The position numbers and the translations under genes were made by a program. This document shows positions 1 through 60,505 of a stretch of 60,505 bases of DNA, piece by piece. The notes beneath the pieces were generated by a model. The model did not search any database, was not told where the DNA came from, and worked only from the letters and a program-made list of their open reading frames with translations. The stretch is taken from the NCBI GenBank assembly GCA_035457005.1, contig DATICB010000017.1, positions 1 to 60,505 on the forward strand. Direction: 5' to 3'. Each line of letters begins with the position of its first letter. Position 1 is the first letter of the stretch. The DNA is from Patescibacteria group bacterium. Its GTDB lineage: Bacteria > Patescibacteriota > Microgenomatia > Levybacterales > UBA12049.

Positions 1-121
1 CCTCCTGGTAAAGGAACAGTATACGATCCATCGACACTTGACTCTGGTGGTATAACACATGGCTTTGGGTATCTCATAGTTGTATTATATCATCAATCTC
101 TCAATTCTGAAAGCGTTTTTC

Positions 122-150
122 TTGTCAACATGATAAAAGTATGTTAGTCT
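122..150 (+). promoter_or_regulatory. sigma70-like promoter of the ligase gene, with the ATG 6 nt after the -10 box
   Basis: TTGTCA 122-127, a 17-nt spacer, TAGTCT 145-150, ATG at 157. There is no room for a Shine-Dalgarno, which implies a leaderless mRNA. Confidence 0.4.
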
Positions 151-156
151 CATTCT

Positions 157-1920
157 ATGCAGTTTGGTCATCTTTCTGAGTATTTTGAAAAATTAGAAAA
201 AACATCCTCACGACTTTCGCTTATTAGTATCCTCGCAGAATTATTTAAAGAAGTTGATTCTCCTGACGAAATAGAAAAAATCTGCTACCTGGTGCAAGGA
301 CGAATTGCGCCTTTTTTTGAGGCAACAGAAATTGGCATGGCAGATAAAACAGTTGCTGAAAGTATTGCTAGAGCATATGGATCTTCTAAAGAAGAAGTTC
401 TTAAACACTACGCTAAAAAAGGAGATATGGGTGTTGTTGCACAGGAATTCAGCAAAGAGCAAAGAGCAAAGAGCAAAGAATTATCTGTTGATGAAGTTTT
501 TGCAGTTTTGACAAAAATTGCTCGAACGAGTGGAGAAGGAACAGTTGAAAAAAAGCTGACCATGTTTGCTGATCTTCTGAAAAAAGTAGACTCATTATCT
601 AGTAAGTTTTTGGTCAGGATTCCACTGAGTAATCTTCGTCTTGGGATTGGGGATCCAACAGTTTTGGACGCGCTGTCTACAGTAAAATTAGGAGACAAAA
701 AGCAACGGCATTATTTGGAAGATGCATACAATAGAACATCGGATTTGGGTTTAATTGCCAAAACACTCTGGAGTGTCAAAAATCCCATGCATGCAGTTGC
801 TGCTGTTGAAAAATTGGAGGTCGTTGTTGGTAAGCCAATCAGAAGTGAGCTTTGTGAAAGGCTGCCATCTCCTGAAAAAACAATCGAAAAAATGGGAACA
901 GTGGACAGTCAATTTAAATACGATGGATTTCGCGTGCAAATTCACAAAAATGGAGAAGAAATTTCTCTTTTCTCACGCAATTTAGAAAATATGACCCACA
1001 TGTTTCCAGAATTAATAGAGGGGGCAAAAAGGCAGATTAAAGCACATTCTGCGATTGTGGACAGTGAGGCTTTGGCATACAACCCAGAATCAGAAGAATT
1101 TTTGCCATTTCAGGAGACAACCAAGAGACGAAGAAAACATAATATTGCCGAAACCATGGCAAAATTACCTTTGAAGGCATTTGTTTTTGACATTTTATAC
1201 AAAAATGGCAAAGCGCTTATTGATGAACCTTTGGAAAAACGGTTGGAAATTTTGAAAGAAACAGTTGAAAATGATGACACATTATTTGTTGCAAAAACGT
1301 CAAAAATTAATGACGCAAAAGCGTTGGGACTCATGCTTGATGATGCTATTTCTAAAGGTTTGGAGGGAATTGTTGTGAAAAAATTAAACAGTCCGTACAT
1401 TGCTGGAGCGAGAAATTTTAACTGGGTGAAGCTAAAAAGAAATCAGTCAGGAGAATTAAAAGATACAGTTGATTGCGTTATTTTAGGATACATTTTTGGA
1501 AAAGGGAAGCGCACAGCCTTTGGGGCAGGGGCACTTTTGGTTGGTGTGTATGACAAAAAACAGGATATATTTGTCACAGTGACAAAAATCGGTACAGGTC
1601 TAACGGATGAAGAGTGGAAATCTATTAAGCAAAGGACAAAAGGACTTGAGGTAGATCATAAACCTGCTCGAGTGGAATCTCTCATTACGCCAAGCGTGTG
1701 GGTTAAGCCAGAAATTGTTATCGAAGTTTTAGCAGATGAAATAACCAGAAGTCCTATTCACACAGCAGGAGCGGTTTTGAAAGAAGGAAAGGTAGTAGAG
1801 CCAGGCTATGCACTGCGATTTCCGAGATTAGTCAATTTCCGAGACAAAGATAAAAAGGCAGAAGATGCAACAGACACAAAAGAATTGATTGAAATGTATC
1901 AAGAGCAAGGTAAAAAGTAA
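157..1920 (+). CDS. ATP-dependent DNA ligase (archaeal/eukaryal Lig1-like)
   Basis: 587-aa ORF. The adenylation motif I is KYDGFRVQIHK. Also present are EGIVVKK and WVKLK motifs and an OB-fold-like C-terminus. Composition is Lys-rich, as is typical for this window. Confidence 0.9.
   Translation: MQFGHLSEYFEKLEKTSSRLSLISILAELFKEVDSPDEIEKICYLVQGRIAPFFEATEIGMADKTVAESIARAYGSSKEEVLKHYAKKGDMGVVAQEFSKEQRAKSKELSVDEVFAVLTKIARTSGEGTVEKKLTMFADLLKKVDSLSSKFLVRIPLSNLRLGIGDPTVLDALSTVKLGDKKQRHYLEDAYNRTSDLGLIAKTLWSVKNPMHAVAAVEKLEVVVGKPIRSELCERLPSPEKTIEKMGTVDSQFKYDGFRVQIHKNGEEISLFSRNLENMTHMFPELIEGAKRQIKAHSAIVDSEALAYNPESEEFLPFQETTKRRRKHNIAETMAKLPLKAFVFDILYKNGKALIDEPLEKRLEILKETVENDDTLFVAKTSKINDAKALGLMLDDAISKGLEGIVVKKLNSPYIAGARNFNWVKLKRNQSGELKDTVDCVILGYIFGKGKRTAFGAGALLVGVYDKKQDIFVTVTKIGTGLTDEEWKSIKQRTKGLEVDHKPARVESLITPSVWVKPEIVIEVLADEITRSPIHTAGAVLKEGKVVEPGYALRFPRLVNFRDKDKKAEDATDTKELIEMYQEQGKK
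451..478 (+). repeat. perfect heptanucleotide tandem repeat (AGCAAAG)x4 inside the ligase ORF
   Basis: agcaaag agcaaag agcaaag agcaaag is read directly from the sequence. It is translated as SKEQRAKSK. Confidence 0.95.
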
Positions 1921-2145
1921 GCATGGCACGTAAAGATACATCAGGACCTCAATGTGTCAACGGAATGGGTGAATGTCCGAGGGAATGTGAATTACAGCAA
2001 CTCATTGACGATTTAGGTATTGCCTATCCAGATTATGACAAGGGAGCTTTCCAGAAAAAATTAGGAGAAGTATGTCTGAGAAGACGTCTTAATGGGAGGA
2101 CACGACAACCCCGCAGACATCCATAACGTCTGGTACAATAGCCAC

Positions 2146-3606
2146 ATGATCGATATCGTTGCTGATTTACATCTACACAGTAAATATTCACGTGCTGTCA
2201 GTCCGCAAATGACAACACCTCTTATGGCACACGTTGCAGCGCAAAAAGGAATAGAACTATTGGCAACAGGAGACTGGACGCATCCGGTGTGGTTTCGTGA
2301 GCTGCAAGCAAATGTAGAAGAAGCAGAAGAAGGACTTTTCAAGCTAAAATCCCAAACCCCAAGCTCCAAATCCCAAATCCAAAATCCCAAATCACAAAAC
2401 GGTACTGATGAAAATCGAAAAGAAGCCAGATTTCTTTTGTCCACAGAGGTTGCGACGATTTTTTCGCAAAATGGAAAAGGAAGACGGATCCACCAATTAA
2501 TTTTTGTTCCGTCATTTGCAACTGCTGAAAAAGTTAATAAAGAGCTAATAAAAAGAGGCTTTAATTTGTCTTCTGATGGCAGGCCAATTATTGGTTTGTC
2601 TAGTAAAAATCTGCTCTCACTTCTTTTAGAAATTGATGAAAGATCGCTTTTAATTCCAGCCCATGCATGGACGCCGTGGTTTGGTATTTATGGACAAATG
2701 TCGGGATTTAACAGTTTGTCAGAGGCATTTGAAAACCTAGCGCCACACGTGTATGGCATTGAGACAGGACTTTCTTCCGATCCGGAAATGAATTGGCAAG
2801 TGGATGAGTTGCGGACTCGTTCGATTCTTTCTTTTTCCGATGCACATTCGCTGTCAAAAATGGGAAGAGAGGCAACAATTTTTCGATTGGAAAATTTAAG
2901 TTATGAAAATATACGTGCTGCTATCATGCAGCCGTCTCTTGTCTCTAGTCATCAGTCATTGGCTAAAGACCAAAGACAAAGAGCAAAAGACCAAGTGCTC
3001 TACACTATCGAGTTTTATCCAGAAGAGGGAAAATATCACTATTCAGGACATAGAAATTGCAAAATTACCATGACACCAGAAGAGCAAGAGAAAGCAAATA
3101 ATATGTGTCCTGTCTGCAAGAGACGACTGACCGACGGTGTCATGCGACGCGTCACTGAATTATCCCAAGAAAAACCACGAGGACTTCATAAGGCAAACAG
3201 TAAAGGTCTGGTGTGGATTGCTGATCCAAAAAATATCCATCCACCATTTGTTAAAATAGTGCCACTGCAGGAAATTATTGCCGAGGCAATAAGCAGACCT
3301 GTCACGTCACCGAAAGTAAAAGTTATTTTTGATGTACTTTGTGAAAAAGGAATATCCGAATTTCATGTACTCCTGCATCTATCGTTGGATGAAATTAGCA
3401 AGATTGTTGCAACAATTTCTTCACCAGAGTATGCAGCAAGAATTCGAGACGGTATTCAAAAAGTTCGGGAAGAACATATTATTATTCAGCCTGGATTTGA
3501 TGGGGTTTTTGGGACAGTAAAAATTTGGCAAGAAGACAATGATGTTGCAAAAGATACCGATGAAAGTTTGAATAGTGCTAAAGAACAAATAGGACTGGGA
3601 TTTTAG
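2146..3606 (+). CDS. PHP-domain endonuclease Q (EndoQ)-like protein
   Basis: Motifs seen are ADLHLHSKYSRAVS, PAHAWTPW, SFSDAHS, GKYHYSGH, the zinc ribbon CPVCKRRLTDGVMRRV, and C-terminal IIIQPGFDGVFG. The ORF track starts at 2092, but the conserved N-terminus begins at the in-frame ATG 2146. Confidence 0.7.
   Translation: MIDIVADLHLHSKYSRAVSPQMTTPLMAHVAAQKGIELLATGDWTHPVWFRELQANVEEAEEGLFKLKSQTPSSKSQIQNPKSQNGTDENRKEARFLLSTEVATIFSQNGKGRRIHQLIFVPSFATAEKVNKELIKRGFNLSSDGRPIIGLSSKNLLSLLLEIDERSLLIPAHAWTPWFGIYGQMSGFNSLSEAFENLAPHVYGIETGLSSDPEMNWQVDELRTRSILSFSDAHSLSKMGREATIFRLENLSYENIRAAIMQPSLVSSHQSLAKDQRQRAKDQVLYTIEFYPEEGKYHYSGHRNCKITMTPEEQEKANNMCPVCKRRLTDGVMRRVTELSQEKPRGLHKANSKGLVWIADPKNIHPPFVKIVPLQEIIAEAISRPVTSPKVKVIFDVLCEKGISEFHVLLHLSLDEISKIVATISSPEYAARIRDGIQKVREEHIIIQPGFDGVFGTVKIWQEDNDVAKDTDESLNSAKEQIGLGF
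2347..2395 (+). repeat. 7-nt-periodic array of the AAATCCC family, in frame in the EndoQ-like gene
   Basis: The units are aaatccc aaacccc aagctcc aaatccc aaatcca aaatccc aaatcac. They encode KSQTPSSKSQIQNPKSQ. Confidence 0.9.
2963..2997 (+). repeat. 7-nt-periodic array of the CAAAGAG/CTAAAGA family, in frame in the EndoQ-like gene
   Basis: The units are ctaaaga ccaaaga caaagag caaaaga ccaagtg. They encode AKDQRQRAKDQ. The unit is related to the ligase AGCAAAG repeat. Confidence 0.8.
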
Positions 3607-3680
3607 TCTAGCGCTTCATATCTGCTTCACATTGTTTTCCTTTCTTCTTTTTTCTATCCTCTTGCCAGAGGAAATGTAAT

Positions 3681-3830
3681 ATGACATTTACAGAAAAAGC
3701 AAAAATTGTTTTGGTACAAAACAATACAGATGTCCCGCAGCCGCCTTATGTCCCTAATGGATGGAATCCATGGGAGAGGCCTTACGGTCCAAAAGATGTT
3801 GTGGGAATAACAGATTCGAAAAGGAGGTAA
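3681..3830 (+). CDS. micro-protein A (49 aa, Pro/Trp-rich), first gene of a four-ORF operon
   Basis: The ORF runs from ATG 3681 to TAA 3828-3830. Translation is MTFTEKAKIVLVQNNTDVPQPPYVPNGWNPWERPYGPKDVVGITDSKRR. It is below the 60-aa cut-off of the ORF track. Its 3' end carries the AAGGAGG RBS of the next ORF. Confidence 0.45.
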   Translation: MTFTEKAKIVLVQNNTDVPQPPYVPNGWNPWERPYGPKDVVGITDSKRR

Positions 3831-3835
3831 GCAAT

Positions 3836-4003
3836 ATGGTATTTGCAATAAAAGAAGCGACAAATAAACAACCAGCACCACGAGCTAAATTAGCCGAGTA
3901 TTATCCGAGAAGAGGATGTGAATGTTCTTGCTTACCTGAACCGCGGTGTCGACCAGGGGACTGGCTGTGCGAAAAGGGAATACGGGAATCTAAAAGATCT
4001 TGA
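3836..4003 (+). CDS. micro-protein B (55 aa, 5 Cys, Pro/Arg-rich)
   Basis: A consensus RBS (aaaaggaggt) lies 7 nt upstream of ATG 3836. Translation is MVFAIKEATNKQPAPRAKLAEYYPRRGCECSCLPEPRCRPGDWLCEKGIRESKRS. Confidence 0.55.
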   Translation: MVFAIKEATNKQPAPRAKLAEYYPRRGCECSCLPEPRCRPGDWLCEKGIRESKRS

Positions 4004-4023
4004 ACAAAAGGAGGTGAATAGAT

Positions 4024-4203
4024 ATGAGTTTTAATCAAAAACGAGAAGGCGGAATGACACAAGGACCAGTACGAGCGGTGTATAACATGGGGGATATACG
4101 ACGAGGATACGAGCCGGAAATGGGTTATCCAGATACTTGTTGTCCTTGCCGTCCATGTGGGCCAAGACGGAGGCCAGAGGTTCCTTATGACTATCCGTTA
4201 TGA
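4024..4203 (+). CDS. micro-protein C (59 aa, CCPCRPC motif)
   Basis: The RBS aaaggaggtg lies 7 nt upstream of ATG 4024. Translation is MSFNQKREGGMTQGPVRAVYNMGDIRRGYEPEMGYPDTCCPCRPCGPRRRPEVPYDYPL. Confidence 0.55.
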   Translation: MSFNQKREGGMTQGPVRAVYNMGDIRRGYEPEMGYPDTCCPCRPCGPRRRPEVPYDYPL

Positions 4204-4361
4204 CTAACGTATTGGAAGCTGTAAAGGTTAGGTGTGTAGCATCAAGTCCTTTGAGGGTTAGATTTGCAAGCTGTGGTGGATGCAATCGTGATTGCGCACC
4301 TGAGCCACCCCGTCTACCAGAAGATTCATCATGGTTAGAACCAGGAGAAATTGTTTTGTAA
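4200..4361 (+). CDS. micro-protein D (53 aa, Cys-rich), ATGA-coupled to C
   Basis: ATG 4200-4202 overlaps the TGA stop of ORF C at 4201-4203. Translation is MTNVLEAVKVRCVASSPLRVRFASCGGCNRDCAPEPPRLPEDSSWLEPGEIVL. It shares a C-x-PEP motif with B. Confidence 0.45.
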   Translation: MTNVLEAVKVRCVASSPLRVRFASCGGCNRDCAPEPPRLPEDSSWLEPGEIVL

Positions 4362-4518
4362 CGATTTGTTGATGAGATATACATTTTTCTCCTCTTGCTT
4401 TTTTAAGTCGTTTCCTTTCATACTGAAAGAAGTAGTGTTCTGATAAAAATTATTATTGGAGTCGTTAGGTCTTCAATAATTGTTTGCACACAGAACAAAT
4501 GAAAGGTGGTGAATAAAA

Positions 4519-4956
4519 ATGGCAAAAAGTAAAAATTGGCAAGACATGATGGAAGAATGGTTTGGTAAGTTGCCAAGTCTTCCAAAAGGTGGACGAGACG
4601 TATTGGCTCAGGTTGCTCCATGGTTTGCATTAATTTTTGGTGTGTTGGGAGTTTTGGCTGGTCTTGGTGGTTTAGGGATTCTCTCAGTTTTATCACCAAT
4701 GATGCTTCTTGGATCAGGACTTGGGACAACAGCAAATACACTCCTGAGTGTTGCAATAGCACTTGTTGGATCAGTTCTTATGCTTGTAGCATTCCCTGGT
4801 CTGAAAAAGCGAAAAATGCAAGGATGGAACTTACTCTTCTGGAGCGAAGCTGTATCATTTGTGTCGTCATTGGTTGCATTCTCATTTGTGGGTGGAGTCA
4901 TTGGCGCACTTATTGGATTTTATCTGTTATACCAGATTAAGTCTTATTACAAATGA
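4519..4956 (+). CDS. small integral membrane protein (3-4 TM helices), function unknown
   Basis: 145-aa ORF with hydrophobic segments such as APWFALIFGVLGVLAGLGGLGIL. The RBS aaaggtggtg lies upstream. Confidence 0.7.
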   Translation: MAKSKNWQDMMEEWFGKLPSLPKGGRDVLAQVAPWFALIFGVLGVLAGLGGLGILSVLSPMMLLGSGLGTTANTLLSVAIALVGSVLMLVAFPGLKKRKMQGWNLLFWSEAVSFVSSLVAFSFVGGVIGALIGFYLLYQIKSYYK

Positions 4957-5048
4957 CAGTGGGTTTTATAGCAAAAAGTTTTCTCTGTTAAGAGGGGACT
5001 TTTTGTCTATTTGGTAGCACTCTTGTTTGGATATTGTATAATCAATAT

Positions 5049-5156
5049 ATGAAACTACTTGTTGGCCTTGTCCTCCTGATTTTACCGCTTGCCTTTCCAA
5101 TTCTGTTCGAATACGGCTCACGGGGCAATCTGAGGAGGATCTCGCATTATCTATGA
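5049..5156 (+). CDS. 35-aa hydrophobic upstream ORF, ATGA-coupled to pth
   Basis: A TATAAT box sits 6 nt before ATG 5049. Translation is MKLLVGLVLLILPLAFPILFEYGSRGNLRRISHYL. Its stop (TGA 5154-5156) overlaps the pth ATG (5153-5155). The first 7 codons resemble the pth start. Confidence 0.35.
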   Translation: MKLLVGLVLLILPLAFPILFEYGSRGNLRRISHYL

Positions 5157-5773
5157 AACTATTGATTGGACTCGGAAATCCTGGAGAAAAATACGAAACA
5201 ACAAGGCATAATATTGGTTTTATGGCCTTAGATCAATTTCTCAAAGACTTCGAGTCAACAAAAAATACTGTGTGGCAATCTTCAGACACATTTAAATCAG
5301 ATATCGCAGAAATTATCTGGCAGCACAAAAAAGAAACGTCTGGAAAAGTTCCTCATGGTGGTGAAAAAGTTATCTTGGTGAAACCAAAAACATACATGAA
5401 TGATTCTGGTCTTGCAGTGAGTCTTGTAAAAAATTTTTACAAAGTAGAGCCCGAAGACATTTGGGTTTTGCATGATGATGTTGATTTTCCGATAGGGAGC
5501 ATGAAGATTCGCTTTGGCGGTGCCTCAGCAGGGCATAGGGGCATTATGTCAATCATTGAAAAATTGGGAACAGATAAGTTTTACCGATTTCGCTTAGGCA
5601 TTGGGAGGCCTGGCGAAAGTGAACATTCAGGAGTAAGTCATTATGTTTTGGATAGTTTTAGCCATGAAGACCATGGAAAAGTGCGAGAACTCTTAAAAAG
5701 AACAAGTAAAGCATTACAGGTAGGACTCGAAAAGGGACTTGAGAAAGCAATGAATCAATACAATACAAAATAA
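5153..5773 (+). CDS. pth: peptidyl-tRNA hydrolase
   Basis: N-terminus MKLLIGLGNPGEKYETTRHNIGF, plus KPKTYMNDSG and GHRGIMS motifs. Confidence 0.95.
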   Translation: MKLLIGLGNPGEKYETTRHNIGFMALDQFLKDFESTKNTVWQSSDTFKSDIAEIIWQHKKETSGKVPHGGEKVILVKPKTYMNDSGLAVSLVKNFYKVEPEDIWVLHDDVDFPIGSMKIRFGGASAGHRGIMSIIEKLGTDKFYRFRLGIGRPGESEHSGVSHYVLDSFSHEDHGKVRELLKRTSKALQVGLEKGLEKAMNQYNTK

Positions 5774-5967
5774 TGGGAATTATACGAAGATTATCACGTA
5801 AAAAAGGTTCGAAGAGGCGCAGGGAAGGTTGGCAAGATTCAGGAGAGTCTCGAGTACTTGTTTTGTTTGCACAACCGTTGGATGTGTATCAGGATGACGG
5901 AAATAAAGACGCAGAACAGAAATTTTGGGAAAGAATGAGACAAATGAATATGCCACGTTTGGTGTAG
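5773..5967 (+). CDS. small basic protein (64 aa); its start overlaps the pth stop by 1 nt
   Basis: The junction reads taATGg at 5771-5775. Translation begins MGIIRRLSRKKGSKRRREGW. No family was recognised. Confidence 0.4.
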   Translation: MGIIRRLSRKKGSKRRREGWQDSGESRVLVLFAQPLDVYQDDGNKDAEQKFWERMRQMNMPRLV

Positions 5968-5977
5968 AACATTAGTA

Positions 5978-6005
5978 TTGACATAGAGGGAAAGAGTTGT
6001 ATACT
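5978..6005 (+). promoter_or_regulatory. sigma70-like promoter (TTGACA-16-TATACT)
   Basis: TTGACA 5978-5983 and TATACT 6000-6005, upstream of the 6039 ORF. Confidence 0.5.
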
Positions 6006-6038
6006 GCATATAGTTTTCAGGAGAAAAAAAGGAAAGAT

Positions 6039-6278
6039 ATGGGAAGATTAAGAGAAAGGGTACAAGTAACAATAAGGGGAGTAAAAAATGCCGCACAAAG
6101 CGCAATTGATTTGGTTCGCGGAGTTCCGCAAGAGCCTTCAGTGCCGCCAATGGGAGAAATATCAAGTTGGGCAGCTTCTTTAGATCCAAATTGGCCTGAC
6201 GAAGATCACAATCAACGTGAAGGAGTAGCACCAAAAGGCCGACGACGTTCAGGTGATGGTCAATTTGGTCTGAGATAA
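6039..6278 (+). CDS. small Pro/Arg/Gly-rich protein (79 aa)
   Basis: ATG 6039 is preceded by a purine-rich aggag...aaaggaaag stretch. The ORF-track start at 5997 lies inside the promoter. Translation begins MGRLRERVQVTIRG and contains DPNWPDEDHNQREG. Confidence 0.4.
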   Translation: MGRLRERVQVTIRGVKNAAQSAIDLVRGVPQEPSVPPMGEISSWAASLDPNWPDEDHNQREGVAPKGRRRSGDGQFGLR

Positions 6279-6340
6279 CTTGTTCAATAGAGCACTCCGT
6301 TATTTTAAATAAAGTTAGCATTGTCTGCTATACTATCCTT

Positions 6341-6610
6341 ATGCAATCTATTAAGCAGGTTTTAGATACGTTTAATCCCACAACAGACAAGTACATTTCT
6401 CGCGAATTTCAGAGCTTTGGGGTTCATTTAGCAGAAGCACTTGATGACTACAAACATAAATCACTGTATATAAAAATGGCCAAGACAGTTCATCGATCGA
6501 TTTTAGAAAAAGCACTTTCATTTTGTGTAGATAGCAATGCAAAAAGTAAAGGCGCGCTTTTTATGTGGAAGGTACAACAATTAAAAAAAAGCTTTAAAAT
6601 AGAAAAATAA
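6341..6610 (+). CDS. hypothetical protein (89 aa, Lys-rich, helical)
   Basis: Clean ORF with native-looking composition. No motif was recognised. Confidence 0.6.
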   Translation: MQSIKQVLDTFNPTTDKYISREFQSFGVHLAEALDDYKHKSLYIKMAKTVHRSILEKALSFCVDSNAKSKGALFMWKVQQLKKSFKIEK

Positions 6611-6620
6611 TCTCATTGTC

Positions 6621-6681
6621 ATTCCCGATTTGATCAGGAATCTATAGAAACAGGAACTAGATCCCGCACCAAGTGCGGGAT
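6621..6681. repeat. twin hairpin, REP-like element
   Basis: Hairpin 1 is attcccgat-ttg-atcaggaat. Hairpin 2 is atcccgcac-caa-gtgcgggat, a perfect 9-bp stem. No U-tract follows. Confidence 0.6.
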
Positions 6682-6693
6682 GACACAGAAACT

Positions 6694-7257
6694 ATGCCTA
6701 AGAAAGAAAAAAAATTATCAAAACTCGCAGCATTTTTTACCTCTCCCAGATGGGCGTATGTGGGATCATTTTTGCTCTCAATTATTCTTGTGTGGTTGGC
6801 ATTTAGATTCCAGCACAGAATTGAGCATTTTCGCTCCCTTGGGCTTTTGGGAATTTTTCTGATTAATCTTATTGGGTCATCCACTCTTTTTTTACCAGCA
6901 CCTGCTATTGCAAGCGTTGTTGCTGGGGGAGTTGTTTTTCCGCCATTTTTAGTTGCTTTGGTTGCTGCATTTGGCGCATCGTTAGGCGATATGCTTGGCT
7001 ATATTCTTGGCAGGACAGGGAAGCATATTGTCCTTAATCACACAGAAAAAAAGTGGTTTTCGTGGTTTCGTAGCATTTTCTCTCGTTTTGCAGATATTCT
7101 TATTTTTGCCTTTGCTTTTCTTCCTAATCCATTCTTTGATGGCATAGGGATTTTGGCAGGAATTTCTGAGTATCCACCAACGAAATTTTTCCTCCTTATG
7201 TTTGTGGGACGATTTGCAAGAAATGTTTTACTAGCTCTCATTGGAGCAAAATTATGA
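6694..7257 (+). CDS. DedA/YqaA-type (VTT domain) membrane protein
   Basis: Motifs LINLIGSSTLFLPAPAIASVVAGG and FGASLGDMLGYILGR. ATG 6694 (MPKKEKK) is preferred over the upstream GTG 6673, which lies inside a hairpin. Confidence 0.75.
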   Translation: MPKKEKKLSKLAAFFTSPRWAYVGSFLLSIILVWLAFRFQHRIEHFRSLGLLGIFLINLIGSSTLFLPAPAIASVVAGGVVFPPFLVALVAAFGASLGDMLGYILGRTGKHIVLNHTEKKWFSWFRSIFSRFADILIFAFAFLPNPFFDGIGILAGISEYPPTKFFLLMFVGRFARNVLLALIGAKL

Positions 7258-7535
7258 AAGTAGTTCATCTATTAATTTTTGGCAAAGTACATGGTGTAGG
7301 ATTTCGCAGTTACGTTAAGCATAATGCGCGGAAACTAGGACTTGTGGGATGGGTTCGTAATTTACCCGAAGGAACAGTAGAAGCAGAAGTGAGTGGTTCT
7401 GAAAAGGCAGTTGATCAACTCGTTCAATTATCTAAAAAGGGACCATTTTTAGCAGAGGTAACAAGTGTTGATGTGACAGATATGGAAAAAGATTTTCCCT
7501 ACAGTGAATTTCTCCTGCGCCACGATGTGGAGTGA
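7254..7535 (+). CDS. acyP: acylphosphatase
   Basis: Motif GKVHGVGFRSYVKHNARKLGLVGWVRNLPEGTVE. The start overlaps the upstream stop (ATGA). Confidence 0.9.
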   Translation: MKVVHLLIFGKVHGVGFRSYVKHNARKLGLVGWVRNLPEGTVEAEVSGSEKAVDQLVQLSKKGPFLAEVTSVDVTDMEKDFPYSEFLLRHDVE

Positions 7536-8287
7536 GTTATTGCTATGATACAATGGTACATATGGAAGCACTGCTTTTTTCTGTTCTCACCTTCTTTTCA
7601 ACCGTTTTCGGGGGGTTACTTGCATTAAAAAACAAAGAGAGACTTCACTTAATTATGAGTCTTACGGCTGGTGTCTTGGTAGGTGTTGCATTTTTTGATA
7701 TTTTGCCAGAAATGTTTCATTTGGCAGTTGATGCGCATTTAGACATAACTCCTGGACTTCTTATGTTGGTTGGTGGATTTTTGCTTATTCATGTTTTGGA
7801 GAAGTTGGCAATCATTAATCATGCGCACGAAGATGAATATGTTGAACACAAGCATCCAACAGTTGGACTGATTAGTGCAACTGGACTTTCTATCCACAGC
7901 TTTTTAGACGGTGTGGGAATAGGTCTTGGATTTCATGTAAGCTCGTCTGTTGGTATTTTGATTGCCATTGCAGTGATTGCGCATGATTTTTCTGATGGCT
8001 TAAATACTGTAACGCTTATGCTGACCCACAAAAATACCAGCAAGAAAGCACTACTTCTTTTATTGGTTGATGCAACAACACCTGTTTTGGGTGCACTGTC
8101 GACCTATCTTTTTACTATTCCACAAAATGTTTTGCTTTTGTATTTAGGATTTTTTGCAGGATTTCTTCTCTACATTGGTGCGTCAGATTTACTTCCCGAG
8201 GCTCATTCCAAGCACTCATCTTGGTATATGCTGCTTCTTACTGTAGCAGGCGCAGGGTTTATCTTCCTGGTCACAAGGCTTCTCTAG
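7532..8287 (+). CDS. ZIP-family divalent metal transporter (ZupT-like)
   Basis: Motifs HSFLDGVGIGLGF and IAHDFSDGLNTV, with multiple TM helices. GTG 7532 overlaps the acyP stop. ATG 7553 or 7562 are alternative starts. Confidence 0.85.
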   Translation: MSYCYDTMVHMEALLFSVLTFFSTVFGGLLALKNKERLHLIMSLTAGVLVGVAFFDILPEMFHLAVDAHLDITPGLLMLVGGFLLIHVLEKLAIINHAHEDEYVEHKHPTVGLISATGLSIHSFLDGVGIGLGFHVSSSVGILIAIAVIAHDFSDGLNTVTLMLTHKNTSKKALLLLLVDATTPVLGALSTYLFTIPQNVLLLYLGFFAGFLLYIGASDLLPEAHSKHSSWYMLLLTVAGAGFIFLVTRLL

Positions 8288-8288
8288 C

Positions 8289-8819
8289 TTATCTCTTGCA
8301 GTAGATACTCTCTCTGAGTTGTCTGAGCATGTAGAATGCAGAAAAAAGAAGGAAGATAACAGACAGAATGCGCAGTTCTAATCCATGAAAAGGAAGAAGT
8401 CCAATACTTGTCCCTAGTCCTAATACAGACAGGAGAGAGAGTCCGCACGATGTACATCCTGTGGTAAAAAGCCCAACCAGTGCTGCACCACCAATAGACA
8501 TGTGCAATTTTCCAAGTACACGAAGTTGAGAAAGTGTTTTGATAATAAGAAGTGTATTTATCCCCACAAGCACAGCAGTGCAAAGGAAAAGCACTGTGTC
8601 AAAGGGGGAGAAGGCAGTAAAAATACCAGAGAGAAGGGAGAGGAAAATATTTATGCGATCTTTAAAGGGAAAACTCTCTGATGCTAAGACAAGCCGATAA
8701 TTCAAAAGAAATGTAATGAGTATTACATAAGAGCTGGCAAAAAGGGCAATCAAGACAAGACTAGTAACTGAGGCGAGTTCTCGCAGACCGATAGAGAGAA
8801 GAGAAGGTATTTTGGGCAT
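8289..8819 (-). CDS. polytopic membrane protein with an intramembrane CxxC (GCTSCG)
   Basis: 176-aa ORF with 5-6 hydrophobic helices. The motif LFTTGCTSCGLSLLSVLG lies within a helix. It neighbours a DsbA-like gene. Confidence 0.6.
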   Translation of the reverse strand: MPKIPSLLSIGLRELASVTSLVLIALFASSYVILITFLLNYRLVLASESFPFKDRINIFLSLLSGIFTAFSPFDTVLFLCTAVLVGINTLLIIKTLSQLRVLGKLHMSIGGAALVGLFTTGCTSCGLSLLSVLGLGTSIGLLPFHGLELRILSVIFLLFSAFYMLRQLRESIYCKR

Positions 8820-8867
8820 ATGATTGAGTATAGCAAGTATGTGACATTTTTCATATGCATATAGGTA

Positions 8868-8895
8868 TTGACAATTTTATATATTATCTTATAAT
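8868..8895 (+). promoter_or_regulatory. sigma70-like promoter (TTGACA-16-TATAAT)
   Basis: TTGACA 8868-8873 and TATAAT 8890-8895. The ATG at 8907 lies 11 nt downstream with no Shine-Dalgarno. Confidence 0.55.
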
Positions 8896-8906
8896 GCGTA
8901 TATCAT

Positions 8907-9164
8907 ATGCCAAAAAGACAAAGATCAGAAGAGCAAATATTTGACCCGAGAGATGTAGAAAAAGCTGCGGGTCATTTTGGATTCTTTGCTCGACAAAGAC
9001 TAACAAGAGCTGCAAGAAAAGCAGGAGGTGTAGGGAGATTAACTGTTGTAGAAACCCCAAGGGGTCAGCATGACGTTTGGACGACAACCGTGGAAGAGGG
9101 TCGTCATAAAGGCCAGCCTGCTGTATACGCAGTTATGAGACCAAGACATCCAAGACACTCATAG
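8907..9164 (+). CDS. small basic disordered-type protein (85 aa)
   Basis: Translation begins MPKRQRSEEQIFDPRD and ends MRPRHPRHS. It has a strong promoter and a very short leader. Confidence 0.45.
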   Translation: MPKRQRSEEQIFDPRDVEKAAGHFGFFARQRLTRAARKAGGVGRLTVVETPRGQHDVWTTTVEEGRHKGQPAVYAVMRPRHPRHS

Positions 9165-9257
9165 GTTTTTGAATTTGTAGCATTCGATTTCCACTTTTAA
9201 TTCACTAATTTTCTTATTAAATAAAAACAAAAAATCTCTAACGAGTAGTAACAGACA

Positions 9258-10052
9258 TTATTTACTCAGTGCGGCGTCAATTGCAGATTTAAATGCTGTA
9301 TATGGTTGTGCGCCCACAACTGGAACGCCATTAATAAAGACTGTTGGAGTACCGTTGACACCTGCTTTTTGTCCATCTGCTAAGTCGGCTTGAGCGTCTT
9401 TCGCATATTTATCTGAATCTAAGCAACTGTTGAACTGATCAGTGTTTAAGCCCATATCTGCTGCAAACTTCTTAAGATTGTCTTTGCTGAATGTTCCGGA
9501 ATTTTCCTGACCCTGATGATTGTACAAATAATCATGATAGTCCCAGAATTTACCTTGCTCATTAGCACATCGTGCTGCATTTGCTGCGTCAGTACTCTCT
9601 TGTCCTAGGAATGGATAGTCTCTCCAATAGAATGCGATTTTTCCTGTTTTTACGTAGTCGTTAACAAGATTTGCTTCAACTGTTTTAAACCATTGTTCGC
9701 AGAAAGGGCACTGGAAGTCTGCAAATTCAACGACTTTTACTTTTGCATCTTTATTTCCCATGACCGGCAAATTACCAACAGAAACATCAACAGGTGTTCC
9801 GGGAGCAACAGATGGTTGTGCTCCAGCAGTCTGGGTTCCACCAGCTGGAACAGCAGCGGTACCGCTTAAATACTGGACTTTGGTAACAAGCATTCCTAAA
9901 AGAAATGATGCTACCAAAAGAAGACCCATCAAAACAGGTGTCCATGACTTTGGCAAAGGAATTTTACTTGGAAGCGTAAATGAAAATGTTCGTTTAGGAG
10001 TTGCCGCTTGTACTGCTTGAGATGGTTTTTCTGCTTGTTTGCGTGTTGGCAT
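9258..10052 (-). CDS. membrane-anchored DsbA-like thiol:disulfide oxidoreductase
   Basis: N-terminal TM helix (VLMGLLLVASFLLGMLV) and thioredoxin-fold active site FADFQCPFCEQW. Confidence 0.85.
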   Translation of the reverse strand: MPTRKQAEKPSQAVQAATPKRTFSFTLPSKIPLPKSWTPVLMGLLLVASFLLGMLVTKVQYLSGTAAVPAGGTQTAGAQPSVAPGTPVDVSVGNLPVMGNKDAKVKVVEFADFQCPFCEQWFKTVEANLVNDYVKTGKIAFYWRDYPFLGQESTDAANAARCANEQGKFWDYHDYLYNHQGQENSGTFSKDNLKKFAADMGLNTDQFNSCLDSDKYAKDAQADLADGQKAGVNGTPTVFINGVPVVGAQPYTAFKSAIDAALSK

Positions 10053-10116
10053 AGTACCCAGTATACGGATTCCCCTAAAGAATTGTCAATAGTATAAAAA
10101 AAGAAAGCAAGAAAAT

Positions 10117-11160
10117 TTGACTCACTTACGCAAACAGTTCTATAGTGGAAGTATTGTGAAAACAGTTTTCTTTGAAGTAGAGGAGTGGGAAAAGCCTTTT
10201 CTTAAGCAACACGTTGGGAAAGATATGGTATTGGTTGAGGATTTGCTGACTCCAGAAACAGCAAGCGCACATGCTGATGCAGAAATTATTTCAACATTTA
10301 TCACCTCACCTGTGGATAAAAATGTCCTCTCCAAAATGCCACATCTTAAGTATATAACCACCCGCTCAACAGGATTTGACCATATAGATTTGGCGTACTG
10401 TAAAGAAAAAGATATTGTGGTAAGTAATGTGCCCTCATATGGCGTACACACGGTTGCCGAGCATACCTTTGGGCTTATATTGGCTCTTGCTAAAAAACTG
10501 ATTCCATCAATTGAGCAGACCAGACGGGGTGATTTTTCACTAAGTGGTTTGGAGGGAATTGATTTAAATGGCAAAACGCTTGGCGTTATTGGTGCCGGAA
10601 AAATTGGGACTATGGTTATTCATTTGGCCAGGGCATTTGGTATGCATGTATTGGTCTATACCCGTCATCCAAAGCCTCAGGAAAATCATAATGTGGAATT
10701 CCTCACAAGTTTAGAGAGTCTTTTGGGAAGGTCTGATTTTGTCACGCTTCATCTGCCCTTAACACCTGAAACCAAACATTTTATTAACAAAAAAAATATC
10801 GGATTTTTCAAAAAAGGCGCGTACCTTATTAATACAGCACGCGGTGGACTCGTGGAAACAGAAGCTCTTCTTGATGCACTTGCGAAAAAACAATTGGCAG
10901 GCGCAGGGCTTGATGTATTGGAAGATGAATGTGATATCCGCGAAGAAAGAGAGCTATTGTCTTCTGAATTTTTAAAATCCTGCGATTTAAAGACTCAGCT
11001 TATGCAGCACATGCTTTTAAACCGCGATGATGTCCTAGTGACGCCCCACAAAGCATTTGACACCAAAGAAGCAATTGAAGAAATTCTGGAAACAACCATG
11101 AGTAATATTAAACATTTCGAAGAAGGAAAGCCGCAGAATATGGTGGAAGTTTCTGATTGA
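10117..11160 (+). CDS. D-isomer-specific 2-hydroxyacid dehydrogenase (NAD-binding)
   Basis: Motifs GVIGAGKIGTMV, NTARGGLV and VLVTPH. The start is uncertain: TTG 10117 or in-frame GTG 10156. Confidence 0.85.
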   Translation: MTHLRKQFYSGSIVKTVFFEVEEWEKPFLKQHVGKDMVLVEDLLTPETASAHADAEIISTFITSPVDKNVLSKMPHLKYITTRSTGFDHIDLAYCKEKDIVVSNVPSYGVHTVAEHTFGLILALAKKLIPSIEQTRRGDFSLSGLEGIDLNGKTLGVIGAGKIGTMVIHLARAFGMHVLVYTRHPKPQENHNVEFLTSLESLLGRSDFVTLHLPLTPETKHFINKKNIGFFKKGAYLINTARGGLVETEALLDALAKKQLAGAGLDVLEDECDIREERELLSSEFLKSCDLKTQLMQHMLLNRDDVLVTPHKAFDTKEAIEEILETTMSNIKHFEEGKPQNMVEVSD

Positions 11161-11206
11161 TAAATTCTTGCCTCAGGTTGCATAAAGTTTTATAATCACA
11201 GCATCT

Positions 11207-12829
11207 ATGGAAGAAGCTGCAGTTGTTGTTGAGCAGACGCCAGAAAAAGAAGCAGAGCCAGTCATATTTTCTCCTGTTGCAGAGAGTCTGCTGTCTGTTT
11301 TTGCCCAAAAAGAATCTCCTAATCATGAGCCCAAAATTACCGTCAATCGATTTGTTTCGGAAGTTGCCAATTGGTATGAAAAGTTGCGAAATGCCATGGA
11401 TTATCGGGACGAGGAAGTAGTACTTCGTGCATCAATTGAAAGAATCTTAAAAAGACGACTCGGGATGAAGCGAAATAGTACACAAAAAGGCCTCTCTGTT
11501 GCCGAACCACTTCTAAAAGAATTGGTGTGGGCGCATTATTTTCCCAATGGCACACTGCCTGAAAGTTACACACAAAAAGTGGGGGATATTATTGATGTCT
11601 GGGTGAGGTGGAGAAAAGGAGTAAAGGCACGATATGTTATGCGCGATGGAGTTTTGAATTTGTGGTTTTACCAGCTCTTATCATCGCACATTGCGCGGTT
11701 TTTAAATCCGCAAGTGCACAGAAATACCATGAGTAATTTTATGTTTTTTGTCATGAAAGACGAAATACATATTTCCGATGATTCTGTCGAACAAAAAGAT
11801 GTTCAGGTCTATTTAGCTGTAAGACGTGCGTATGCAAAAGATGATATAGCATTTCTCCGTTTTGCACTTTTCGAACAAATTTTTGGTTCGCTATCTATTC
11901 ACACTGTTGAGTCGGCAATTCACGGATTTAAACATGGATATCAGGAAATAAAAAAACAATTATCGTACAAATTAAAAGAAAAAATTTATCAAAACATAAA
12001 AAAACAAACGCCTGTTTTTCTTATTTTAGAAGACGTGTTGGCAAGTAAAAAAGGGAAGATAGAAGAACTTTTTGGTAATGAAGAGGAGTTTCAAAAAGCA
12101 GTGTATGATGCATGTGACAAACGATATAAAAGCATAAGGCGAAAAGTGTCACTCGCAATTTTACGAAATGTTGTTTTTTTACTTGTTACCAAAGCAATTT
12201 TTGCTTTAGCAATTGAAGGAACATATGATAAGTATGTCTATGGCAATATTGGGTGGTTGTCAATTCTTCTGAACATTGGCATTCCGCCGATTCTTCTTAT
12301 CATTGTAAGTCTTCTTATTACACAGCCAAAAGAAGATAACTCAAAAAGAATTTTGGATAAAATAAAAATAGTCTTGACAGAGGAGTCGCCAAAAATTACT
12401 CCTGTTTTTGTTGTTGCGAAAAAACCTAAAAAAACAGCAATGCATTACGTCTTTGCCTGTTTGTGGTTTTTGGCATTTTTCTTAAGTTTTGGTACGATGC
12501 AAAGCATTCTTTCGTCCTTGCATTTTAATATTGTGAGCCAGGCTGTTTTTATTTTCTTTATCGCAATAGTCAGCTTCTTGGCATACGGTATTTCGTCAAC
12601 AGCGCATCAGTATATGGTTGATCCCAAGCCAGGACTTTTTACGCCTTTCATCGACTTTTTATTTATTCCGATTGTTCGGGTTGGCAGGTGGTTTACCGAT
12701 GGCATTTCTTCAATCAATGTTATTGTTTTTCTCTTTGATTACGTAATAGAAATTCCTTTTAAAGCAATTTTTGGATTTTTTGATCAGCTTTTCTGGTATT
12801 TACATACAAAAAGAGAAGAGCTGGAATAA
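11207..12829 (+). CDS. large membrane protein, function unknown
   Basis: 540-aa ORF with a soluble N-terminal half and 5-6 C-terminal TM helices. Confidence 0.7.
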   Translation: MEEAAVVVEQTPEKEAEPVIFSPVAESLLSVFAQKESPNHEPKITVNRFVSEVANWYEKLRNAMDYRDEEVVLRASIERILKRRLGMKRNSTQKGLSVAEPLLKELVWAHYFPNGTLPESYTQKVGDIIDVWVRWRKGVKARYVMRDGVLNLWFYQLLSSHIARFLNPQVHRNTMSNFMFFVMKDEIHISDDSVEQKDVQVYLAVRRAYAKDDIAFLRFALFEQIFGSLSIHTVESAIHGFKHGYQEIKKQLSYKLKEKIYQNIKKQTPVFLILEDVLASKKGKIEELFGNEEEFQKAVYDACDKRYKSIRRKVSLAILRNVVFLLVTKAIFALAIEGTYDKYVYGNIGWLSILLNIGIPPILLIIVSLLITQPKEDNSKRILDKIKIVLTEESPKITPVFVVAKKPKKTAMHYVFACLWFLAFFLSFGTMQSILSSLHFNIVSQAVFIFFIAIVSFLAYGISSTAHQYMVDPKPGLFTPFIDFLFIPIVRVGRWFTDGISSINVIVFLFDYVIEIPFKAIFGFFDQLFWYLHTKREELE

Positions 12830-12899
12830 ATTTTTCTAAAAAATGCTTAAAGTTATGTTATGTAAAGATTTTTACAAAGGATAATGTGCATCTGTTTTC

Positions 12900-12929
12900 T
12901 TGACTCTAGCCTGAATTATTTGCTAAAAT
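12900..12929 (+). promoter_or_regulatory. sigma70-like promoter (TTGACT-18-TAAAAT), ATG 6 nt downstream
   Basis: TTGACT 12900-12905, TAAAAT 12924-12929, ATG 12936. Confidence 0.5.
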
Positions 12930-12935
12930 GTCATT

Positions 12936-13193
12936 ATGGGGAGTGGACTGCGCGAATCAGGAGTTACGTTGTGCACTATGTATTTAGATGGTCCTGGTGG
13001 GAAGAAGTTGACTGTTGGGACTGGGTATCGTGTTACATTTCGCCAGGAAGGAGTAACGATTTCTGACTACACATATTCTGGTGGCGGTGGAAGTGTAGAG
13101 CCTAATTATGGACCTGTGACTGTAGTTGGGCATAGGGAGAGAAGAAAACCAGTAGCTGGTATGTCAGGTTGGTATGTGACACACAGTTTGTAA
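12936..13193 (+). CDS. small protein, paralogue 1 (85 aa, GPGG motif)
   Basis: Motifs LDGPGGKKLTVGTG, ISDYTYSGGGG and GMSGWYVTHS. Paralogous to 13287..13562. Confidence 0.5.
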   Translation: MGSGLRESGVTLCTMYLDGPGGKKLTVGTGYRVTFRQEGVTISDYTYSGGGGSVEPNYGPVTVVGHRERRKPVAGMSGWYVTHSL

Positions 13194-13250
13194 AAGTATT
13201 AGATACATTAATATCCTCGCGCATTGTTTTTTAACAACGTCTATAGAGAC

Positions 13251-13279
13251 TTGCTTTTCTTCTGAAGTGTAATTATAAT
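13251..13279 (+). promoter_or_regulatory. sigma70-like promoter (TTGCTT-17-TATAAT), ATG 7 nt downstream
   Basis: TTGCTT 13251-13256, TATAAT 13274-13279, ATG 13287. Confidence 0.55.
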
Positions 13280-13286
13280 AGACACC

Positions 13287-13562
13287 ATGGTAGAAAGACC
13301 TTTCCAAAGACCTTTCCAAGGAACGATACGATATTGCGATACAGATTTAATTGGACCTGGTGGAAACGTTATGGGGACAGTTTTAACAGGACTAAGTAAT
13401 ATTTTTTCAACAGAGGAAGGACAAGTAGAACTTACAGACTTTGGCTATAGTTTTGGTGGGGAGGTTAATGTTATGAGCTCTGGTATTCGGACTAAAGTTA
13501 GAGTAAGTACAACACAAATAAAAGGTATGCCAAACGGTTACCGTATAAGACACAGGGATTAA
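13287..13562 (+). CDS. small protein, paralogue 2 (91 aa, GPGG motif)
   Basis: Motifs LIGPGGNVMGTV, LTDFGYSFGGE and GMPNGYRIRHR. Confidence 0.5.
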   Translation: MVERPFQRPFQGTIRYCDTDLIGPGGNVMGTVLTGLSNIFSTEEGQVELTDFGYSFGGEVNVMSSGIRTKVRVSTTQIKGMPNGYRIRHRD

Positions 13563-13702
13563 TCAAGAGGAAATCATCCTCTGCAATTTTATAACAAGCC
13601 TCCGTTATTATTTTGCTCATTGCGCCTGTTTGCTGCTGTAGTTGTTGAAAGCAAGAAAAGCAATGCGGGAAGCTTCCGGGCCACTTTCCAAAAAGATAGG
13701 TA

Positions 13703-13731
13703 TTGCAAAAAATAAAAAAAGGCGATAGGAT
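13703..13731 (+). promoter_or_regulatory. sigma70-like promoter of trxA (TTGCAA-17-TAGGAT)
   Basis: TTGCAA 13703-13708, TAGGAT 13726-13731, ATG 13743. No Shine-Dalgarno in the 11-nt gap. Confidence 0.45.
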
Positions 13732-13742
13732 AAATAGCACAT

Positions 13743-14063
13743 ATGGCTGACGTCACTGATCAAAATTTCCAAGACCAAGTATTAAAATCCTCAAAGCCTG
13801 TTCTGGTTGATTTCTGGGCTCCATGGTGTGGCCCATGCAAAATTGTTGGCCCAATTGTAGAGGAATTGGCACAGGAATACAAAGATAAAGTCGATGTAGT
13901 CAAGATGAATGTCGATGATAATCCGCAAGTTTCAGGTCAATATGGTGTTATGAGTATTCCAACACTCATGGTGTTTAAAAATGGTCAACCGATTAAATCC
14001 ACTATTGGTGCACAGCCAAAAGAGGCACTCAAACACATGGTTGATGAAGCAATAGCCGCATAA
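13743..14063 (+). CDS. trxA: thioredoxin
   Basis: WAPWCGPCK active site. 106 aa. Confidence 0.95.
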   Translation: MADVTDQNFQDQVLKSSKPVLVDFWAPWCGPCKIVGPIVEELAQEYKDKVDVVKMNVDDNPQVSGQYGVMSIPTLMVFKNGQPIKSTIGAQPKEALKHMVDEAIAA

Positions 14064-14144
14064 GCTTGGTTTCGCTTTGCTCAACTCCAGGGCAAGCTTG
14101 CTGCATATGAATTGGCCTTCGGCAAAGCAGTAACTTAATTCCAT

Positions 14145-14336
14145 ATGACAGAAGCAGATCATCCCTATAATCCACAACATGACCCTGTTGATCCATGTCA
14201 TGGCGGAAAAGATATTCCAGTTCATAGAAGTAATGTGAATGGAAAAGGTCCCGAAGTTTTGGAAAGATTTGTGCCATATGACTCAAAAAGAAAAACACAC
14301 AATCCCCAAAGACAAGGAGTACCAAGCACGAATTAA
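14145..14336 (+). CDS. small Pro/His/Asp-rich protein (63 aa) with an MTE start
   Basis: Translation begins MTEADHPYNPQHDPVDPCHGGKD. It shares the ATGACNGAAG start with three other small ORFs. Confidence 0.35.
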   Translation: MTEADHPYNPQHDPVDPCHGGKDIPVHRSNVNGKGPEVLERFVPYDSKRKTHNPQRQGVPSTN

Positions 14337-14400
14337 GAGTAAAATTTGTTTTTTTGTTGTTGATATTAATGGGATTTGTTTGTACTATTGGTAGTATTCT

Positions 14401-15327
14401 ATGGATATGTATGATGTGATCATTGTTGGCTCTGGACCCTCTGGTTTGACTGCTGCAATCTATGCAACCCGCGCTTCTTTAAAAACCGTTGTTATTGCTG
14501 GTCTTAAATGGGGTGGGCAACTGCAATTGACTACAGAAGTAGAGAATTTTCCAGGATTTGATGAGGCGATTCAAGGACCGGATTTAATGCTGAAAATGCG
14601 AAAACAGGCAGAAAAATTTGGTGCTGAATTTGTCCAAGCAGATATGGATCCAACCGATTTTTCCAAAATGAGTGGTGGACCATTTACAGTGACTGCAGCT
14701 GGCAAAACTTTTACTGGCAAGACACTTCTTATTGCAACAGGGGCAGATGCCAAAACGCTTGGGGTTCCAGGTGAGGGGAAGTTGACAGGCCATGGAGTAT
14801 CTTATTGTGCAACGTGTGACGGTGCGTTTTTCCGCAACAAAAATATTATTGTTGTTGGTGGGGGAGATTCTGCAATGGAGGAGGCTAATTTTCTTACCAA
14901 TTTTGCGGCAAGCGTTACTATTGTGCATAGACGAGACGAGTTTAAAGCCTCACAAATTATGTCTGAAAGGTGCAAAAATAATCCAAAGATCAAATTTCTC
15001 TTAAACTCCCAAATTACCGAAGTAAAAGGGGAGGGGCGCGTGCAATCGGTTATGATTCAAAATACCCAAACCCGACAGACGCAAGAAATGCCAATAGATG
15101 GTGTTTTTGTGGCTATTGGACACAGTCCAAATACCAAGATTTTTCAGGGAATTGAAGTGACTGAGCGGGGTTTTGTCAAAGCGCAAAGTGGCACACACAC
15201 TAATATTGAAGGTATTTTTGTGTCAGGAGACGTAGAAGATAGTAGATACATGCAAGCAATCACCGCTGCGGGGTTTGGTTGTATGGCAGCACTGGATATT
15301 GAACGCTACTTGGCTGAAAAAAGGTAA
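14401..15327 (+). CDS. trxB: thioredoxin-disulfide reductase
   Basis: FAD motif GSGPSGLTAAIYA, redox centre CATCDG, and GGGDSAMEEA. Confidence 0.95.
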   Translation: MDMYDVIIVGSGPSGLTAAIYATRASLKTVVIAGLKWGGQLQLTTEVENFPGFDEAIQGPDLMLKMRKQAEKFGAEFVQADMDPTDFSKMSGGPFTVTAAGKTFTGKTLLIATGADAKTLGVPGEGKLTGHGVSYCATCDGAFFRNKNIIVVGGGDSAMEEANFLTNFAASVTIVHRRDEFKASQIMSERCKNNPKIKFLLNSQITEVKGEGRVQSVMIQNTQTRQTQEMPIDGVFVAIGHSPNTKIFQGIEVTERGFVKAQSGTHTNIEGIFVSGDVEDSRYMQAITAAGFGCMAALDIERYLAEKR

Positions 15328-15345
15328 GTTGTGTCTTTCTTCTGC

Positions 15346-15374
15346 TTGACACTTTTTGGAGGCTGTGGTAAGAT
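15346..15374 (+). promoter_or_regulatory. candidate rRNA-operon promoter (TTGACA-17-TAAGAT)
   Basis: TTGACA 15346-15351 and TAAGAT 15369-15374, about 190 nt upstream of tRNA-Ala. Confidence 0.45.
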
Positions 15375-15519
15375 CGTCATTGGAACCAAAATTGGTTGCT
15401 TATGATAAGAATTTTTCAAGTAAATTTATTCCCTTTGCGGGCTTCTTGATGTCTTTATAAAGCTTTCTTTTGGTCTCCTGGTTGCTCTTTTATTATTTGG
15501 ATTGGAAGGTAGGCGATAT

Positions 15520-15554
15520 GCAATAAGCCAAAAGCCATTTGCCATAAGCCACTA
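15520..15554 (+). repeat. 7-nt-periodic array (GCCAnnn)x5 just upstream of tRNA-Ala(UGC)
   Basis: The units are gcaataa gccaaaa gccattt gccataa gccacta. Confidence 0.8.
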
Positions 15555-15566
15555 TCCTTTTTTTTT

Positions 15567-15639
15567 GGGCCGGTAGCTTAGTTGGTAGAGCGTCGCTTTT
15601 GCATAGCGAAGGTCGAGAGTTCGAATCTCTTCCGGTCCA
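15567..15639 (+). tRNA. tRNA-Ala (anticodon UGC)
   Basis: Hand-folded cloverleaf: acceptor GGGCCGG/CCGGTCC with the G3:U70 alanine identity pair, anticodon loop TTTGCAT, T-loop TTCGAAT, discriminator A. CCA is not encoded exactly; the sequence reads ACCCA. Confidence 0.9.
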
Positions 15640-15727
15640 CCCATTCGTCGCTTTGCTCCTCAGGGCAAGCTTCGAATTAACGGTTGGACAAGGAGAAATG
15701 AGAAGTTTATCCCGAAGAAATGAGGGA

Positions 15728-15744
15728 AATCTCTTCCGGTCCAC
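15728..15744 (+). repeat. 17-nt perfect duplicate of the tRNA-Ala 3' end
   Basis: aatctcttccggtccac occurs at 15624-15640 and again at 15728-15744. The ~35 nt following each copy are also similar. Confidence 0.9.
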
Positions 15745-16007
15745 TCATTTCGTTCAGGCTTGTTTTCTTGGACAAGCTCCCTAGTTTAGAGGGGGCTTTT
15801 CCAAGTTTAAAAGCTTGGGCTCTTTAATCCTCCTACGCTCTTTGAGCTACGGAAGGATTGAAAAGTTAAATCACTTTCTAAGGTAATGATTGGGCTTGCC
15901 CTCTCGAAGCTTTAGCGAAGTGGGGCTCTTTAACAAGTGAAGAGAAATCTCGTATTCGCGAGCATACAAAAGGTCGTCATCCGACCTTTCGCGTATACGG
16001 GAATTTA

Positions 16008-19330
<3,323 letters not shown>

Positions 19331-19440
19331 CTGATCCGTTTAAAATCGGGTTTTTCTCTTCCTTGTTAAAGAGCGTTAATTGGTCGCTAGCAGCTGGTCA
19401 TCAGTTGCTGGCAAGCGTTCATTAATAACTAAAAATTAAT

Positions 19441-19468
19441 AAAGACTATTAGCTAAAGACTAATAGCC
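19441..19468 (+). repeat. 7-nt-periodic array upstream of 5S
   Basis: The units are aaagact attagct aaagact aatagcc. Confidence 0.7.
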
Positions 19469-19486
19469 AGTTTTGTGTTGAAGCTT

Positions 19487-19597
19487 CGGTCTCTGGAGCG
19501 TAGTGGCACCACCTCTTCCCATTCCGAACAGAGTCGTGAAACACTTCAGCGTTGACGATACTAGATCTTTACGTTCTGGGACAATAGATCGAGGCCG
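19487..19597 (+). rRNA. rrf: 5S rRNA
   Basis: Conserved CCCATTCCGAAC block. Helix I is CGGTCTC/GAGGCCG. An extended precursor stem is TTTTGTGTTGAAG/CTTGAACACAAAA. Confidence 0.85.
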
Positions 19598-19622
19598 GGA
19601 CTTGAACACAAAACGTAAATTA

Positions 19623-19647
19623 CCTTCACGCAAGTGGAGGTTTTTTA
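19623..19647 (+). terminator. rho-independent terminator after 5S
   Basis: ccttcac-gcaa-gtggagg followed by tttttt. Confidence 0.65.
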
Positions 19648-19660
19648 TTGGTTGAGAATA

Positions 19661-19750
19661 GGCTTTGTCCTTCGGACACCAGGAAAGTCTGCCGCTAAAG
19701 AATTCGCCACCGCGAATACTATTTAATATGCGCTTTGTGCGAGCGGTAGC
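19661..19750 (+). ncRNA. structured ~90-nt RNA element, copy 1
   Basis: It is alignable to 36173-36260. The stem ATTCGC/GCGAAT here corresponds to ATTTGC/GCAAAT in copy 2, a compensatory change. The GGCUUU stem and GUCC-UUC-GGAC hairpin are preserved with G:U-compatible changes on the + strand only. Confidence 0.5.
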
Positions 19751-19754
19751 TCTC

Positions 19755-19776
19755 GGCCGGGACTTGAACACAAAAC
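19755..19776 (+). repeat. 22-nt perfect duplicate of the 5S 3' end and processing stem
   Basis: ggccgggacttgaacacaaaac occurs at 19593-19614 and 19755-19776. The similarity continues degenerately for about 65 nt. Confidence 0.9.
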
Positions 19777-19920
19777 AAATTTTTATCGTCCAAAAGTGAA
19801 GAATTTTTTGTTGAGAATTTGACACGTACCATTATTAGTTGTACGGTAAAGGTGGTATGGTATTTCCATTTGGAATTCCGACCGCACCTTCTGGACTTTC
19901 TGGCCCCGGGTTTTTCTTTG

Positions 19921-19942
19921 CCTGTCGACAGACAGGTTTTTT
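19921..19942 (+). terminator. orphan rho-independent terminator
   Basis: cctgtc-gaca-gacagg followed by tttttt. No CDS lies upstream of it. Confidence 0.6.
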
Positions 19943-20171
19943 CAAAAAATATCTTCCTAGTTCTACTTTTCAGAAAGGAGGACTGCCCATGTCTGGACCT
20001 TAAAAACCAATTGCTACAATTCTTAAGATGCTTTCTTTCATCTTCTTGAAAGAAACCTGTTTTGCAAGCAGCTCCGTTTGTAAAACAATTTGTAGGCGTA
20101 TTTAGAAAATAAAACGTCATAACTTTCTTTTTACTTTTTGAGTATATTTCTTGTTTGTCTTTATTCTTCAA

Positions 20172-20200
20172 TTGCCAAGAGGACGTTTTCCTGGTATACT
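20172..20200 (+). promoter_or_regulatory. sigma70-like promoter of rpsA (TTGCCA-17-TATACT)
   Basis: TTGCCA 20172-20177 and TATACT 20195-20200. Confidence 0.5.
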
Positions 20201-20235
20201 GTATCTATCCAATACGAAAGGGACTATGACAACAC

Positions 20236-21339
20236 ATGACAGCTACATCATCTAAACCAGCACTCTCCATGGCCGAACTCATGGCCAAAATGGGTTCAAA
20301 AATTCAACCATTGAAAAAAGGAGAGAAAGTTGAAGGAACAATTATCAAGCTTTCCAATCAGGACATTATGCTTCACTCAGATAAGGGTGTTGACATGATT
20401 GTTTTGGAAAAAGAGAAGCGACTCCATAAGCAGCTTATGAATTTCTTGACTGTTGGAGAAAAAGTGACTGCAGTTGTCTTGTATCCAGAATCAGATAATG
20501 GCTATCCTGCAGTAACACTTCGGGAGTTTATGGCAGAAAAATTGTGGCAAGAAGAAGAACGTTTACAAAAAACAGGCCAGAAAATGTCGGTGACAGTTGT
20601 TGAGACAACAAAAGGCGGCTTAGTTGTGGAATCAGAAACAGGACTGGTTGGCTTTTTGCCAAATTCTCACATGGCGCAAAATCAAAAAGCAGAAGATATG
20701 GTAGGGTCAAAGATTCAGGTCTCTATTGCAGAACTGAATAGAGAGAGTAAGAAAATTGTTTTTTCTCAAAAAACAGCACTTTCTCAAGATGACTTTAAGA
20801 AATTGGCCAATGAATATAAATCAGGGACAAAAGTACATGGGACAGTAAGTGGTATTACGCAGTTTGGCATTTTTGTCAGTCTTCCATTTGTCAGCGCAAC
20901 TGGTGAATCAATGACTGTCGATGGACTAGTCCATATTTCAGAAATTGCATGGGAAAAAGTAGCAGATTTGCATGATTTATTCCATTCCGGACAAGAAGTA
21001 GAAGCAGTCGTGATTGGCAGTGATCCACGTTCCAAAAGAATCGACTTATCAATAAAAAGGCTTACCAAAGACCCATTCCAGGCTGTTTTGGATGCTTTTC
21101 CAGCAGACAAAAAAGTGACAGGACTTGCCAAAGAAATGACAAACGATGGCTTGGTCGTTGATTTGGGCGAAGTGGATGGAACAATGGTTGAAGGACTGAT
21201 GAAAAAAGATAAAATCCCGCCAACAACAACCTATGAAATGGGTCAAAAAGTGCAAGCAACTGTTGTTGCAATAGATTCACGAAAAAGAAAAGTTATGTTA
21301 ACTCCTGTACTTTTGGAAAAGCCTCTGATGTACCGTTAA
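20236..21339 (+). CDS. rpsA: 30S ribosomal protein S1 (four S1 domains)
   Basis: Repeated S1-domain signatures, for example GTKVHGTVSGITQFGIFVSL and GQEVEAVVIGSD. Confidence 0.9.
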   Translation: MTATSSKPALSMAELMAKMGSKIQPLKKGEKVEGTIIKLSNQDIMLHSDKGVDMIVLEKEKRLHKQLMNFLTVGEKVTAVVLYPESDNGYPAVTLREFMAEKLWQEEERLQKTGQKMSVTVVETTKGGLVVESETGLVGFLPNSHMAQNQKAEDMVGSKIQVSIAELNRESKKIVFSQKTALSQDDFKKLANEYKSGTKVHGTVSGITQFGIFVSLPFVSATGESMTVDGLVHISEIAWEKVADLHDLFHSGQEVEAVVIGSDPRSKRIDLSIKRLTKDPFQAVLDAFPADKKVTGLAKEMTNDGLVVDLGEVDGTMVEGLMKKDKIPPTTTYEMGQKVQATVVAIDSRKRKVMLTPVLLEKPLMYR

Positions 21340-21360
21340 TAACGGTCTATAGTGTGTCGG

Positions 21361-21669
21361 CTACCATCTTCCTCGTCTTACGCGTGGTAATCCATAGGCA
21401 ATCGATCGAAGAAAGAATCGATCTCGTCTTATGGCAAAACTGCCCCAGACGCTTGATCTATCTAAGGCAGCTAACCCGCCAAGCTCGCCGCCAAGGATGT
21501 GCATAGGTTCAGAAAATGATGCAAGCTCAAAATTTGCATGGTGTGTTAGGTCTCCAAGGAATCCAAAGACAAGTAGTCCCGCAATCGGATAGGTGACCAT
21601 AGTAATTTTTGTATCCCACGCTCCCAACCAGGCATCTTTAGCCCACCGAACAGGACTTCTGAATTCCAT
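21361..21669 (-). CDS. doubtful ORF (102 aa); possibly non-coding
   Basis: Atypical composition: 2 Lys, 11 Arg and 5 Trp. No Shine-Dalgarno. The local GC looks higher than in the flanks. Confidence 0.25.
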   Translation of the reverse strand: MEFRSPVRWAKDAWLGAWDTKITMVTYPIAGLLVFGFLGDLTHHANFELASFSEPMHILGGELGGLAALDRSSVWGSFAIRRDRFFLRSIAYGLPRVRRGRW

Positions 21670-21790
21670 AGGTAGCTATAATAACGCACTTGAAGCAGAA
21701 AATCAATATTATAAGATGTCTTTCTTTTTGCAATAGCTTGATGAGATTCTAGTGTTTCTGCGCAGGTCGTAGTATACTTGGGATAGTTTT

Positions 21791-23248
21791 ATGCCTAAAT
21801 CCGTTGTCTCTTTTGTCTGTCAGGAATGTGGATATGATTCTCCTGCGTATTTAGGAAAGTGTCCTGAATGTGGAAATTGGAACACCTTTAAAGAGTTTAG
21901 GCAATCCTCAAATCCTAAATCCCAAACAACAGCAAGTTATCATTCGACAGAAAATATAACAGCCCAGCCGCTGAGCGAGATTGTTTTATCGCCAAAAGAA
22001 AGGCTTTTTACAGGCTTTTCGGAAATGGATACAGTATTGGGTGGGGGAATTGTCAAAGGGTCCGCAACACTTTTAGCAGGAGATCCGGGAATTGGCAAAA
22101 GTACTGTTTTGTTGCAGCTGTGTTTAAACCTGGCAAAAGAAAAAGAAACAAAAGCTGTTTTGTATATTTCTGCAGAAGAATCAAAAGAGCAGGTGGCAAT
22201 GCGGGCGACTCGTCTTTTAGATGGCAATCCTCAAATCCCAAATTCCAAATCCCAAATAAGTTCAAAAAATCAAATAGCAAACACAAAGTTACCAGAAAAT
22301 CTTTTGCTTTTATCTATCACAAATGTTGATAAGATTGTTGAGATTATCGAGCAAACAAAACCTGATTTTGTCGTCGTGGATTCTGTCCAGACAGTAGAAA
22401 GTGAAGAGGCTGGGGGAATGAGTGGGTCTGTATCACAAATTCGCTACGCTACCTCTCGCTTTATTCGGTCTGCAAAGCAGACTGGTATTCCTGTTTTTTT
22501 GGTTGGTCACGTTACAAAAGAAGGCATGGTGGCAGGGCCAATGGTTTTATCGCATATGGTTGATACGGTGCTTTTCTTGGAAGGAGAAAAATATACCAAG
22601 ACAAGAATTTTACGCTCCTTTAAAAATAGATTTGGTCCAGTAGACGAGGTTGGTATTTTTCTCATGGATGAAAACGGCATGACTGAAGTAAAAAATCCTG
22701 AACAAATATTTCTATCGGATGGTCAGCAAAGCGCTCCAGGATCTGTTTTGACTGTTATTTTAGAGGGAAGTAGGCCATTTCTTATAGAAATTCAGGCACT
22801 TGTTGTCTATTCTAAATTTCCTATGCCCAGGAGAGTAAGTCTGGGATTGGACAATAAGCGAGTCGAGCTCTTGTTGGCTGTGCTGCAAAAACACGCAAAA
22901 TTGCCTTTAGAAAATTACGATGTTTTCGTCAACGTAGCAGGAGGAATAAAAGTAAGTGATCGAGCAGTGGATTTGGGTGTATGTTTGGCGATATATTCAT
23001 CGCTGAAAAATAAACCGCTTACCAAAACAGTTGGTATTGCAGAGGTTGGGCTTTTGGGGGAGTTACGCAAAGTACCTGATCTGACAAAAAGAGTGAAAGA
23101 GGCTCGGAAATTGGGGTTTACCAAAGTGATTAGCGCAGAAGGACAAGCAACACTTATGGATACACTGGAAAATTTTGGCTATACTCCAGGAAGTAAGCAA
23201 TGGAAACAGGCGGACGAGAGACATTTTACGATTCCAAATGAAGAGTAG
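21791..23248 (+). CDS. radA: DNA repair protein RadA/Sms
   Basis: N-terminal zinc finger CQECGYDSPAYLGKCPECGNW, Walker A GDPGIGKST, and a Lon-like C-terminal domain. Confidence 0.95.
   Translation: MPKSVVSFVCQECGYDSPAYLGKCPECGNWNTFKEFRQSSNPKSQTTASYHSTENITAQPLSEIVLSPKERLFTGFSEMDTVLGGGIVKGSATLLAGDPGIGKSTVLLQLCLNLAKEKETKAVLYISAEESKEQVAMRATRLLDGNPQIPNSKSQISSKNQIANTKLPENLLLLSITNVDKIVEIIEQTKPDFVVVDSVQTVESEEAGGMSGSVSQIRYATSRFIRSAKQTGIPVFLVGHVTKEGMVAGPMVLSHMVDTVLFLEGEKYTKTRILRSFKNRFGPVDEVGIFLMDENGMTEVKNPEQIFLSDGQQSAPGSVLTVILEGSRPFLIEIQALVVYSKFPMPRRVSLGLDNKRVELLLAVLQKHAKLPLENYDVFVNVAGGIKVSDRAVDLGVCLAIYSSLKNKPLTKTVGIAEVGLLGELRKVPDLTKRVKEARKLGFTKVISAEGQATLMDTLENFGYTPGSKQWKQADERHFTIPNEE
21903..21930 (+). 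repeat. AAATCCC-family heptamer array in radA (N-terminal linker)
   Basis: The sequence is aatcctc aaatcct aaatccc aaacaac, encoding SSNPKSQT. Confidence 0.75.
22233..22260 (+). repeat. AAATCCC-family heptamer array in radA (after the ATPase core)
   Basis: The units are aaatccc aaattcc aaatccc aaataag, encoding QIPNSKSQIS. Confidence 0.85.
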
Positions 23249-23291
23249 TAGTTTGGCAAATGATCAATAACTCACTGTTTAATTTACCTGT

Positions 23292-24074
23292 ATGGATACA
23301 AAAAAAATAACCAAACCAGAGATAGTTCAGACAGCTGCTGTTAAGCCGCCAGTTGTTTCTTCGCACTTTGTGGGTAATTTGGCAGATGAGATTGCCAAAA
23401 CATTGGCTGCAAAATTCCCACGAGGGTGGCAGAAAAGCACGGTAAAAAAGAAAAAACCAAAAAATAAAAAAGAAGCAGAAAAAGCTGTTTTTTTGGACAC
23501 ATCGGCAATTATTGATGGACGAATTTTTGATGTTATTGACACCGGCATCTTGAATGGGTTTGTGATTGTTCCAGAATTTATTCTTCTTGAGTTAAAGCAT
23601 ATTGCGGATTCGCAGGACATGGTAAAACGTGAAAGAGGACAACGAGGTTTGGAAAGACTAGAAAAAGTGAAAAGAAGTAGGTACATAAAACTTCTTATTT
23701 TGCCAGGAAACGAAAAAACAGACAAGCAAAAAGAGGTAGATGAAAAGCTTTTGACCATGACAAAAATGTACAAAGGCAGGCTCATTACGTGTGATTTTAA
23801 TTTAGAAAAGAAAGCGAGTGTTTCTGGGGTAACAGCAATTAATGTGCATCATTTGGCAAATAAATTAAAAGTGATTGCCGTGCCTGGCGAGAGCCTGCAT
23901 GTCAAGATTCAACACATTGGTAAAGATCCAACGCAAGGAGTAGGATATTTGGACGATGGAACGATGATTGTTGTGGAGCAGGGAAGTGGGTACTTGGACC
24001 ATTTTCTGAATGTTGTCGTAAGTCGTGTTATCCAAACCTCTTCTGGCCGCATGCTTTTTGCCAAAAAAATATAA
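23292..24074 (+). CDS. PIN + TRAM domain protein (YacL-like)
   Basis: PIN signature VFLDTSAIIDGRI, with a C-terminal TRAM-like beta domain (HVKIQHIGKDPTQGVGYLDDGTMIVV). It is adjacent to radA, as in many bacteria. Confidence 0.85.
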   Translation: MDTKKITKPEIVQTAAVKPPVVSSHFVGNLADEIAKTLAAKFPRGWQKSTVKKKKPKNKKEAEKAVFLDTSAIIDGRIFDVIDTGILNGFVIVPEFILLELKHIADSQDMVKRERGQRGLERLEKVKRSRYIKLLILPGNEKTDKQKEVDEKLLTMTKMYKGRLITCDFNLEKKASVSGVTAINVHHLANKLKVIAVPGESLHVKIQHIGKDPTQGVGYLDDGTMIVVEQGSGYLDHFLNVVVSRVIQTSSGRMLFAKKI

Positions 24075-24113
24075 TTTGCATTTGGAAAAAGTTCTTTCTA
24101 TAGTTAGGATAGA

Positions 24114-26504
24114 GTGAAAAAAAATCTTTTGCTTTATCTCAAGGACTTTACCTTCAGATATCTTGCTCTGCTTATTATTGTCTTTTTTGCCTATACCTTT
24201 GCAGGGAAATTAGGGCTCAGTCTTGCATTTATCAATGCGAGCTCAACTGCTATTTGGCCGCCGACAGGTATTGCAATTGCTGTGCTTATTCTCTTTGGAA
24301 GAAAAGTGTGGCCATCAATTTTCTTGGGAGCATTTCTTGTTAATGTCACAACACAAGGCAATATAGCTACGTCGATCGGTATTGCTCTTGGAAATACATT
24401 AGAGGCGCTGGTCGCTGCATATCTGGTTAATCGCTTTGCTCATGGAAAGAACGCGTTTGATCACGCAGTCGATGTGTCAAAATTTACAGGCAGCGTACTC
24501 TTTGCAGCAATGGTGAGCGCAACTATTGGTGTAACAACGCTTATTTTTGGAGGATATGCTTCTTTATCGAATTTTTGGCAAGTGTGGTTTACATGGATTT
24601 TTGGTGACGTTGGGGGAGCGCTGATTATTGCTCCGTTTATTATTATTTTTGGTATTCACAAGATGCGTATTCACCTGCAGCTAAATCTTGTGAAGATTGC
24701 AGAACTTTTCTTATTCTTTTTTCTTGTCATTCTAACGTCACAGTCTATCTTTTCTGGGAATTTCCCCTTTGACTATTTTGTCTATCCGATTCTTGTCTGG
24801 GGAGCATTCCGTTTTGGAAGGCGCGAAATAACAACTGGCGTACTTCTTATCGCACTCATTGCGGTGTGGTATACCGTTCATGGAACAGGCCCGTTTTTTT
24901 TACCCCATGATGTTAATAGATCACTGCTTCGTGTGGCATTCTATGTTTCAGTGACATCTTTTTCTCTGTTGGCAATTTGCGCAGCACTTCTTGAACGCAA
25001 ACAAGCAAGAAAAGGTCTTGAAGTGAGCGAGAAAAGATTCCGTTCGCTTATAGAAAAAAGCTTTGACGCATTCGTTCTCATTGATGCAGCATCACGTATT
25101 TCTTATGCAAGTCCATCGGTAAAGCAACTTCTGGGATATGCACCTGAAGAACTAGTGGGCACAGTAGGGTTTAATTTAGTGGCTCAGGAAGACAGGAACT
25201 TTACGATGAAAGAGTTGGCAAAGCTTGTTCTCAAGCCAGGCGGTGTCATAACAATTGAGTACCGAACTATAACAAAAGACAAAAAAGTCATTTGGGTTGA
25301 GGCTGTTGGAACGAATCTTTTGCTTGATCCGACAGTTGCCGCGGTCGTTGTTAATTTTAGAGACATTACCGAGAAAAAACTTTCCCGGGAAAGAATAGAA
25401 AAAGAAAAAGTCGAAGACGAGGCGCTGTTGAAATCTATTGGGGAGGGGATGATAGCAACAGATGATACAGGGAAAATTACGCTCGTTAATGATGCAGCGT
25501 GCGAAATGCTTCATATGAAAAAATCCGATTTGATTGGAAAAAATATTGCCGAAACAGTGCCTATGCAAGACGGGGAGGGAAGAACGCTTCCGCCTGAAGA
25601 GCGTCCCATGGCAAAAGTTTTGGAAGTTGGAAAGACTATTGTTACCTCTCCTCATAATTATTACATGAGGCCTGATAAGAGCAAATTCCCCGTGCGGTTT
25701 ACTCTAACGCCAATTAAACTAAACAACAAGATTGTTGGAACAATTGAAATTTTCCGTGATATTACAAAAGAAATAGAGGTGGATAAAGCAAAATCAGAAT
25801 TTGTCTCTCTTGCATCGCATCAGCTCAGGACGCCACTAACAACGATTAATTGGCACATAGAGCGTCTCATGGCTAATGAGCTTGGCAAGATGCCAGCCAA
25901 ACAGAAGGAATATGTACAGGTTATTTATCACGCAAGCCTGCGCATGGTAGCACTTATTAATGCGCTCCTAAATGCCTCACGCTTGGAGTTGGGGACATTT
26001 ATTGCAGAGCCTACCGCTGTTTCGTATGAAAGCGTGATTGACGCGGTTGTTGCAGATTTTAAATCTGATGTACAGAGGCGAAAAATAAAGCTGGTAAAGA
26101 AAATACCAGCTCATTTGGCAAAATTTTCTGCTGATCCCAGGCTCCTCACCATTATTGTACAAAACCTTCTTTCCAATGCAATTAAGTACAGTAAAGATAA
26201 TACAGAAATAGTGATTCATGTATCTTCGGATGAAAAAGGTTTTGTTCTGGAAATTATGGATCATGGTGTTGGTATTCCGAAAGATGCACAAAAGCATATT
26301 TTTAGCAAAATGTTTCGTGCGGACAATGCAAAAGAAATAGACAGGGATGGGACAGGACTTGGTTTGTATATTGTCAAATCAATTGCAGATGCAACAGGTG
26401 GCAGCATTTCCTTTGCATCGGTTGAGAAGAAAGGAACAACATTTACCTTGCGATACCCAAAAACAGGTATGCAGAGAAAGGCTGGAACAAAAGAGCTGCG
26501 TTAA
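24114..26504 (+). CDS. sensor histidine kinase (MASE1-like membrane domain, two PAS domains, HisKA, HATPase)
   Basis: About 290 aa of polytopic N-terminus, PAS-like segments, the H-box SHQLRTPLTTI, the N-box LLSNAIKYS and the G-box GTGLGLYIVKSI. GTG start. Confidence 0.9.
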   Translation: MKKNLLLYLKDFTFRYLALLIIVFFAYTFAGKLGLSLAFINASSTAIWPPTGIAIAVLILFGRKVWPSIFLGAFLVNVTTQGNIATSIGIALGNTLEALVAAYLVNRFAHGKNAFDHAVDVSKFTGSVLFAAMVSATIGVTTLIFGGYASLSNFWQVWFTWIFGDVGGALIIAPFIIIFGIHKMRIHLQLNLVKIAELFLFFFLVILTSQSIFSGNFPFDYFVYPILVWGAFRFGRREITTGVLLIALIAVWYTVHGTGPFFLPHDVNRSLLRVAFYVSVTSFSLLAICAALLERKQARKGLEVSEKRFRSLIEKSFDAFVLIDAASRISYASPSVKQLLGYAPEELVGTVGFNLVAQEDRNFTMKELAKLVLKPGGVITIEYRTITKDKKVIWVEAVGTNLLLDPTVAAVVVNFRDITEKKLSRERIEKEKVEDEALLKSIGEGMIATDDTGKITLVNDAACEMLHMKKSDLIGKNIAETVPMQDGEGRTLPPEERPMAKVLEVGKTIVTSPHNYYMRPDKSKFPVRFTLTPIKLNNKIVGTIEIFRDITKEIEVDKAKSEFVSLASHQLRTPLTTINWHIERLMANELGKMPAKQKEYVQVIYHASLRMVALINALLNASRLELGTFIAEPTAVSYESVIDAVVADFKSDVQRRKIKLVKKIPAHLAKFSADPRLLTIIVQNLLSNAIKYSKDNTEIVIHVSSDEKGFVLEIMDHGVGIPKDAQKHIFSKMFRADNAKEIDRDGTGLGLYIVKSIADATGGSISFASVEKKGTTFTLRYPKTGMQRKAGTKELR

Positions 26505-26546
26505 GGGAATCTTGCATTTTCTGTCAAGAAAGTAAATACTACATAT

Positions 26547-26942
26547 ATGGCTGAAGAAAAAAAGATTGTTTTAGTTGTTGAAGATGAGGTGCCGATGCTC
26601 CAGGTCTTACGAGACAAGCTCAGAGAGTCAGGATTTGCCACATTTCAGGCTCGGGATGGGGAAGAGGGACTGTCTTTGGCTCTTGCCCACCATCCAGATG
26701 TCATTCTTTTGGATCTTCTTATGCCAAAAATGGATGGTATGACTATGATGAGTAAACTCAGGCAAGATGTGTGGGGGAAGAAGGTTCCGGTAATTATCCT
26801 AACCAATGTCAGCGCAGACACAGATGCAACGATAAAAGCAATTATTGCATATCAGCCTGCATATTACCTGGTAAAATCAGATGTTAAGCTCGATGGGATT
26901 GTTGAGAAAATACAAAGTGTCTTAAGTAAAAAAGACAAATAA
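26547..26942 (+). CDS. stand-alone response-regulator receiver (CheY-like)
   Basis: Motifs VLVVEDE, DVILLDLLMPKMDG and a conserved K in YLVKS. No output domain. Confidence 0.9.
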   Translation: MAEEKKIVLVVEDEVPMLQVLRDKLRESGFATFQARDGEEGLSLALAHHPDVILLDLLMPKMDGMTMMSKLRQDVWGKKVPVIILTNVSADTDATIKAIIAYQPAYYLVKSDVKLDGIVEKIQSVLSKKDK

Positions 26943-26995
26943 AAACTACTAGATAATTTCCGTTTCAGTGCTGGTTCTGGAAAAAACTAAAGATC

Positions 26996-27406
26996 TTATA
27001 CAGGCAAGAAGAATGTCTTAATGCCAAAAAGCTGATGTAGTTGGGAAAAAGTGCAGACTTCATGGATCCCGCGTTTTTCGGCCATAGTCAGCATAAGGGA
27101 TTCTTGAAACGACATATCAGATGTTCCAACAACCACTTTCATTGCTGTATTAATTTCTACAATTTCTGGTGACAAAACAGCAATATTACTAAATGTTAAT
27201 GCCTTGATAAAATCTTTTGCAACAGCAAAATTGATTACTTCAGATATTTTTTGATATGTTGCTGATACTATTGATATATTTGTAAATAAGAAACAATGTT
27301 CTTGCGCAAAATAACGGAAAAATGCTCCTGCATGTAAGTGTTTGGCATGAGCTCTATCAATAAATGCCAGCAATGCATCTTCTGCTAAAAAAACTTTTGT
27401 TTGCAT
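26996..27406 (-). CDS. PIN-like putative toxin
   Basis: 136 aa, placed 3 nt downstream of an HTH gene. Acidic residues sit in PIN-like positions (FLAEDALLAFID, TSDMSFQE). The last catalytic Asp was not found. Confidence 0.45.
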   Translation of the reverse strand: MQTKVFLAEDALLAFIDRAHAKHLHAGAFFRYFAQEHCFLFTNISIVSATYQKISEVINFAVAKDFIKALTFSNIAVLSPEIVEINTAMKVVVGTSDMSFQESLMLTMAEKRGIHEVCTFSQLHQLFGIKTFFLPV

Positions 27407-27409
27407 AGG

Positions 27410-27688
27410 TTATGTCAGTGACGCACCTCGACCAGAAAGTTTAAGAAACGGATCTTCATAGCCAAATGGTTTTTCGACTTTGCCTTTTTTTGCTTTTATA
27501 ATAATTGCTTGTTGTGGTGTTGCGGTAAACAAATCTTTATGAAAAGATGACAAGTCTTGTTCTTTAATTCGTACATTGCCGCCAACCTTAACTGCCTTAA
27601 GCCGTCCATCTTTGATATAACGACGAATCGTAAGCTGATGAACCTTTAAAATAAATGCAACTTGCCGTACAGACAATAAAGAATCCAT
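27410..27688 (-). CDS. excisionase/MerR-type helix-turn-helix protein, putative antitoxin
   Basis: LSVRQVAFILKVHQLTIRRYIKDGRLKAVKVGGNVRIKEQDL matches the Xis-type HTH pattern. Confidence 0.7.
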   Translation of the reverse strand: MDSLLSVRQVAFILKVHQLTIRRYIKDGRLKAVKVGGNVRIKEQDLSSFHKDLFTATPQQAIIIKAKKGKVEKPFGYEDPFLKLSGRGASLT

Positions 27689-28329
27689 AGATTAAGTATA
27701 AAAAGAGTTTTTGCCAATTACAATATGCAATTTATAACAATTGTATGCAATTATGCACACAATTTTGATTTCGTTGACATTGAAAAGGCGTTTTCACATA
27801 CTGGTATCATACTTATGAAGAAGACAAACAGATTATCTGCACGGATTGCTCGAAAGAAAACACAAAGAAAAGTATATATTACTACTCAACCGTCGGCACT
27901 TCGCCAGCTGGTTGAATTTTTCTTCTTTATCCCATAAACCGAGATAAAAAGGCAGGTGTTTTGGTCCTCGGGGGTTTGGCTGCAATGAGTGCCAAGGTCT
28001 TACTGTAAAGAAAAAACCAAAAAGAGATGGAGGACCCTGCCCAAGTCTTCCACCTCTTTCTGTCGATAAGATATAATTTCGTTCAAAAATCGCAGATGAT
28101 TTTTATTGTCTTATCAACTTAAACTCAAAAAAACGGCCTCGTCAATTTTCTTGACAGCATGCAATGCATTTGTTACAAACTTTTTGCATGTAGTTTTTTC
28201 CTGCCTAAAGGACTATTTGCATTTTCAAGAGCATTGCTTTTCGTACCGAATTCATATTCACTGAGTAACGAAAGCGATGCTCTTTTTTGTGTTAAAGACC
28301 TCGTCAGCTTGCGGCCAACGTTTCTTTAT

Positions 28330-28488
28330 TTACAACAATACCACTGGCACTGCTAAACCCTTTTTTAAAAGCTTTTCAAACTGTGTACGACCTTGTTTTA
28401 TGAGTGCTGCTTGCTTGTAGTCATCAAGAGAAGAAAGAACCTTTGTAGGCTTATGTAGCGTGTTGAATAAGGCAGTGATGATTTTCAT
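28330..28488 (-). CDS. 52-aa Lys-rich small ORF, not in the ORF track
   Basis: Translation is MKIITALFNTLHKPTKVLSSLDDYKQAALIKQGRTQFEKLLKKGLAVPVVLL. Composition looks native. No clear RBS. Confidence 0.3.
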   Translation of the reverse strand: MKIITALFNTLHKPTKVLSSLDDYKQAALIKQGRTQFEKLLKKGLAVPVVLL

Positions 28489-28872
28489 ATTCTTTTTGAA
28501 TTGTATCACGCGTTGTCAAGTGTGTCAAACCTATAGCCCTTTTCCGATAAAATAGAACATACCCTATAGCATAGATAGTTTCATTTAGACTACTGTGACA
28601 ATCTAAAAAAGATATCCCAAAACATGTGGATAACTTTGGGAAAGAGTTTTAGTTATTCTTTCGTACCCGAAAGAATCAAAGGGTTTTGTTGCAATCTCCT
28701 TTTGTGCTTTCAGTTCCTCACTCGCTCTGTCGGGGGATAACACCCCCTCCACCATTTTGGTGGGTTCCCCCTGATGGCTCGTTCGTTCTTCACGCACAAA
28801 ACATGAGAAGCAACAAAGAGGATTGAGTATAAGAAAGTACGATAAAATAAATACACAATACGAGACGATGTG

Positions 28873-29643
28873 TTATTGGGTAGAAAGGTCAGGGGAGCGG
28901 AAGGTATTGAGGAAGGAGCGAAGGTTGGGGCGGTACTCGTAGGTATCCATTGATTGAATCCAAAGTTTAATCAGACTTGGAATTTTCTTAAATGTTGTCT
29001 TTCGGTGGGGATTTTCTGTTCGGCGGTATTGAAGGAAGTGGGGAAGGTTAATAATGTTTCCAAATTGAAGCAGCTTCATAGTAATATCTGAATACAAAAC
29101 AGCAGATTCCGAGGTATTAAAATACAGCAAATCTTTTGGCAAGACGGTTTTGTTGATCATAATTGTCTCAAAATCCAAAGCAATGCCATGAAGTGGTCTG
29201 TGATAAATTGTCTCGGTGTGTTGGGGGAATGCGCTTTTGCCTGTAGATCTCCCTATGCTGTTAATAAAGGTACACTGTGTACCAACGGCAACGACCTGAG
29301 GATTGTTTTGAAGATACGTAGCCTGTTTTTTTAGTCTATTTTTATACACCATGTCTTTGCCATCCATAAGGGCAAGCAAATGTCCTTTTGCTTTTTTCAG
29401 TGCCCGATTAAGAGTAATTGCCTTGCCATAGTGTTTCACATTACGATATATTCTGATACGATTGTCCAATTGTTTGTAAATTTTAAGAATTTTCCAGGTG
29501 TCATCCCGTGAGAAGTCGTCAATAGCAATTATCTCAAAATCTTCATAGGTGCTGTCAAGAAGACTATCCAGACAGGCAGCAAGATAATGTCCCACATTGT
29601 GGACTGGCAATAAAACAGATACAGATGGTTTTTTCGGTTGCAT
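28873..29643 (-). CDS. family 2 glycosyltransferase
   Basis: VSVLLPVHNVGHYLAACLDSLLDSTYEDFEIIAIDDFSRDDT is a classic GT2 N-terminus with the DxD region. Confidence 0.85.
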   Translation of the reverse strand: MQPKKPSVSVLLPVHNVGHYLAACLDSLLDSTYEDFEIIAIDDFSRDDTWKILKIYKQLDNRIRIYRNVKHYGKAITLNRALKKAKGHLLALMDGKDMVYKNRLKKQATYLQNNPQVVAVGTQCTFINSIGRSTGKSAFPQHTETIYHRPLHGIALDFETIMINKTVLPKDLLYFNTSESAVLYSDITMKLLQFGNIINLPHFLQYRRTENPHRKTTFKKIPSLIKLWIQSMDTYEYRPNLRSFLNTFRSPDLSTQ

Positions 29644-29780
29644 AAACAGTATGGGCAGAGGGATTTGTAGATCCTTTTATACGTGGTCTAGAATGCTATT
29701 CCAATACAAAAAGTGTATCAGAAGACAGGATATCTTGTCAAATCGGCACGCGGTTGTTCTCCGAGACAGAAGGATCTCTC

Positions 29781-29809
29781 TTGACAAACATATCGTCGTA
29801 TGGTGTAAT
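29781..29809 (+). promoter_or_regulatory. sigma70-like promoter of rho (TTGACA-17-TGTAAT)
   Basis: TTGACA 29781-29786 and TGTAAT 29804-29809, with a ~60-nt leader. Confidence 0.45.
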
Positions 29810-29871
29810 ACACATGGTTGCTCCTAAATCTTTCGGAAAAACGTTACCCAAAATGACAATTCAGTAAATCT

Positions 29872-31266
29872 ATGGCGTATAAGAAAACATCTTCTGTCTC
29901 TGATTTTGTTGGTTCTGCAATGCAAAATGCAGATGCCACGGTTGCTGACGAGCAAAAAACAGAGCCACAGCAGCCGGCTACACAACAAGATGTGAAGCCT
30001 TTTGACAGCTCTTCTGGTAAATCATTCAGACCATTTGGCGCTCCTGTTCAGCATAGACCATTCCAGCCATTCAATGAAATGGGTGGAGCACGTTCTTTTG
30101 CAAGACCCGTGCAGCATGATACCAATGGTGTTACGCAGCCTGCACAAATGGCACTCCAGGGTCCAACAGAAGAGGTCACTGGTATTTTAGATGTCCAAAT
30201 GGAAGGACATGGATTTTTACGTCCAAAATTTGTCCCAAGCAATAAAGATATTTACATTTCTGCATCGCAAATTCGCAGATTTATGCTTCGGGCAGGAGAC
30301 AAAGTAGGCGGCGTTGCGAGACCACCAAAAGATAATGAGAGGTATTATGGTTTGCTGAAAGTCGAAACAGTCAACGGCAAGAGTGCGGAGGAGACACTGA
30401 AAAGACCATGGTTTGACGACCTAACTCCAGTCTATCCAAATAAACAAATCAAATTATCTACCGGCAAAACACCAATGTCCACCCGCATTATTGATTTGGT
30501 TGCGCCAATTGGATTTGGACAACGGGGCATGATTGTGTCACCTCCAAAAGCTGGAAAAACAACCATTATTAAAGAAATTGCAGCAGGAATTTCTGCCAAC
30601 TTTCCAGATGTTCATTTAATGGCAGCACTTATTGCAGAACGTCCTGAGGAAGTAACAGATATTTCTCAATCGGTAAAGGGGGAAGTAGTTGCTTCAAATT
30701 TTGACGAGTCACCAGAAAACCAAATTCGCGTTGCAGAAATTACATTAGAGCGAGCAAAAAGACTTGTTGAAGAAGGAAAAGATGTTGTTATTCTTTTGGA
30801 TTCGATCACGCGACTTGCCCGTGCATACAATTTGGGTGTTGCACCATCTGGTCGTACACTTTCCGGCGGATTTGATCCAGCAGCATTATTCCCAGCCAAG
30901 AAATTCTTCGGTGCAGCACGAAATTGCCAGGAAGGTGGAAGCCTCACTATTATCGGAACAGCGCTTATAGAAACAGGATCCAGAATGGATGATCTTATAT
31001 ATGAAGAATTTAAAGGAACGGGCAATATGGAATTGCACTTAGTTCGATCTCTTGCAGAAAGAAGAATTTTCCCAGCAATTGATGTAGCAAAGTCAGGTAC
31101 TCGAGAAGAAGCACGAATTCTTCCAGAAGAAACCTTAAAGCAAGTTGTTACACTTCATAGAATGCTTGATATGTTGGGAGAAGGAGAGCGAACAGAGCGC
31201 TTAATGGAGCAGCTTTCCAAAACAGATGATAATGCAGATTTCTTAAAAACCCTCAAAGTTTCCTAA
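29872..31266 (+). CDS. rho: transcription termination factor Rho with a ~100-aa low-complexity N-terminal extension
   Basis: Motifs GILDVQMEGHGFLRP, Walker A PPKAGKTT, and RIFPAIDVAKSGTREE. Confidence 0.95.
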   Translation: MAYKKTSSVSDFVGSAMQNADATVADEQKTEPQQPATQQDVKPFDSSSGKSFRPFGAPVQHRPFQPFNEMGGARSFARPVQHDTNGVTQPAQMALQGPTEEVTGILDVQMEGHGFLRPKFVPSNKDIYISASQIRRFMLRAGDKVGGVARPPKDNERYYGLLKVETVNGKSAEETLKRPWFDDLTPVYPNKQIKLSTGKTPMSTRIIDLVAPIGFGQRGMIVSPPKAGKTTIIKEIAAGISANFPDVHLMAALIAERPEEVTDISQSVKGEVVASNFDESPENQIRVAEITLERAKRLVEEGKDVVILLDSITRLARAYNLGVAPSGRTLSGGFDPAALFPAKKFFGAARNCQEGGSLTIIGTALIETGSRMDDLIYEEFKGTGNMELHLVRSLAERRIFPAIDVAKSGTREEARILPEETLKQVVTLHRMLDMLGEGERTERLMEQLSKTDDNADFLKTLKVS

Positions 31267-31697
31267 CTATTTTTTAACGACTGTGTTCTTCTACTGGGAA
31301 AAAATCGAGACAAAGGTCTGATTCTTAACGCCCGACGAAGTTCTCTTGTGTCAAGTCCAAACAAAACAGTTCGGGAGACAGGATAAGAATCTTCTTGTAC
31401 TTTTCCATCAACATTTTGTTGCACGCTGACAGACTTAGTAAGGATAAAAGTAGGGTATGCGCCGTCCCATCCCATGCGAATAAATAGTTCTGCAATTTTA
31501 TCGTGTTCTGCCTGCTCTTGTGGGAGCGGACCGCCGTCTTTATCTTCAAGATACGTCCAATCATACGTAAATCCTTTTCGGTTAAGTGGCCATCGGTAGT
31601 TATGAACAAATGTGTCTAATTGCTTTTTTGCATCTGTACAATGGGGGCACCACTCTGCTGCAACAACATCTAAATGATAGGTTTCATGAGCATTCAT
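31263..31697 (-). CDS. thioredoxin-fold protein with a CPHC motif
   Basis: The motif is AEWCPHCTDAKKQL. The gene is convergent with rho and overlaps it by 4 nt. Confidence 0.6.
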   Translation of the reverse strand: MNAHETYHLDVVAAEWCPHCTDAKKQLDTFVHNYRWPLNRKGFTYDWTYLEDKDGGPLPQEQAEHDKIAELFIRMGWDGAYPTFILTKSVSVQQNVDGKVQEDSYPVSRTVLFGLDTRELRRALRIRPLSRFFPSRRTQSLKNS

Positions 31698-31756
31698 AGG
31701 ATAAGGGCAAGACTATATACCTAGAGTGTATATTTGTCAAATGGATTTGACTCAAA

Positions 31757-32920
31757 ATGCTCATTTTGATACCATTGGAGAACTCCATGCATGTATTTTT
31801 TTCAAAAGTTGGCAAAACAAAAAATGTGGTTGTGTCGTGGATACAACTCGTGAGTGAATTTCTTAGATTTGTCTATTCCTACACCAGACACCACATGATG
31901 TCTGTGATTGCTTTTTTAGAAAGCATCAAGAATATTTTGGTTCACTTTTTTCAAATGAAACGAGGCCGATACACCCGGCCTTTTTTGCACTTTGCGACCA
32001 TTTTGGTTATTGGCTTGGGTGTAATGATAACACCATTTCTAGCAGATACATTTCCACTTTTTGCAGCACAAACCCAAGGTCTTGAGAAAACGCCAAGTCC
32101 CAACAGTACGCAGCAATCAATAGCTGTAGATACCAATGTATTTCAAACACAAATTTCTTCCCAACTTCGCAGCAAAATTATTGATTACACTGTTGAAAAA
32201 GGAGATACATTGTCATCAATTGCACAGAAATTTGGCATTTCTGAGGATACCATTAAATGGGCAAATGACCTGACAGACGATGGTCTGACAGTAGGGGATA
32301 GTCTTAAAATATTACCAGTTACCGGCGTTGCGTACAAAGTCCAAGCAGGCGATACCGTGTACTCCATTGCCAAAAAGTATGCCACTGACGCACAGAAAAT
32401 CGTTGATTTTCCTTTCAATGATTTTGCCAATCCCGAAACCTTCTCACTTGTTTCTGGGCAAATTCTTATTGTCCCGGATGGTGTGCAGCCGTCAAGTCAG
32501 CCGACCTATTCTGCGCCAGTCTATGCGCAGGTTCCTGAGTATTCAGGAGAAGTTTCAGGAGGATTTGTTTGGCCAATCAGAGGTCTTCTGACGCAGTATT
32601 TCAGCTTGTATCATACAGGACTTGATATCGCAGGACCTGTTGGGACGCCAATCTATGCTGCCAAAAGTGGCGTGATTGATGAAAGCTCATGTGGCTGGAA
32701 TTACGGCTATGGATGTCATATTTTAATGGACAATGGCGGAGGCTACTCAACCATGTACGCGCACATGGTAAGCCAACCAGTCGTTGGGGTGGGGCAAAGT
32801 GTGTCTCAGGGTCAGCTGATTGGCTACAGAGGGTCTACCGGAAGATCTACCGGACCACACACCCATTTTGAAATTAGGATTGGTGGACATGTGGTCAATC
32901 CACTTCCATATTTACCTTGA
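31757..32920 (+). CDS. LysM-domain M23 metallopeptidase (cell-wall hydrolase)
   Basis: N-terminal TM helix, two LysM repeats (YTVEKGDTLSSIAQKFG and YKVQAGDTVYSIAKKY), and M23 motifs HTGLDIAGPVGTPIYAA and GPHTHFEI. The start is uncertain. Confidence 0.9.
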   Translation: MLILIPLENSMHVFFSKVGKTKNVVVSWIQLVSEFLRFVYSYTRHHMMSVIAFLESIKNILVHFFQMKRGRYTRPFLHFATILVIGLGVMITPFLADTFPLFAAQTQGLEKTPSPNSTQQSIAVDTNVFQTQISSQLRSKIIDYTVEKGDTLSSIAQKFGISEDTIKWANDLTDDGLTVGDSLKILPVTGVAYKVQAGDTVYSIAKKYATDAQKIVDFPFNDFANPETFSLVSGQILIVPDGVQPSSQPTYSAPVYAQVPEYSGEVSGGFVWPIRGLLTQYFSLYHTGLDIAGPVGTPIYAAKSGVIDESSCGWNYGYGCHILMDNGGGYSTMYAHMVSQPVVGVGQSVSQGQLIGYRGSTGRSTGPHTHFEIRIGGHVVNPLPYLP

Positions 32921-32958
32921 GAGTATCTAGTATTTTTATTTTTATAAAACTCCTCTTT

Positions 32959-32993
32959 ATACCAAATACAAAATACCATATACTACATACTAT
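32959..32993 (+). repeat. 7-nt-periodic array (ATACnnn)x5 just upstream of tRNA-Ala(CGC)
   Basis: The units are ataccaa atacaaa ataccat atactac atactat. Confidence 0.8.
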
Positions 32994-32996
32994 TCT

Positions 32997-33067
32997 GGGC
33001 CATTAGCATAGTGGTAGTGCGCTACATTCGCATTGTAGATACAGCGGTCCGATTCCGCTATGGTCCA
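32997..33067 (+). tRNA. tRNA-Ala (anticodon CGC) with an atypical T-loop
   Basis: Acceptor GGGCCAT/ATGGTCC with G3:U70. Anticodon loop TTCGCAT. T-stem AGCGG/CCGCT, but the T-loop is TCCGATT, with C at the usual U55 position. Confidence 0.7.
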
Positions 33068-33071
33068 CCCA

Positions 33072-33144
33072 GGGCCGGTAGCTTAGTTGGTAGAGCGCCT
33101 CCATGGCATGGAGGAGGTCGAGAGTTCAAGTCTCTTCCGGTCCA
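33072..33144 (+). tRNA. tRNA-Ala (anticodon GGC)
   Basis: Acceptor GGGCCGG/CCGGTCC with G3:U70. Anticodon loop ATGGCAT. T-loop TTCAAGT. It lies 4 nt after the previous tRNA. Confidence 0.9.
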
Positions 33145-33184
33145 CAATTTAGCCTCAGAGTTATCAGTCAGTACGCATTGTCAG

Positions 33185-33213
33185 TTGTCTTCTAGCCTCA
33201 ATTTTGCTATACT
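33185..33213 (+). promoter_or_regulatory. sigma70-like promoter (TTGTCT-17-TATACT), ATG 8 nt downstream
   Basis: TTGTCT 33185-33190, TATACT 33208-33213, ATG 33222. Confidence 0.5.
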
Positions 33214-33221
33214 TATCTCCC

Positions 33222-33410
33222 ATGACGGAAGAAAGACGCGGAAAGCGCAGAGGACCAAATACGGACGCACATAATGATACGATCAGCAGAGAAAGGCGAA
33301 GAAAAAGCCGAGAAAGAGGTCGTGTTCCGCTTACAGAACAGCACAAGAAGAGGATCGGTGAAGGCAGAACGCGAAACAGTAGAGCAAGGCAACAAGGGGA
33401 ACAGCGCTAG
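33222..33410 (+). CDS. small highly basic protein (62 aa) with an MTE start
   Basis: Translation begins MTEERRGKRRGPNTDAHNDTISRERRRKSRERGR. The ORF-track start at 33204 lies inside the -10 box, so ATG 33222 is preferred. Confidence 0.45.
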   Translation: MTEERRGKRRGPNTDAHNDTISRERRRKSRERGRVPLTEQHKKRIGEGRTRNSRARQQGEQR

Positions 33411-33540
33411 CTCTTCTTGCCCTTTTGCCCCATTTCTGCTATACTATTGGGAGTGAATTTCTCCAAGGGTCACCTTTTCATCTAGAAATAGGAACAGTTG
33501 GAAATAAAAAGATAAAATTCCAGATGGGGGGTGACTATCA

Positions 33541-33837
33541 ATGCAAGATCAAACATTAACATGCGCAGACTGTGGTAAGCCATTTACATGGACTGCTTCA
33601 GAACAGCAATTCTACCAGCAAAAAGGTTTCACAAATCCACCAAAACGATGTCCAGATTGTCGAGCAGCTAAAAAGGCTCGAATGGGTGACAATCGAGGCG
33701 GATTTGGCGGAGGCCAAAGACAGATGTACGAAATAACTTGTGCAAATTGTGGTAAAAAGGACACAGTGCCTTTCCAACCTCGAGGCGACAAGCCGGTTTT
33801 GTGCCGAGACTGTTTTAGGCAGCAAAAAGGCGCCTAA
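33541..33837 (+). CDS. double zinc-ribbon protein (CxxC-x17-CxxC type)
   Basis: The two ribbons are CADCGKPF...CPDC and CANCGKKDTVPFQPRGDKPVLCRDC. Confidence 0.8.
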   Translation: MQDQTLTCADCGKPFTWTASEQQFYQQKGFTNPPKRCPDCRAAKKARMGDNRGGFGGGQRQMYEITCANCGKKDTVPFQPRGDKPVLCRDCFRQQKGA

Positions 33838-34024
33838 CAAATTATCCAACCAGCAAGAAACGTATCAATTCATTGAAAAGCTCCCAGGGGTTGGATTTTT
33901 TGTGGAAAAAAAGTTTTTTCTTCTTTCTGTTCCGACAAAAAGAAGCAGAGAGCTCTCGTCACGTTAGTTCATCATGGTTCAATTGCTCACTCACGGTACT
34001 AAGTGACGAATAGAAAATCGTGGT

Positions 34025-36094
34025 TTATTTAGTTGGTGTAGGGGAGACCAAAGGCACTTGCTGTGTCTGAGTTGGCAATCCATTTGCTTGTGGCAAAGAT
34101 AGTTGCTGTTGTGTGCCAGATGTTTGACCTTGTGTTGTTGGCTGTTGCTGTCCTCCATTACCTATTTTTGCCTGAAGTGCTGCTATTTCGTCGCTGATCC
34201 TTTTCTCGTTTTGCGCATCTGCCGCGACTAATTGTTTGACGATTTGATACTGTGCTACTGCGTTTTGAAGATCTCCTTTTTGCTCGTATGCGTGGCCAAG
34301 ATTGTAATATGCATTTGCATAATCCTGCTTAAGACTGATTGCCTGCTGGAACATCCGAATTGCATTGTCGTATTGGCCAATTTGGTAATACAAACCACCA
34401 AGGCTCAAGTATTCTTGTGGATTTGCGCTATCAAGTGCTGCTGCTTGTTGTGCTGCTGCTATAGCAAAATCCTGCGCATTTTGACCAACACCAATGAGCG
34501 ACCGGTAAACACTGGAGAGATTTTGCCATGCACTGACTGATTGGGGCGCAAGTGTTGTTGCTTGTCGTCCAACAGTAATTGCTTGCTGAATAAGCGTGAA
34601 TGCTGTTTGTTGTGTTGTCGCGCTTGGCGATGATTTACCGGCTTGCAGTGCTAACAGCGAGTTGGCAAGTGCAATATTTGTTTGAGAGAAAATGCGGTAG
34701 TAATCGCTTCGATATGGGAAAGTGGTGATTGCTTGTGCTTGGAGCTTGTATGCAATTGTTCCATTATTGGTACTTGCTGCAGACAGGGACTGCTGGAATA
34801 AAGCATCGGACAGCGCATAGGTTGTTGTATAGAATCCAAGAAGAACAACGAGTGCAAGAAGAACAACCAGTGCAACAATTGGTGTTGGGCGGCTATCTTT
34901 TTTGCCTGTCTGATTTTCATCAAGTGTCGTAAAGGCAAAAACACCTTTTTTCAAAGCAACAAATTGCAATTCAATGTCAAAGTAATCTTGTGGCATTCGC
35001 TCTCTTTGGGACAGAGTGAATCCTGCCATAAGGAAGAAAAGCAGCGCAACTTCGACAAACGAGAAAGGAACAACAACCGATAAGAGAAATGCGACAATAA
35101 GTGAAATAAAGAATGGATTTTTTTGCTTTTTGGCAATTGGCAAGATGCTTCGGTATGCCATGAATAAGAAAGATAAAATACCAACCAATCCTGTTGTTGC
35201 CAAAAGCTCTAAGACATAACTTGATGAATTGTTGAAAGAGAGAAACCACAACTGCTGATTGGTGTTAAAAGAACTGTTATGGAACCTTGCGAAAATTGAG
35301 GCAAAATTACCATAGCCTTCTCCAAAGAAAAATGTCTGCAAAACTCTGCCACTATCTTGAGAAATTGCTGCAAATGCTGTTTGGAATCCTGCGTCAAAAG
35401 GCAAGAGTGTTGGCTTTTGTGCTCCCAAAAGTGGCATAGCAACAACTGCGAGTCCAGCAACTAAAGCGAGTCCTGCTATAGCAAAGACACCAACACGTGC
35501 TGTGAGATGTTTTTTGACAACAGGAAGAATAAAAGAAAATGTTAATGGCAAAACAATCGCCATATAGAGGGCATATTCTATATATGTATTGAGTGTTGTA
35601 AACGTTGCGACTCGTGTTGACGCAAATGGCAACAAATAGACTTTGTAGTAAGACAAAACAGTAATGACTGTTGCCAAGACTGCACCTGTGAGTAAGCTGC
35701 TTAAGAAAAATAATGCGACTTTACGTGTCTTAAAGATATTTACTAATACAAAGTAACTCAGTGCTAAGAAAACAACTGGCAAGGAAGTAATCAAACTATC
35801 CATTCTGTTGGCAGAAAAAAATGCAGAGATCATGACTGCAACAGTGAATAGAATAATTGGAACATCCAGTGGTGTTCTCCTCACACGGACTTGTCCTTGT
35901 AACACCATTTGTACTCCCCATGCAATCAGTGAGACAAAAACGACAAATGCCAAAAGCAAAATTTTTGGCAAGAAAAACCCATCTGTCGTGAATGTACCCA
36001 CAACCAGTGGAAAAGCTAAAAAGGTAAGTCCCCATAAAAAGAAAAGACTTGATTCAATGTGTTGAGAAAGTTGTTGTTTTTGCTCGGTTGTCAT
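34025..36094 (-). CDS. O-antigen ligase/polymerase-like polytopic membrane protein with C-terminal TPR repeats
   Basis: About 12 TM helices, a Wzy_C-like loop region, and TPR motifs (YYNLGHAYEQKGDLQNAVAQYQ). Confidence 0.75.
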   Translation of the reverse strand: MTTEQKQQLSQHIESSLFFLWGLTFLAFPLVVGTFTTDGFFLPKILLLAFVVFVSLIAWGVQMVLQGQVRVRRTPLDVPIILFTVAVMISAFFSANRMDSLITSLPVVFLALSYFVLVNIFKTRKVALFFLSSLLTGAVLATVITVLSYYKVYLLPFASTRVATFTTLNTYIEYALYMAIVLPLTFSFILPVVKKHLTARVGVFAIAGLALVAGLAVVAMPLLGAQKPTLLPFDAGFQTAFAAISQDSGRVLQTFFFGEGYGNFASIFARFHNSSFNTNQQLWFLSFNNSSSYVLELLATTGLVGILSFLFMAYRSILPIAKKQKNPFFISLIVAFLLSVVVPFSFVEVALLFFLMAGFTLSQRERMPQDYFDIELQFVALKKGVFAFTTLDENQTGKKDSRPTPIVALVVLLALVVLLGFYTTTYALSDALFQQSLSAASTNNGTIAYKLQAQAITTFPYRSDYYRIFSQTNIALANSLLALQAGKSSPSATTQQTAFTLIQQAITVGRQATTLAPQSVSAWQNLSSVYRSLIGVGQNAQDFAIAAAQQAAALDSANPQEYLSLGGLYYQIGQYDNAIRMFQQAISLKQDYANAYYNLGHAYEQKGDLQNAVAQYQIVKQLVAADAQNEKRISDEIAALQAKIGNGGQQQPTTQGQTSGTQQQLSLPQANGLPTQTQQVPLVSPTPTK

Positions 36095-36172
36095 AGATAA
36101 TTTTCTTTCAGTATGTATAACTGTAACAAGGCAAAAAGTATAATGTCAAGGAGAATTTTTACTATTAACATA

Positions 36173-36260
36173 GGCTTTGTCCTTCGGATACCATGAGAGC
36201 CTGCTAGATAGTATTTGCCACCGCAAATACTACGTAATATGTGCTGTTTCAGCAGGGCAG
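36173..36260 (+). ncRNA. structured ~90-nt RNA element, copy 2
   Basis: See 19661..19750. This copy is flanked by imperfect 25-nt direct repeats: tgtcaaggagaatttttactattaa at 36144-36168 and tgtcaaggaagaaaaatactattta at 36264-36288. Confidence 0.5.
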
Positions 36261-36336
36261 TACTGTCAAGGAAGAAAAATACTATTTATATCAACTTTTC
36301 TTATAGACAAACATACTATATATAGTATGTTCTTTT

Positions 36337-39300
36337 TTAGTTGACGATTAACCAATTAAATGTTGTGTTGGTTGTCTGCTGAAGAGGAATACCAACAGTA
36401 AAGGATGTTTTATCAACTTGGCGAATTAAGTATGGTGTTATTGTGCTTTGCCCAACAGGCGTGATGTAAATAAGTGATTTGCTCGTTACTAGTTTGTTGT
36501 CGATTGTTATTTCTGTTTGGTGTGCTTTCACATCTGCGGTGCCTGCCGATCCTGTTGCAACAAGTTCGGTATTGCTCACAGCCAGAGCTGGCTCTGCTAC
36601 TTGCAGATTCAATTTGCCAATCGTTGCCGCGCCAGACGCAATGACATTACCAAGCTGGTCAATCGTAAAGATGCCAGAGCCAGACGCATTTTGAACAGAA
36701 AGATTGGATGTTGCTAATGCTGCACCTGTTGCCGTTGGATTGTTGCCTAATTTTACCGTAAGGTTACGGTCATTGCTGATTGGCGAGATAATATTTGCAG
36801 CCAAGGTTTTACTAAAGACTGCATTGCCATTGACTGTGAGGTTGCCATCAGTGTCGATTGCCAAAAGCCCTCCTTCAAAATTCACGCCTCCTTGTCGAAG
36901 TGGCTGAATATCAAATGTTGCGCCCAAGACGTTGACTCCATTGTCGGCAAGAATTAACTGACTGCCAATTGCGAGCTGTCCAGTAATAGTAGTATCAGAA
37001 AGAGTGGTAGTACCAAGACTCATAAGACCTTGTTCAAACATACCAGTTGTTGCGTCTAAATTCGGGACATATGCCAAGAACCCAGAATATGAGGCTAAAT
37101 TAGTGTAGCCAAGGTATGGATTTAGCAGTCCAGAATTGGTACTGCTACTACCACCAAGTCCTGTAGCAATATTTTCACCAGTTGGTGCTCCACTTGGTGT
37201 AGCAAAGTATATATTGGTCACATTGGTAATATTTTGAGCAGAAAGTGTACTCACCACTGCTTGCAGTCCTGCAATGGTATTAGCCTCAATTCTGTTGGCG
37301 TGGAGGGTCCCGGATACGGTAGCATCGCCATTTACTGCGAGATTTTGCGAGGTAAGAGTGCCAGAAAATGTTGCATTACCAATATTGTCAATTGTAGCCA
37401 CGGCAGATCCACTTGCGCCATTTCTTACTTCTATCCTAGAGTTTCCTAGGCTCAAAGCAATGCTATTATCTTGCCCAAGAGGCGAGACAATGCCGGTGTG
37501 AAGCTGATCAATAGATGCAATAGGCGAGTTAACAGTTCCATTATTGAATTGGCTCAAGCTTCCATTGCTGATTGCTGTCTGGACAACGCCAATAATGTAA
37601 TCGGACAGACTTTGTCCAGCGATAGTGACATTGGCAGTGGCAATAGACAGGGAATTGGTGATAGTCTGTTGTGCTTGCAAGGATCCAACTCTCAAGTTTC
37701 CAATCACTGCTTCAGACAATGCGGCAATTTGATGAATTGGATTTCCGAATATGTCAGAAAGCATGTAATAGTGGGGAATAGTAAAGTCAGCGGAGACTGT
37801 TGCATTTTGATTCATGATAATATCTCCGGTACCGCTGAGGTCCAGATTAGTAAGTTTGCCAGAAAGCATTGCAAGCTGGCTATTTGCAGACGTTGTGGCA
37901 ACATCAACTTTGGTATTTAAATCCTGAACTGCCTTGACAATAAGTGGAGTAATTCTTCCATAATCAACACCCCATGGATCTTGTGGATTCACATCTCCAT
38001 ATCTGTCGTCTGGGTTTGTCGGCACGCTGACTGCGTTGGGAAAGACATTATACAGCCATTGAGCAATAAACCCCGTCTGCAGAGGGCCTGTTGGCTCAGT
38101 TTTGTAATGGAAGTTGACAACAGGAATCTGTAAGAGCTGATCTAGTCCCATATTGGTTGGAGCAATATCTGTCTTAAGACGGATATCAGAGGTATTGGTA
38201 TAGGTGACACCTCCACCGTTTCCCTGAACAGTACCCAAGGATGTGCCGTCTCCATCAAGGTATTGTAAAAAAAAGGCAGTATCACTGGTATTTGCTCCTG
38301 CTTGAATTCTAATCCCATCACCCGAATTAGAAACGGCATCATTATGGACAACAAGCGCAAAGTTACCGCCAGTGATACCACTGGTAACAGTCATCTGCCC
38401 GGTTGCTCCCCAAATAACGTCATAATTGCCATAGGTACGATCATACAAACCCAGTTGTCCAGACGTTCCAGCGGCGTCATTGTACCATTCATACTGATGT
38501 CCTCCCCCTGGAGTTCCATCCATAATAATTATGCCTCCTGCACTGCTATGTCCTACACGAATATTTCCTGAATTAACATCAAGGGTCGCGTTTGGGGTTG
38601 TTGTCCCAATGCCTACATTGCCACCACCTGGGTTAAGAGAAATGTTGCCAGTAGTACCTAATGTTGCATTAGGAAAGGCTTCTATAACTAGTGGACCATT
38701 ATTATTTGCAAATATAGCCCCAAGAGAGGTACCGGCCCTTTTCCATGTCGTTAGAAATACACCGTCATTTACCGTGTCTATATTTAGCGCACTTAGGGAG
38801 TTATTTGCTGCTTGGTTACTCACAATATCAAGTGTTGATGTTGGATTGGCTGTTCCGATTCCAACTCTCCCAAAGGTGTTATTCACATAGAGTGTTGGGT
38901 CTACCTGGGATGGGTCTTGCTCGGTATCAACAGACACCACTGGCTCTGGGTTGGTGAATGAGCGGACATATATGGTATTAGCAGAATTGGTGGTTGCATA
39001 GCCATTGTGGGGAGTACCAGTTGGGTTTGCCAAATCGGTTACTTCTGCTGCGCTGAGTGCTGCATCATAAAAGTGTACTTCATCAATATATCCTCTAAAA
39101 AAGTGGGCATTTGATCCTGCAGATTGTCCAATCTTAAGAGATTGGGAGGAAGAAGAACCTATTGTGGAAGAGCCTCCCGTACAGGTAGAGACTTGCACGC
39201 CGTTTACATAGGCGATTGCAGATGTTCCGGATTTAGTCACGGTGACATGCTGCCACACGTCGGGTGTAAGGATAATGCCCCCATTTGACCATTTATCTGT

Positions 39301-42300
39301 TCCTGCTCCGATTGTGTTACATCGATAGGAAGCTCCATCACTCCAGCCAAAGAAATAGGTATTACCTGTTCCAGTTGATTCTAGCATATACCCACCACTT
39401 GTATTGATATTATGTTTACTAAAAATATCTGCGCTGGTAGGCTGTACTGCTCCTGGCTTGACCCATAAATCAGCTGACATGGCATTACTAAAATTAATAC
39501 TGCTGCTATTGGCAATACTGATACTGTCCCCAACCCCATCAAAATAGACACCATTGTTAAACATGCCATTAGCAATAATTCCGTTGGAAAGTGTCCCTGT
39601 ATTGCCATTACCCGATGTATCACTTTCTGTTGTGCCGGAGGTAATATCCATGCTGTATGCCGCCTGAAGCCCACTAATGGAGCGAACAAATGTATTCGCG
39701 GCAGATGAAACACTGGTGGACAGAGACAAATTGCCATAGTAGATATAGATATTTTTCTTTTCTCCTGGTGGGAGCTGGGGGACTTTTACCCAGAAAATAG
39801 TTGATGACGTATTGCAGGTACCAGGCTCCATCCAGTAATTAAGATTGGTTGTACCATCAGAATCAGTAAAGCGCACGCCAGTACAATCATTTCTCATCTT
39901 GCCAACAGAGATAGGAGCCGTTGTATTGATTGATACTTTCACTTGGTAGTCTGCATTAGCAGAACTAGATGCTGACTGGGTATTATCTACGGTAATGCGA
40001 GCACGATATGATTCACCATAACTTGATGCTATCCAGGAAGTTGGATCATAGAGCCCTGACTTAATATCTCCAGCAACAGTGAGCAGGGCAGAAGTAGAGG
40101 CAACAGATGTTGTCCCAAGCGCTACATTGCCAGTTGTCTGTTGCACATAAAAGCTGGGGAGCATTTGGGTCACAGTATTTTGCTCTTGGCCTAATGATGC
40201 AATAGTTGGCTCTGTTGATACATATGCTCGTGCTTCTTCTGTATTGGCATTACTTGCAATAGTATAGCCATAATTTTGACCCCCATTGGAATACAAATCA
40301 GTAATCTGAGATGAAGATAAGGCGATATTATAGACACGGGGCTCATCTAGGGTGCCGGTAAAGAAACCTGCGCGTGCACCTGCGTTGTAGGGGGGTGCTG
40401 CGCCAATATCCAAGACGCCTGTTGGCGCACTGCCAACAGTGATCGTTGCCGGTGTACCTGTTGAGGCACCATCAACATAGAGCGTCATGGTTGTTCCGGA
40501 AATGGTCATGACAGCGTAGTGCCAATTACCATCAGCATAGGTTGTGGCAGTACTATCAACTATATAGTCTGTTGGGTTATTAAAGTACTCTGCTTCTACT
40601 TTTCCACTTGTTAGGAAGTTAAGACCAAAAAGGGTGCGAGTCCCAATTTGGGTATCTTTTCTAATAAGAGTTTCCTTAGAGCTTGGGTTAGATGATTTCT
40701 TAAACCAAATAGCAACTGATAATGGTTGGGTGATACGCAGGTTGCTACTGTCATTGATTTCTACATAGTCGCTATTGCCATCAAATGTTCGAGCATTACC
40801 AAAAATACCGGTTGCAACAGTTGTACCCGATTCAGAAGCGACGTTATTGCCATTCCCTGAGAAATCATTCATTGGCATGTAGGTTGGCTCATCAAATCTC
40901 CAGGCACCCTGTACTCCAGAAATTTCCCGGACAAACGTACTTGTGGAAGAGGATGCTGCACTTGCGCCCGCGTTGCCATAGTACATATACATCATTTTGT
41001 TGGGACCTGGAATAAGGGGTACCTTTACCCAGAACGTCGTTGCAGTGGTATTGCAGGAATTGGGCTCAATCCAGTAATTAAGGTTAGTCGACCCATCTGA
41101 GTCGGTAAATCGTACATCATTACAACTTGAAAGCACCTTTCCAGAAGAAACAAGACCTGTGGTATCCATAACAACTCGCACCTGGTAATTGATAAGCTGC
41201 TGCCCATAGGTATTGTTGATTGAAATTTGTCTTCTGTAGCTATAGCCATCCACACCCCAATTTGTGGCATCTTTGCCAACACGTAAATCTCCATAGACAT
41301 CAAGCTTGTATTGAGCAGAGGTGGTGCCGATACCAGCAGAGCCATTAATATCCATGGCCTGTCCGGATGCTGCAGGATCGATAAAGTAATTGGTGTTATC
41401 CAAATCCTGGAAAGACCTTGCACGCAAGATACCCGAGTTGGTGAGTTGAAGCTCAGTTGCTCCGGAGGCAGAAGCAGTGAGGATATCTGCTACATTGTTC
41501 TGTTGATTGACTATGAGTGCAGAATTCCCTAAGCCGTCTTTCTCAATATCCAAAGGCCCAAGGGGGGAAGTAGTGCCAATGCCAACATTGCCATTACTGA
41601 AGTAATGAGGGCCAGATCCTGTGACATGCAATCCGGTTGCGCTTATGGTAAATGCGGAAGCATCTCCTGTTGCGAAATAATTATTATTAATGCCAAATTT
41701 AATTTGTCCTCCCGATGGGGCGTTCAAAAAGGTATAGGTTCCGTCACCGAGTAAAGAGTAATTATTACACGTGAGATTATTTGTCCCAAAAGAGATACCA
41801 CTATATCCGCCCCCACAATTTGGAGATCCAATATAGGTATATGAGCTAGATTCTCCAAGGACTTGTAACTGTTCTTGAGGACTGTTTGTTCCAATGCCAA
41901 TATTCCCGGAACTTGCTATATATAGTGCAGGATTTCCTTCACCGCTATTGCCACCAACAGAATTATAAAACCCAAGGGTTGCATTGTTGAGTAAGTCAAC
42001 TTTTGTATTTGCCGCTGTGAAGGAAAGGTTGCCGGAAGTGGTTGCTGTCCCTGCATAGGTTCCAGAACCAAAAATCTGGAATTTTGCAGAGCTTGTGGCT
42101 AAACCGCCAACTGCCAAATCATTCGTAAGATTGGCAGGAGCTAAAACTCCAAGGCTGCTCAACTGCCAGAACCCCGCGATACCGCCACTGCTTGGAGTAA
42201 CAATTTGTCTCACATAGAGCGTATCCCATTCTTGTCCTCCTGCTGTCGGATCAGATCCCAAATTGTACGTATCGTTTGTTTTTGGAATAAGACTTGATGC

Positions 42301-45300
42301 AAAAAATCCAGTTGCGGTAATGTCATCGCTAGTTGCATCGCCAAGATTTACTTTTCCATTCAAAGTTGTTGTTCCTGTCACTGTCAGTGCATTATTCACT
42401 GTTGTCGTGCCGCTTGTTCCGCCTATGTTTACATTTGTTGTCAAGGCATTATTAGCGAGATTAAGTGTTGTTGCAGCAGACCCAAAGTTAATGGTTGTTG
42501 CTGTGGTATTGAGAAGATTGACACTTGTCTGATTGGTTGCAATGGTTGCTGCATTTAAATTGATAGTTGATCCTGTGCCACCGTTGAGCGCAGTAAGTGT
42601 AATATTTCCTGTTTGACTGTCACCGATGGTAAGCCCTTGATTATTTCGTGTTGCGATAACATTTGCCGTATCGCCGTTGAACGTCAGTGTTCCGGTTGTT
42701 GTCGCATTGCCAGTATTGGCAAACACCTGGAATTTAGCAGATGCTGTACCAGTGCCACCAATTGCCAAATCATTCCAGTTATTCGTTGGATACAAGACAT
42801 TACTTGCTAAGGTCCAGTAGCCACCAACACCGCCTGTTGCAGGAAGATAGACATTACTTGCTGTGACTGCGCCAGTCAGGTAAAGATTTTTCCAAGACAG
42901 CGCAACTGAGCCAAGGTCATCTGTATTGGTTATGCTTGGTATGATATCGGTGCTGACACGGCCAGTAAAACCAATCGTATTGCCTGTACCGCTTCCCAAG
43001 ACGACATTGCCCCTAATGGTATTTGTTCCTGCTGCATTACCAATACCAATGCCGCCTGTTGCACCAGATCCGATATTGATATTAGTTGCGTTAGAATCAA
43101 AAAGACTTGCTGTACCGGCAGTTGTTGTGATATTGCCACCATTCACAGCAACATTTCCTGAGGTAGTAAAATTGCCTGTTTGGGTTATGTCGCCGTTGTT
43201 AGCAATAGAGAGTACAGTTCCAAGACCAGAATCTCCTCCAACAGATGTTTTGACATTTAAGACGCTGCCGTTGAGTAATGCAACCTGCGTTGTGGTTCCT
43301 CTGAAAGAAAGTCCCGCAGAAGAGGTTGCCGTTCCTGCGGTGTTGACGCCAAGTGTTGTTGCAAATACTTGCCATGGTGTTGCAGACCCTGTTGCATTGC
43401 CACCAACTGCCAAATCATTCCATGCATTCACAGGAGACAATACATTGTTAGTCAGCTGCCAGAATCCTGAGACGCCTCCTGAAACAGGGGAGATGAAAGT
43501 GTTTGCATAGACTGTGCCATAGTAGTGAGTTGCAGAGCCAAGATTGATTGATCCATTGCCTGTTGGAACAAGATCGGTTGCCAAAGACCCAGTGGTTGTA
43601 ATCGTGTTGGTTGAGCTTGTTCCCAAAGTGACATCACCTTTCAAATTAATTGGTGTATTCGATGCGCCAATATTCAATGCTGTGGTTGCACCTGCGCCAA
43701 AGTTAATTGTTGTTGCTGTGCTGTTTAATAAATTAAAAGTGGTCTGATTGGTTGAGAATGTGCCGCCATTGTCTGCGATATTGCCTGTGGTAGTGAGTGC
43801 ATTGTTGACAGTTGTTGTTCCAGAGCTATTGCCAATATTTAAGCTCGTTGCTGTTGGGAAGGCAGTAAAGGATGTTCCACTGCTGTCGAGCGTTGTTCCA
43901 TTTATTGTGACTATGCCGTTGCCATTTTGTGGTTTTAAGGTAATATTGCCTGTTGTGTCGCCACCAATGGTAAGGCCTGCGTTTCGTGCTGTTTGGAGTG
44001 AGCCTGTGGCTGTTAGGTAGGTGGCATTGCCATTTAACCCGGAGCTTACCGATGCAACTGGTGTTCCGGATCCTGTCATATTGAGTACTGCAAATTTTGC
44101 AGAAGTAGTTGCCGAGCCACCAATGAAGAAATCAAACGTTTCATTGATTGGGTAGAGCGCGCCATTTGTCATAGTCCACCAATTACTTGCTGCAGAAGAG
44201 CAATCACTCCAGCTTGGTGCAGATGATGCATTAGAAATAAGACATTGGCCACCTGACCCAACAGATGTGAATGCGTATCGTGTTCCATTTGAGTAGGCGA
44301 CACTTCCCGCAGAGCCTAATGTTGTTGCATTGGTGCCGCCATTAGCAATTGGCAAGATAGAACTACCAACATCTGCTGTTAAATCAATTGCGTTAAATGT
44401 TGGTGCGCCTGCACCGTTGCCGCGAAGGAAAGTATGTGCTGCGCCTTGTGCTGTTTCGGCAACAGTGCCATTGGTATCAGATAAGTACAAAATACCATCT
44501 GCTGTGGTATATTTCTTAGCGATAAGTGTGCCATCATTTTGAATGGTAAATTTGGTGACACCTGACGCCGATGCAGTAAAGATGTCGCCGTTGGGTCCTT
44601 GCTTATTGACGACCAGTGCCGAATTTCCGCCTGCGTTTGGCTGCACAGTAATATTCCCTAAACCGCTATTTTGTCCAAGAATAATATTACCTGTTCCAGA
44701 AGACAAAAGCGTCAGGTCTGCATTGCTGGTAGTCTGAATTGTTGAGGAAGAACCGTTGCCAAGCGTTACGGTCGTGCCGTTCACTGTGAAATTTCCTCCG
44801 GTTGTTGTTAGTCCTGTTCCCGTTGTAAAGCTTGATGCACCGGCAAAGGTAACGCTGCTTCCTGAGATTCCATTCAGCGGACTCAGCGTTATATTTCCTG
44901 TGGTTGTTCCACCAATGGTTAATCCCTGGTTTCTTGTGGTCTGAATAAGACTGCCTGTACCATCAAACGTCAGTGTTCCTGCTGTTGTTGCATTGCCAGT
45001 ATTTCCAAACACCTGGAATTTAGCACTACTTGTTGCTGTCCCGCCAATTGCCAGATCATCAGCAATATTACTTGGAGAGATTATTCCTGAATTCCTCTGC
45101 CAGAAACCGTCATACTGTGCTGTTGCACTTAAAATAAGCCCATTTGCGTAGACATTTCTCCAGGCGAGCGCATTCGAACCAAGATCATATAGATTATTTG
45201 CATCAGGACCGACACTGCCTGCAAGTTGCAGTCTAAATGATCCTGGATTAGTTGTGCCAATGCCAACATTATTGCCGTTAAGAATAATGTTGCCGGTTTG

Positions 45301-48300
45301 ATTATCACCAAGAGTCAGCCCTTGATTATTCCTTGCAGCAATAAGGTTGGTTGCTGCAGTACCGCTGGTAAACGTCAGTGTTCCTGCTGTTGTTGCATTA
45401 CCAGAATTGGCGAAAATTTGAAATTTAGCGCTACCGGTTGCTGTGCCACCAATTGCGACATCGTCGGTTATATTGAGCGGTGCCAAAACACCTAAATTTC
45501 TCTGCCATGTTTGTGTAATTGGCTGTCCATTCTGGTAAATATTATTCGCATAAATATTATTCCACTGAAGAGCTGCCGAGCCTAAGTCATAGGTATTGGT
45601 TGTGTAGGGGAGAATATTGGACGAAACATTGCTGTTAAAACTAATATTGCCTGTAGTGTTGCCGCCCAATGTAAGCGTTTCATTTCTCACTGTCTGAATC
45701 GTTCCGTCTGCTGCAAAATACATGCCAGTGCCATTCAATCCTGATGATACCGATGCAGTTGGTGTGCCATTAGCGATATTGAGTACTGCAAATTTAGCAG
45801 ATGTTGTACTGGTTGCTCCTACTAATACATCGTTTGTTATATTTGTTGGAGATAATGCGCCATTGTTTAACTGCCAGAATCCAAGATACTGTGAAGAAGC
45901 CGAGCCAAAGAGATTGGTAATATAGGCACTACCATAGTAATTGGCTGGAGATCCTAAATTAATACTTGTTGATTGGGGAATAAGACTTCCTGAGAAAACG
46001 CCAACTGGGTTAATGGTATTGGCGCTCGTTGCTCCCAAAACTGCATTGTTGTTGGCAGTGAAAACACCTGTTGCTGTGAGTGCGTTATTCACTGTTGTCG
46101 TGCCGCTTGTTCCGCCTATGTTTACATTTGTTGTCAAGGCATTATTAGCGAGATTGAGTGTTGTTGCTGCACTGCCAAAGTTAATTGTTGTTGCTGTGGT
46201 ATTGAGTAAATTGACACTTGTCTGATTGGTTGCCAGTGTTGCTGCATTTAAATTGATAGTTGATCCTGTGCCACCGTTTAAGGGTTGGAGCGTTATATTT
46301 CCGGTCGTATTTCCACCAATGGTGAGTCCTTGATTTCTCACTGTCTGAATTGTTCCGTCTGCTGCAAAATACATGCCAGTTCCGCTTAATCCTGAAGAAA
46401 CAGATGCTGTTGGATTTCCAGAGCCAGTCATGTTGAGGACAGCAAATTTAGCAGTTGTTGTTGCGGTGCCGCCAGCTAAGATGTCGTCAGTAATATTAGC
46501 AGGGGAGAGTGTGCCAAGATTTCTTTGCCAGAATCCTGCAGTATTGCCGGATGTAATAATGTTTTTGACATACAAATTATTCCACTCCAAACTTGCAGAG
46601 CCTAAATTATAAGTGTCAGCATCTGCGGGAATAAGATCGGAGTTGATAAATCCACTGACCGTGAGCGATCCTGTCCCATTGTTTGGTTTTAAGATAATAC
46701 CACCTGTCGTGTCTCCACCAAGAGTAAGTGGTTGGTTGCTCGTTGTTTGGATTTGAGACCCTGTTCCGGTAAACGTCAGTGTTCCGGCAGTTGTTGCATT
46801 GCCAGTATTCCCAAAGACTTGGAATTTAGCACTATTGGTAGACGTTCCGCCAATTGCAAAATCATTTGTTATATTTGTTGGGCTTAAGACGCCGCTGTTT
46901 AATTGCCAGAATCCATCATACTGTGCATTCGGACCTAAAAGAAGACCATTTGCATAGATATTTCTCCAGCGAAGTGGTGTTGTTCCATCTCCCAAATCAA
47001 AAGTATTATCAGTTGTTGGGACAAGACTGCTACCAAATCTTCCTGTTGTGACAATAGTATCAGCCGTTGCATTACCCAAATTAACATCTCCATTAAGATT
47101 TGTTGTATTATTTGCTGTGAAAATACCTGTTGCTGTGAGTGCGCTATTCACTGTTGTTGTGCCACCAGTCACGCCAAATCCTAATGTTGTCGCATTGGCG
47201 GTAAATGCATTAAATGTTGATGCAGTTGTTTGAAGAGCAGAACCATTCACAGTAACTGTTCCATTACCACTGTTTGGACTTAAAGTAATACCACCTGTCG
47301 TGTCTCCACCAAGAGTAAGTGGTTGGTTACTCGTTGTTTGGATTTGAGACCCTGTTCCGGTAAAGGTTAAATTGCCAGCAGTTGTTGCGTTACCAGAATT
47401 GGCGAAGACCTGGAATTTCGCAGTTGCTGTTGCTGTCCCGCCAATTGCTAAATCGTCTGCAATATTCGCAGGGGAGACAACGCCGAGATTCCTCTGCCAG
47501 AATCCAACCGTGGTTCCTGTTGAGATAACATTTTTTACATAGATGTTGTTCCACTCCAAACTTGCAGAGCCAAGATCATACGTATCTGTTGTTCGTGGGC
47601 CAACATTGCCTGCCACTTCGAGAGCAAAATCGCTCGTTGTTGTTGTGCCAATGCCAACATTTCCTGTTGAATCAACATAGAGTCCTGTTGTTCCTTTCGG
47701 TGATAATTGAACTGATCCTGTTGTTGCAGAGCCTATGGTGAGCGGGCGATTGTTGGTGGTTGCAATGACGCCATTACTATTCAGTGTTATATTCCCAGAA
47801 ATGGATGCAGTTGGTGTGCCAGACCCTGGAGCATTATTTAAGAACGAAAAATTAGCAGAAGAACTACTCGTACCGCCAAACAAAACATCTAATGTTGTAT
47901 TAACAGGATAGAGAATTCCATTCCCACTATCCAATGTCCAATAATTTGTTGCACCGGCAGCGGTTGAACAACTTGTCCAGCTTGGCGCACCAGATCCTGC
48001 AGAGACAAGACATTGATTTGTCGAGCCTACCGCCGTGAATGCATAATTGGTGCCGTTGGAATAGGCAACACTTCCGGCTAACCCAATGGTGTTGGTGTTC
48101 GTACCGCCATTGGCAATTGGCAAGATGCCAGTAACTTCTGAAGCTAGGTTGACACTGCTTGATGATAAAACGCCTCCTGTTGCGTGGACAACGCCTGTCC
48201 CAAGGCCACCAATAGTGACTGTTCCTGCTCCATTGAGTGGGTTCAATGTGATGTTTCCTGTTGTAGTTCCGCCAATTGTCAGTCCTTGATTTTTCGTTGT

Positions 48301-51300
48301 CTGAATAAGACTGCCTGTACCATCAAACGTCAGTGTTCCTGCTGTTGTCGCATTCCCAGTATTTCCAAACACCTGGAATTTGGCAGTACTGGTAGACGTC
48401 CCGCCAATTGCTAAATCATCGGTAATATTACTTGGAGAAATGATTCCGGAATTTCTCTGCCAGAATCCTGAAATAGTACCTCCGGAAATAATGTTGTTAA
48501 CATATAAATTATTCCACTGCAAACTTGCAGAACCCAAATCATACGTATTGGTTACTTGGGGAATGAGGTTAGAGTTAATATGGCCATTAACAGTAATATA
48601 TCCGTTGCCATTAAGTGGACTCAAGGTAATGTTGCCAGTACTGCTGCCACCGATCGTGAGGCCTTGGTTATTGGTTGTTTGAATCTGACCGACACTATTC
48701 AGCGTTATATTTCCAGAAATGGATGCTGTTGGTGTCCCAGATCCTGGCGCATTGTTAAGAAACGAAAAATTAGCAGACGAGCTACTTGTACCGCCAAACA
48801 AAACATCCAATGTGGTATTCACGGGGTAGAGACTCCCGTTGGCAAGTGTCCAGTAATTAGTGACGCCTGCTGCTGTAGAACAACTACTCCATGTTGGTGA
48901 TCCTGCCGCGCCTGAAAGAAGACATTGTCCTGCTGTTCCTACCGCAGTGAATGCATAGTTGGTGCCGTTGGAATACGCAACACTTCCAGCAGAGCCGATG
49001 CTTCCAGTATTGGTTCCGCCATTAGCAATTGGTAAAATACCAGTGATCTCGCTGGTTAGGCTAACATTAGAGGAGGAAAGCAGACCTCCTGTTGAGTGAA
49101 CAACACCTGTACCAAGTCCAGCAATCGTGACAGTCCCTGTGCCGTTAAGTGGTTTTAAGACAATATTTCCAGTCGTGTCGCCACCAATAGTCAGACCCTG
49201 ATTGTTGGTTGTCTGAATAAGTCCTGCGCTGTTGAGTGTAATATTTCCGGAAATAGATGCAGTTGGTGTACCTGCCGCATTATTCAAGAAAGCAAATTTA
49301 GCAGATGAAGATGAGTCACCGCCAAATAAGACATCGAGTGTTGTATTGATTGGGTAGAGGGTGCCATTCGCAAGTGTCCAAAAATTAGTTCCCGAAGCGC
49401 CGCTGCCACAACTGCCCCAAGTAGGTGTTCCACCGCCTGCAGACGTAAGACACTGCCCGGCAGAGCCTGCTGCTGTTTGGAAGAAAAGTCCAGTCCCATC
49501 TGCATAGAAGATTCCGCCTGCGGTGTTGTAGTTGGATGCAGTAATTGTGCCAGTATTACCCAGCGTGAATTTGCTTACGCCGGCTGCAGATGCAGTGAAT
49601 AATGCTCCTGCGCCGTCTTGATTAATGGTGACTGCAGGAATACCAGAATTAGTAGCCAGGACAGCAAAGGTGTCATCAACCTCAACAGAGCCTGTCGCTG
49701 ATGAAATATTATTATTTTGTGTTGAATTGATGAGCGGCTTTTGCAAGTCAATAAATCCTTGGCCGTCGGGCGCGATTGTTATGTTGCCATTGGTCCCTGC
49801 GTTTGTATTTAAGACAAGCGTATCGCCGCTCAAGGTGAATGCACCACCAACTGTTTGGAATGTGCTCGCTGCGCCAATAGACAAATTGCCAGCGGAGTTA
49901 AGCGCCAAAACAACATTGCTTGTTCCTGCGCCGGATTGGGTAATCGGGGGCAAGCCTTGAAGCGTTTCCGCATTAGTCGCGTAGGCAACGGTTGCCAGCT
50001 GCTGTCTTGGTGTTAGCTCTGGAGTCTGAGCAACGGTAATGCCTAAGAAAAGATTGGCATTATTAGCAAAAAGAGACTGTTGAATTGCACTTCCTTGTCC
50101 CAATAACACTGAAAAAACACCATTGGCATCAGGAGTAACATTATCGACCTCTTGCCACAAAAGAGCTGAACCGGTTGCTGTAGCGTTGGTGTAAATACCA
50201 AAACGTAAATTGGTCGAGGTTGTTATTGGATTGCTGCTACTATCTGTCAGCCTGCCTTGGAAGGAAAGAATCCTGTTTGGTTGTGCTGCTGCTAGAATAT
50301 GCTGACCATTTTGTGGGCGTGATGCAAAATTGTTGTAAAACCCAAATCCAATGACTGTCATGACAATCATGAGGATTGCCCAGTTAAAATAATGCGCAAT
50401 TGCATAACTATGATATCTTTTGTACCAGTTGGGTCGTGTATATCGTGCATGATGAATAAGTGTTTCAAGCCATGGCAACTGATTCAGTATTCTTTGTGCT
50501 GGAGCGAAAACTGACTTTGAAATATTTTTCACAGGCATAAATTGCGCAAGCCTCTTCTGCTCGTCTGTCAGCTTGTTGGTGAAAAGAGGCTTACCCCTGA
50601 GTGTCCAGATTGCTTTATGACCATGAACAACTAAGTGGGTGAGTGGAGTTATGAAAACACTGTCAAATACAAAATTGATTCCTTTTGATATCTTTTGAGC
50701 AAGTCTAAAAGGAGGAAAAGGAGAATAAGTGTGAGATTTTGTGGGTAGCGCAGTGGGTTTTGCTACACCTTCTCCATCGTCGGTAGTTAGGACATGGTCT
50801 TTTTGTTGTCTCTCTGGCGATTCAAAAGTGTTAGTGCTAGGAATATTTGTAACATCAATTGGATTGACGGGAAGACCTTTTTGATTTTGCAAAAGATTTT
50901 GACTATTTGCCCAGGCAACGTACTTACGGAGTGAGGAGAGCTTGCGGTTAATTGATGAGTTGGAAAAAGCATGTTCAGCCACAAGTGCATCTCTGTAACT
51001 TGCAAGCAGGGCATTGTCCAAGCTCTCTAAAACAGTTGCTTCTGGATTCTGTTGTTGCACCGAAGACTGTGCCCATTTAAAAAATTGTTTCAAGTCAATG
51101 ATATAGTTTTTGATAGTTAGATTGCTTGCGTTATAGACATAAAGAAAATCTTTGAATTGTTTGAGCTGGTATGGATCTTCTATATGCTGGCTAGATGTCA
51201 CCTGATCAAGTGGACTCGCGCTTACGTAGCCTTGTAATTTAAGGAAATGAAAGAATTTTCTCAAGGAAGAGACATGCCTATCAAGCGATCTTTCTGAGAG

Positions 51301-51495
51301 TTGTTGATTTTTTTCTTGTCTAAAAAGGGCGATGTGCTCTGAGGAAATACTTTTAGGATCAAACGATGTCTGGTATTTCTCTTCAAACCACACGATGAAG
51401 TGTTTCACGTCCAGGCTGTAGTTTTTCACAGTCACTTTCGATGGAGCTGGTTTGAGCGAAAATAAATAATTTTTAAATTTGATTAAATATTCCAT
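36337..51495 (-). CDS. giant (5,052 aa) membrane-anchored, tail-fibre-like surface protein
   Basis: Uninterrupted 15,159-nt ORF. The domain order was read from the translation and is given in the sub-features below. Confidence 0.9.
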   Translation of the reverse strand: MEYLIKFKNYLFSLKPAPSKVTVKNYSLDVKHFIVWFEEKYQTSFDPKSISSEHIALFRQEKNQQLSERSLDRHVSSLRKFFHFLKLQGYVSASPLDQVTSSQHIEDPYQLKQFKDFLYVYNASNLTIKNYIIDLKQFFKWAQSSVQQQNPEATVLESLDNALLASYRDALVAEHAFSNSSINRKLSSLRKYVAWANSQNLLQNQKGLPVNPIDVTNIPSTNTFESPERQQKDHVLTTDDGEGVAKPTALPTKSHTYSPFPPFRLAQKISKGINFVFDSVFITPLTHLVVHGHKAIWTLRGKPLFTNKLTDEQKRLAQFMPVKNISKSVFAPAQRILNQLPWLETLIHHARYTRPNWYKRYHSYAIAHYFNWAILMIVMTVIGFGFYNNFASRPQNGQHILAAAQPNRILSFQGRLTDSSSNPITTSTNLRFGIYTNATATGSALLWQEVDNVTPDANGVFSVLLGQGSAIQQSLFANNANLFLGITVAQTPELTPRQQLATVAYATNAETLQGLPPITQSGAGTSNVVLALNSAGNLSIGAASTFQTVGGAFTLSGDTLVLNTNAGTNGNITIAPDGQGFIDLQKPLINSTQNNNISSATGSVEVDDTFAVLATNSGIPAVTINQDGAGALFTASAAGVSKFTLGNTGTITASNYNTAGGIFYADGTGLFFQTAAGSAGQCLTSAGGGTPTWGSCGSGASGTNFWTLANGTLYPINTTLDVLFGGDSSSSAKFAFLNNAAGTPTASISGNITLNSAGLIQTTNNQGLTIGGDTTGNIVLKPLNGTGTVTIAGLGTGVVHSTGGLLSSSNVSLTSEITGILPIANGGTNTGSIGSAGSVAYSNGTNYAFTAVGTAGQCLLSGAAGSPTWSSCSTAAGVTNYWTLANGSLYPVNTTLDVLFGGTSSSSANFSFLNNAPGSGTPTASISGNITLNSVGQIQTTNNQGLTIGGSSTGNITLSPLNGNGYITVNGHINSNLIPQVTNTYDLGSASLQWNNLYVNNIISGGTISGFWQRNSGIISPSNITDDLAIGGTSTSTAKFQVFGNTGNATTAGTLTFDGTGSLIQTTKNQGLTIGGTTTGNITLNPLNGAGTVTIGGLGTGVVHATGGVLSSSSVNLASEVTGILPIANGGTNTNTIGLAGSVAYSNGTNYAFTAVGSTNQCLVSAGSGAPSWTSCSTAAGATNYWTLDSGNGILYPVNTTLDVLFGGTSSSSANFSFLNNAPGSGTPTASISGNITLNSNGVIATTNNRPLTIGSATTGSVQLSPKGTTGLYVDSTGNVGIGTTTTSDFALEVAGNVGPRTTDTYDLGSASLEWNNIYVKNVISTGTTVGFWQRNLGVVSPANIADDLAIGGTATATAKFQVFANSGNATTAGNLTFTGTGSQIQTTSNQPLTLGGDTTGGITLSPNSGNGTVTVNGSALQTTASTFNAFTANATTLGFGVTGGTTTVNSALTATGIFTANNTTNLNGDVNLGNATADTIVTTGRFGSSLVPTTDNTFDLGDGTTPLRWRNIYANGLLLGPNAQYDGFWQLNSGVLSPTNITNDFAIGGTSTNSAKFQVFGNTGNATTAGTLTFTGTGSQIQTTSNQPLTLGGDTTGGIILKPNNGTGSLTVSGFINSDLIPADADTYNLGSASLEWNNLYVKNIITSGNTAGFWQRNLGTLSPANITDDILAGGTATTTAKFAVLNMTGSGNPTASVSSGLSGTGMYFAADGTIQTVRNQGLTIGGNTTGNITLQPLNGGTGSTINLNAATLATNQTSVNLLNTTATTINFGSAATTLNLANNALTTNVNIGGTSGTTTVNNALTATGVFTANNNAVLGATSANTINPVGVFSGSLIPQSTSINLGSPANYYGSAYITNLFGSASSQYLGFWQLNNGALSPTNITNDVLVGATSTTSAKFAVLNIANGTPTASVSSGLNGTGMYFAADGTIQTVRNETLTLGGNTTGNISFNSNVSSNILPYTTNTYDLGSAALQWNNIYANNIYQNGQPITQTWQRNLGVLAPLNITDDVAIGGTATGSAKFQIFANSGNATTAGTLTFTSGTAATNLIAARNNQGLTLGDNQTGNIILNGNNVGIGTTNPGSFRLQLAGSVGPDANNLYDLGSNALAWRNVYANGLILSATAQYDGFWQRNSGIISPSNIADDLAIGGTATSSAKFQVFGNTGNATTAGTLTFDGTGSLIQTTRNQGLTIGGTTTGNITLSPLNGISGSSVTFAGASSFTTGTGLTTTGGNFTVNGTTVTLGNGSSSTIQTTSNADLTLLSSGTGNIILGQNSGLGNITVQPNAGGNSALVVNKQGPNGDIFTASASGVTKFTIQNDGTLIAKKYTTADGILYLSDTNGTVAETAQGAAHTFLRGNGAGAPTFNAIDLTADVGSSILPIANGGTNATTLGSAGSVAYSNGTRYAFTSVGSGGQCLISNASSAPSWSDCSSAASNWWTMTNGALYPINETFDFFIGGSATTSAKFAVLNMTGSGTPVASVSSGLNGNATYLTATGSLQTARNAGLTIGGDTTGNITLKPQNGNGIVTINGTTLDSSGTSFTAFPTATSLNIGNSSGTTTVNNALTTTGNIADNGGTFSTNQTTFNLLNSTATTINFGAGATTALNIGASNTPINLKGDVTLGTSSTNTITTTGSLATDLVPTGNGSINLGSATHYYGTVYANTFISPVSGGVSGFWQLTNNVLSPVNAWNDLAVGGNATGSATPWQVFATTLGVNTAGTATSSAGLSFRGTTTQVALLNGSVLNVKTSVGGDSGLGTVLSIANNGDITQTGNFTTSGNVAVNGGNITTTAGTASLFDSNATNINIGSGATGGIGIGNAAGTNTIRGNVVLGSGTGNTIGFTGRVSTDIIPSITNTDDLGSVALSWKNLYLTGAVTASNVYLPATGGVGGYWTLASNVLYPTNNWNDLAIGGTGTASAKFQVFANTGNATTTGTLTFNGDTANVIATRNNQGLTIGDSQTGNITLTALNGGTGSTINLNAATIATNQTSVNLLNTTATTINFGSAATTLNLANNALTTNVNIGGTSGTTTVNNALTVTGTTTLNGKVNLGDATSDDITATGFFASSLIPKTNDTYNLGSDPTAGGQEWDTLYVRQIVTPSSGGIAGFWQLSSLGVLAPANLTNDLAVGGLATSSAKFQIFGSGTYAGTATTSGNLSFTAANTKVDLLNNATLGFYNSVGGNSGEGNPALYIASSGNIGIGTNSPQEQLQVLGESSSYTYIGSPNCGGGYSGISFGTNNLTCNNYSLLGDGTYTFLNAPSGGQIKFGINNNYFATGDASAFTISATGLHVTGSGPHYFSNGNVGIGTTSPLGPLDIEKDGLGNSALIVNQQNNVADILTASASGATELQLTNSGILRARSFQDLDNTNYFIDPAASGQAMDINGSAGIGTTSAQYKLDVYGDLRVGKDATNWGVDGYSYRRQISINNTYGQQLINYQVRVVMDTTGLVSSGKVLSSCNDVRFTDSDGSTNLNYWIEPNSCNTTATTFWVKVPLIPGPNKMMYMYYGNAGASAASSSTSTFVREISGVQGAWRFDEPTYMPMNDFSGNGNNVASESGTTVATGIFGNARTFDGNSDYVEINDSSNLRITQPLSVAIWFKKSSNPSSKETLIRKDTQIGTRTLFGLNFLTSGKVEAEYFNNPTDYIVDSTATTYADGNWHYAVMTISGTTMTLYVDGASTGTPATITVGSAPTGVLDIGAAPPYNAGARAGFFTGTLDEPRVYNIALSSSQITDLYSNGGQNYGYTIASNANTEEARAYVSTEPTIASLGQEQNTVTQMLPSFYVQQTTGNVALGTTSVASTSALLTVAGDIKSGLYDPTSWIASSYGESYRARITVDNTQSASSSANADYQVKVSINTTAPISVGKMRNDCTGVRFTDSDGTTNLNYWMEPGTCNTSSTIFWVKVPQLPPGEKKNIYIYYGNLSLSTSVSSAANTFVRSISGLQAAYSMDITSGTTESDTSGNGNTGTLSNGIIANGMFNNGVYFDGVGDSISIANSSSINFSNAMSADLWVKPGAVQPTSADIFSKHNINTSGGYMLESTGTGNTYFFGWSDGASYRCNTIGAGTDKWSNGGIILTPDVWQHVTVTKSGTSAIAYVNGVQVSTCTGGSSTIGSSSSQSLKIGQSAGSNAHFFRGYIDEVHFYDAALSAAEVTDLANPTGTPHNGYATTNSANTIYVRSFTNPEPVVSVDTEQDPSQVDPTLYVNNTFGRVGIGTANPTSTLDIVSNQAANNSLSALNIDTVNDGVFLTTWKRAGTSLGAIFANNNGPLVIEAFPNATLGTTGNISLNPGGGNVGIGTTTPNATLDVNSGNIRVGHSSAGGIIIMDGTPGGGHQYEWYNDAAGTSGQLGLYDRTYGNYDVIWGATGQMTVTSGITGGNFALVVHNDAVSNSGDGIRIQAGANTSDTAFFLQYLDGDGTSLGTVQGNGGGVTYTNTSDIRLKTDIAPTNMGLDQLLQIPVVNFHYKTEPTGPLQTGFIAQWLYNVFPNAVSVPTNPDDRYGDVNPQDPWGVDYGRITPLIVKAVQDLNTKVDVATTSANSQLAMLSGKLTNLDLSGTGDIIMNQNATVSADFTIPHYYMLSDIFGNPIHQIAALSEAVIGNLRVGSLQAQQTITNSLSIATANVTIAGQSLSDYIIGVVQTAISNGSLSQFNNGTVNSPIASIDQLHTGIVSPLGQDNSIALSLGNSRIEVRNGASGSAVATIDNIGNATFSGTLTSQNLAVNGDATVSGTLHANRIEANTIAGLQAVVSTLSAQNITNVTNIYFATPSGAPTGENIATGLGGSSSTNSGLLNPYLGYTNLASYSGFLAYVPNLDATTGMFEQGLMSLGTTTLSDTTITGQLAIGSQLILADNGVNVLGATFDIQPLRQGGVNFEGGLLAIDTDGNLTVNGNAVFSKTLAANIISPISNDRNLTVKLGNNPTATGAALATSNLSVQNASGSGIFTIDQLGNVIASGAATIGKLNLQVAEPALAVSNTELVATGSAGTADVKAHQTEITIDNKLVTSKSLIYITPVGQSTITPYLIRQVDKTSFTVGIPLQQTTNTTFNWLIVN
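37905..38195 (-). other. peptidase S74-type intramolecular chaperone (auto-cleaving) domain, internal
   Basis: TNTSDIRLKTDIAPTNMGLDQLLQIPVVNFHYK..GFIAQWLYNVFPNAV..VDYGRITPLIVKAVQDLNTKV. The conserved Ser is residue 4436 (codon 38188-38190). Confidence 0.7.
39030..41255 (-). other. two consecutive DUF2341-like + LamG (concanavalin-like) cassettes
   Basis: Cassette 1: YRRQISINN..VRFTDSDGSTNLNYWIEP..FWVKVP..YMYYGN, followed by FDGNSDYVEI..GNWHYAVMT..LYVDG..LDEPRVYN. The second copy is YRARITVDN..YIYYGN followed by a LamG region. Confidence 0.65.
41500..50200 (-). repeat. at least 14 tandem tail-fibre-like modules
   Basis: The recurring unit is DLGSxxLxWxNxY .. GFWQ(R/L)N..SPxNIxDDLAIGGT..AKFQVFxNxGNATTAGTLTF. 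LPIANGGTN and vGIGTtxP..LxV motifs are interspersed. Confidence 0.8.
50329..50406 (-). other. single clear transmembrane helix (aa 364-389)
   Basis: YAIAHYFNWAILMIVMTVIGFGFYNN. Confidence 0.75.
50887..51495 (-). other. two tandem tyrosine-recombinase-type N-terminal SAM-like/core-binding domains (aa ~3-95 and ~108-203)
   Basis: Domain 1: FKNYLFSL..VTVKNYSLDVKHFIVWF..SERSLDRHVSSLRKFFHFLKLQGY. Domain 2: LKQFKDFLYV..LTIKNYIIDLKQFFKWA..SINRKLSSLRKYVAWA. No catalytic R-H-R-Y domain follows. Confidence 0.6.
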
Positions 51496-51679
51496 AAGGC
51501 AGTTTTGGAAAGAATTATAATGTGTGAAAAATTTATTTCATGACTTTTCTCTGTTTTAGCCTCGAGATTATACAGATTATACGGATTATCATGTGTCTCG
51601 TACTACTACTATTTAGCGTAGAAAGTATACACGTGGTTGTCAATAACCTGGAGTAAAGACAAAAATAAAAAATCGAATC

Positions 51680-51701
51680 TGTGAAAATAACAATTTTCAC
51701 A
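51680..51701. promoter_or_regulatory. perfect 9-bp inverted repeat TGTGAAAAT-N4-ATTTTCACA, a candidate operator
   Basis: Read directly from the sequence. Related TGTGAAAA half-sites occur at 51523, 51817 (reverse) and 51838. It lies between the divergent giant gene and the 52094 gene. Confidence 0.4.
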
Positions 51702-52093
51702 TGTGGAAAAGAAATAAAAAACCGAACAAAAGAAGAATACTAGTCTCGATAGATTTACAATTTTTAGATAAATCTATATCAATAAATATCATGTTTCTCA
51801 GTAAGTCCTGTAATATGATTTTTCACAGCAGGCAGCAGTGAAAAGTAAAATTTCATTTATTTTCGTATTTTAAGACAGGTTTTACTTCTTTTCGTATTGT
51901 TTCTAGCCACGAGTTCAGCAACCAAAAATTAGCAGTCCGAATAGGGAAGCGATACGTTTTTACATGTGGTGATTTGGATTGATTTGATAAGGAAAACAAA
52001 AATTATTGTGCCAAAAGGGGCTTAAAAGATAGAGAATAGCCAAAATTCCTCGTTGCGCTGTTATTTTTACTGGCTTACACTTACATTGTAGAC

Positions 52094-52978
52094 ATGAAAA
52101 AAATATTTCCTCTTGTACTCTTATGCATGCTTGCATTTTTTGTAAAAGTCCCTGTTGCGTTTGGTGCTGTTGCAACGCAGAGTGGAACAACCAATATTAC
52201 CGTAACGATCTCTGGTAACGTGTTGTCGCTTTCTGGCTACATTGCACCATTTGCCTCGATTGTCCTCACGGTTAATGGAAATGTGATTACTTCAACCACG
52301 GCAGATGCGGCGGGCAATTTCTCTTTTAGCAATGTAGCCGTGCCCAAAGCAACGAGTACGGTATGTTTGGATGCTGTTGATTTTAAAAAGCTTGGTACAT
52401 CCAAAGCATGTATTAGTGTGATACCTATTGATGGGGTCATTACGAAAACAGGAATTTTTCTTCCGCCAACACTTGGTGTTCAGCGAACCGATGTCTTTGT
52501 TGGGGACAGCGCTTTAGCATTTGGCTATGGCATGCCTGGAGCAACAATTACTGTTCACGTCAATAGCAGCAAAGGATGCACTGTTACAGCAGAATCTACA
52601 GGCTACTACACATGCAATATTACCATTCAAAAAGTGGGATCGTACGAATTGTATGCTGATGCAGTCTTGAATAACAAGCCAACAGAGCAGCAGCTTTACA
52701 AAATTCTCATAAAAGGTATTACGGTCTCTAAGCCTTCAATTACGCCTGGACCAACTGTATCACCGTTGCCTGAGCTTAATCTTTTTGCAATTCCATGGTG
52801 GGTGTGGTTATTGCTTGTCCTGATAAGCATTATCCTTATTATTATTCTTCTTCGAAAATTCAAACCTGAGGCTCTGCCAACTATTGGTGTTCCGGCATTT
52901 AAAATTAATCATGCATTTGATTTCTTATTTAAGTCTCGAAAATTGCACCATTGGTGGATGAAAGGTGTAGGGTATTAG
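52094..52978 (+). CDS. secreted Ig-like-domain protein with a C-terminal membrane anchor
   Basis: Signal peptide MKKIFPLVLLCMLAFFVKVPVAFG. Two beta-sandwich-like repeats (TADAAGNFSFSNV and TAESTGYYTCNITI). TM helix WWVWLLLVLISIILIIILL. Confidence 0.7.
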   Translation: MKKIFPLVLLCMLAFFVKVPVAFGAVATQSGTTNITVTISGNVLSLSGYIAPFASIVLTVNGNVITSTTADAAGNFSFSNVAVPKATSTVCLDAVDFKKLGTSKACISVIPIDGVITKTGIFLPPTLGVQRTDVFVGDSALAFGYGMPGATITVHVNSSKGCTVTAESTGYYTCNITIQKVGSYELYADAVLNNKPTEQQLYKILIKGITVSKPSITPGPTVSPLPELNLFAIPWWVWLLLVLISIILIIILLRKFKPEALPTIGVPAFKINHAFDFLFKSRKLHHWWMKGVGY

Positions 52979-53667
52979 AGTCTCCAGGCAAGGGAAGCTA
53001 GGGTTGGTTCATTCACTTCGCGAGGTTCATTTGCTTTCGGTAGTCCAAGCGCTGTAATAGTTTGCTCATAGACATCTTCAATGCTTCCTTCGGCTGCAAT
53101 TGCGTGAAACGAGCTGGTATGGGCATCAATGATATCCATAAGAATATCTGGCGTGTGGTCATGAAATTGTCGAAGCCGCTCGGTTATGACTTCTGCAAGA
53201 TCATCTCTTCGAGGCTCTTCGCCTTTTGCGACAGCACGTGCTCTTCTTGTGCCTGCACGTTGAAAAGACGTTTCGTCAGAAATTGCATAGTATAAAAAAT
53301 CACTGTGCGCATCAGGCTCAGTAGCAAGCCATTGCGAAATTTCTCGTGCCTGAGCTACTGTCCGCGGGGTTCCTGGGAAAAGAAATGTATCAACGCCCTC
53401 CTCGCGAAGTGTAGCGATCTCTTGTTTTACTAACTCAATAACAACTGCATCGGGAAACAGCCCACCCTCATCAACTTTTTGTATGTACGGCCTGACCAGC
53501 TCATGATACTTGCCGTATTGGCCTCTAGCGCTTCTTGCACCGCGATACAAGTCACCAATAGAAATTCGTGCAGCATGGGGAAGTCTTTCGAGGAGTAAGT
53601 CTGACTGTGTATCTTTGCCGGATCCGCCTCTGCCAATCATAAAGATGTAACGGGGATTTTGTTGCAT
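52975..53667 (-). CDS. adenylate-kinase-family P-loop nucleotide kinase
   Basis: Motifs IFMIGRGGSGKDTQSDLL, ISIGDLYR and FPGTPRTVAQA. The tail is atypically long. Confidence 0.7.
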   Translation of the reverse strand: MQQNPRYIFMIGRGGSGKDTQSDLLLERLPHAARISIGDLYRGARSARGQYGKYHELVRPYIQKVDEGGLFPDAVVIELVKQEIATLREEGVDTFLFPGTPRTVAQAREISQWLATEPDAHSDFLYYAISDETSFQRAGTRRARAVAKGEEPRRDDLAEVITERLRQFHDHTPDILMDIIDAHTSSFHAIAAEGSIEDVYEQTITALGLPKANEPREVNEPTLASLAWRL

Positions 53668-53715
53668 GCCTTAGAGGCATACTACCTAAAAGAATCATAG
53701 AGCGCAACACGCAGT

Positions 53716-54732
53716 TTACAAATGAGTCATTTTATGCCTGACTCGCTCAATCACAATCAAAAGAATTACAACAGCCAGGAAAAACCCAAGCAAGTATTCC
53801 CACGGCATAACAAAAAAGTAAATTGTTTTTGTGAAAAGTGGTCCTTCTGGAGAAAGCGAAACAATAATATTTGCGCGGTATGGTCCGAAAAGCACATTTT
53901 TATTCCACAAAGCAACAGGATGATTGTTATCAACCGCATTTTCTTTACTGGTGAGAAAACGAGTTGAGTTGCCTAAAACATTCACAGAGAGTAAATCAAC
54001 CTTCCCAACAAGTTGGCCAAACATATTTCGGATAAGAATCTGGCCTGTTGGTGTTATAAAATGACGACTTGTGTTAGTGATTGATACAGTAAAAGGAATA
54101 GGAGCTGTCTGGGCAAACCATGGCGTTGTGAATTCATTCAAAAGTCCTGTTGTTTCATCTTTTGGTGCGATAGAAAGAAGAATATTTGCAGCAATGCCTG
54201 CGGTAATGTGGCTGCCGTTGGCATCTTGATTTACAGAATCAGTTGAAACAAACAAAACAGAGAAGTAATAATCTGCTCCAGGCTCGTCTTTAGGGAGGCC
54301 AATACGAAGCGTGAGTGTTTTCTTCTGCTTAGGAGCTAAGCTGAGGCTACTAATGGGAGTATCGCCATCCAGGATTTGTACTTTTTGAAAAATATCCTTG
54401 TCTGGTAGCATTTTTGTGCCCACAGGAAGGTATAGCACTTGACCATTGTTAGTGCCACTTGCAGTAAATGGCCTCAAAGTTACTGAAACATTTTCCGTAT
54501 CTTGACTTGCATTCACGACGGTGATGTCTTTTGATATAATCGTTGGCGCTGTTGCTTGAATTTGAAGAATGGGTGGATATACACCCAAGGCGAAATCAGC
54601 TGCGAAAGCATTCGCAGGAAATAATCCAATACACAAATAACCCAATAAACCAATCAATAAAGAAAATAAAAAATAGTGCGTATTTAGTGTTTTGTATTTA
54701 GTATTTTGTATTTGATCAATGGTATTTGTCAT
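53716..54732 (-). CDS. cell-surface protein resembling DUF916+DUF3324 proteins of WxL loci
   Basis: N-terminal anchor/signal, two beta-rich domains (GADYYFSVLFVS..GIAANILLSI and FTVSITNTSRHF..GPYRANIIVS), and a C-terminal TM helix. Confidence 0.6.
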   Translation of the reverse strand: MTNTIDQIQNTKYKTLNTHYFLFSLLIGLLGYLCIGLFPANAFAADFALGVYPPILQIQATAPTIISKDITVVNASQDTENVSVTLRPFTASGTNNGQVLYLPVGTKMLPDKDIFQKVQILDGDTPISSLSLAPKQKKTLTLRIGLPKDEPGADYYFSVLFVSTDSVNQDANGSHITAGIAANILLSIAPKDETTGLLNEFTTPWFAQTAPIPFTVSITNTSRHFITPTGQILIRNMFGQLVGKVDLLSVNVLGNSTRFLTSKENAVDNNHPVALWNKNVLFGPYRANIIVSLSPEGPLFTKTIYFFVMPWEYLLGFFLAVVILLIVIERVRHKMTHL

Positions 54733-54755
54733 TGGTATATTGGGTTATTCATCTC

Positions 54756-55526
54756 CTAGAAATTTGGACTAGCCACGTACGTAATAGTGTTTGTATACAC
54801 GCCAGGGAGCTGAGAGCCTGATACGTTGACTTTGTAGGTAACTTGCGACTGCTTCTCTAGAGAAGAGCCAGATGTGTTCTGCATGACAACCTGAGGGGAT
54901 TGAGACAATGCTGCATTTGCAAACGGCTTGTATGTATTTGCAGTAAAGGTAGAGCAATCAGTTTGTGCCACGTTATCGCAGCGATAGCCAAATCCATAGG
55001 TGAGATTGCTAACCCAATTTGCAGCAAACGATGGCGTACACAAGCCGCTGTCACAGGTTGTATCAGGAATTAAAGAGCCAGATGGTGATTGAAGACTATG
55101 GTTTTCTATACCTGTCACAGAATATCCTGATGCAGTGCTTAATACATCGAGTATGTTTGTTCTACTTACTGGACTTGTTGGATCAACTGTTCCAAAATTT
55201 AAATCTGTTGGTGTTACAGTAAAAGTAAAAATTCCAGAAACAACGGATTTATTACAAAATATGCCTCCATAAAATCCTGCGCAGATAGTGTAATTTGTCC
55301 CGGTATACAGACCTGCGCCCAATTCGCCAGATGTAAAGGTAAGTGTTTTTCCGCTGCCAGATGATTGTCCTGCAATGCTATTCAGATTGCCCAGAATAAT
55401 AATATAAAAAGCATTGGACATGGTAAAAGCGTTTGCGCTTTTACCAAATAAACCAATAGACAAATAAACCAATAATCCAATCAATATAAAAAAGAAAGCA
55501 TACTTGGACAGAAGTATATTTTTCAT
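54756..55526 (-). CDS. secreted beta-rich protein, possibly WxL-like
   Basis: N-terminal signal/anchor homologous to that of the neighbouring gene (LIGLLVYLSIGLF versus LIGLLGYLCIGLF). Also FTFTVTPTDLNFG, and the C-terminus GVYTNTITYVASPNF. Confidence 0.55.
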   Translation of the reverse strand: MKNILLSKYAFFFILIGLLVYLSIGLFGKSANAFTMSNAFYIIILGNLNSIAGQSSGSGKTLTFTSGELGAGLYTGTNYTICAGFYGGIFCNKSVVSGIFTFTVTPTDLNFGTVDPTSPVSRTNILDVLSTASGYSVTGIENHSLQSPSGSLIPDTTCDSGLCTPSFAANWVSNLTYGFGYRCDNVAQTDCSTFTANTYKPFANAALSQSPQVVMQNTSGSSLEKQSQVTYKVNVSGSQLPGVYTNTITYVASPNF

Positions 55527-55578
55527 GAAATTACTTTTTGTTACAAGATTGATTCGTAGTATTCATTATGCATCATGG

Positions 55579-56217
55579 TTATTGTTTTGTTTCGCTTCGC
55601 AGATCTTCTGTTTCTTCTAAAATCTCATTCAATTTCTCAACATCGTCAGATTTAAGATTCTTTTTTTCGTTTTGCAACACTTTTTCTATATCTTTTGCAA
55701 TAGTTGTGCCTGCTTCTTCGGATCTTTCTGCCAGAGAAACTATTTCATCTGCCTGCTTTTCACGATCTCTGTATTCTTTGCCAAAAAAATAGGGAAGAGG
55801 AGAAATAAGAAGAAAAGAGCCAAGCTGAATGTATTGTCCCAGGCTGCCGCCATTGGTCAGGACTGCTGGCAAGAAAATAATGACTGTTCCAATTGCAAAA
55901 ATAAATACTGTGACAGGCTCAAAAATAAAAGTAATGCCAAAACCTAAAAAGTACAACAAAAAGAAAAACCAGCTTGCCATTTGTCCTGTTGCAAAAATAA
56001 GAAGGAAAATTGCTGTATTAAGCGTAAAAACATCGGGTATGCCACCCCAAATAGCATCTTCTTTTTTCATTTTTCGTTTTACAAATTGGGCGACAAGATA
56101 CACAATAACCATGACTGCCAAAACTTGCACAGTAAAATCAGTAAATGGACTTTGCTCCCAAGCAAAAACAAGGGTAAAGGAAAAAATCAGCACGAATGCG
56201 TGAAGAAGTGCTTTCAT
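55579..56217 (-). CDS. polytopic membrane protein with an acidic coiled-coil tail
   Basis: 212 aa with 5 TM helices. The C-terminus contains EKQADEIVSLAERSEEAGTTIAKDIEKVLQNEKK. Confidence 0.7.
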   Translation of the reverse strand: MKALLHAFVLIFSFTLVFAWEQSPFTDFTVQVLAVMVIVYLVAQFVKRKMKKEDAIWGGIPDVFTLNTAIFLLIFATGQMASWFFFLLYFLGFGITFIFEPVTVFIFAIGTVIIFLPAVLTNGGSLGQYIQLGSFLLISPLPYFFGKEYRDREKQADEIVSLAERSEEAGTTIAKDIEKVLQNEKKNLKSDDVEKLNEILEETEDLRSETKQ

Positions 56218-56279
56218 GAATTAATAGTAGATGAAGAAGCTGTGACCTTCAAGAGGAGAAATAATTTATGAATTTCTTC

Positions 56280-56309
56280 TTGACAAAAAGAATGGTTATT
56301 TTTTATACT
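56280..56309 (+). promoter_or_regulatory. sigma70-like promoter (TTGACA-18-TATACT), ATG 9 nt downstream
   Basis: TTGACA 56280-56285, TATACT 56304-56309, ATG 56319. Confidence 0.55.
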
Positions 56310-56318
56310 GCCTGAGAT

Positions 56319-56531
56319 ATGGGATTTACACCAACAAGACCCCCAAGAGAAGTAGAGGTTCGAAGAGTTCCTAGGGGGAGTTCACTTTCTGGCCTGGGTG
56401 GTCCAGCAGATAATCCATATAGAAGACCTGCTACGCCAAAAGATAGTCAAGATGCAATCAGAGAGAGTCATCAAGAAGGGCAGGTAAAGAAAGCTCAACG
56501 CCGCAGAAATGAACAAGCTAATCAATCTTAA
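56319..56531 (+). CDS. small basic Pro/Arg-rich protein (70 aa)
   Basis: Translation begins MGFTPTRPPREVEVRRVPRG and continues through DNPYRRPATPKD. Confidence 0.45.
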   Translation: MGFTPTRPPREVEVRRVPRGSSLSGLGGPADNPYRRPATPKDSQDAIRESHQEGQVKKAQRRRNEQANQS

Positions 56532-56534
56532 ATT

Positions 56535-56789
56535 ATGGGTCACTATCGAGACCGAGATTCAAGATACCCCAGTCAAGTAAGAAATCCCTTTTCAAAAGAG
56601 CCCGCAATACGACAGGTTCCTCGGGGAGCAGATACTGATCCCTTTGGTACGAAAGAAGCAACCCCAGGAAGACAGCCAACACCTGCAGATGTAGCAGCAA
56701 ATAAAGCAACTCAAAGAGCGGAGATAATACAAAGAAGAAACGCTGGGCGTCTTGGAAAGGATCCACATCCTGAAGAATGGGATGTGTAA
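56535..56789 (+). CDS. small basic Pro/Arg-rich protein (84 aa), likely paralogue of 56319
   Basis: It shares the RQVPRG, TDPF and ATP motifs. It starts 3 nt after the previous stop. Confidence 0.45.
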   Translation: MGHYRDRDSRYPSQVRNPFSKEPAIRQVPRGADTDPFGTKEATPGRQPTPADVAANKATQRAEIIQRRNAGRLGKDPHPEEWDV

Positions 56790-56939
56790 CTTTCTTGTAT
56801 TTCTTTTTGTTGTTTAGTACAATCGCTGCATGAATACAAATCTTTCCAAACTTCTTCTTGTTTCCTGGTAGGGGAGAAGTTTGTATGTGTACAAATTCTC
56901 CCAGAAATGGGAGTTTTTTATTCGCTAAAATTTTAGATT

Positions 56940-57152
56940 ATGACAGAAGAAGAACAACCAAAAAGGAAAAGAGGCAGTAGGGCGCGTGAAGAAAGAAGAA
57001 AATCAGTACGTCAAAAAAACGGCGATCGTCCCCCGAGTAGAAATCCGAAGGGAATATTGCACCATCTCCATGCAGAACTGCAAAGGGAACATGGTCGCGG
57101 GTATGAGGGAGTTAGAAGGGGAAAGGGAAATAAGATAAGAAATCCCTATTAA
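56940..57152 (+). CDS. small basic protein (70 aa), MTEEEQPKRKRG family
   Basis: It is homologous along its full length to 57215..57430. The first 12 codons differ only at synonymous third positions. Confidence 0.6.
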   Translation: MTEEEQPKRKRGSRAREERRKSVRQKNGDRPPSRNPKGILHHLHAELQREHGRGYEGVRRGKGNKIRNPY

Positions 57153-57214
57153 ACAAACCGTCTAAACCGGTAGTGTGTTTATTTTGAATAAAAAATACAT
57201 TTTGGTATATACTT

Positions 57215-57430
57215 ATGACAGAAGAAGAACAACCGAAAAGAAAAAGAGGTGCAAAAGCCCACAAGCAAGAAAGAAGAGACGCTCGTAAAAAGGCGGGATC
57301 TGCACCAAATGGTCCAAGTAGTAATCCAAAACTTCAGTTACACTTTGACCATCATGAGCAGCAAGAGCGCCATAGGGGAGGAACAAGTCCGGTGCGAAGA
57401 AAGCCTCCTCATAAAAGAAAGAGGTTTTAA
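57215..57430 (+). CDS. small basic protein (71 aa), MTEEEQPKRKRG family
   Basis: See 56940..57152. It ends 3 nt before the leuS ATG. Confidence 0.6.
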   Translation: MTEEEQPKRKRGAKAHKQERRDARKKAGSAPNGPSSNPKLQLHFDHHEQQERHRGGTSPVRRKPPHKRKRF

Positions 57431-57433
57431 TAT

Positions 57434-59926
57434 ATGAAAACAACAGAATGGAAAAATCCCCACAACACTAAAGTTACGTGGGGCAAGTATTTTCCACAAG
57501 ATATAGAGAAAAAGTGGCAAGAAGTATGGAAAGAAGCCGGACTGTATAAGTTCAAATCCCAAATCCCAAGCTCCAAATTCCAAAAATATTACACATTAGT
57601 TGAGCTTCCATACCCATCAGGAGACTTGCATATTGGTCACTGGTTTACCTTTATTGCACCAGATGTGCTTTCACGATTCAAGCGCATGCAAGGCTACAAT
57701 GTTTTCTTTCCCATGGGATACGATGCGTTTGGTTTGCCAGCAGAAAACGCAGCAATCAAGCGTGGTATTCATCCACAAGACTGGACATTGAAAAATATTG
57801 AGACCATGACGGCCCAATTCGAGACTATGGGCACAATGATTGATTGGGATCACGTCACAGTCACGTGTTTGCCCGAATATTACAAATGGAATCAGTGGAT
57901 CTTTATTAAGATGTTTGAAAAAGGCATTGCGTACAGAGGCAAAACACTTTCCAATTGGTGCCCAACAGATCAAACTGTTTTGGCTAACGAGCATGTAGAA
58001 AATGGCAAATGTTGGCGGTGTGGGTCGGTAGTTGTTCAGAAAGAAGTAGAACAGTGGTTTTTACGCATTACAGACTATGCTGAAGAGCTTTTGTGGAACA
58101 GAGAGGGCAATGGTGTCGATTGGCCAAAAAGTGTCCAGGTAGCGCAAAATGATTGGATAGGAAAAAGTGAAGGGCTTGAAATAAGTTATCCAATTGAGGG
58201 TTCTGAAGAGAAGGTGACCATATTTACTAGCCGCCCCGATACAAATTTTGGCGCAACATTTATAGCGCTTGCTCCAGAAAATCCGCTGGTTACAATAATT
58301 ACCAGGCCGGAGCGCAAAGAAGAAGTTGAGAAATATGTCAAAATAGCTTCAGAGAAAACAGAATTGGAGCGCAAAGAAGAAGGTAAAGAAAAGTCAGGTG
58401 CATTTACCGGAGCGTATGCTATTAATCATTTAACTGGAGAAAAAATGCCTATTTGGGTATCTGACTTTGTTTTAATGAACTTTGGAACAGGTGCACTTGT
58501 TGGTGTTCCTGCTCACGATCTCAGAGACTTTGATTTTGCCCATAAATTCAATCTAAACATCAAGCGAGTTGTTGTTGGCAAAGATGGCGACAAATCGCCA
58601 ATTACAAAGCGTGAACAGGTTCAGGAAGAAGATGGGATAATGATTAATTCAGATTTCTTAGATGGAATTGATATTCATGAGGCTACAGGAAAGATTATGG
58701 ACTATATTGTCGAAAAAGGCTGGGGCAAGAAGGTAACTATGTATCATCTACATGATTGGTCTGTGAGTCGCCAAAGGTATTGGGGAACACCAGTGCCAAT
58801 GATACACTGCGATACAGATGGAATAGTTCCGGTACCTTTAGATCAACTACCAGTAACGCTTCCCTACGATGTTGATTATCAGCCAAAAGGCAAGCCGCCT
58901 TTGGCCTCCAATGATGAATGGATGAAAGTGACATGTCCTAAATGCGGCAAAGATGCTCGACGTGATGCAGAAACATTAGATACATTTTTTGATAGTTCGT
59001 GGTATTACTACCGATATGTCGATCCATCCTTCAGAGATGGACCTTTTGATCCTACGGAAGTCAAAAAACTCATGCCTTTGGATATTTACTTTGGTGGAGG
59101 CGAACATACCTTGGGACACACCTTGTACGCACGATTTTTTACCAAATTCTTTAAAGATTTAGGTATGGTTAACTTTGATGAGTTTGCGCTTAAAAGAGTA
59201 CAGCATGGGATCGTACTCGGCACAGATGGGAATAAGATGAGTAAGAGCAAAGGGAATGTGATTAATCCTGATGACGTGGTAAAAGAATTTGGCACTGACG
59301 CAGTGCGGGTATATCTTTCATTTATGATGCCATACAATGCCACAGGGCCGTGGTCTGTCAGCTCAATGTATGGGATGTTTCGATTCTTAAAACGCGTCTG
59401 GGATTTGTACCCACGGGTTACTGCAGGAGAGTTAACGCGAGAAGATAAATTTCAGATGCACACGACCATTAAAAAAGTCGGCGACGATATTGCAGAGACA
59501 AAAAATAACACAGCTGTTGCTGCCATGATGAAGTGGCTCAATTACTTAGATGCGAAAGAGCAAATTTGGGAGGAAGAATTCAAGAATTTTCTGATTATCT
59601 TGTCACCATTTGCTCCGCATATCACAGAAGAGCTTTGGCAGTTAAACAAGTTGTCTGATAGCGAGGCTGGTGATGAGGCATTTTCATCAATTCACCAGGA
59701 AAAGTGGCCTAGCCATGATAATAGTTTGATAGTTTCTGATACAGTTACCGTTGCTGTACAAATCAATGGAAAATTGCGAGATACTCTTGTCATTGTGAGC
59801 GAAGCGAAGCAATCTGATGTCGAGGAGGTTGCGAAGCAATCTGAAAAAGTCAAAGTTCATCTAGAAGGAAAGACAGTGAAAAAAGTAATTTACGTGCCCG
59901 GGAAAATCCTCAATTTTGTGATATAA
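57434..59926 (+). CDS. leuS: leucine--tRNA ligase
   Basis: HIGH motif (GDLHIGHW), KMSKS, and CP1 editing domain blocks. Confidence 0.95.
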   Translation: MKTTEWKNPHNTKVTWGKYFPQDIEKKWQEVWKEAGLYKFKSQIPSSKFQKYYTLVELPYPSGDLHIGHWFTFIAPDVLSRFKRMQGYNVFFPMGYDAFGLPAENAAIKRGIHPQDWTLKNIETMTAQFETMGTMIDWDHVTVTCLPEYYKWNQWIFIKMFEKGIAYRGKTLSNWCPTDQTVLANEHVENGKCWRCGSVVVQKEVEQWFLRITDYAEELLWNREGNGVDWPKSVQVAQNDWIGKSEGLEISYPIEGSEEKVTIFTSRPDTNFGATFIALAPENPLVTIITRPERKEEVEKYVKIASEKTELERKEEGKEKSGAFTGAYAINHLTGEKMPIWVSDFVLMNFGTGALVGVPAHDLRDFDFAHKFNLNIKRVVVGKDGDKSPITKREQVQEEDGIMINSDFLDGIDIHEATGKIMDYIVEKGWGKKVTMYHLHDWSVSRQRYWGTPVPMIHCDTDGIVPVPLDQLPVTLPYDVDYQPKGKPPLASNDEWMKVTCPKCGKDARRDAETLDTFFDSSWYYYRYVDPSFRDGPFDPTEVKKLMPLDIYFGGGEHTLGHTLYARFFTKFFKDLGMVNFDEFALKRVQHGIVLGTDGNKMSKSKGNVINPDDVVKEFGTDAVRVYLSFMMPYNATGPWSVSSMYGMFRFLKRVWDLYPRVTAGELTREDKFQMHTTIKKVGDDIAETKNNTAVAAMMKWLNYLDAKEQIWEEEFKNFLIILSPFAPHITEELWQLNKLSDSEAGDEAFSSIHQEKWPSHDNSLIVSDTVTVAVQINGKLRDTLVIVSEAKQSDVEEVAKQSEKVKVHLEGKTVKKVIYVPGKILNFVI
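57554..57581 (+). repeat. AAATCCC-family heptamer array in leuS
   Basis: The units are aaatccc aaatccc aagctcc aaattcc, encoding KSQIPSSKFQ. It is about 29/32 identical to the array at 2347. Confidence 0.9.
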
Positions 59927-60275
59927 AATCCACATGAGATATGCATCAGATGCACATGTACATTCTATCATAAAGGAGTAATATCTTCTCTAAAGATACA
60001 CCGATGGTATTCAAATGAGTTATATGCGGTCAAGAGAAATCTTTCCAACTAAGTTTTTGTCGGACAGAGTTCCTGTACAAAGTAAAAATATCAACTTTAC
60101 CAGCCGACGCACGGGTTCAGAAACTGATACCAATCATACAGCTGTGCATGCAGCTGTAGCTGCGGCAATAATAGCAGCAATCATAGCTGCTGTGTTGTAA
60201 GAGCTGATGTCTTGGTTATAAATTTTAGCAGTAAAACGCTTATTGCAAACATAAAAAAAGGATTATAATTGCTGG

Positions 60276-60505
60276 ATGAGAGTACCAACGAGATTACCAA
60301 GAAGATATACGAGGTCACTAAGAGGACAGGCACAAGCAGACCCAGATGAGACATTTAGACGTGGAATGGACAGTTTTGCTGATCGGGATTCTGTTGCAAC
60401 CACAGAGGATGTTTATAGGTCGGTATCAGGTTATGATCCTAGAGCAAAAGCAGAAGAATTAGCAAGAGCGGGGGACACCATTGATGTTTGGGCTCAGATA
60501 GGAGT
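60276..60505 (+). CDS. small Arg/Asp-rich protein, truncated by the window end
   Basis: TATAAT at 60264-60269 lies 6 nt before ATG 60276. Translation begins MRVPTRLPRRYTRSLRGQAQADPDETFRRG. Confidence 0.35.
   Translation, partial: MRVPTRLPRRYTRSLRGQAQADPDETFRRGMDSFADRDSVATTEDVYRSVSGYDPRAKAEELARAGDTIDVWAQIG

Follow-up and report, generated by a model that had tools for sequence, protein, structure and literature searches.

Heptanucleotide arrays in three housekeeping genes

The window considered here (the whole 60,505-nucleotide stretch of DNA that was analysed) carries on its forward strand genes for a PHP-type member of the endonuclease Q family (positions 2092–3606, with a likely start at 2146), RadA (radA/sms, 21791–23248) and LeuRS (leuS, 57434–59926). 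The first of these ORFs matches PfuEndoQ in the PDB with E=2e-39 and bears the NCBI name ‘endonuclease Q family protein’. The DNA as a whole comes from an uncultured, Levybacteria-like CPR bacterium of soil or groundwater. Embedded in the three genes are four arrays of an AAATCCC-type heptanucleotide, 28–52 nt in length, all on the forward strand and each keeping the reading frame of its host ORF. The EndoQ array (2347–2398), seen by TRF, shuffle and phase-free scans, consists of the units AAATCCC, AAACCCC, AAGCTCC, AAATCCC, AAATCCA, AAATCCC and AAATCAC and encodes the peptide KSQTPSSKSQIQNPKSQ. There are two arrays in RadA. Site 1 (21902–21931) reads CAATCCT, CAAATCCT, AAATCCC, AAACAAC and encodes QSSNPKSQTT, while site 2 (22226–22294) comprises an array proper (22226–22262) followed by an A-rich tail, with the units GGCAATCCT, CAAATCC, CAAATTC, CAAATCC and CAAATAAG and the peptide DGNPQIPNSKSQISSKNQIANTK. 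The LeuRS array (57553–57584) is made up of AAATCCC, AAATCCC, AAGCTCC, AAATTCC and AAAA, giving KSQIPSSKFQ.

An earlier note, written from the DNA letters, had reported arrays of this kind in the EndoQ-like gene, in radA (twice) and in leuS, and all four are recovered. TRF returns period-7 intervals at 2347–2398, 21903–21926, 22226–22257 and 57553–57584, with 3.2–7.4 copies across the four sites; the EndoQ array has 7.4 copies with 80% matches and can also be read with a period of 21. Searching the window for (AAATCCC)3 with up to three mismatches gives matches at 2368, 2375, 22233 and 57554, against 0.00 in 100 dinucleotide-preserving shuffles. A phase-free scan finds exactly four clusters, on the forward strand only, where 0.02–0.35 are expected under Markov models of order 1–5, and the degenerate pattern (AARYYCC)3 has ten overlapping matches where 0.03 are expected. 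Within this 60.5 kb window, therefore, several dispersed copies of one unit are present above chance. The RadA arrays are identical in contigs from three independent public soil or groundwater runs and so are not an assembly artefact. A scan of the window at Rfam gathering thresholds gave no match over the arrays, detecting only 23S and 5S rRNA and three tRNAs.

The four arrays belong to a broader pattern. In 158 kb of related loci, 33 period-7 arrays are observed where 4.0 are expected; of arrays with at least three copies, 27 have period 7 and no other period accounts for more than six. Period 7 is the dominant class of short tandem repeat in the lineage. The units are diverse and the arrays lie nearly always within long ORFs; those related to AAATCCC, in the window and in relatives, are all inside ORFs. 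Three further arrays in the window are the same phenomenon with other units. A perfect (AGCAAAG)x4.1 array (451–479, forward strand) lies in an ATP-dependent DNA ligase gene and encodes SKEQRAKSK. An AAAGACC-type array (2965–2994, forward strand; peptide KDQRQRAKDQ) lies in another variable loop of the EndoQ gene, where it adds 16 residues compared with PfuEndoQ. The third, TAAATAC-type x4.9 (54680–54713, reverse strand; peptide QIQNTKYKTLN), lies near the N-terminus of the ORF at 53716–54732, and its unit is also found in frame in the ArgRS gene of a relative (L002). Heptamer repeats are over-represented in prokaryotes generally (PMC4692102).

Protein loops and DNA-level signature

Alignment to PDB structures (PfuEndoQ, S. 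pneumoniae RadA 5LKM and T. thermophilus LeuRS 1H3N) and AlphaFold confidence place all four arrays in loops or linkers, as had been supposed when they were first noted at what seemed to be variable linkers. RadA site 1 lies in the linker joining the Zn ribbon to the ATPase domain, inside a segment (residues 39–68) of pLDDT<50. RadA site 2 inserts 19–22 residues between a helix and the strand that follows it, corresponding to a 22-residue gap against 5LKM, and residues 146–164 in this region likewise have pLDDT<50. The RadA model is of moderate quality (mean pLDDT 65) and for this reason was used for local disorder only. The LeuRS array occupies the loop leading from an N-terminal helix to the strand preceding the HIGH motif, aligning near residues ~25–37 of 1H3N.

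Comparison with orthologues shows the arrays to be lineage-specific. Clear net insertions are seen for the EndoQ array and RadA site 2 only; the LeuRS and RadA site-1 arrays lie within pre-existing linkers, with a net gain of about two residues. The closest orthologues lack the array segments or have different ones, at 75% identity for LeuRS, 81–83% for RadA (site 2) and 70–72% for EndoQ, where the orthologue baseline at the array site is KIKNPTPQNEKTRF. One related EndoQ gene (L127) has a homologous but shorter array, the window version being equivalent to it plus about three units. RadA genes that are 94% identical nevertheless differ in array sequence and length, and site 2 has turned over rapidly between the window and the relative L123. 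On an NJ tree that is star-like and poorly resolved, the EndoQ orthologues with arrays do not group together and give no support to a single ancestral insertion; recurrent gain, many losses or lateral exchange could each produce such a distribution.

Could the peptides themselves have been selected? It might be proposed that KSQIPNP-type segments are favoured as linkers, being hydrophilic and flexible, or provide a motif for binding or modification, with the likeness of the DNA a by-product of codon bias. Every array does lie in a loop, the peptides have the polar, proline-rich character of good linkers, and the array codons for lysine (AAA, 7/7), glutamine (CAA, 10/10) and asparagine are also those preferred by the genome. 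The codons for serine, isoleucine and phenylalanine, however, depart from genome usage: TCC is used for 9/14 serines (11% genome-wide), ATC for 3/4 isoleucines (17%) and TTC for 2/2 phenylalanines (26%). The signal resides in these three amino acids, and an overall codon-likelihood test is only marginal (p=0.08) because the lysine, glutamine and asparagine codons match the genome's preference. Identical nucleotides are, moreover, read in different frames. The 16-nt GGCAATCCTCAAATCC is common to both RadA arrays in differing frames. AAGCTCC gives P-S-S in both EndoQ and LeuRS, whereas the RadA of a relative translates it as Q-A-P. Orthologous loops elsewhere carry quite different low-complexity inserts or none at all, and no orthologue was found that used unrelated codons for the same peptide. 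Selection at the protein level is therefore very unlikely to be the explanation. As the codons follow the repeat unit, the frames differ, the nearest orthologues lack the arrays or have other versions of them and every array falls in a variable or disordered loop, these are DNA-level heptanucleotide microsatellites and not convergent peptides, in agreement with the earlier note's view of a DNA repeat that has spread into coding regions; the motif is also commoner than base composition predicts.

The arrays also show a bias in orientation. The coding strand is the C-rich one at 13 or more independent sites within genes, compared with one verified G-rich case, the C-rich sites coming from this lineage and from TrmD (two), SecA, a P-type ATPase, an integrase, an IleRS-like protein, MetH (two) and Mfd; independent sites are few, both for this count and for the coding/non-coding statistics. 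Within ORFs, the coding strand is poor in G-rich heptamers (PMC4692102). Such a bias is compatible with avoidance of G-quadruplexes (G4s) in RNA, and it raises the question of whether the arrays act as nucleic acid, with the G-rich template strand (GGGATTT)n forming a G-quadruplex, the C-strand an i-motif, or the transcript a Rho-loading or pausing signal, and with the host genes tuned thereby in their transcription, replication or translation. The repeats GGGAATC and GGGGA(C/T)T do fold into G4s in vitro and show a strand bias with respect to genes (PMC4692102), and a C-rich, G-free RNA would by our reckoning be rut-like. Tracts of three or more C residues, however, number four in EndoQ, one in RadA site 1, two in RadA site 2 and two in LeuRS. 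Only the EndoQ array thus has four, so that G4 potential has not been maintained, and even there the tracts are separated by 11-nt loops and at least four consecutive G3 tracts are not found. A G-quadruplex function was rejected, most arrays lacking four G-tracts. With these arrays missing from the nearest orthologues of the essential genes concerned, and the equivalent loops holding many unrelated heptamers without G-tracts, a regulatory role of any of these kinds seems improbable.

Proposed copying between genes and slippage, and the mobile-element question

The copies in EndoQ and LeuRS are identical at 29/32 nt, as the earlier note had stated, and the likeness includes an aberrant AAGCTCC unit at the matching position. 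The two share a five-unit architecture, AAATCCC-AAAyCCC-AAGCTCC-AAATyCC-AAA. AAGCTCC is present in the window's EndoQ and LeuRS arrays, in the EndoQ array of L127 and in RadA site 1 of a further relative (L124). Among (AAATYCC)3 arrays in GTDB genomes, only 2/135 have this variant within three units. Copying between loci is favoured because AAGCTCC is so rare beside such arrays elsewhere and yet recurs here. In addition, the site-2 array of L123 RadA aligns to the site-1 array of the window. The arrays thus appear to have been copied between housekeeping genes.

The shared architecture of EndoQ and LeuRS would also be expected of a dedicated mobile micro-element of ~32–35 nt, perhaps one arm of a longer hairpin, inserted into genes by a transposase, a RAYT-like or a reverse-transcriptase-like enzyme, as has been proposed for the palindromic elements of Rickettsia. 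At least 120 metagenome loci contain the composite CAAGCTCCAAATYCCAAA, and in soil contigs that are GC-rich it supplies the arms of a long, conserved inverted repeat found directly after stop codons, often in several copies per contig. This 18-nt composite, however, would be expected ~35 times by chance in such a collection (our own estimate). The window has no inverted arm anywhere, and with no reverse-complement array in the window a palindrome of the RPE or REP type was rejected. The arrays lack defined termini and target duplications, their lengths and flanks vary, and no transposase or reverse transcriptase is seen adjoining any of them. Other heptamer units behave alike in this lineage, which a motif-specific enzyme would leave unexplained. 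A mobile micro-element is accordingly an unlikely source of the arrays.

A wider version of this idea is doubtful too. According to it, the CCAA-periodic heptamers (AAATCCC, AAGCTCC, AAATTCC and similar) would be the components of a DNA element that is conserved in sequence and spreads horizontally. The element may take the form of long hairpins behind stop codons in GC-rich soil bacteria and may be present as single arms, in frame, in LeuRS, RadA, EndoQ, TrmD, SecA, MetH and Mfd of CPR and other bacteria, and it may be written by dedicated templated insertion or transposition; if so, it would represent a micro-element of a new, protein-invading class. (AAATYCC)3 itself is present in at least 120 GTDB loci from many phyla, isolates included, but control scans of viral contigs give no support to its being a special pan-bacterial motif. 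In viral contigs, the true unit has 21 loci and composition-matched heptamers have 44, 18 and 25 (hexamers, at least 120 and 55; octamers, 15 and 1). Because the motif is no commoner than composition-matched heptamers in those contigs, presence across phyla is no evidence of a special element.

Taken together, the results are best accounted for, with a probability of about 0.68, if the arrays are short and partly decayed STRR-like microsatellites with the unit CCCAAAT, carried as tolerated passengers in essential genes. Both the origin and the turnover of such arrays would be events in the DNA. Growth and shrinkage would take place by slipped-strand mispairing, steps of 7 nt being preferred in a manner that depends on the polymerase, and the survivors observed would be frame-keeping changes only, either steps of 21 nt or compensated indels. 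Further spread would involve copying from one locus to another, through either ectopic gene conversion or template switching. Ectopic copying would explain both the five-unit architecture of EndoQ and LeuRS and the site-1-like array at site 2 of a relative's RadA. Selection would act only as a filter, and no benefit to the host proteins need be assumed.

The nature of that filter can be seen from the unit itself. Since 7 mod 3 is 1, an in-frame array passes through all three frames every 21 nt, with the consequence that, in whatever phase the array was inserted, the peptide can only be a permutation of K-S-Q-I-P-N-P. These permutations are stop-free, polar and proline-containing, whereas the complementary strand encodes the hydrophobic G-I-W-D-L-G-F and places G-tracts in the mRNA; this difference would account for the near-exclusive use of C-rich sense strands and for the restriction to surface loops. 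Support for slippage in situ comes from the ligase gene, where the perfect (AGCAAAG)4 array, which brings no net insertion, has as its counterpart in the orthologous loop of a relative (L128) degenerate heptamers, (CAAGANN)5, and from EndoQ, where the window exceeds L127 by about three units. No unit-number polymorphism of the RadA arrays was seen in contigs of three independent populations, although contigs hide rare variants, and ongoing slippage is accordingly deduced from comparison between genomes only.

Slippage by a single unit would frameshift an essential gene, and a stepwise model must consequently invoke either strong purifying selection or multi-unit events. Heptanucleotide contingency loci are known in which exactly this kind of slippage toggles the reading frame. 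That the present arrays are contingency loci, switching their genes on and off by phase variation, is nonetheless the least credible of the readings considered: 7 nt is not a multiple of three and a single-unit change would indeed toggle the frame, but the host genes are present in single copy and are either essential or engaged in repair, the arrays are imperfect and not long, and contigs from the three populations, which would not reveal rare forms, contain no length variants. A hypervariable or phase-variable locus was rejected for this last reason. As a separate observation on the letters themselves, CCCAAAT fits the X_XXY_YYZ slippery-site pattern; a -1 frameshift reading was set aside, since essential genes such as these would be harmed by frameshifting. 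For the microsatellite reading, slippage alone does not account for the appearance of an AAATCCC-type unit at four sites within 60 kb.

Relation to known repeats

Heptanucleotide STRR1 repeats, CCCCA(A/G)T, were reportedly described in heterocystous cyanobacteria by Mazel and colleagues in 1990. The arrays here resemble them in their 7-nt head-to-tail units, the presence of many dispersed copies per genome, the C-rich and G-rich strands and the strand bias relative to genes. The unit, CCCAAAT as against CCCCAAT, agrees at 6/7 positions and so departs from the STRR1 consensus. STRR1 corresponds to the quadruplex-forming GGGGA(C/T)T repeats of Nostoc (Rehm et al. 2015, PMC4692102). These cyanobacterial repeats are overwhelmingly intergenic and show a preference for four units with intact G-tracts, whereas the arrays described here, from a CPR bacterium, lie in frame within conserved housekeeping genes, are degenerate and for the most part no longer have G4 potential.

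Two other heptamer families are informative. For the GGGAATC repeats of Xanthomonas (PMC4692102), there is a strong excess of period-7 repeats over other long periods, length and sequence differ among close relatives, and polymerase slippage tuned to 7 nt has been proposed, all of which recall the present arrays; here, by contrast, the heptamers reside in coding regions. The TAACTGA repeats of Beggiatoaceae, Cyanobacteria and Bacteroidetes (MacGregor 2015, PMC4679880) are likewise dispersed heptamers, occasionally found within ORFs as the heptapeptide LSVISYQ, and a patchy distribution across phyla is discussed for them. They lie mostly just upstream of start codons, however, one orientation has stops in all frames, and the in-ORF cases concern peripheral or hypothetical proteins rather than loops of essential enzymes (PMC4679880). 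Among the papers searched, none contained the AAATCCC repeat or its peptides and none connected CPR with heptamer repeats.

The earlier note had named both the cyanobacterial STRR heptamers and the Rickettsia palindromic elements as possible analogues. The former comparison stands, one base off; the latter holds in outcome only, given that the arrays here have no inverted arm. The Rickettsia elements are said (in work by Ogata and colleagues in 2000) to be ~100–150 bp long with a defined consensus. As with those elements, a DNA repeat is found here in frame in unrelated conserved genes at tolerated surface positions, but as non-palindromic tandem heptamers of variable length, 28–52 nt. Replication slippage also creates low-complexity inserts in tolerant regions of proteins. 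Such inserts are usually codon (3n) repeats, whereas here a 7-nt unit gives rise to a heptapeptide through frame cycling.

Bacterial heptanucleotide repeats have been known since 1990 and are over-represented, but have so far been treated as intergenic. The present lineage offers a natural experiment in which the frame constraint shows which length changes survive, orthologues date gains and losses, and variant units expose copying. There is also a practical warning: the arrays make lineage-specific low-complexity inserts in marker genes (aminoacyl-tRNA synthetases, RadA, SecA, TrmD) that can disturb alignments, phylogenies and homology searches in CPR and other uncultured bacteria. In comparison with the systems discussed above, the AAATCCC arrays are STRR-like heptamer repeats of a known kind, in a variant that occupies coding regions, and what notably sets them apart is their residence in housekeeping genes together with their apparent copying from gene to gene.

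Four heptanucleotide arrays in three housekeeping genes

Arrays of the AAATCCC type lie in three genes of the window, all on the + strand: the endonuclease Q (EndoQ) family gene (2092–3606; array at 2347–2398), radA (21791–23248; site 1 at 21902–21931, site 2 at 22226–22294) and leuS (57434–59926; array at 57553–57584). The reading frame is kept in all four. The positions that the earlier note had assigned to them proved exact, as did its match of 29/32 nt between the EndoQ and LeuRS copies, which both have the variant unit AAGCTCC (three substitutions) in the same place, and its EndoQ-like label is correct (relatives bear the name ‘endonuclease Q family protein’ and Pyrococcus EndoQ structures match with E = 2e-39).

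When up to three mismatches are allowed, (AAATCCC)3 has four matches in the window and none in any of 100 shuffles that preserve dinucleotides. A phase-free scan gives four clusters, all of them on the + strand (expected at most 0.35 under Markov models of order 1–5), and the degenerate unit AARYYCC gives 10 overlapping matches where 0.03 are expected. The RadA arrays are unchanged in contigs from three independent public runs and are therefore real DNA; no hypervariability of these arrays is seen among the three populations examined. The observation of four arrays is confirmed. A lone AARYYCC-type match in the G-rich sense (11648–11668, a − strand pattern within the ORF 11207–12829, read GVLNLWF) is weak, with two mismatches, and is probably due to chance.

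No Rfam family matches the arrays and no palindromic structure was found at them, the window scans showing no − strand array; they are therefore not RPE-like (Rickettsia palindromic elements) or REP-like. Maintenance of G-quadruplex potential was also rejected, four C3+ tracts being present in the EndoQ array only.

The best named relatives of the LeuRS, RadA and PHP/Zn-ribbon proteins belong to Candidatus Levybacteria/Levyibacteriota and other Patescibacteria (CPR) from soil and groundwater metagenomes; window GC is 41.6%. The window also encodes a 23S rRNA (16015–19322) whose 3308-nt match to a 2925-nt model implies ~380 nt of extra sequence, with tRNA-Ala just upstream, 5S downstream and no adjacent 16S gene, and a giant ORF of 5052 amino acids (36337–51495, − strand); two relatives, L001 and L002, have syntenic giant genes upstream of leuS.

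DNA-level origin and placement in variable loops

Within the arrays, serine is encoded by TCC at 9 of 14 codons, whereas TCC makes up only 11% of the serine codons of all genes in the window (binomial p ~3e-6 by our calculation), isoleucine by ATC at three of four (17% genome-wide) and phenylalanine by TTC at both of two (26% genome-wide). The same nucleotides are also read in different frames: the first 16 nt common to both RadA arrays, GGCAATCCTCAAATCC, specify Q-S-S-N-P at site 1 and G-N-P-Q-I at site 2, and AAGCTCC yields P-S-S in EndoQ and LeuRS but Q-A-P in RadA from a relative, L124.

Orthologues differ in their arrays. LeuRS relatives (71–75% identity) have linkers unrelated to the array. 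At RadA site 2 the array is missing from relatives of 81–83% identity, shorter and different in a gene of 94% identity (L123) and of the AAATCCG type in one of 76% identity. The EndoQ array is missing from the closest orthologues (70–72% identity), and an array occupies the same site in five more distant ones, among which the DNA of the L127 array shows clear homology; the window array equals the L127 array with about three extra units, consistent with frame-preserving growth by 21 nt. Unit-driven codons, frame differences and array differences among orthologues together bear out the earlier proposal of a DNA-level repeat rather than a convergent peptide, and indicate that the arrays originated as DNA.

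That the arrays occupy variable linkers or loops, as had also been proposed, is upheld by structural alignment. The LeuRS array aligns to the Thermus thermophilus LeuRS loop that joins the N-terminal helix to the strand preceding the HIGH motif, and adds a net two residues. In RadA, site 1 links the Zn ribbon to the ATPase domain, and site 2, which follows a helix and precedes the next strand, is a 22-residue gap in the alignment with Streptococcus pneumoniae RadA. An AlphaFold model of RadA, which is of moderate quality (mean pLDDT 65), has only two long internal low-confidence segments in its N-terminal half (residues 39–68 and 146–164), and these are the two arrays. Both arrays of the EndoQ gene (at 2347, and a second of another family at 2965) lie in regions missing from, or unaligned with, PfuEndoQ.

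In other CPR genomes, the same loops of LeuRS, RadA and EndoQ orthologues carry other recurrent low-complexity inserts (SGQARMT, SAKATEGQ, IPAKAGIQ, SRIKSGMT, (A)PRNDK, HPNPLPKGEG, LRSDDLK) that resemble further dispersed DNA repeats in translated form. Invasion of loops by DNA repeats seems to be a general feature of housekeeping proteins in CPR.

Possible copying between loci, and orientation

AAGCTCC differs from AAATCCC at three positions and occurs within three in-phase units in only 2 of 135 (AAATYCC)3 arrays drawn from GTDB genomes, yet it recurs in the window EndoQ and LeuRS arrays, the L127 EndoQ array and L124 RadA site 1. Because of this recurrence, the five-unit architecture common to the EndoQ and LeuRS arrays, and the better alignment of the L123 site-2 array to the window site-1 array than to its site-2 array, we infer that ectopic gene conversion or template switching may have copied sequence between arrays. 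Across 21700–23300, nucleotide identity to run X2/L123 is ~98% upstream and ~96% downstream of RadA site 2, and this array may coincide with a recombination boundary.

Within an ORF, the AAATCCC heptamer is read in each of the three frames in turn and returns to the first after 21 nt. Its C-rich strand has no stop codons and encodes K-S-Q-I-P-N-P, the G-rich strand G-I-W-D-L-G-F, and the coding strand is C-rich at all array sites of this lineage. Pfam-checked GTDB matches are likewise in frame and C-rich in TrmD, SecA, a P-type ATPase, a tyrosine recombinase, an IleRS-like synthetase, MetH (two cases) and Mfd; nearly all checked G-rich ‘in-ORF’ cases lie upstream of the real start codon, a U32 peptidase being the one verified in-gene exception. 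Two filters fit this bias: intolerance of hydrophobic peptides in loops, and an avoidance of mRNA G-tracts that has been reported for related heptamers (PMC4692102). TrmD of two CPR phyla, Saccharibacteria (L032) and Parcubacteria (L053), carries KFQIPNSK-type arrays in the same loop, a case of recurrent same-site occupancy, as at EndoQ site A.

Heptamers in the lineage, wider occurrence and known systems

Period-7 repeats were surveyed with TRF in 158 kb (the window and nine related loci), with expectations from order-3 Markov sequence. There are 33 such arrays against 4.0 expected, 27 of them with at least three copies (at most six for every other period), nearly all within long ORFs, and their units are diverse (AGCAAAG, AAAGACC, TAAATAC, ATTGGAA, GAAGTAA and others). 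The gene for the ATP-dependent DNA ligase contains a perfect in-frame (AGCAAAG)x4.1 array (451–479) with no net insertion or length change; the orthologous loop of L128 is a degenerate (CAAGANN)5, a pattern suggestive of slippage and re-homogenisation in situ. The second variable loop of the EndoQ gene (2965–2994) holds an AAAGACC-family array encoding a KDQRPKT-like peptide, a motif also seen in an Mfd ORF of L054, a scanned genome contig (GC 0.43). The TAAATAC/AATACTA heptamer is in frame in a hypothetical gene (54680–54713) and in the ArgRS gene of the related L002 (20742–20775), so one unit occurs in different genes of different genomes. An 8-nt array, AATAAACC x4.4, is found close to the N-terminus of each of two neighbouring paralogues on the − strand (54620–54654 in 53716–54732; 55447–55481 in 54756–55526), where it encodes LLIGLLGYLCIGLF and ILIGLLVYLSIGLF, both hydrophobic; the syntenic gene of L002 has a similar array (8955–8989). 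Weak heptamer-like arrays, ATAAGCC (15523–15551) and ATACCAA (32959–32983), lie 13–15 nt upstream of tRNA-Ala genes and may be promoter or leader regions.

Beyond the lineage, perfect triplets of the unit occur at no fewer than 120 GTDB loci in many phyla, including Flavobacterium and Dolichospermum isolates, and the composite CAAGCTCCAAATYCCAAA at at least 120 metagenome loci; in GC-rich soil contigs, long inverted repeats directly after stop codons have this composite as their arms. A minority hypothesis, that the arrays are a mobile element, draws on this spread and these arms, but in viral contigs the unit (21 loci) is no commoner than three composition-matched heptamers (44, 18 and 25). 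These controls also weaken the idea of a conserved pan-bacterial element, and in them hexamers are commoner than heptamers. Given these controls and our estimate that chance would place a few tens of copies of the 18-mer composite in the metagenome collection, the wide distribution is mostly a matter of how abundant short tandem repeats are in general. The inverted-repeat element itself (TCAAATCCCAAGCTCCAAATCCCAAATCCCAACGCACTCCCAA ... loop ... TTGGGAGTGCGTTGGGATTTGGAGCTTGGAGCTTGGGATTTGA), with arms of the same heptamers, begins a few bases past stop codons in metagenome contigs of GC 0.6–0.68 (L141, L183, L187, L210, L215, L217, L226, L232, L245 and others), in at most three copies per contig, and resembles a 3′ element of the REP or terminator type.

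None of the open-access papers searched describes the AAATCCC repeat or the peptides it encodes, and none reports heptamer repeats from genes of CPR bacteria. The nearest known kind is the bacterial heptanucleotide SSR. Of the analogues named in the earlier note, whose interpretation is otherwise supported, STRR-type heptamers stand, the cyanobacterial STRR1 unit CCCCAAT being one base different, and the likeness to the palindromic Rickettsia elements stops at their lying in frame within genes. The closest known examples include the quadruplex-forming heptamers of Nostoc and Xanthomonas (PMC4692102), relatives of STRR1, and the TAACTGA repeats (PMC4679880). The case is informative on microsatellite colonisation of essential genes and on the long-open question of heptamer repeats. 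The window arrays share unit size, dispersal and strand asymmetry with these SSRs but differ in being degenerate, in frame in conserved CPR housekeeping genes and marked by signs of inter-locus copying; on present evidence they are a coding-region form of a known kind of repeat and not a new kind of system.

What the first reader, a model, noticed from the sequence alone, without database searches (positions are those of the whole stretch)
3681..4361. Unannotated operon of four translationally coupled micro-ORFs, three of them Cys/Pro/Arg-rich
All four ORFs fall below the 60-aa cut-off of the ORF track. A (3681-3830, 49 aa) is Pro/Trp-rich. B (3836-4003, 55 aa) has the pattern CECSC..C..C. C (4024-4203, 59 aa) has CCPCRPC. 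D (4200-4361, 53 aa) has C..CGGCNRDC. B and C have consensus AAGGAGG sites 7 nt from their ATGs. The RBS of B lies inside the end of A. D starts with an ATGA overlap on the stop of C. B and D share a C-x-PEP motif. Coupled small Cys-rich peptides suggest secreted disulfide-rich or metal-binding peptides, RiPP-like precursors, or subunits of a small complex. No modifying enzyme is adjacent. The 117-aa antisense ORF at 4031-4384 offered by the track is a less parsimonious reading.
Basis: seen in the sequence. Interest (0 to 1): 0.7.

Follow-up and report, generated by a model that had tools for sequence, protein, structure and literature searches.

The report
Orphan cassette of four tandem micro-genes
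A 730-base insertion found in only one species of ultra-small soil bacterium (Patescibacteria) carries four back-to-back genes for 49-59-residue cysteine/proline/arginine-rich peptides that look real but match nothing known, so their function remains a guess.

Summary
Four ATG-ORFs (A 3681-3830, B 3836-4003, C 4024-4203, D 4200-4361) tile the + strand. A, B and C have Shine-Dalgarno sites. C and D share an ATGA overlap. No dinucleotide shuffle out of 5000 reproduces the chain.

Comparative evidence favours + strand coding:
- Three independent Logan assemblies carry the locus.
- A 13-nt indel falls exactly on the C/D junction. It keeps both ORFs and breaks the antisense 117-aa ORF.
- One strain (L015) has divergent paralogues C2 and D2, each with its own SD. 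They differ only by 3n indels, and pN/pS is 0.44 and 0.65.

The block is an accessory insertion. In about 25 syntenic relatives the flanking genes are 50-270 nt apart, or hold unrelated cargo.

The peptides are orphans. I found no homologue among 1.84 billion representative proteins, nor in Pfam, NCBIfam, PHROGs, PADLOC, PDB or Rfam.

They have no signal peptide or membrane segment, so the "secreted" reading is unsupported. No maturase is detectable in the 60-kb contig. Codon statistics for B, C and D are not host-like, and AlphaFold finds no fold.

Verdict: probably real, strain-variable small-protein genes of unknown function. A RiPP-like or metal-binding role stays speculative. Interest is modest.

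The parts
3632..3660 (+). Promoter-like site upstream of A: TTGTTT (3632-3637), 17-nt spacer, TATCCT (3655-3660). It looks like a diverged copy of the neighbour gene's promoter.
   Evidence: Read from the sequence. It resembles the conserved TTGACT/TTGCTT-17/18-CATACT promoter seen upstream of the dn145 homologue in relatives. It is below the threshold of the consensus scan. Inferred, not shown.
3651..3665 (.). Left copy of an imperfect 15-nt direct repeat (TTTCTATCCTCTTGC) that brackets the inserted block.
   Evidence: the repeat finder family D7: 13 of 15 identical, 733 nt spacing. Relatives with an empty site have one copy-like sequence. It could be a chance match in T/C-rich DNA.
3667..3672 (+). 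Shine-Dalgarno-like AGAGGA of ORF A, 8 nt before the ATG.
   Evidence: Sequence.
3681..3830 (+). ORF A, 49 aa. Pro/aromatic-rich, no Cys, pI 9.3.
   Evidence: Called as a gene in three Logan assemblies and present in NCBI nr. It is the only one of the four with a host-like coding score (+0.019 per nt). There is no diverged homologue, so no evolutionary test was possible.
3821..3827 (+). AAGGAGG Shine-Dalgarno of B, inside the last codons of A.
   Evidence: Sequence. One of only three start-associated AGGAGG sites in the window.
3836..4003 (+). ORF B, 55 aa, with CxCxC-x5-C-x6-C and pI 9.2. It starts 5 nt after A's stop.
   Evidence: Called as a gene in L001, L015 and L016. Weak similarity to D. 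Coding score is not host-like (-0.109 per nt).
4008..4017 (+). AAGGAGGTGA Shine-Dalgarno of C.
   Evidence: Sequence.
4024..4203 (+). ORF C, 59 aa. The N-terminal ~27 residues and a CCPC motif are conserved, and the C-terminus is variable.
   Evidence: Paralogue C2 in L015 (1240-1392) has 25 of 48 aligned residues identical (phmmer E 9e-6), only 3n indels, pN/pS 0.44, and differences by codon position of 17/16/26. Allele C' in L015 has a different C-terminus.
4139..4337 (.). Tract replaced in strain L015 by a divergent, longer cassette (C-terminus of C', C2, D2). The flanks are identical.
4185..4197 (.). 13 nt (TTATGACTATCCG), present here and absent in L001 and L016. The indel lies between 9-nt direct repeats TTATGACTA at the C/D junction.
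   Evidence: Alignment. C becomes 56 aa and D is unchanged. The antisense ORF is frameshifted.
4200..4361 (+). ORF D, 53 aa, with C-x12-CxxCxxxC, PEP and a WLEPGEIVL end. Its ATG overlaps C's TGA (ATGA).
   Evidence: Homologue D2 in L015 (1447-1623) has 27 of 52 residues identical (phmmer E 1e-7) and its own SD. MAFFT on nucleotides gives 6- and 9-nt gaps. pN/pS is 0.65 and the sense frame has the best BLOSUM score. The stop is kept in L001 although 5 of the last 9 nt differ.
4031..4384 (-). Antisense 117-aa ORF. Judged not to be a gene, but a by-product of D having no Tyr, His or Gln codons.
   Evidence: It is broken in L001 and L016, not conserved outside the mirror of D, and has no homologues. 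Pfam, NCBIfam, PHROGs and PADLOC are empty.
4384..4398 (.). Right copy of the 15-nt direct repeat (TTTTTCTCCTCTTGC).
4395..4424 (+). Promoter of the downstream membrane-protein gene dn145 (4519-4956): TTGCTT, 18-nt spacer, CATACT. It is conserved in relatives and marks the right edge of the insertion.
   Evidence: Comparison of intergenic spacers.

Best explanation
**What it is.** Positions 3681-4361 hold a genuine + strand cassette of four small-protein genes: A 49 aa, B 55 aa, C 59 aa and D 53 aa. The cassette is an accessory insertion of about 730 nt, specific to one Patescibacteria (Paceibacteria-like) species. It sits in a recombination hot spot between a conserved PHP/TIGR00375-type gene (2092-3606) and a conserved membrane-protein gene (4519-4956).

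**How it is probably expressed (inferred).**
- It is transcribed as one mRNA, either from a diverged copy of the neighbour's promoter (3632-3660) or by read-through from the upstream gene. No terminator is predicted on either side.
- A, B and C each start from their own strong SD. This is unusual in a genome whose genes mostly lack SDs.
- B starts 5 nt after A's stop.
- D is translated by termination-reinitiation at the ATGA overlap.

**How it evolves (shown).** C and D are members of two small paralogous families (C/C'/C2 and D/D2, possibly B). Strains reshuffle these by recombination and duplication.

**What the peptides are like (shown).** They are hydrophilic and mostly basic, with no signal peptide or membrane segment.

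**Most likely role (guess, about 0.2-0.25 on its own).**
- They may be polymorphic Cys-bearing peptides with a conserved N-terminal recognition part and a variable C-terminal part. Such peptides would serve as substrates or ligands of a partner encoded elsewhere, either a RiPP-like maturase or exporter, or a metal or thiol partner.
- Otherwise they are young orphan proteins with a weak or strain-specific function.
For: **Real locus.** Four independent assemblies carry it.

**Gene calls.** A gene caller called A, B, C and D on the + strand in L001 and L016.

**Beyond chance.** The arrangement is beyond chance: 0 of 5000 shuffles reproduce it. Two of the three start-associated AGGAGG sites on the two strands of the window (121 kb in all) belong to B and C.

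**Frame-aware evolution.**
- The 13-nt indel falls exactly at the C/D junction.
- Nucleotide alignment of D against D2 gives only 6- and 9-nt gaps.
- C/C2 and D/D2 homology is significant: E 9e-6 and 1e-7, and shuffle p below 5e-4.
- pN/pS is 0.44 and 0.65, and the sense frame gives the best amino-acid score of the six frames.
- C2 and D2 have their own GGGGGTGA / GGGGGTTGA sites before the ATG.
- D's stop codon is kept in L001 despite 5 of 9 changed bases.

**Insertion status.** In most of the ~25 syntenic loci that carry both flanking genes (genome and metagenome collections) these lie 50-270 nt apart; four hold unrelated cargo there instead, and none carries the block.

**Mosaic strain variation.**
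Against: - A host-trained 3-periodic Markov model scores B, C and D like spurious ORFs: -0.11, -0.07 and -0.05 per nt, against 0.06 +/- 0.04 for real genes. The antisense frame opposite D scores higher than D.
- There are no homologues outside this species among 1.84 billion representatives, nor in the genome, viral, phage or plasmid collections.
- AlphaFold finds no fold. Mean pLDDT is 37 on a single-sequence concatenation, which is a weak test.
- pN/pS values of 0.44-0.65 on single pairs show only mild constraint, and the alignments were guided by the sense frame.
- A and B have no diverged homologue, so their coding status rests on SDs, ORF length and gene calls.
- Cys positions are only partly conserved.
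- No partner enzyme or exporter is present in 60 kb.
- There is no expression evidence.
Confidence: 0.6

Rival explanations
1. The ORFs are non-functional or proto-gene ORFs. On this reading a young piece of inserted or duplicated spacer DNA happens to be open and SD-rich. The ORFs may be translated but have no selected function, and the locus is simply a fast-evolving junk hot spot.
For: - The peptides are orphans in 1.84 billion proteins.
- Coding statistics for B, C and D are not host-like.
- No fold is predicted.
- Constraint is weak (pN/pS 0.44-0.65).
- The spacer holds different cargo in different relatives and is mosaic between strains.
- The leaders of C and C2 resemble the dn145 leader, which would fit local duplication.
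Against: - Every cistron, including the diverged paralogues C2 and D2, keeps an ATG with a strong SD in a genome that rarely uses SDs.
- All indels inside the ORFs are multiples of three, and the single non-3n indel sits at a gene junction.
- Amino-acid conservation is highest in the sense frames.
Confidence: 0.22
2. The real gene is the antisense 117-aa ORF (4384 to 4031 on the - strand), transcribed divergently from dn145, and the + strand ORFs are its shadow.
For: - It has an ATG with GGAG upstream and a sigma-70-like site at 4476-4449.
- It is open in the window and in L015, where a gene caller chose it.
- Its frame opposite D has the better host-like score.
Against: - In L001 and L016 the start is followed at once by TAA, the promoter-like stretch is deleted, and the 13-nt indel shifts the frame.
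- Window and L015 versions align only opposite D and are unrelated in the C-terminal half.
- There are no homologues.
- It covers only C and D and explains neither A and B nor the SDs.
- Its openness follows from D lacking Tyr, His and Gln codons (sequence reasoning).
Confidence: 0.04
3. The block is a non-coding element: either a structured RNA or long 5' leader that regulates dn145, or a small non-autonomous mobile element, with fortuitous ORFs.
For: - GC content is higher (45-53%) than in the flanking spacers (29-35%).
- Folding z-scores are about -2.1 and -2.4.
- A 15-nt imperfect direct repeat brackets the block, like a target-site duplication.
- It is an insertion relative to the relatives.
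Against: - No Rfam family matches, even at E up to 10.
- z-scores near -2 on both strands are unremarkable.
- There is no second copy in the window, in the related loci, or in the phage and plasmid collections.
- There are no terminal inverted repeats of note.
- dn145 keeps its own conserved promoter downstream of the block.
- The 3n-indel and amino-acid conservation pattern is that of coding sequence.
Confidence: 0.08
4. The block is the decayed remnant of one longer gene, broken by three -1 frameshifts (frames 0, 2, 1, 0).
For: - The four ORFs follow each other in successively shifted frames with no long gaps.
- Other relatives carry a full-length gene at this position.
Against: - There is no similarity to the alpha/beta-hydrolase-like gene of L009 and L013, or to anything else.
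- Each fragment begins with an ATG behind an SD.
- Paralogues C2 and D2 exist as separate small genes with their own SDs.
- The frames are identical in four assemblies.
Confidence: 0.03

Closest known systems
Tandem arrays of RiPP or bacteriocin precursor genes (for example prochlorosin ProcA arrays, or SCIFF/ranthipeptide precursors). This comparison rests on general knowledge.
   Same: - Several small paralogous ORFs lie head to tail.
- In the C family the N-terminal ~27 residues are conserved and the Cys-bearing C-terminus is variable.
- Strain-level cassette replacement and duplication occur.
   Different: - No maturase, protease or exporter is present in the 60-kb contig.
- No known leader or precursor family matches in Pfam or NCBIfam.
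- A has no Cys.
- The GG in C lies at residues 9-10, too early for a double-glycine leader.
- Membership is not shown.
Bacterial metallothioneins and other small Cys-cluster metal-binding proteins
   Same: - The size is 50-60 aa.
- The peptides are hydrophilic and cytoplasmic.
- Cys residues are clustered: CxCxC, CCPC, CxxCxxxC.
   Different: - There are only 4-5 Cys per peptide (about 8%).
- No Pfam or NCBIfam family of any kind matches these peptides, metallothionein models included.
- Cys positions are not conserved between D and D2 (only CxxC is), and C' loses one Cys.
- No His ligands are present.
Lineage-specific orphan small ORFs in variable intergenic hot spots (proto-genes)
   Same: - The block is restricted to one species.
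- It has no homologues.
- Codon statistics are atypical.
- Disorder is predicted.
- It sits in a spacer that carries different cargo in relatives.
   Different: - Four ORFs are coupled with consistently strong SDs.
- Two internally paralogous families keep their reading frame through divergence.

Membership tests
Protein-coding small genes (generic test of + strand coding) | ATG start behind a ribosome-binding site, more often than chance | tested here: met
   A, B and C have SD 5-mers. The SD-led chain is 3, against at most 2 in 5000 shuffles. Two of the three start-associated AGGAGG sites in the window belong to B and C.
Protein-coding small genes (generic test of + strand coding) | Reading frame preserved in diverged relatives (3n indels, no stops, pN/pS below 1) | tested here: met
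   Met for C and D only. Indels against C2 and D2 are all multiples of three, pN/pS is 0.44 and 0.65, and the 13-nt indel sits at the gene junction. A and B could not be tested because they are identical in all strains.
Protein-coding small genes (generic test of + strand coding) | Host-like codon and hexamer statistics | tested here: not met
   A scores +0.019 per nt. B, C and D score -0.109, -0.072 and -0.045, within the range of spurious ORFs. This is expected for a foreign or compositionally odd insert, so it is not decisive.
RiPP precursor peptides | Maturase, protease or exporter genes nearby | tested here: not met
   Pfam on 30 of the contig's long ORFs (not the 5052-aa ORF at 36337-51495) finds only housekeeping and other ordinary families: ligase, PHP, Pth, ZIP, DsbA, TrxR, S1, RadA, HK/RR, Rho, LeuRS and others. 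The rest of the genome could not be examined.
RiPP precursor peptides | Match to a known precursor or leader family (NHLP, Nif11, SCIFF, lanthipeptide and others) | tested here: not met
   No Pfam or NCBIfam hit at E up to 1.
RiPP precursor peptides | Conserved leader plus hypervariable core among paralogues | tested here: inconclusive
   The C family fits: residues 1-27 and CCPC are conserved and the tail is variable. The D family is conserved at both ends. There are only 2-3 sequences per family.
Sec-secreted disulfide-rich peptides | N-terminal signal peptide with a hydrophobic core | tested here: not met
   The highest 15-residue Kyte-Doolittle mean is 0.0 to 1.03, and GRAVY is -0.07 to -1.1. 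No dedicated signal-peptide predictor was available.
Bacterial metallothionein | Family profile match and conserved Cys/His ligand set | tested here: not met
   No Pfam hit. Cys positions vary between paralogues.
PEP-CTERM sorting domain (considered because of the shared PEP motif) | PEP motif followed by a transmembrane helix and a basic cluster at the C-terminus | tested here: not met
   No hydrophobic stretch follows PEP in B or D. No NCBIfam hit.
Known toxin-antitoxin or anti-phage defence small proteins | Profile match | tested here: not met
   PADLOC, Pfam and PHROGs give nothing below E 0.1.
Known structured RNA family | Covariance-model match | tested here: not met
   Rfam 15 shows no match at gathering score and only noise at E up to 10.

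The most novel reading that the evidence does not exclude
A to D may be founding members of new, Patescibacteria-restricted families of ribosomally made Cys/Pro/Arg-rich peptides. On this reading their variable C-terminal parts are diversified between strains by cassette recombination. The peptides would be matured, exported or metal-loaded by partners encoded elsewhere. They might serve as polymorphic effectors or immunity factors in the episymbiotic lifestyle.
Probability: 0.15. Interest if true: 0.6.

Novelty: new variant of a known kind. Interest (0 to 1): 0.3.

Why it matters
If the four peptides are made, they add two or more new small-protein families to a phylum whose genomes are tiny and whose accessory genes are mostly unexplained. 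They also show a within-species hypervariable peptide cassette, which usually marks conflict or interaction functions. The locus is a clean case in which standard annotation (60-aa cut-offs, longest-ORF preference) either misses the genes or picks the antisense shadow ORF. As it stands, though, this is one more species-restricted orphan cassette without expression or functional evidence. Such cassettes are common in Patescibacteria.

Tried and rejected
- **Word-indexed protein search with the concatenated A+B+C+D.** It returned nothing, not even the identical Logan peptides that are in the collection. That search failed its positive control, so I ignored it. The exhaustive HMMER search did recover the self hits.
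- **Remnant of the gene that occupies this spacer in L009 and L013.** tblastn found nothing.
- **Repeated or mobile element.** There is no second copy in the window or in the loci held at that point (L001-L014), and nothing in the phage or plasmid collections.
- **Relatives by degenerate patterns.** Genome and viral collections gave only unconfirmed pattern matches.
- **Synteny-guided search.** The metagenome contigs gave 20 more loci, none with the peptides.
- **Antisense ORF as a family.** Only its own L015 counterpart was found.
- **Known-family and structure searches.** Rfam, Pfam, NCBIfam, PHROGs, PADLOC and PDB sequence searches were all empty.
- **AlphaFold2 on the concatenation.** pLDDT was 37, which is uninformative.
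- **Wobble-position periodicity to separate D from the antisense ORF.** Rejected as a test, because the third codon positions of the two frames coincide (worked out from coordinates).
- **Exact-sequence look-ups of pth and the upstream gene to find more alleles.** Not on record.
- **Literature searches.** Nothing relevant was found.
Full report
**Context**

The window is a whole 60,505-nt contig. The size match comes from the record for peptide A. It comes from a Patescibacteria/Paceibacteria-like MAG: the nearest syntenic loci are titled Candidatus Paceibacterota or Patescibacteria group.

- GC content is about 40%.
- The contig carries housekeeping genes: ATP-dependent DNA ligase, a PHP/TIGR00375-type protein, Pth, a ZIP transporter, a DsbA-like protein, thioredoxin reductase, 23S and 5S rRNA, S1, RadA, a histidine kinase and response regulator, Rho, LeuRS and others.
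- The finding lies in a 912-nt gap between the PHP-type gene (2092-3606, +) and a 145-aa membrane-protein gene, called 'dn145' here (4519-4956, +). Pth follows at 5153.

**Observation**

The four ORFs, their lengths and their Cys motifs are as described.

- AAGGAGG sits at 3821-3827, inside the end of A, and at 4008-4014. These are 8 and 9 nt before the ATGs of B and C.
- A has AGAGGA 8 nt before its ATG.
- C and D overlap in ATGA.
- D lacks a well-placed SD in the window.

The arrangement is not chance.

- No dinucleotide shuffle out of 5000 yields four consecutive ATG-ORFs of at least 45 aa.
- SD-led chains reach at most 2 in shuffles, against 3 observed.
- Only three AGGAGG sites on the two strands of the window (121 kb in all) precede an ATG that opens at least 45 codons. 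Two of them are B and C.
- This stands out because most long genes here have no SD at all. Many have a TAnnnT box just upstream of the ATG, which gives them a leaderless look.

**Independent assemblies and strain variation**

Exact-sequence look-ups found three Logan contigs from different runs with the same locus. In L001 and L016 the gene caller called four + strand genes of 49, 55, 56 and 53 aa.

L001 and L016 differ from the window in three ways:

- A 13-nt deletion (window 4185-4197) between two TTATGACTA repeats, exactly at the C/D junction. C then ends three residues earlier, D is untouched, and AGAGG moves to 6 nt before D's ATG.
- A substituted tract that begins in D's last three codons. 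D's stop stays at the same place (GTT TTG TAA becomes AGA TTA TAG).
- A 40-nt deletion further downstream.

L015 is identical in the flanks, in A, in B and in the first 38 codons of C. From 4139 to 4337 it carries a different, longer cassette:

- C' with another C-terminus.
- An extra 50-aa gene C2 (L015 1240-1392).
- A 58-aa D2 (L015 1447-1623).
- Both C2 and D2 have GGGGGTGA-type SDs.

**Coding test**

| Pair | Identical residues | phmmer E (5,041 six-frame ORFs) | Shuffle p | pN/pS | Differences by codon position |
|---|---|---|---|---|---|
| C / C2 | 25 of 48 | 9e-6 | below 5e-4 | 0.44 | 17 / 16 / 26 |
| D / D2 | 27 of 52 | 1e-7 | below 5e-4 | 0.65 | 24 / 16 / 20 |

- A nucleotide-level MAFFT alignment, which is blind to frame, places 6- and 9-nt gaps inside D.
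- Protein-guided alignments need only 3n gaps.
- In both pairs the sense frame has the highest BLOSUM score of the six frames, 135-136 against at most 83.

Caveats:

- These are single pairs.
- The alignments were guided by the sense frame.
- A and B have no diverged counterpart, so they rest on SDs, length and gene calls only.

**The antisense ORF**

- ORF 4031-4384 shares third codon positions with D, so periodicity cannot separate the two.
- It stays open simply because D has no Tyr, His or Gln codons.
- It is not conserved. In L001 and L016 its ATG is followed by TAA, the promoter-like site at 4476-4449 is deleted, and the 13-nt indel changes its frame.
- The window and L015 versions align only opposite D.
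- A profile search finds only the L015 copy.

**Insertion status**

About 25 syntenic loci carry both flanking genes; in total 33 related loci were fetched from species-representative genomes and JGI metagenomes.

- The two flanking genes are usually 50-270 nt apart.
- L009, L013 and L025 carry an unrelated 344-349-aa alpha/beta-hydrolase-like gene there.
- L031 carries two minus-strand membrane ORFs.
- None of these loci has any match to A, B, C or D.
- The empty sites show a conserved dn145 promoter (TTGACT/TTGCTT, 17-18 nt, CATACT). The window has it at 4395-4424, just right of the block. A diverged look-alike (TTGTTT, 17 nt, TATCCT at 3632-3660) lies just left of A.
- An imperfect 15-nt direct repeat (3651-3665 and 4384-4398) brackets the block. 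I treat the left promoter and the repeat as inferences.
- No terminator-like site is found on either strand in 3400-4700.

**What the peptides are**

No homologue or family match was found:

- An exhaustive phmmer run of the concatenated peptides against 1.84 billion representatives returned only the strain variants, plus one repetitive junk protein.
- Pfam, NCBIfam, PHROGs, PADLOC and PDB sequences gave nothing.
- Rfam gave nothing for the DNA.
- Folding z-scores are about -2 on both strands.

Their properties:

- They are hydrophilic, with GRAVY from -0.07 to -1.1.
- A, B and C are basic (pI 8.4-9.3) and D is acidic (pI 5.1).
- There is no hydrophobic segment, so Sec secretion is unsupported.
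- AlphaFold2 on a single-sequence concatenation gives pLDDT 37.
- A host-trained periodic Markov model scores A like a weak real gene. It scores B, C and D like spurious ORFs. That fits foreign origin or odd composition, but it counts against the coding reading.

**Interpretation**

I put about 0.75 on C and D, and somewhat less on A and B, being translated genes. I put 0.6 on the full statement that this is a polycistronic, SD-driven, partly coupled cassette of orphan small-protein genes in a recombination hot spot.

The function is not determined.

- The architecture of the C family (conserved N-terminus and CCPC, variable tail), the tandem paralogy and the cassette replacement between otherwise identical strains resemble precursor-peptide or polymorphic-effector loci.
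- Every membership test for known RiPP, metallothionein, PEP-CTERM, toxin-antitoxin or defence families failed.
- No partner gene is present in 60 kb.
- The main rival is that these are young ORFs with little or no function.

**Verdict**

This is a well-supported observation of modest interest. The peptide families are new at the sequence level. However, the phenomenon of species-restricted orphan small genes in a variable spacer of a Patescibacteria genome is common, and nothing yet ties it to a mechanism.

Noticed in passing
window 15566-19600: The 23S rRNA match spans 3308 nt against a 2925-nt model, so about 380 nt are extra. Low-GC dips lie near 17450-17700 and 18650-18900. There is no Rfam intron hit and no ORF of 90 aa or more with a family match. 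The unit is tRNA-Ala(TGC)-23S-5S, with no 16S anywhere in the contig, so the 16S is unlinked.
   Followed up: partly
window, starts of the 31 long ORFs: Most genes lack a Shine-Dalgarno site, and many have a TAnnnT box 5-10 nt before the ATG, which suggests mainly leaderless mRNAs. dn145 (AAAGGTGGTGA) and the micro-ORFs are exceptions.
   Followed up: partly
window 36337-51495 (-): A single 5052-aa ORF. It was not analysed.
   Followed up: no
window 32996-33145: Two tRNA-Ala genes (CGC and GGC anticodons) lie directly in tandem. A third tRNA-Ala (TGC) lies before the 23S.
   Followed up: no
L009 3870-4904; L013 3785-4834; L025; L031 950-1588: The same spacer between the PHP-type gene and dn145 holds other cargo in relatives. 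Three loci have an alpha/beta-hydrolase-like gene of about 345 aa. One has two minus-strand membrane ORFs (124 and 56 aa). The spacer is therefore an insertion hot spot across the clade.
   Followed up: partly
L021 ~1660-1800 and L022 (same spacer): A palindromic element of about 120 nt (GTCATTCTGAGTGAAACGAAGAATCTC ... GAGATCCTTCACTTCGTTCAGGATGAC) is inserted between the dn145 promoter and its SD. It looks like a MITE or REP element.
   Followed up: no
L015 ~1700-1790: In this strain the dn145 5' leader is replaced by a segment with two hairpins built on GTTAGAT...ATCTAAC (for example CCCCGTTAGAT..ATCTAACGGGG).
   Followed up: no
window 2871-~2930 versus L001: Most of the 23 substitutions between window and L001 in the upstream gene cluster in a tract starting at 2871 (12 of them within 2871-2929), while A, B, C, dn145 and their nearby spacers show none. 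This mosaic pattern is typical of recombination between strains.
   Followed up: no
window 2092-3606: The longest-ORF start (ATG 2092) is probably too far upstream. All relatives begin at the MIDxxADLH motif, which corresponds to ATG 2146.
   Followed up: no

Follow-up and report, generated by a model that had tools for sequence, protein, structure and literature searches.

What is the short repeated segment behind the rRNA operon of the window (the whole stretch of 60,505 nt of Patescibacteria DNA that was analyzed), and does it work as an RNA? The first-pass annotation had located it twice, at positions 19661-19750 and 36173-36260, and had interpreted the differences between the two copies as compensatory changes within a structured RNA read from the plus strand. 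Both copies are indeed present on the plus strand. They share an exact 21-mer, GGCTTTGTCCTTCGGAYACCA (two occurrences in the window versus none expected from 100 shuffles), and show 76% identity over a core of ~92 nt. Their location was correct, while their edges were refined (c1 and c2 in Table 1). The element is ~95 bases long and is present in three copies within the window, all on the plus strand.

The third copy, c3, was revealed by a covariance model built from four copies (R1), from which both c2 and c3 had been left out. The same model recovered c2 and two copies from other genomes (L136 and unit A of L125), all of which were absent from its building set. A second model (R2) was derived from eight sequences (alignment A8); with this model c2 and c3, both members of its training set, score 80 and 56 bits, respectively. 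The covariance-model matches extend over 19654-19757 (c1) and 36166-36268 (c2). With filters switched off, R1 and R2 each identified exactly three copies in the window; weak R2 matches at 15768-15864, 30567-30633 and 4719-4826 (E 0.06-0.15) are treated as noise.

Four related metagenome assemblies yielded another five copies. L121, obtained from contigs around homologues of ribosomal protein S1, is a strain with 98% identity, in which one difference converts a G:U pair of helix P1 into A:U. In the more distant relative L125 (contig CAYOZJ010000012.1) two tandem units, A and B, are placed behind the 5S gene. Two copies were retrieved with a looser sequence pattern: that of L134 (DASQJJ010000050.1) lies behind 5S, and that of L136 (JAKAEF010000036.1) between the stop codon of a gene encoding a HerA/TrwB-like ATPase and a tRNA-Ile gene. 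The closest named homologues of the S1, TrxB and TPR proteins carry the labels Saccharimonadales, Levyibacteriota or "Patescibacteria group".

Model searches of ~330 kb from 30 related loci, including ~60 kb from two genomes that carry the 5S-locus copy, revealed no additional copies, so the family is narrow and of low copy number. Neither the trxA-trxB loci nor the TPR-gene loci of relatives contain the element, i.e. counterparts of c3 and c2 were not found there. A locus search with the S1 protein alone gave a single irrelevant match (Gluconacetobacter), and one with an S1 alignment gave 18 loci and no new copies. The 21-mer GGCTTTGTCCTTCGGAYACCA used as a pattern had no match in genomes or viral contigs and one in metagenomes (L120, 4542-4566), where 25 nt identical to the 5′ end of c2 lie inside a 3-hydroxyacyl-CoA dehydrogenase-like coding sequence; as the flanks on this unrelated contig do not match, the similarity was judged to be due to chance, as were all 119 genome matches to the 16-mer GGCTTTGTCCTTCGGA. 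The pattern TTYGCCACCGCRAATACTA gave 11 matches in genomes, three of them genuine (L134, L136 and L137), and 90 in viral contigs, none of which is the element: one is a promoter-like chance match and the other 89 (19-nt P3 pattern; IMG/VR contigs L142-L231) represent one conserved phage coding sequence (...GFNIFATANTKGKGSDDGRFIGTNVLN...). A literature search found no description of this RNA.

Table 1. Positions in the window of the element copies, the helices of c1 and the neighbouring signals
Feature	Position	Strand	Remarks
c1	19659-19748	+	rRNA-operon copy; model match 121 bits; orthologues in L134, L125 and L121
c2	36171-36264	+	stand-alone paralogue between two minus-strand genes; 57 bits with R1
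c3	14056-14165	+	divergent, partly decayed, between trxA and trxB; 25.9 bits, E ~2e-4 with R1
c1 P1	19660-19666 with 19684-19690	+	
c1 P1a	19667-19670 with 19674-19677	+	nested hairpin
c1 internal loop ACCAGG	19678-19683	+	conserved
c1 P2	19691-19696 with 19742-19747	+	
c1 P3	19702-19707 with 19712-19717	+	loop CACC
c1 joiner UACUAUUUAAUA	19717-19728	+	conserved
c1 P4	19729-19733 with 19737-19741	+	
5S rRNA gene	19485-19600	+	RF00001, 59.5 bits
Left repeat arm	19585-19659	+	5S 3′ end, T1, short spacer ending GAGAAU
Terminator T1	stem 19622-19641 plus U-run	+	good intrinsic terminator
Right repeat arm	19747-19818	+	second 5S 3′ end, degenerate T2, GUUGAGAAU
TATAAT	36139-36144	+	perfect; 27 nt upstream of c2; candidate -10 box, no good -35
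AT-rich palindrome AACAUACUAUAUAUAGUAUGUU then CUUUUUU	36310-36338	+	candidate terminator, ~45 nt downstream of c2

Comparison of the copies revealed five helices (P1, the nested P1a, P2, P3 and P4) arranged in two domains. Within the 5′ domain, P1 (AGGCUUU with AAAGUCU in c1) holds the small hairpin P1a, on whose 3′ side lies a conserved six-base loop. The 3′ domain is a three-way junction in which P2 (GCCGCU with AGCGGU) encloses P3 (AUUCGC-CACC-GCGAAU), followed by the conserved joiner and P4 (UGCGC-UUU-GUGCG in c1). The three changes that had originally suggested an RNA are all present in the sequences of c1 and c2: P3 becomes AUUUGC-CACC-GCAAAU in c2 (C:G to U:A), the 3′ strand of P1 becomes AGAGCCU (G:U to G:C and U:A to U:G), and GUCC-UUC-GGAC of P1a ends in GGAU (G:C to G:U).

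In the alignment of eight copies, 94.2% of pair cells form standard pairs, and changes on both sides occur in 21 of the 30 pairs (five genomes); these counts refer to an alignment fitted to the model and containing only ~6 independent sequences. None of 500 column shuffles reached any of five covariation measures, and sliding the 3′ partners by 1-3 columns lowered pairing to 33-43%. All five helices have covariation support. P1, P1a, P2 and P4 have been almost wholly rewritten between lineages with pairing retained, e.g. P1a is GUCC-UUC-GGAC in c1, GUCCGCC-UAG-GCGGAC in L134, UUUUGC-UUU-GCAAAA in L125 unit B and GCAGUUGA-...-UCAACUGC in L136. The scan of relatives and the covariance model, two of the checks proposed with the first-pass annotation, therefore left the covariation intact while adding five copies plus c3; the P2 three-way junction, c3, the direct repeat of the 5S 3′ end and terminator around c1, and the homologues elsewhere had all been absent from it.

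The eight copies contain 14 G-U pairs versus a single A-C pair, and reading the same structure on the minus strand lowers pairing from 94.2% to 88.5%; both observations favour an RNA of the plus strand and, together with the covariation, support the earlier reading. Folded singly and compared with shuffles, c1 and c2 give z = -2.1 and -2.6 on the plus strand and -1.8 and -0.8 on the minus strand. Each copy alone thus folds only modestly better than shuffles, and the case rests on the comparison between copies. The 3′ part of c2 (P2/P4 region) can also form one alternative hairpin. While c2 retains 27 of 28 model pairs, c3 retains 20 of 25: its 5′ domain is intact (AAGCUUG/CAAGCUU stem and CCAGG), and its 3′ domain is degraded. 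In L125 unit A (510-604) P1 with CCAGG is intact, P3 and P4 are degraded, and P2 appears to be a new helix, UUGUAAU with AUUACAA, to which the following unit contributes its ACAAU flank.

Copy c1 is located in the tail of a tRNA-Ala(UGC)-23S-5S operon; no 16S gene is present in the window. The order of the tail is 5S, terminator T1, spacer, element, a second 5S 3′ end and terminator T2, and with T1 between 5S and c1, the element follows the 5S terminator, as had been noted earlier. The 5S gene has an extended helix I, in the fold of which the leader 19470-19493 pairs with 19591-19614 (inverted repeat I1). The segments 19585-19614 and 19747-19776 are 90% identical over 30 nt, with 22 of 22 positions matching over GGCCGGGACUUGAACACAAAAC, and GUUGAGAAU is present in repeated form at the end of the locus, after T2. 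The right repeat arm corresponds to the single terminator of element-less relatives. L125 and L134 have the same layout as the window, with well-formed T2 hairpins, and in both genomes the two 5S 3′ segments, proximal and distal, have the same lineage-specific changes (GAGACC...CUUUAG in L125, AAUUCA in L134). The distal segment is still able to pair with the 5S leader. The concerted changes of the two segments would be explained either by gene conversion or by selection.

No sigma-70-like promoter was found upstream of c1 or c3. The ACAAU/GAGAAU hexamer that abuts P1 resembles a -10 box and was considered as the element's own promoter; because transcription would then start inside the covarying P1 stem, it is taken instead for a single-stranded motif of the flank, where cleavage may occur. 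The terminator scan flagged P3 plus the U-rich joiner as terminator-like.

Several other features of this region were recorded. The 23S rRNA gene (16015-19322) spans 3308 nt versus the 2925 positions of the Rfam model and therefore carries ~380 nt of insertions. No homing-endonuclease ORF was found in it; LAGLIDADG ORFs are present in L252 and L254 where 23S is expected. Three tRNA-Ala genes (UGC, CGC and GGC) occupy 15566-15643 and 32996-33145, the last two being adjacent. A second conserved non-coding block (19819-19945, plus strand) lies between the element and rpsA, and is also found in L121 (300-400) and L261 (640-760). It comprises TTGACA-17-TACGGT, then GGUAUGG..UUCC..GGAAU..CUUCUGGACUUUCUGGCCCCGGGUUUU, and a terminator at 19920-19937. 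Since the block is also present in a relative without the element, it is independent of the latter; it might represent a leader of rpsA or a further small RNA.

The 5S locus exists in filled and empty forms. In L122-124, L261, L233, L234 and L254 the 5S gene is followed directly by a T2-type terminator. A rough S1 tree grouped L122-124 and L261 with the window and placed the more distant L233, L234 and L254 outside this group. The three filled lineages share a similar (orthologous) T1, and the one terminator of the empty lineages corresponds to T2. This pattern is most simply explained by one old insertion or duplication and a later, precise loss in the L122/L261 branch by recombination between the repeats. 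Given that the same-clade relatives L122 and L261 have no copy, the element is dispensable. Between filled lineages, which share 68-70% identity of their S1 proteins, the element core is 75-81% identical in global alignment and 73-85% in model alignment, and its 3′ domain 84-89%. The corresponding values are 86-90% for the 5S gene and 58% for T1 plus spacer. Compared with the latter, the 5S-linked copy is conserved to an extent that indicates purifying selection on both sequence and structure.

Copy c2, which had been placed between the giant gene and an O-antigen-ligase-like gene and described as antisense to both, does lie between two minus-strand ORFs, of 5052 and 689 residues, and is antisense to both. 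The ligase identity was not upheld: the 689-residue protein has Pfam matches only to TPR families and no O-antigen ligase domain. A consensus promoter scan at c2 identified no complete plus-strand promoter. The palindrome downstream of c2 was not called by the terminator scan because it has too few G-C pairs; as it also follows the stop codon of the giant gene, it could work bidirectionally. A good promoter-like site for the TPR gene is located at 36120-36149 on the minus strand (TTGACA-18-TACAGT with TG), and its -35 box adjoins the TATAAT of c2 by one base, which suggests divergent promoters. Besides the giant ORF (36337-51495, minus strand), ORFs of similar size, 5053 and 5231 residues, occur in L125 and L256; synteny differs, with extra TPR and dockerin genes between the giant ORF and the TPR gene in L256.

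The start of two copies coincides exactly with the UAA that ends the preceding gene, i.e. trxA (c3; 14061-14063) or the HerA/TrwB-like ATPase gene (L136; 7351-7353), and all copies begin with UAA or UAG. The C-terminus of TrxA has the same length as in the element-less L251. Within the degraded 3′ portion of c3 lies the AUG of a 63-residue ORF without a Pfam match (14145-14336, plus strand); relatives differ greatly in their trxA-trxB spacer, where the small ORFs present in L250 and L251 are different ones. All copies but c2, i.e. seven of eight (five of six loci), point in the same direction as a gene or stable RNA upstream of them: 5S in the window, L121, L125 and L134, trxA for c3, and a coding sequence and tRNA-Ile in L136. 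The 5′ domain of c3 resembles the L134/L125 form of P1 (75-81%). Divergence of c2 from c1 (76% identity overall, 70% in the 3′ domain; the L134 orthologue, 85%) has left nearly all its pairs in place despite the 30% change in the 3′ domain, and c3 has lost pairs. On these grounds c1 is taken to be the probable principal gene; c2 would be a paralogue that has been maintained, and c3 a long-dead copy, i.e. a pseudogene.

A gathering-threshold scan of the window with Rfam 15 identified only 23S, 5S and three tRNAs, and a search at E<=10 over the c1, c2, L134 and L136 variants gave no match on the element, including none to SRP, 6S, tmRNA, RNase P, Y RNA, rtT or known self-cleaving ribozymes. The failure to recognize the first four of these families from the letters alone was therefore borne out. 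The sole Rfam match touching an edge is Chlorobi-1 on T1 (17.7 bits versus a cut-off of 50). The element is a previously uncatalogued structured RNA family of narrow distribution, found only in one subclade of Patescibacteria.

Features of other kinds of element were also sought. No terminal inverted repeats, a trait of MITEs, join the ends of the element, the 5′ end AAGCUUGG being unrelated to the reverse complement of the 3′ end CCGCAAGC. A flanking repeat of ~70 nt is clear at the 5S locus; elsewhere shuffles frequently scored as high as the flanks (318/3000 for c2, 1212/3000 for c3 and 2420/3000 for L136). A candidate target-site duplication at c2, TGTCAAGGAGAATTTTTACTATT resembling TGTCAAGGAAGAAAAATACTATT by eye, was not significant versus shuffles, and neither was the similarity of the c2 flanks to the c1 terminators. 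The element is branched and present in three copies in 60 kb, and not a simple palindromic hairpin in many copies as in REP/REPIN sequences. No reverse transcriptase, transposase or integrase gene was found near it. The template/variable repeats of a diversity-generating retroelement were rejected, since the c1-c2 mismatches (C/T, G/T, A/G and T/C among them) are not adenine-specific and are compensatory in stems. The small ORF that opens with the AUG of AAUAUGYGC was rejected as well, since neither L134 nor L125 unit B conserves it. The copies do not occupy a consistent 5′ UTR position before one gene class, as riboswitches and leaders do: downstream of them lie, variously, rpsA beyond terminators, the 3′ end of the giant gene, a small ORF plus trxB, and tRNA-Ile.

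We propose, with somewhat less than even confidence, a small, stable non-coding RNA that has the element as its core and is cut from the rRNA precursor after read-through of T1. The principal gene would be the copy in the tail of the tRNA-Ala/23S/5S operon: polymerase passing T1 would transcribe the element and the second 5S 3′ strand and stop at T2. The element would then be excised from this tail by endonucleolytic processing, aided by the duplicated 5S 3′ segment. The likely cuts would fall in the single-stranded ACAAU/A at the 5′ edge and in the duplicated 5S 3′ processing segment at the 3′ edge. If released from the rRNA operon transcript, its output would follow rRNA synthesis. The second paralogue, c2, apparently would have its own -10 box and terminator, and c3 would contribute nothing. 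The released RNA would act in trans; its elaborate junction and its conservation of unpaired motifs (CCAGG, CACC and UACUAU) suggest binding to a protein and not base pairing through a simple seed. The tandem units and the sharp conservation of ACAAU/A at the 5′ edge also leave room for the idea that the element may be a self-cleaving ribozyme. Against a processed RNA stand the apparent strength of T1, with which the yield of element transcript could be low, the degenerate T2 of the window genome, the antisense orientation of c2 to both its neighbours without a recognizable -35 box, and the very narrow family, missing from the same-clade relatives L122 and L261.

The distribution of copies could instead be that of a selfish, non-autonomous dispersed element (a MITE, SINE or small cassette), whose fold serves mobility through an RNA or single-stranded DNA intermediate and not the host. 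Three copies at unrelated loci within 60 kb, with a fourth kind of locus in L136, the precise edges of filled and empty sites (L122, L261, L233 and L234), the relatives' trxA-trxB and TPR-gene loci without c3 and c2, the tandem doublet of L125, the ~70-nt direct repeat around the 5S-locus copy and the two copies starting exactly on a stop codon all agree with this. We nevertheless hold it to be unlikely: copy number is very low, with ~330 kb of relatives devoid of further copies, its ends do not form inverted repeats, the flanks of c2, c3 and L136 show no significant repeats, no mobility enzyme is encoded nearby, and the 5S-linked copy is under purifying selection, while the orthology of T1 in three filled lineages argues for one old event and not for repeated insertion. 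A purely cis-acting transcript tail (an exonuclease block, a platform for processing of pre-5S or tRNA, or a double-terminator insulator), with no role once released, is a further candidate to which we assign a similarly low probability. In E. coli rrnB, 5S is followed by tandem terminators (T1 and T2), and REP-type elements are a precedent for structured RNA stabilizers downstream of genes. The terminator-like P3 and joiner accord with such a tail, as does the placing of copies downstream of a gene or stable RNA read in the same direction, between or beside terminators, although c2 has no such gene upstream. Moreover, a multi-helix junction with conserved CCAGG, CACC and UACUAU exceeds the needs of a stabilizing hairpin, conservation of the 3′ domain (84-89%) is above what structure alone requires, and relatives manage with 5S and a single terminator.

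Two readings inspired by the neighbouring genes appear very improbable. The element might be a degenerate 5S duplicate, left by a tandem duplication that copied the 5S 3′ end, given that in c1, L125 unit B and L134 the element passes directly into a repeat of the final ~30 nt of 5S and that the 3′ domain is, like 5S, a three-way junction. However, the Rfam 5S model RF00001 finds only the true 5S, even at E<=10, and c2, c3 and L136 have no 5S tail. Smith-Waterman scores of the cores of c1, c2, c3, L134 and L125 unit B against the resident 5S are at or below shuffle means, from which it follows that the element is not a diverged 5S; this origin is effectively excluded at the sequence level. Equally remote is a riboswitch or ribosomal-protein leader controlling rpsA (S1): c1 and its orthologues do lie upstream of rpsA on the same strand, yet at least one terminator and a separate promoter-like site precede rpsA, which is 480 nt away, and element-less relatives retain the same upstream block. 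The unrelated genes that adjoin c2, c3 and L136 argue strongly against such a leader. Finally, we see a slim chance of a new functional class tied to ribosome biogenesis, either a ribozyme or protein-scaffold RNA that takes over 5S maturation signals or a SINE-like "master gene"; the latter could be the first bacterial structured-RNA master in an rRNA operon, seeding copies elsewhere in the genome.

Few regulatory RNAs are known from Patescibacteria, whose genomes are tiny, so a conserved, elaborately folded RNA in the rRNA operon is a candidate for growth-coupled regulation or a ribosome-related function in these symbionts. The 5S locus offers a clean natural comparison, with close relatives that carry or do not carry the element. 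Models R1 and R2 and alignment A8 could form an Rfam submission, and the family is also suited to metatranscriptome follow-up. The architecture of the locus is informative, and the evidence so far shows no new kind of mechanism.

Among known systems, the repeat families REP/REPIN, ERIC, BOX, RUP and Correia resemble the element in being intergenic, ~100 nt long, foldable, co-transcribed with neighbours and polymorphic for presence or absence. The element differs from REP- and MITE-type repeats in its branched fold, in lacking terminal inverted repeats and, judging by the flanks compared, a short target duplication of fixed length, and in its copy number, which is 1-3 per genome region where those repeats number tens to hundreds. 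SINEs of eukaryotes that descend from stable RNAs likewise have a conserved "master" in a highly transcribed stable-RNA locus and decaying scattered copies, of which c3 is reminiscent. In contrast to SINEs, the element has no A-rich tail and no partner reverse transcriptase, and outside the 5S locus its flanks show no significant duplication; to our knowledge, a SINE-like system has no bacterial precedent. The sRNAs LhrC1-5 of Listeria and Qrr1-5 of Vibrio also comprise several diverged paralogues per genome, sometimes in tandem (compare L125 units A and B), and conserve structure and short unpaired motifs. Each LhrC and Qrr gene has its own promoter and terminator, and the RNAs pair with mRNAs through a single-stranded seed, whereas most copies of the element are without a promoter and no target complementarity was found.

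By analogy, not homology, the closest known arrangement is that of rtT RNA (rttR, RF00391) in the tail of the E. coli tyrT tRNA operon, which is also a small RNA in the 3′ tail of a stable-RNA operon with repeated units. Each tyrT repeat also carries a tRNA 3′ end, and rtT is freed when the operon transcript is processed. Similarly, c1, the L121 copy, both L125 units and the L134 copy lie directly after 5S and T1 on the same strand, and at the c1 locus and in L125 and L134 the element is bounded by a repeated stable-RNA 3′ end, the duplicated 5S 3′ end matching the tRNA 3′ end of the tyrT repeats. The two RNAs have no sequence or structure match (RF00391 gave no Rfam match), the host gene is a tRNA for rtT and 5S rRNA for the element, and the element, unlike rtT, is also found away from stable-RNA operons (c2); its processing is our proposal. 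The shared layout suggests a general route by which new small RNAs borrow the processing signals of stable RNAs.

What the first reader, a model, noticed from the sequence alone, without database searches (positions are those of the whole stretch)
36337..51495. 15.2-kb single ORF encoding a membrane-anchored, phage-tail-fibre-like giant surface protein with a chimeric domain order
One uninterrupted minus-strand ORF takes up 25% of the window. Reading the translation gives the following order: two recombinase-type SAM-like domains (aa 3-203); a ~160-aa linker; one TM helix (aa 364-389); at least 14 tandem modules; two DUF2341+LamG cassettes; an S74 intramolecular-chaperone domain beginning at Ser4436; and a further ~520 aa. 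Each tandem module carries the signature GFWQ(R/L)N..SPxNIxDDLAIGGT..AKFQVFxNxGNATTAGTLTF. The modules are interspersed with LPIANGGTN and vGIGTtxP..LxV motifs, which are typical of phage tail fibres. I do not recognise this combination as a described system, and the individual parts normally belong to different contexts (recombinases, tail fibres and tail spikes, lectin-like adhesins). By inference, it is a cell-anchored fibre used for contact with a host or partner cell by an episymbiotic small-genome bacterium.
Basis: partly seen in the sequence, partly recalled or inferred. Interest (0 to 1): 0.85.

Follow-up and report, generated by a model that had tools for sequence, protein, structure and literature searches.

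The report
Giant membrane-anchored CPR surface fibre
A real 5,052-residue gene in a tiny "candidate phyla radiation" bacterium (Levybacteria type) encodes a membrane-anchored, phage-tail-fibre-like surface protein whose inner end carries two DNA-recombinase-type binding domains; it belongs to a large family that databases mislabel as "integrase".

Summary
Window 36337-51495 (-) is one stop-free ORF of 5,052 aa. Pfam confirms two Phage_int_SAM domains, two DUF2341+Laminin_G_3 cassettes and Peptidase_S74 starting at Ser4436. There is one TM helix (aa 364-391) and 14 copies of a ~90-aa module.

It is not a one-off chimera. It is an expanded member of an orthologous family found mainly in Levybacteria (216 confirmed stretches in GTDB genomes; 732 50%-identity clusters). 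Complete members run from about 1,250 to 6,048 aa.

All members share a fixed frame: two cytoplasmic core-binding (CB) domains with no recombinase catalytic domain, a TM helix, a beta-sandwich base, and a conserved C-terminal ~450-490 aa. In the window protein that C-terminus ends in a lectin-like knob resembling phage tailspike and pyocin fibre tips. The middle is swappable (S74, Peptidase_G2, LamG, LVIVD or propeller repeats).

The gene sits in conserved chromosomal synteny next to a Pam-pilus-like operon and a 10-TM/TPR protein, with no phage genes nearby.

Best reading: a Sec-exported, probably trimeric surface fibre/adhesin. Its cytoplasmic tail is a DNA-binding-type module of unknown role. 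Function is inferred, not shown. NCBI's "site-specific integrase" name for this family is wrong.

The parts
36337..51495 (-). Whole ORF, 5,052 aa, 518.6 kDa
51190..51495 (-). CB1: recombinase-type core-binding (SAM-like) domain, aa 1-102, cytoplasmic
   Evidence: Pfam PF02899. NCBIfam XerC/XerD hits cover only the models' N-terminal ~95 positions. AF2 pLDDT >90. Foldseek matches the lambda Int core-binding domain (2oxo, 1z19) at prob 0.99-1.0, rmsd 2.7-2.8 A.
50887..51180 (-). CB2: second core-binding domain, aa 106-203
   Evidence: Second Pfam stretch. NCBIfam XerA hit at aa 113-202. CB1 and CB2 are 29% identical, E 4e-9. The most invariant family motifs, TIKNY and NRKLSSLR, lie here.
50728..50886 (-). 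Variable linker, aa 204-256; residues 221-253 are predicted disordered
   Evidence: pLDDT <50 for 221-253. Length varies between homologues.
50407..50727 (-). Basic juxtamembrane helical region, aa 257-363 (pI 10.7), with conserved YSxFPPxRLxQK and RYTRPxWYKxYHSY motifs
50323..50406 (-). Single TM helix / signal anchor, aa 364-391, N-in/C-out
   Evidence: Hydropathy. AF2 helix 365-391. The positive charges lie on the N-terminal side.
49396..50283 (-). Conserved ectodomain base, aa 405-700. It includes a beta-sandwich at aa ~410-500, the best-conserved part of the family (40-87% identity).
41887..49386 (-). Shaft, aa 704-3203. It holds 14 copies of a ~90-aa module, interspersed with four Cys-pair GQCL..C elements (three of them preceded by LPIANGGTN) and other repeats.
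40267..41238 (-). DUF2341 + LamG cassette 1, aa ~3420-3743
39016..40008 (-). DUF2341 + LamG cassette 2, aa ~3830-4160
   Evidence: Laminin_G_3 best stretch aa 3986-4152. (PDB 4qvs S-layer domain protein, E 6.5e-8)..
37816..38190 (-). S74-type intramolecular chaperone / autoprocessing domain, aa 4436-4560. The predicted Ser4436-Lys4441 dyad lies in SDIRLK.
   Evidence: Dyad spacing is as in MYRF S578/K583 and the endosialidases (PMC3742443).
36340..37815 (-). Family-conserved C-terminal domain, aa 4561-5052. The last ~75 aa (36340-36573) form a confident beta-sandwich knob.
   Evidence: Conserved at the extreme C-terminus of every complete family member examined. AF2 pLDDT ~88 for the last 70 aa. 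Foldseek matches 7eea (cyanophage Pam1 tailspike RBD, prob 1.0, rmsd 2.1-2.3 A), R2 pyocin fibre 6ct8/6cl6 and H-type lectin 2ccv.
34025..36094 (-). Downstream conserved neighbour: a ~10-TM membrane protein with C-terminal TPR (689 aa)
   Evidence: Found downstream of the fibre gene in 34 of the 84 related loci.
52094..56217 (.). Upstream conserved envelope cluster. orf212 (5 TM), orf256 (Pam-pilin-like C-terminal domain) and orf338 (signal + C-terminal TM) lie on the - strand, interrupted by an adenylate kinase gene. An Ig-like CarboxypepD_reg protein (signal + C-terminal TM) is divergent on the + strand.
   Evidence: NF058581 CPR_Pam_pilin_C, E 6e-10, 39.4 bits, below the cutoff of 55. Synteny is seen in 61-67 of the 84 related loci.

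Best explanation
The ORF encodes a type II (N-in/C-out) single-pass membrane protein of a Levybacteria-type CPR bacterium. It is an expanded member of a lineage-wide orthologous family.

Shown here:
- A fixed frame: two cytoplasmic recombinase-type core-binding (CB) domains without a catalytic domain, a basic juxtamembrane helical region, one TM helix, a conserved beta-sandwich base outside the membrane, a hypervariable middle, and a conserved C-terminal ~450-490 aa that in the window protein ends in a lectin-like knob.
- In this copy the middle holds 14 ~90-aa modules, disulfide-type Cys-pair elements, two DUF2341-LamG cassettes and an S74 intramolecular chaperone with an intact Ser-Lys dyad.

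Inferred:
- The TM helix acts as a signal anchor and the ~4,660-aa ectodomain is exported by Sec.
- The chains register and trimerise from the C-terminus. S74- and G2-type chaperones fold only as trimers.
- The result is a fibre on the order of 100-250 nm. This figure is my own scaling from phage long tail fibres.
- The fibre presents LamG and knob lectin-like domains that bind glycans on a partner cell or surface, acting alongside the adjacent Pam-type pilus genes.
- S74 may self-cleave at Ser4436, giving a membrane-anchored trimer and a 64-kDa C-terminal trimer. Whether that fragment stays attached is unknown.
- The cytoplasmic CB pair most likely binds DNA or a cytoplasmic partner, linking the fibre to the cell interior. 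Its role is unknown.
For: ORF and domains.

Topology:
- One TM helix, with the positive charges on its N-terminal side.
- The cytoplasmic part has pI 9.7 and the ectodomain pI 4.5. All 16 Cys are outside, in 8 pairs.
- A DsbA-like gene is present in the window.

CB fold: pLDDT >90, and Foldseek matches the lambda Int core-binding domain at prob 0.99-1.0. The CB1-2 region has a family median pI of 9.4.

Family and frame:
- 77 N-terminal homologues.
- 216 confirmed stretches in GTDB genomes, mostly titled Levybacteria.
- 732 clusters at E<=1e-30, with lengths up to 6,048 aa.
- Complete ORFs of 1,266-3,710 aa, and several that run off the fetched flank at >3,700 aa.
- The N- and C-terminal frames are conserved while the middle varies.

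Trimer-dependent chaperones at the same position: S74 in the window, L010 and L072; Peptidase_G2 in L037, L064 and L068. The mechanism of the S74/ICA domain comes from PMC3742443.

Tip: the last ~75 aa resemble the Pam1 tailspike RBD, the R2 pyocin fibre foot and an H-type lectin.

Chromosomal, not phage:
- Synteny is conserved as LeuRS / orf212 / Pam-pilin-like orf256 / orf338 / fibre gene / 10-TM-TPR / M23-LysM / Rho.
- The family-specific parts are absent from IMG/VR contigs.
- A preprint notes 'a tail fibre-like protein' that consistently co-localises with pam operons in CPR (10.64898/2026.03.03.709456).
Against: - There is no evidence of expression, trimerisation, cleavage or binding.
- The monomer AF2 model of the C-terminal 637 aa is poor (pLDDT 44) outside the knob.
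- The 14 modules have no significant hit in Pfam, PHROGs, PDB or cultured phages. The best is E 0.21 to a cyanophage fibre motif. A fibre fold for the shaft is therefore inferred from composition, motifs and the flanking domains.
- A conserved tip with a variable shaft is the opposite of the usual phage receptor-binding pattern.
- If S74 cleaves, the knob would be severed from the anchor.
- DNA binding by the CB pair is untested.
- Levybacteria have no known host.
Confidence: 0.6

Rival explanations
1. Envelope coat rather than adhesin. On this reading the protein is a structural surface layer, spacer, or phage decoy/shield of the CPR cell. Its variable middle would be driven by phage or predator pressure rather than by host recognition.
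For: - The most conserved parts are the membrane-proximal base and the C-terminus, while the middle is swapped freely.
- The closest relative differs by a ~900-aa module indel.
- LamG cassette 2 matches an 'S-layer domain-containing protein' structure (4qvs).
- Homologue P0115 is named 'S-layer family protein' by NCBI.
Against: - The lectin-like knob and the LamG cassettes are typical ligand-binding parts.
- The gene is adjacent to Pam-pilus-like genes, a system implicated in host contact in another CPR bacterium.
- A single-TM anchor with a long flexible fibre is an unusual design for a lattice.
Confidence: 0.2
2. Membrane-tethered DNA-binding transducer with ToxR-like topology. On this reading the main function is signalling or DNA handling. 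Fibre engagement outside would change what the cytoplasmic CB pair does on DNA: regulation, tethering the chromosome at the contact site, or capturing incoming DNA, as proposed for SPEARE proteins.
For: - CB domains are DNA-binding modules in every characterised context, and the family keeps their signature residues and basic charge.
- The arrangement of a cytoplasmic nucleic-acid domain, one TM helix and a giant LamG-bearing ectodomain parallels the SPEARE proteins of Nanohaloarchaeota (PMC6642349).
Against: - There is no test of DNA binding.
- CB domains are less conserved (32-64%) than the ectodomain base (40-87%).
- S74 lies on the outside, so a MYRF-like release of the DNA-binding part cannot occur through it.
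- No recombinase catalytic partner gene is present in the window.
Confidence: 0.15
3. Prophage or tailocin tail-fibre gene, or a recent phage-derived insertion, that functions in a virion-like particle.
For: - The S74 IMC matches annotated phage tail fibres at 31-39% identity over ~100 aa.
- The knob resembles tailspike and pyocin tips.
- There are weak PHROG tail-fibre hits.
Against: - No phage genes flank it. The neighbours are housekeeping and envelope genes.
- It occupies the same chromosomal position in dozens of genomes.
- It has an N-terminal cytoplasmic domain and a TM anchor.
- The family-specific N-terminus, module and C-terminus have no relatives in IMG/VR.
Confidence: 0.03
4. Assembly or annotation artefact: an integrase fragment fused in silico to a fibre gene, or collapsed repeats.
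For: - Most database homologues are fragments at contig ends, named 'site-specific integrase, partial'.
- Genes rich in repeats often break assemblies.
Against: - The same CB-CB-TM-ectodomain continuity occurs in independent assemblies, including two records titled as complete chromosomes: OY970292.1 (where the ORF is split after 648 aa) and OZ246394.1 (one 1,433-aa ORF).
- Family members reach 6,048 aa, and a 5,818+936-aa pair sits at the same locus in L004.
- Internal DNA repeats are at most 87% identical.
Confidence: 0.02

Closest known systems
Phage tail fibres and tailspikes with a C-terminal intramolecular chaperone (Peptidase_S74: K1F endosialidase, T5 L-shaped fibre; Peptidase_G2: phi29 gp12)
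   Same: - S74 domain with the Ser-x4-Lys dyad.
- Family members use either an S74- or a G2-type chaperone.
- YDLGS..W.N.Y and LPIANGGT-type motifs.
- A beta-sandwich knob like the Pam1 tailspike and R2 pyocin fibre tips.
   Different: - It is a cellular chromosomal gene in conserved synteny.
- It has an N-terminal cytoplasmic domain and a TM anchor.
- The chaperone is internal, followed by ~490 conserved residues, and is optional in the family.
- At 5,052 aa it is far larger than the phage fibre proteins it matches; the solved cyanophage fibre hit is 1,079 aa.
SPEARE proteins of Nanohaloarchaeota (Hamm et al. 2019, PMC6642349)
   Same: Both are giant (3,300-8,500 aa) single-TM proteins of an ultra-small episymbiont. 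Both pair a cytoplasmic DNA-related domain with a variable ectodomain carrying laminin-G and adhesion domains.
   Different: - The SPEARE cytoplasmic domain is a type III restriction-enzyme-like module and is the most conserved part.
- Here it is a non-catalytic CB pair and is less conserved than the ecto-base.
- The orientation is mostly opposite, since the SPEARE TM lies near the C-terminus.
- No sequence relationship was tested.
MYRF-type membrane-bound transcription factors (PMC3742443)
   Same: Both are type II membrane proteins that combine an N-terminal DNA-binding-type domain with an internal S74/ICA domain. In MYRF, cleavage yields two trimers.
   Different: [quoted passage not shown] Here S74 lies ~4,050 residues beyond the TM helix, on the outside. 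The DNA-binding folds are also unrelated (Ndt80 versus CB).
Tyrosine recombinases (XerC/XerD/phage integrases)
   Same: There are two bona fide core-binding (SAM-like) domains by sequence and predicted fold.
   Different: There is no catalytic domain. The NCBIfam Xer models match only their first ~95 of ~295 positions, scoring 76 bits against a cutoff of 335. The NCBI name 'site-specific integrase' for this family is a misannotation.
'Tail fibre-like protein' co-localised with the pam (Pam pilus) operon in CPR (Troman et al. 2026, bioRxiv 10.64898/2026.03.03.709456)
   Same: The fibre gene lies beside a gene with a Pam-pilin-like C-terminal domain and beside signal+C-terminal-TM proteins that resemble PamC/D/R in layout. 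The class Microgenomatia is among the Pam-positive groups.
   Different: The preprint gives one sentence and no architecture. Whether its protein (from a Saccharimonadia-centred analysis) is homologous to this family was not testable. The Pam-pilin match here is below NCBIfam's cutoff.
ToxR/CadC-type one-component transmembrane regulators (from my own knowledge)
   Same: Both have the topology of a cytoplasmic N-terminal DNA-binding domain, a single TM helix and an extracytoplasmic domain.
   Different: ToxR uses an OmpR-type winged helix and a small periplasmic sensor, not CB domains and a 4,660-aa fibre.

Membership tests
Tyrosine recombinase (Xer / phage integrase) | N-terminal core-binding (SAM-like) domain | tested here: met
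   PF02899 in two stretches, 69.6 bits. Foldseek matches the lambda Int CB domain at prob 0.99-1.0.
Tyrosine recombinase (Xer / phage integrase) | C-terminal catalytic domain (PF00589, R-K-H-R-H/W-Y active site) | tested here: not met
   No PF00589 hit anywhere in the protein. The XerC/XerD models are matched only at positions ~4-97 of ~295, scoring 76 bits against a cutoff of 335.
S74 intramolecular-chaperone tail fibre/tailspike | Peptidase_S74 domain above the Pfam threshold | tested here: met
   47.8 bits against 22, aa 4436-4489. It also matches phage tail-fibre IMC regions.
S74 intramolecular-chaperone tail fibre/tailspike | Catalytic Ser-Lys dyad (S-x4-K) | tested here: met
   S4436-D-I-R-L-K4441. 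The spacing is that of MYRF S578/K583. Cleavage itself was not testable.
S74 intramolecular-chaperone tail fibre/tailspike | Chaperone forms the extreme C-terminus and is discarded | tested here: not met
   About 490 conserved residues follow the IMC.
S74 intramolecular-chaperone tail fibre/tailspike | Encoded in a phage or tailocin structural module | tested here: not met
   The flanks are housekeeping and envelope genes in conserved synteny. The family is absent from IMG/VR.
Trimeric beta-helical / fibrous fold of the shaft | Modules fold as an intertwined trimer | not testable with these tools
The module profile has no significant PDB hit (best E 0.21).
DUF2341 + LamG cassette proteins (MshQ/TafC-like) | DUF2341 followed by a concanavalin-like LamG domain | tested here: met
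   DUF2341 in two stretches (135 bits) and Laminin_G_3 in two stretches (149 bits).
TafC family fimbrial protein (NF052521) | Full-length equivalog match above the cutoff | tested here: not met
   111.5 bits against a cutoff of 410, and only model positions 195-361 are matched.
MYRF-like self-releasing membrane transcription factor | [quoted passage not shown] | tested here: not met
   The order is CB-CB, TM (aa 364-391), then S74 at aa 4436.
SPEARE proteins | Giant single-TM protein with a cytoplasmic restriction-endonuclease domain and a LamG-bearing ectodomain | tested here: inconclusive
   Size, the single TM helix and LamG are met. The cytoplasmic domain is CB, not a restriction enzyme. 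Sequence homology to SPEARE was not tested.
Pam pilus system neighbourhood | Adjacent Pam pilin and chaperone genes | tested here: inconclusive
   orf256 matches NF058581 CPR_Pam_pilin_C over the full model at E 6e-10, but at 39.4 bits it is below the cutoff of 55. orf338 and the CarboxypepD_reg protein have a signal peptide plus a C-terminal TM helix, as described for PamC/D/R. There is no PDB sequence match.

The most novel reading that the evidence does not exclude
This family may be a previously unrecognised class of 'inside-out coupled' surface fibres. In it, a trimeric, phage-fibre-like host-contact organelle would be hard-wired through one TM helix to a pair of DNA-binding core-binding domains. 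Contact or tension at the fibre would then position or regulate DNA at the contact site: the chromosome, or DNA being acquired from the partner. That would make it a bacterial counterpart of the archaeal SPEARE idea and a new use of recombinase CB domains without recombination.
Probability: 0.15. Interest if true: 0.85.

Novelty: new variant of a known kind. Interest (0 to 1): 0.62.

Why it matters
How CPR/Patescibacteria cells recognise and hold on to partners is largely unknown, and most lineages, Levybacteria included, are uncultured.

This family is a lineage-wide, syntenic gene and here the largest gene in the window. It has a fixed frame and a freely exchangeable middle, next to genes resembling the newly described Pam pilus. 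That makes it a concrete candidate for the specificity determinant of cell contact.

The cytoplasmic pair of recombinase core-binding domains is unexpected. It offers a testable link between surface contact and DNA.

There is also a practical point. Hundreds of database entries called 'site-specific integrase, partial' are N-terminal fragments of these surface proteins, which inflates counts of mobile-element genes in CPR genomes. Their repeat-rich middles are also a recurrent cause of contig breaks.

Tried and rejected
- Repeat collapse or chimeric assembly. Rejected: internal DNA repeats are at most 87% identical, and the architecture recurs in many independent assemblies.
- Prophage context. 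Rejected: no phage genes in the flanks, and no relatives of the N-terminus, module or C-terminus in IMG/VR.
- Active recombinase. Rejected: no catalytic domain in the protein or elsewhere in the window.
- Silent cassettes or paralogues for antigenic variation, and DGR targeting. No similarity to the ORF elsewhere in the window, and no reverse transcriptase among the ORFs scanned.
- Assigning a fold to the 14 modules. Pfam, NCBIfam, PHROGs, PDB phmmer and a PDB profile search gave nothing significant.
- AF2 of the C-terminal 637 aa. It failed except for the last ~70 aa, so the Foldseek tailspike hits over ~280-300 columns (rmsd 11-16 A) were disregarded. Only the low-rmsd knob matches were used.
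- The 10-TM part of the TPR neighbour. It could not be assigned to a glycosyltransferase or O-antigen-ligase family, so the idea that it glycosylates the Ser/Thr-rich fibre stays speculative.
- A second TM helix at aa 272-290 (hydropathy 1.44). Judged an amphipathic part of a long cytoplasmic helix.
- Literature searches for a description of this architecture. They found none. The only mention is one sentence on a 'tail fibre-like protein' near pam operons.
- My first strict SDxRxK regex undercounted S74 in the family. An HMM raised the count to 11 of 80 loci.
Full report
**1. The observation**

The minus-strand ORF at 36337..51495 is real. It is 5,052 codons long from an ATG, with no internal stop, and covers 25% of the window.

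- Phage_int_SAM_1 in two stretches (best aa 6-89).
- DUF2341 twice and Laminin_G_3 twice, between aa ~3420 and 4160.
- Peptidase_S74 at aa 4436-4489.

NCBIfam's XerC/XerD/XerA models match only through their N-terminal ~95 positions and far below cutoff. There is no recombinase catalytic domain.

Hydropathy gives one strong TM segment at aa ~364-391.

An HMM built from the motif-bearing segments finds 14 full copies of a ~90-aa module between aa 704 and 3203. They are interspersed with other repeated elements rather than strictly tandem:
- An LPIANGGTN...GQCL..C element. The LPIANGGTN motif occurs three times and the Cys pair four times.
- 'GIGT' turns, seven times.

DNA-level repeats inside the ORF are at most 87% identical, so repeat collapse is unlikely.

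**2. Where it comes from**

The window is an ordinary chromosome segment of a Patescibacteria (CPR) bacterium. It carries 23S and 5S rRNA, three tRNA-Ala genes, LeuRS, Rho, adenylate kinase, RadA-like, S1, peptidyl-tRNA hydrolase, an ATP-dependent DNA ligase and a DsbA-like protein.

The nearest relatives of the ORF and of its neighbours are in MAGs titled Candidatus Levybacteria/Levyibacteriota, within the Microgenomates group. Many other record titles, such as 'uncultured Gammaproteobacteria', are evidently placeholder labels.

**3. It is a family, not a chimera**

The N-terminal 517 aa retrieved 77 proteins. Nearly all are contig-end fragments that NCBI names 'site-specific integrase, partial'.

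A scan of one genome per GTDB species confirmed 216 related stretches. A profile search of 1.84 billion cluster representatives found 732 at E<=1e-30. The top 150 all match most or all of the N-terminal profile and have lengths of 415 to 6,048 aa; the short ones are fragments.

In the 80 fetched loci, complete ORFs are 1,266-3,710 aa, and several run off the 10-kb flank at >3,700 aa. A long contig carries a 5,818-aa plus 936-aa pair at the same locus.

Segment-wise BLAST shows a fixed frame:
- CB1-CB2: 32-64% identical to the window.
- Linker and TM: 24-57%.
- A post-TM beta-sandwich base: 40-87%, the best-conserved part.
- A further ~180 aa of base.
- At the extreme C-terminus of every complete member, a ~450-490-aa domain ending ...FNW(L/I)IVN: 29-65%.

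The middle is exchangeable:
- An S74-type chaperone in 11 of 80 loci.
- Peptidase_G2 in others.
- LVIVD repeats.
- A repeat array that looks like a beta-propeller by eye (not scanned).
- DUF2341/LamG-like matches in only a few members.

The closest relative, L005, is colinear with the window protein but has ~900 extra residues of modules.

**4. Context**

Synteny is conserved across dozens of genomes. The order is:
- LeuRS
- orf212 (5 TM)
- orf256
- orf338
- a divergent Ig-like CarboxypepD_reg protein (present in some genomes)
- the fibre gene
- a ~10-TM protein with C-terminal TPR
- LysM-M23 peptidase
- Rho

orf256 matches NCBIfam NF058581, 'CPR_Pam_pilin_C', over the whole model. The E-value is 6e-10 and the score of 39.4 bits is below the cutoff of 55. 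orf338 and the Ig-like protein have a signal peptide plus a C-terminal TM helix. That is the layout described for the PamC/D chaperones and PamR in the Pam pilus preprint (10.64898/2026.03.03.709456).

That preprint reports Pam pilins only in CPR, chiefly in Saccharimonadia and Microgenomatia. It remarks in one sentence that 'a tail fibre-like protein' consistently co-localises with the pam operon. It does not describe the protein.

No phage genes, reverse transcriptase, recombinase catalytic domain, paralogue or silent cassette were found in the window. The family-specific N-terminus, module and C-terminus have no relatives in IMG/VR viral contigs.

**5. Structure-level evidence**

AF2 on the N-terminal 700 aa, with 37 sequences, gave a mean pLDDT of 74:
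- Two helical bundles at pLDDT >90 (aa 1-102 and 111-198).
- A disordered linker (aa 221-253).
- A long helix (aa 261-300).
- The TM helix (aa 365-391).
- A beta-sandwich (aa ~410-500).

Foldseek aligns the helical bundles to the lambda integrase core-binding domain (2oxo, 1z19; prob 0.99-1.0, rmsd 2.7-2.8 A over ~95 residues).

The cytoplasmic part is basic (pI 9.7; juxtamembrane region 10.7) and the ectodomain is acidic (pI 4.5). All 16 cysteines are in the ectodomain, in eight close pairs. This fits an N-in/C-out topology with extracellular disulfides.

AF2 on the C-terminal 637 aa, with 12 sequences, was poor (pLDDT 44) except for the last ~70 residues (~88). That is the expected outcome for a monomer prediction of an obligate trimer. 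The confident knob aligns with several structures:
- The C-terminal part of the cyanophage Pam1 tailspike receptor-binding domain (7eea; prob 1.0, rmsd 2.1-2.3 A, 20-22% identity).
- The R1/R2 pyocin fibre C-terminus (6ct8, 6cl6, 6cl5).
- The H-type lectin of Helix pomatia (2ccv).

Outside S74 the shaft has almost no detectable relatives among phage or solved proteins:
- A 57-aa LPIANGGTN stretch in one environmental phage.
- The same ~80-aa element at 63% identity in Kapabacteria/Chitinophagales proteins.
- A non-significant match of the YDLGS..W.N.Y motif to a cyanophage fibre (8i4m, E 0.21).

**6. How it most likely works**

Shown: the domain order, the topology indicators, the conserved frame, the intact S4436/K4441 dyad, and the chromosomal synteny.

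Established for the families involved: S74/ICA domains fold and cleave only as trimers, chaperone the triple-beta-helix N-terminal to them, and when internal yield two trimers (PMC3742443). From my own knowledge, Peptidase_G2 chaperones of phi29-type appendages behave similarly.

Inferred:
- The TM helix is a signal anchor and Sec exports the ectodomain.
- The C-terminal domain, with S74 here, registers three chains, which zip toward the membrane into a long fibre.
- The LamG cassettes and the knob bind glycans on another cell or surface.
- The fibre works alongside the neighbouring Pam-type pilus.

If S74 cleaves, a 64-kDa C-terminal fragment is separated from the anchored shaft. Whether it stays attached is open.

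The role of the cytoplasmic CB pair is the main unknown. DNA binding is the default expectation for this fold and charge, but it is untested.

**7. Comparison with known systems**

- It works like a phage tail fibre grafted onto a membrane anchor. It fails membership as a phage fibre on gene context, on the position of the chaperone, and on having an anchor.
- It is not a tyrosine recombinase, because it has no catalytic domain.
- It is not MYRF-like in mechanism, because S74 is on the wrong side of the membrane.
- The closest conceptual parallel is the SPEARE proteins of Nanohaloarchaeota (PMC6642349). These are giant single-TM proteins with a cytoplasmic DNA-acting domain and a variable LamG-bearing ectodomain. 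The cytoplasmic domains differ, and homology was not tested.

I found no paper describing the CB-CB/TM/fibre architecture.

**8. Verdict**

The finding is real, and its anatomy was described accurately. Its interpretation as a cell-anchored fibre is well supported at the level of architecture and context. The interpretation as a host-contact device is plausible but unproven.

It is a new variant of a known kind: giant adhesin-like surface proteins built from phage-fibre parts. The unexpected part, conserved across the family, is a cytoplasmic tail of DNA-binding type.

Interest is 0.62. It would rise to ~0.85 if the fibre-to-DNA coupling proved real, which I put at a probability of ~0.15.

Noticed in passing
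window 16015-19322 (+): The 23S rRNA match spans 3,308 nt against a 2,925-position model, implying ~380 nt of insertion(s). No Rfam intron family was reported there. No 16S gene lies upstream: a tRNA-Ala(TGC) sits at 15566-15643, directly after a thioredoxin-reductase-like ORF (14401-15327). The 16S therefore seems unlinked from the 23S-5S pair.
   Followed up: no
window 15566-15643, 32996-33071, 33072-33145: The window holds three tRNA-Ala genes covering anticodons TGC, CGC and GGC. The last two abut each other between the LysM-M23 gene and the TPR gene.
   Followed up: no
window 52094-56217: There is a Pam-pilus-like envelope cluster next to the fibre gene. orf256 (54756-55526, -) matches CPR_Pam_pilin_C below cutoff. 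orf338 (53716-54732, -) and the Ig-like protein (52094-52978, +) have a signal peptide plus a C-terminal TM helix. An adenylate kinase gene (52975-53667) is wedged inside the cluster in this genome.
   Followed up: partly
window 34025-36094 (-): A 689-aa protein with ~10 TM helices and a C-terminal TPR domain lies immediately downstream of the fibre gene in 34 related loci. Its membrane part matches no Pfam or NCBIfam family. A role in modifying or assembling the Ser/Thr-rich fibre is only a guess.
   Followed up: partly
window ~47920-48160 (aa ~1112-1190 of the ORF); P0134, P0135: An ~80-aa LPIANGGTN...PxW element is 63% identical to part of 633-aa proteins from Kapabacteria/Chitinophagales-type genomes, which carry precomputed Pfam PF26696. 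It is also ~53% identical to a hypothetical protein of an environmental phage (MW202475). It looks like a widely exchanged fibre element.
   Followed up: partly
L004 1-12811; L001 10001-14627; L002 10001-15822: In these contigs the orthologous gene is split into two adjacent or overlapping ORFs: 5,818+936 aa, 677+868 aa and 415+1,544 aa. This looks like frameshift errors or genuine pseudogenisation. The 5,818+936 pair suggests members approaching ~6,750 aa.
   Followed up: no
L031 and L063 (both from MAG CAYWEP01): One MAG carries two loci of the family: one complete at 1,539 aa and one truncated by the contig end. Some genomes may therefore have paralogues. None is present elsewhere in this window.
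   Followed up: no
window 36300-36336 (- strand, just after the stop codon): An AT-rich inverted repeat (GAACATACTATA/TATAGTATGTTT) lies directly after the TAA stop. A TTGACA-18-TACAGT promoter-like site lies before the TPR gene. Together they suggest the giant gene is its own transcription unit. Upstream, a TATAAT box lies only ~18 nt before the ATG, with no obvious Shine-Dalgarno sequence.
   Followed up: no
window 157-1920 (+) and 24114-26942 (+): The window also encodes an ATP-dependent (archaeal/eukaryotic-type) DNA ligase, and a MASE1-PAS-HisKA sensor kinase with an adjacent receiver-only response regulator.
   Followed up: no
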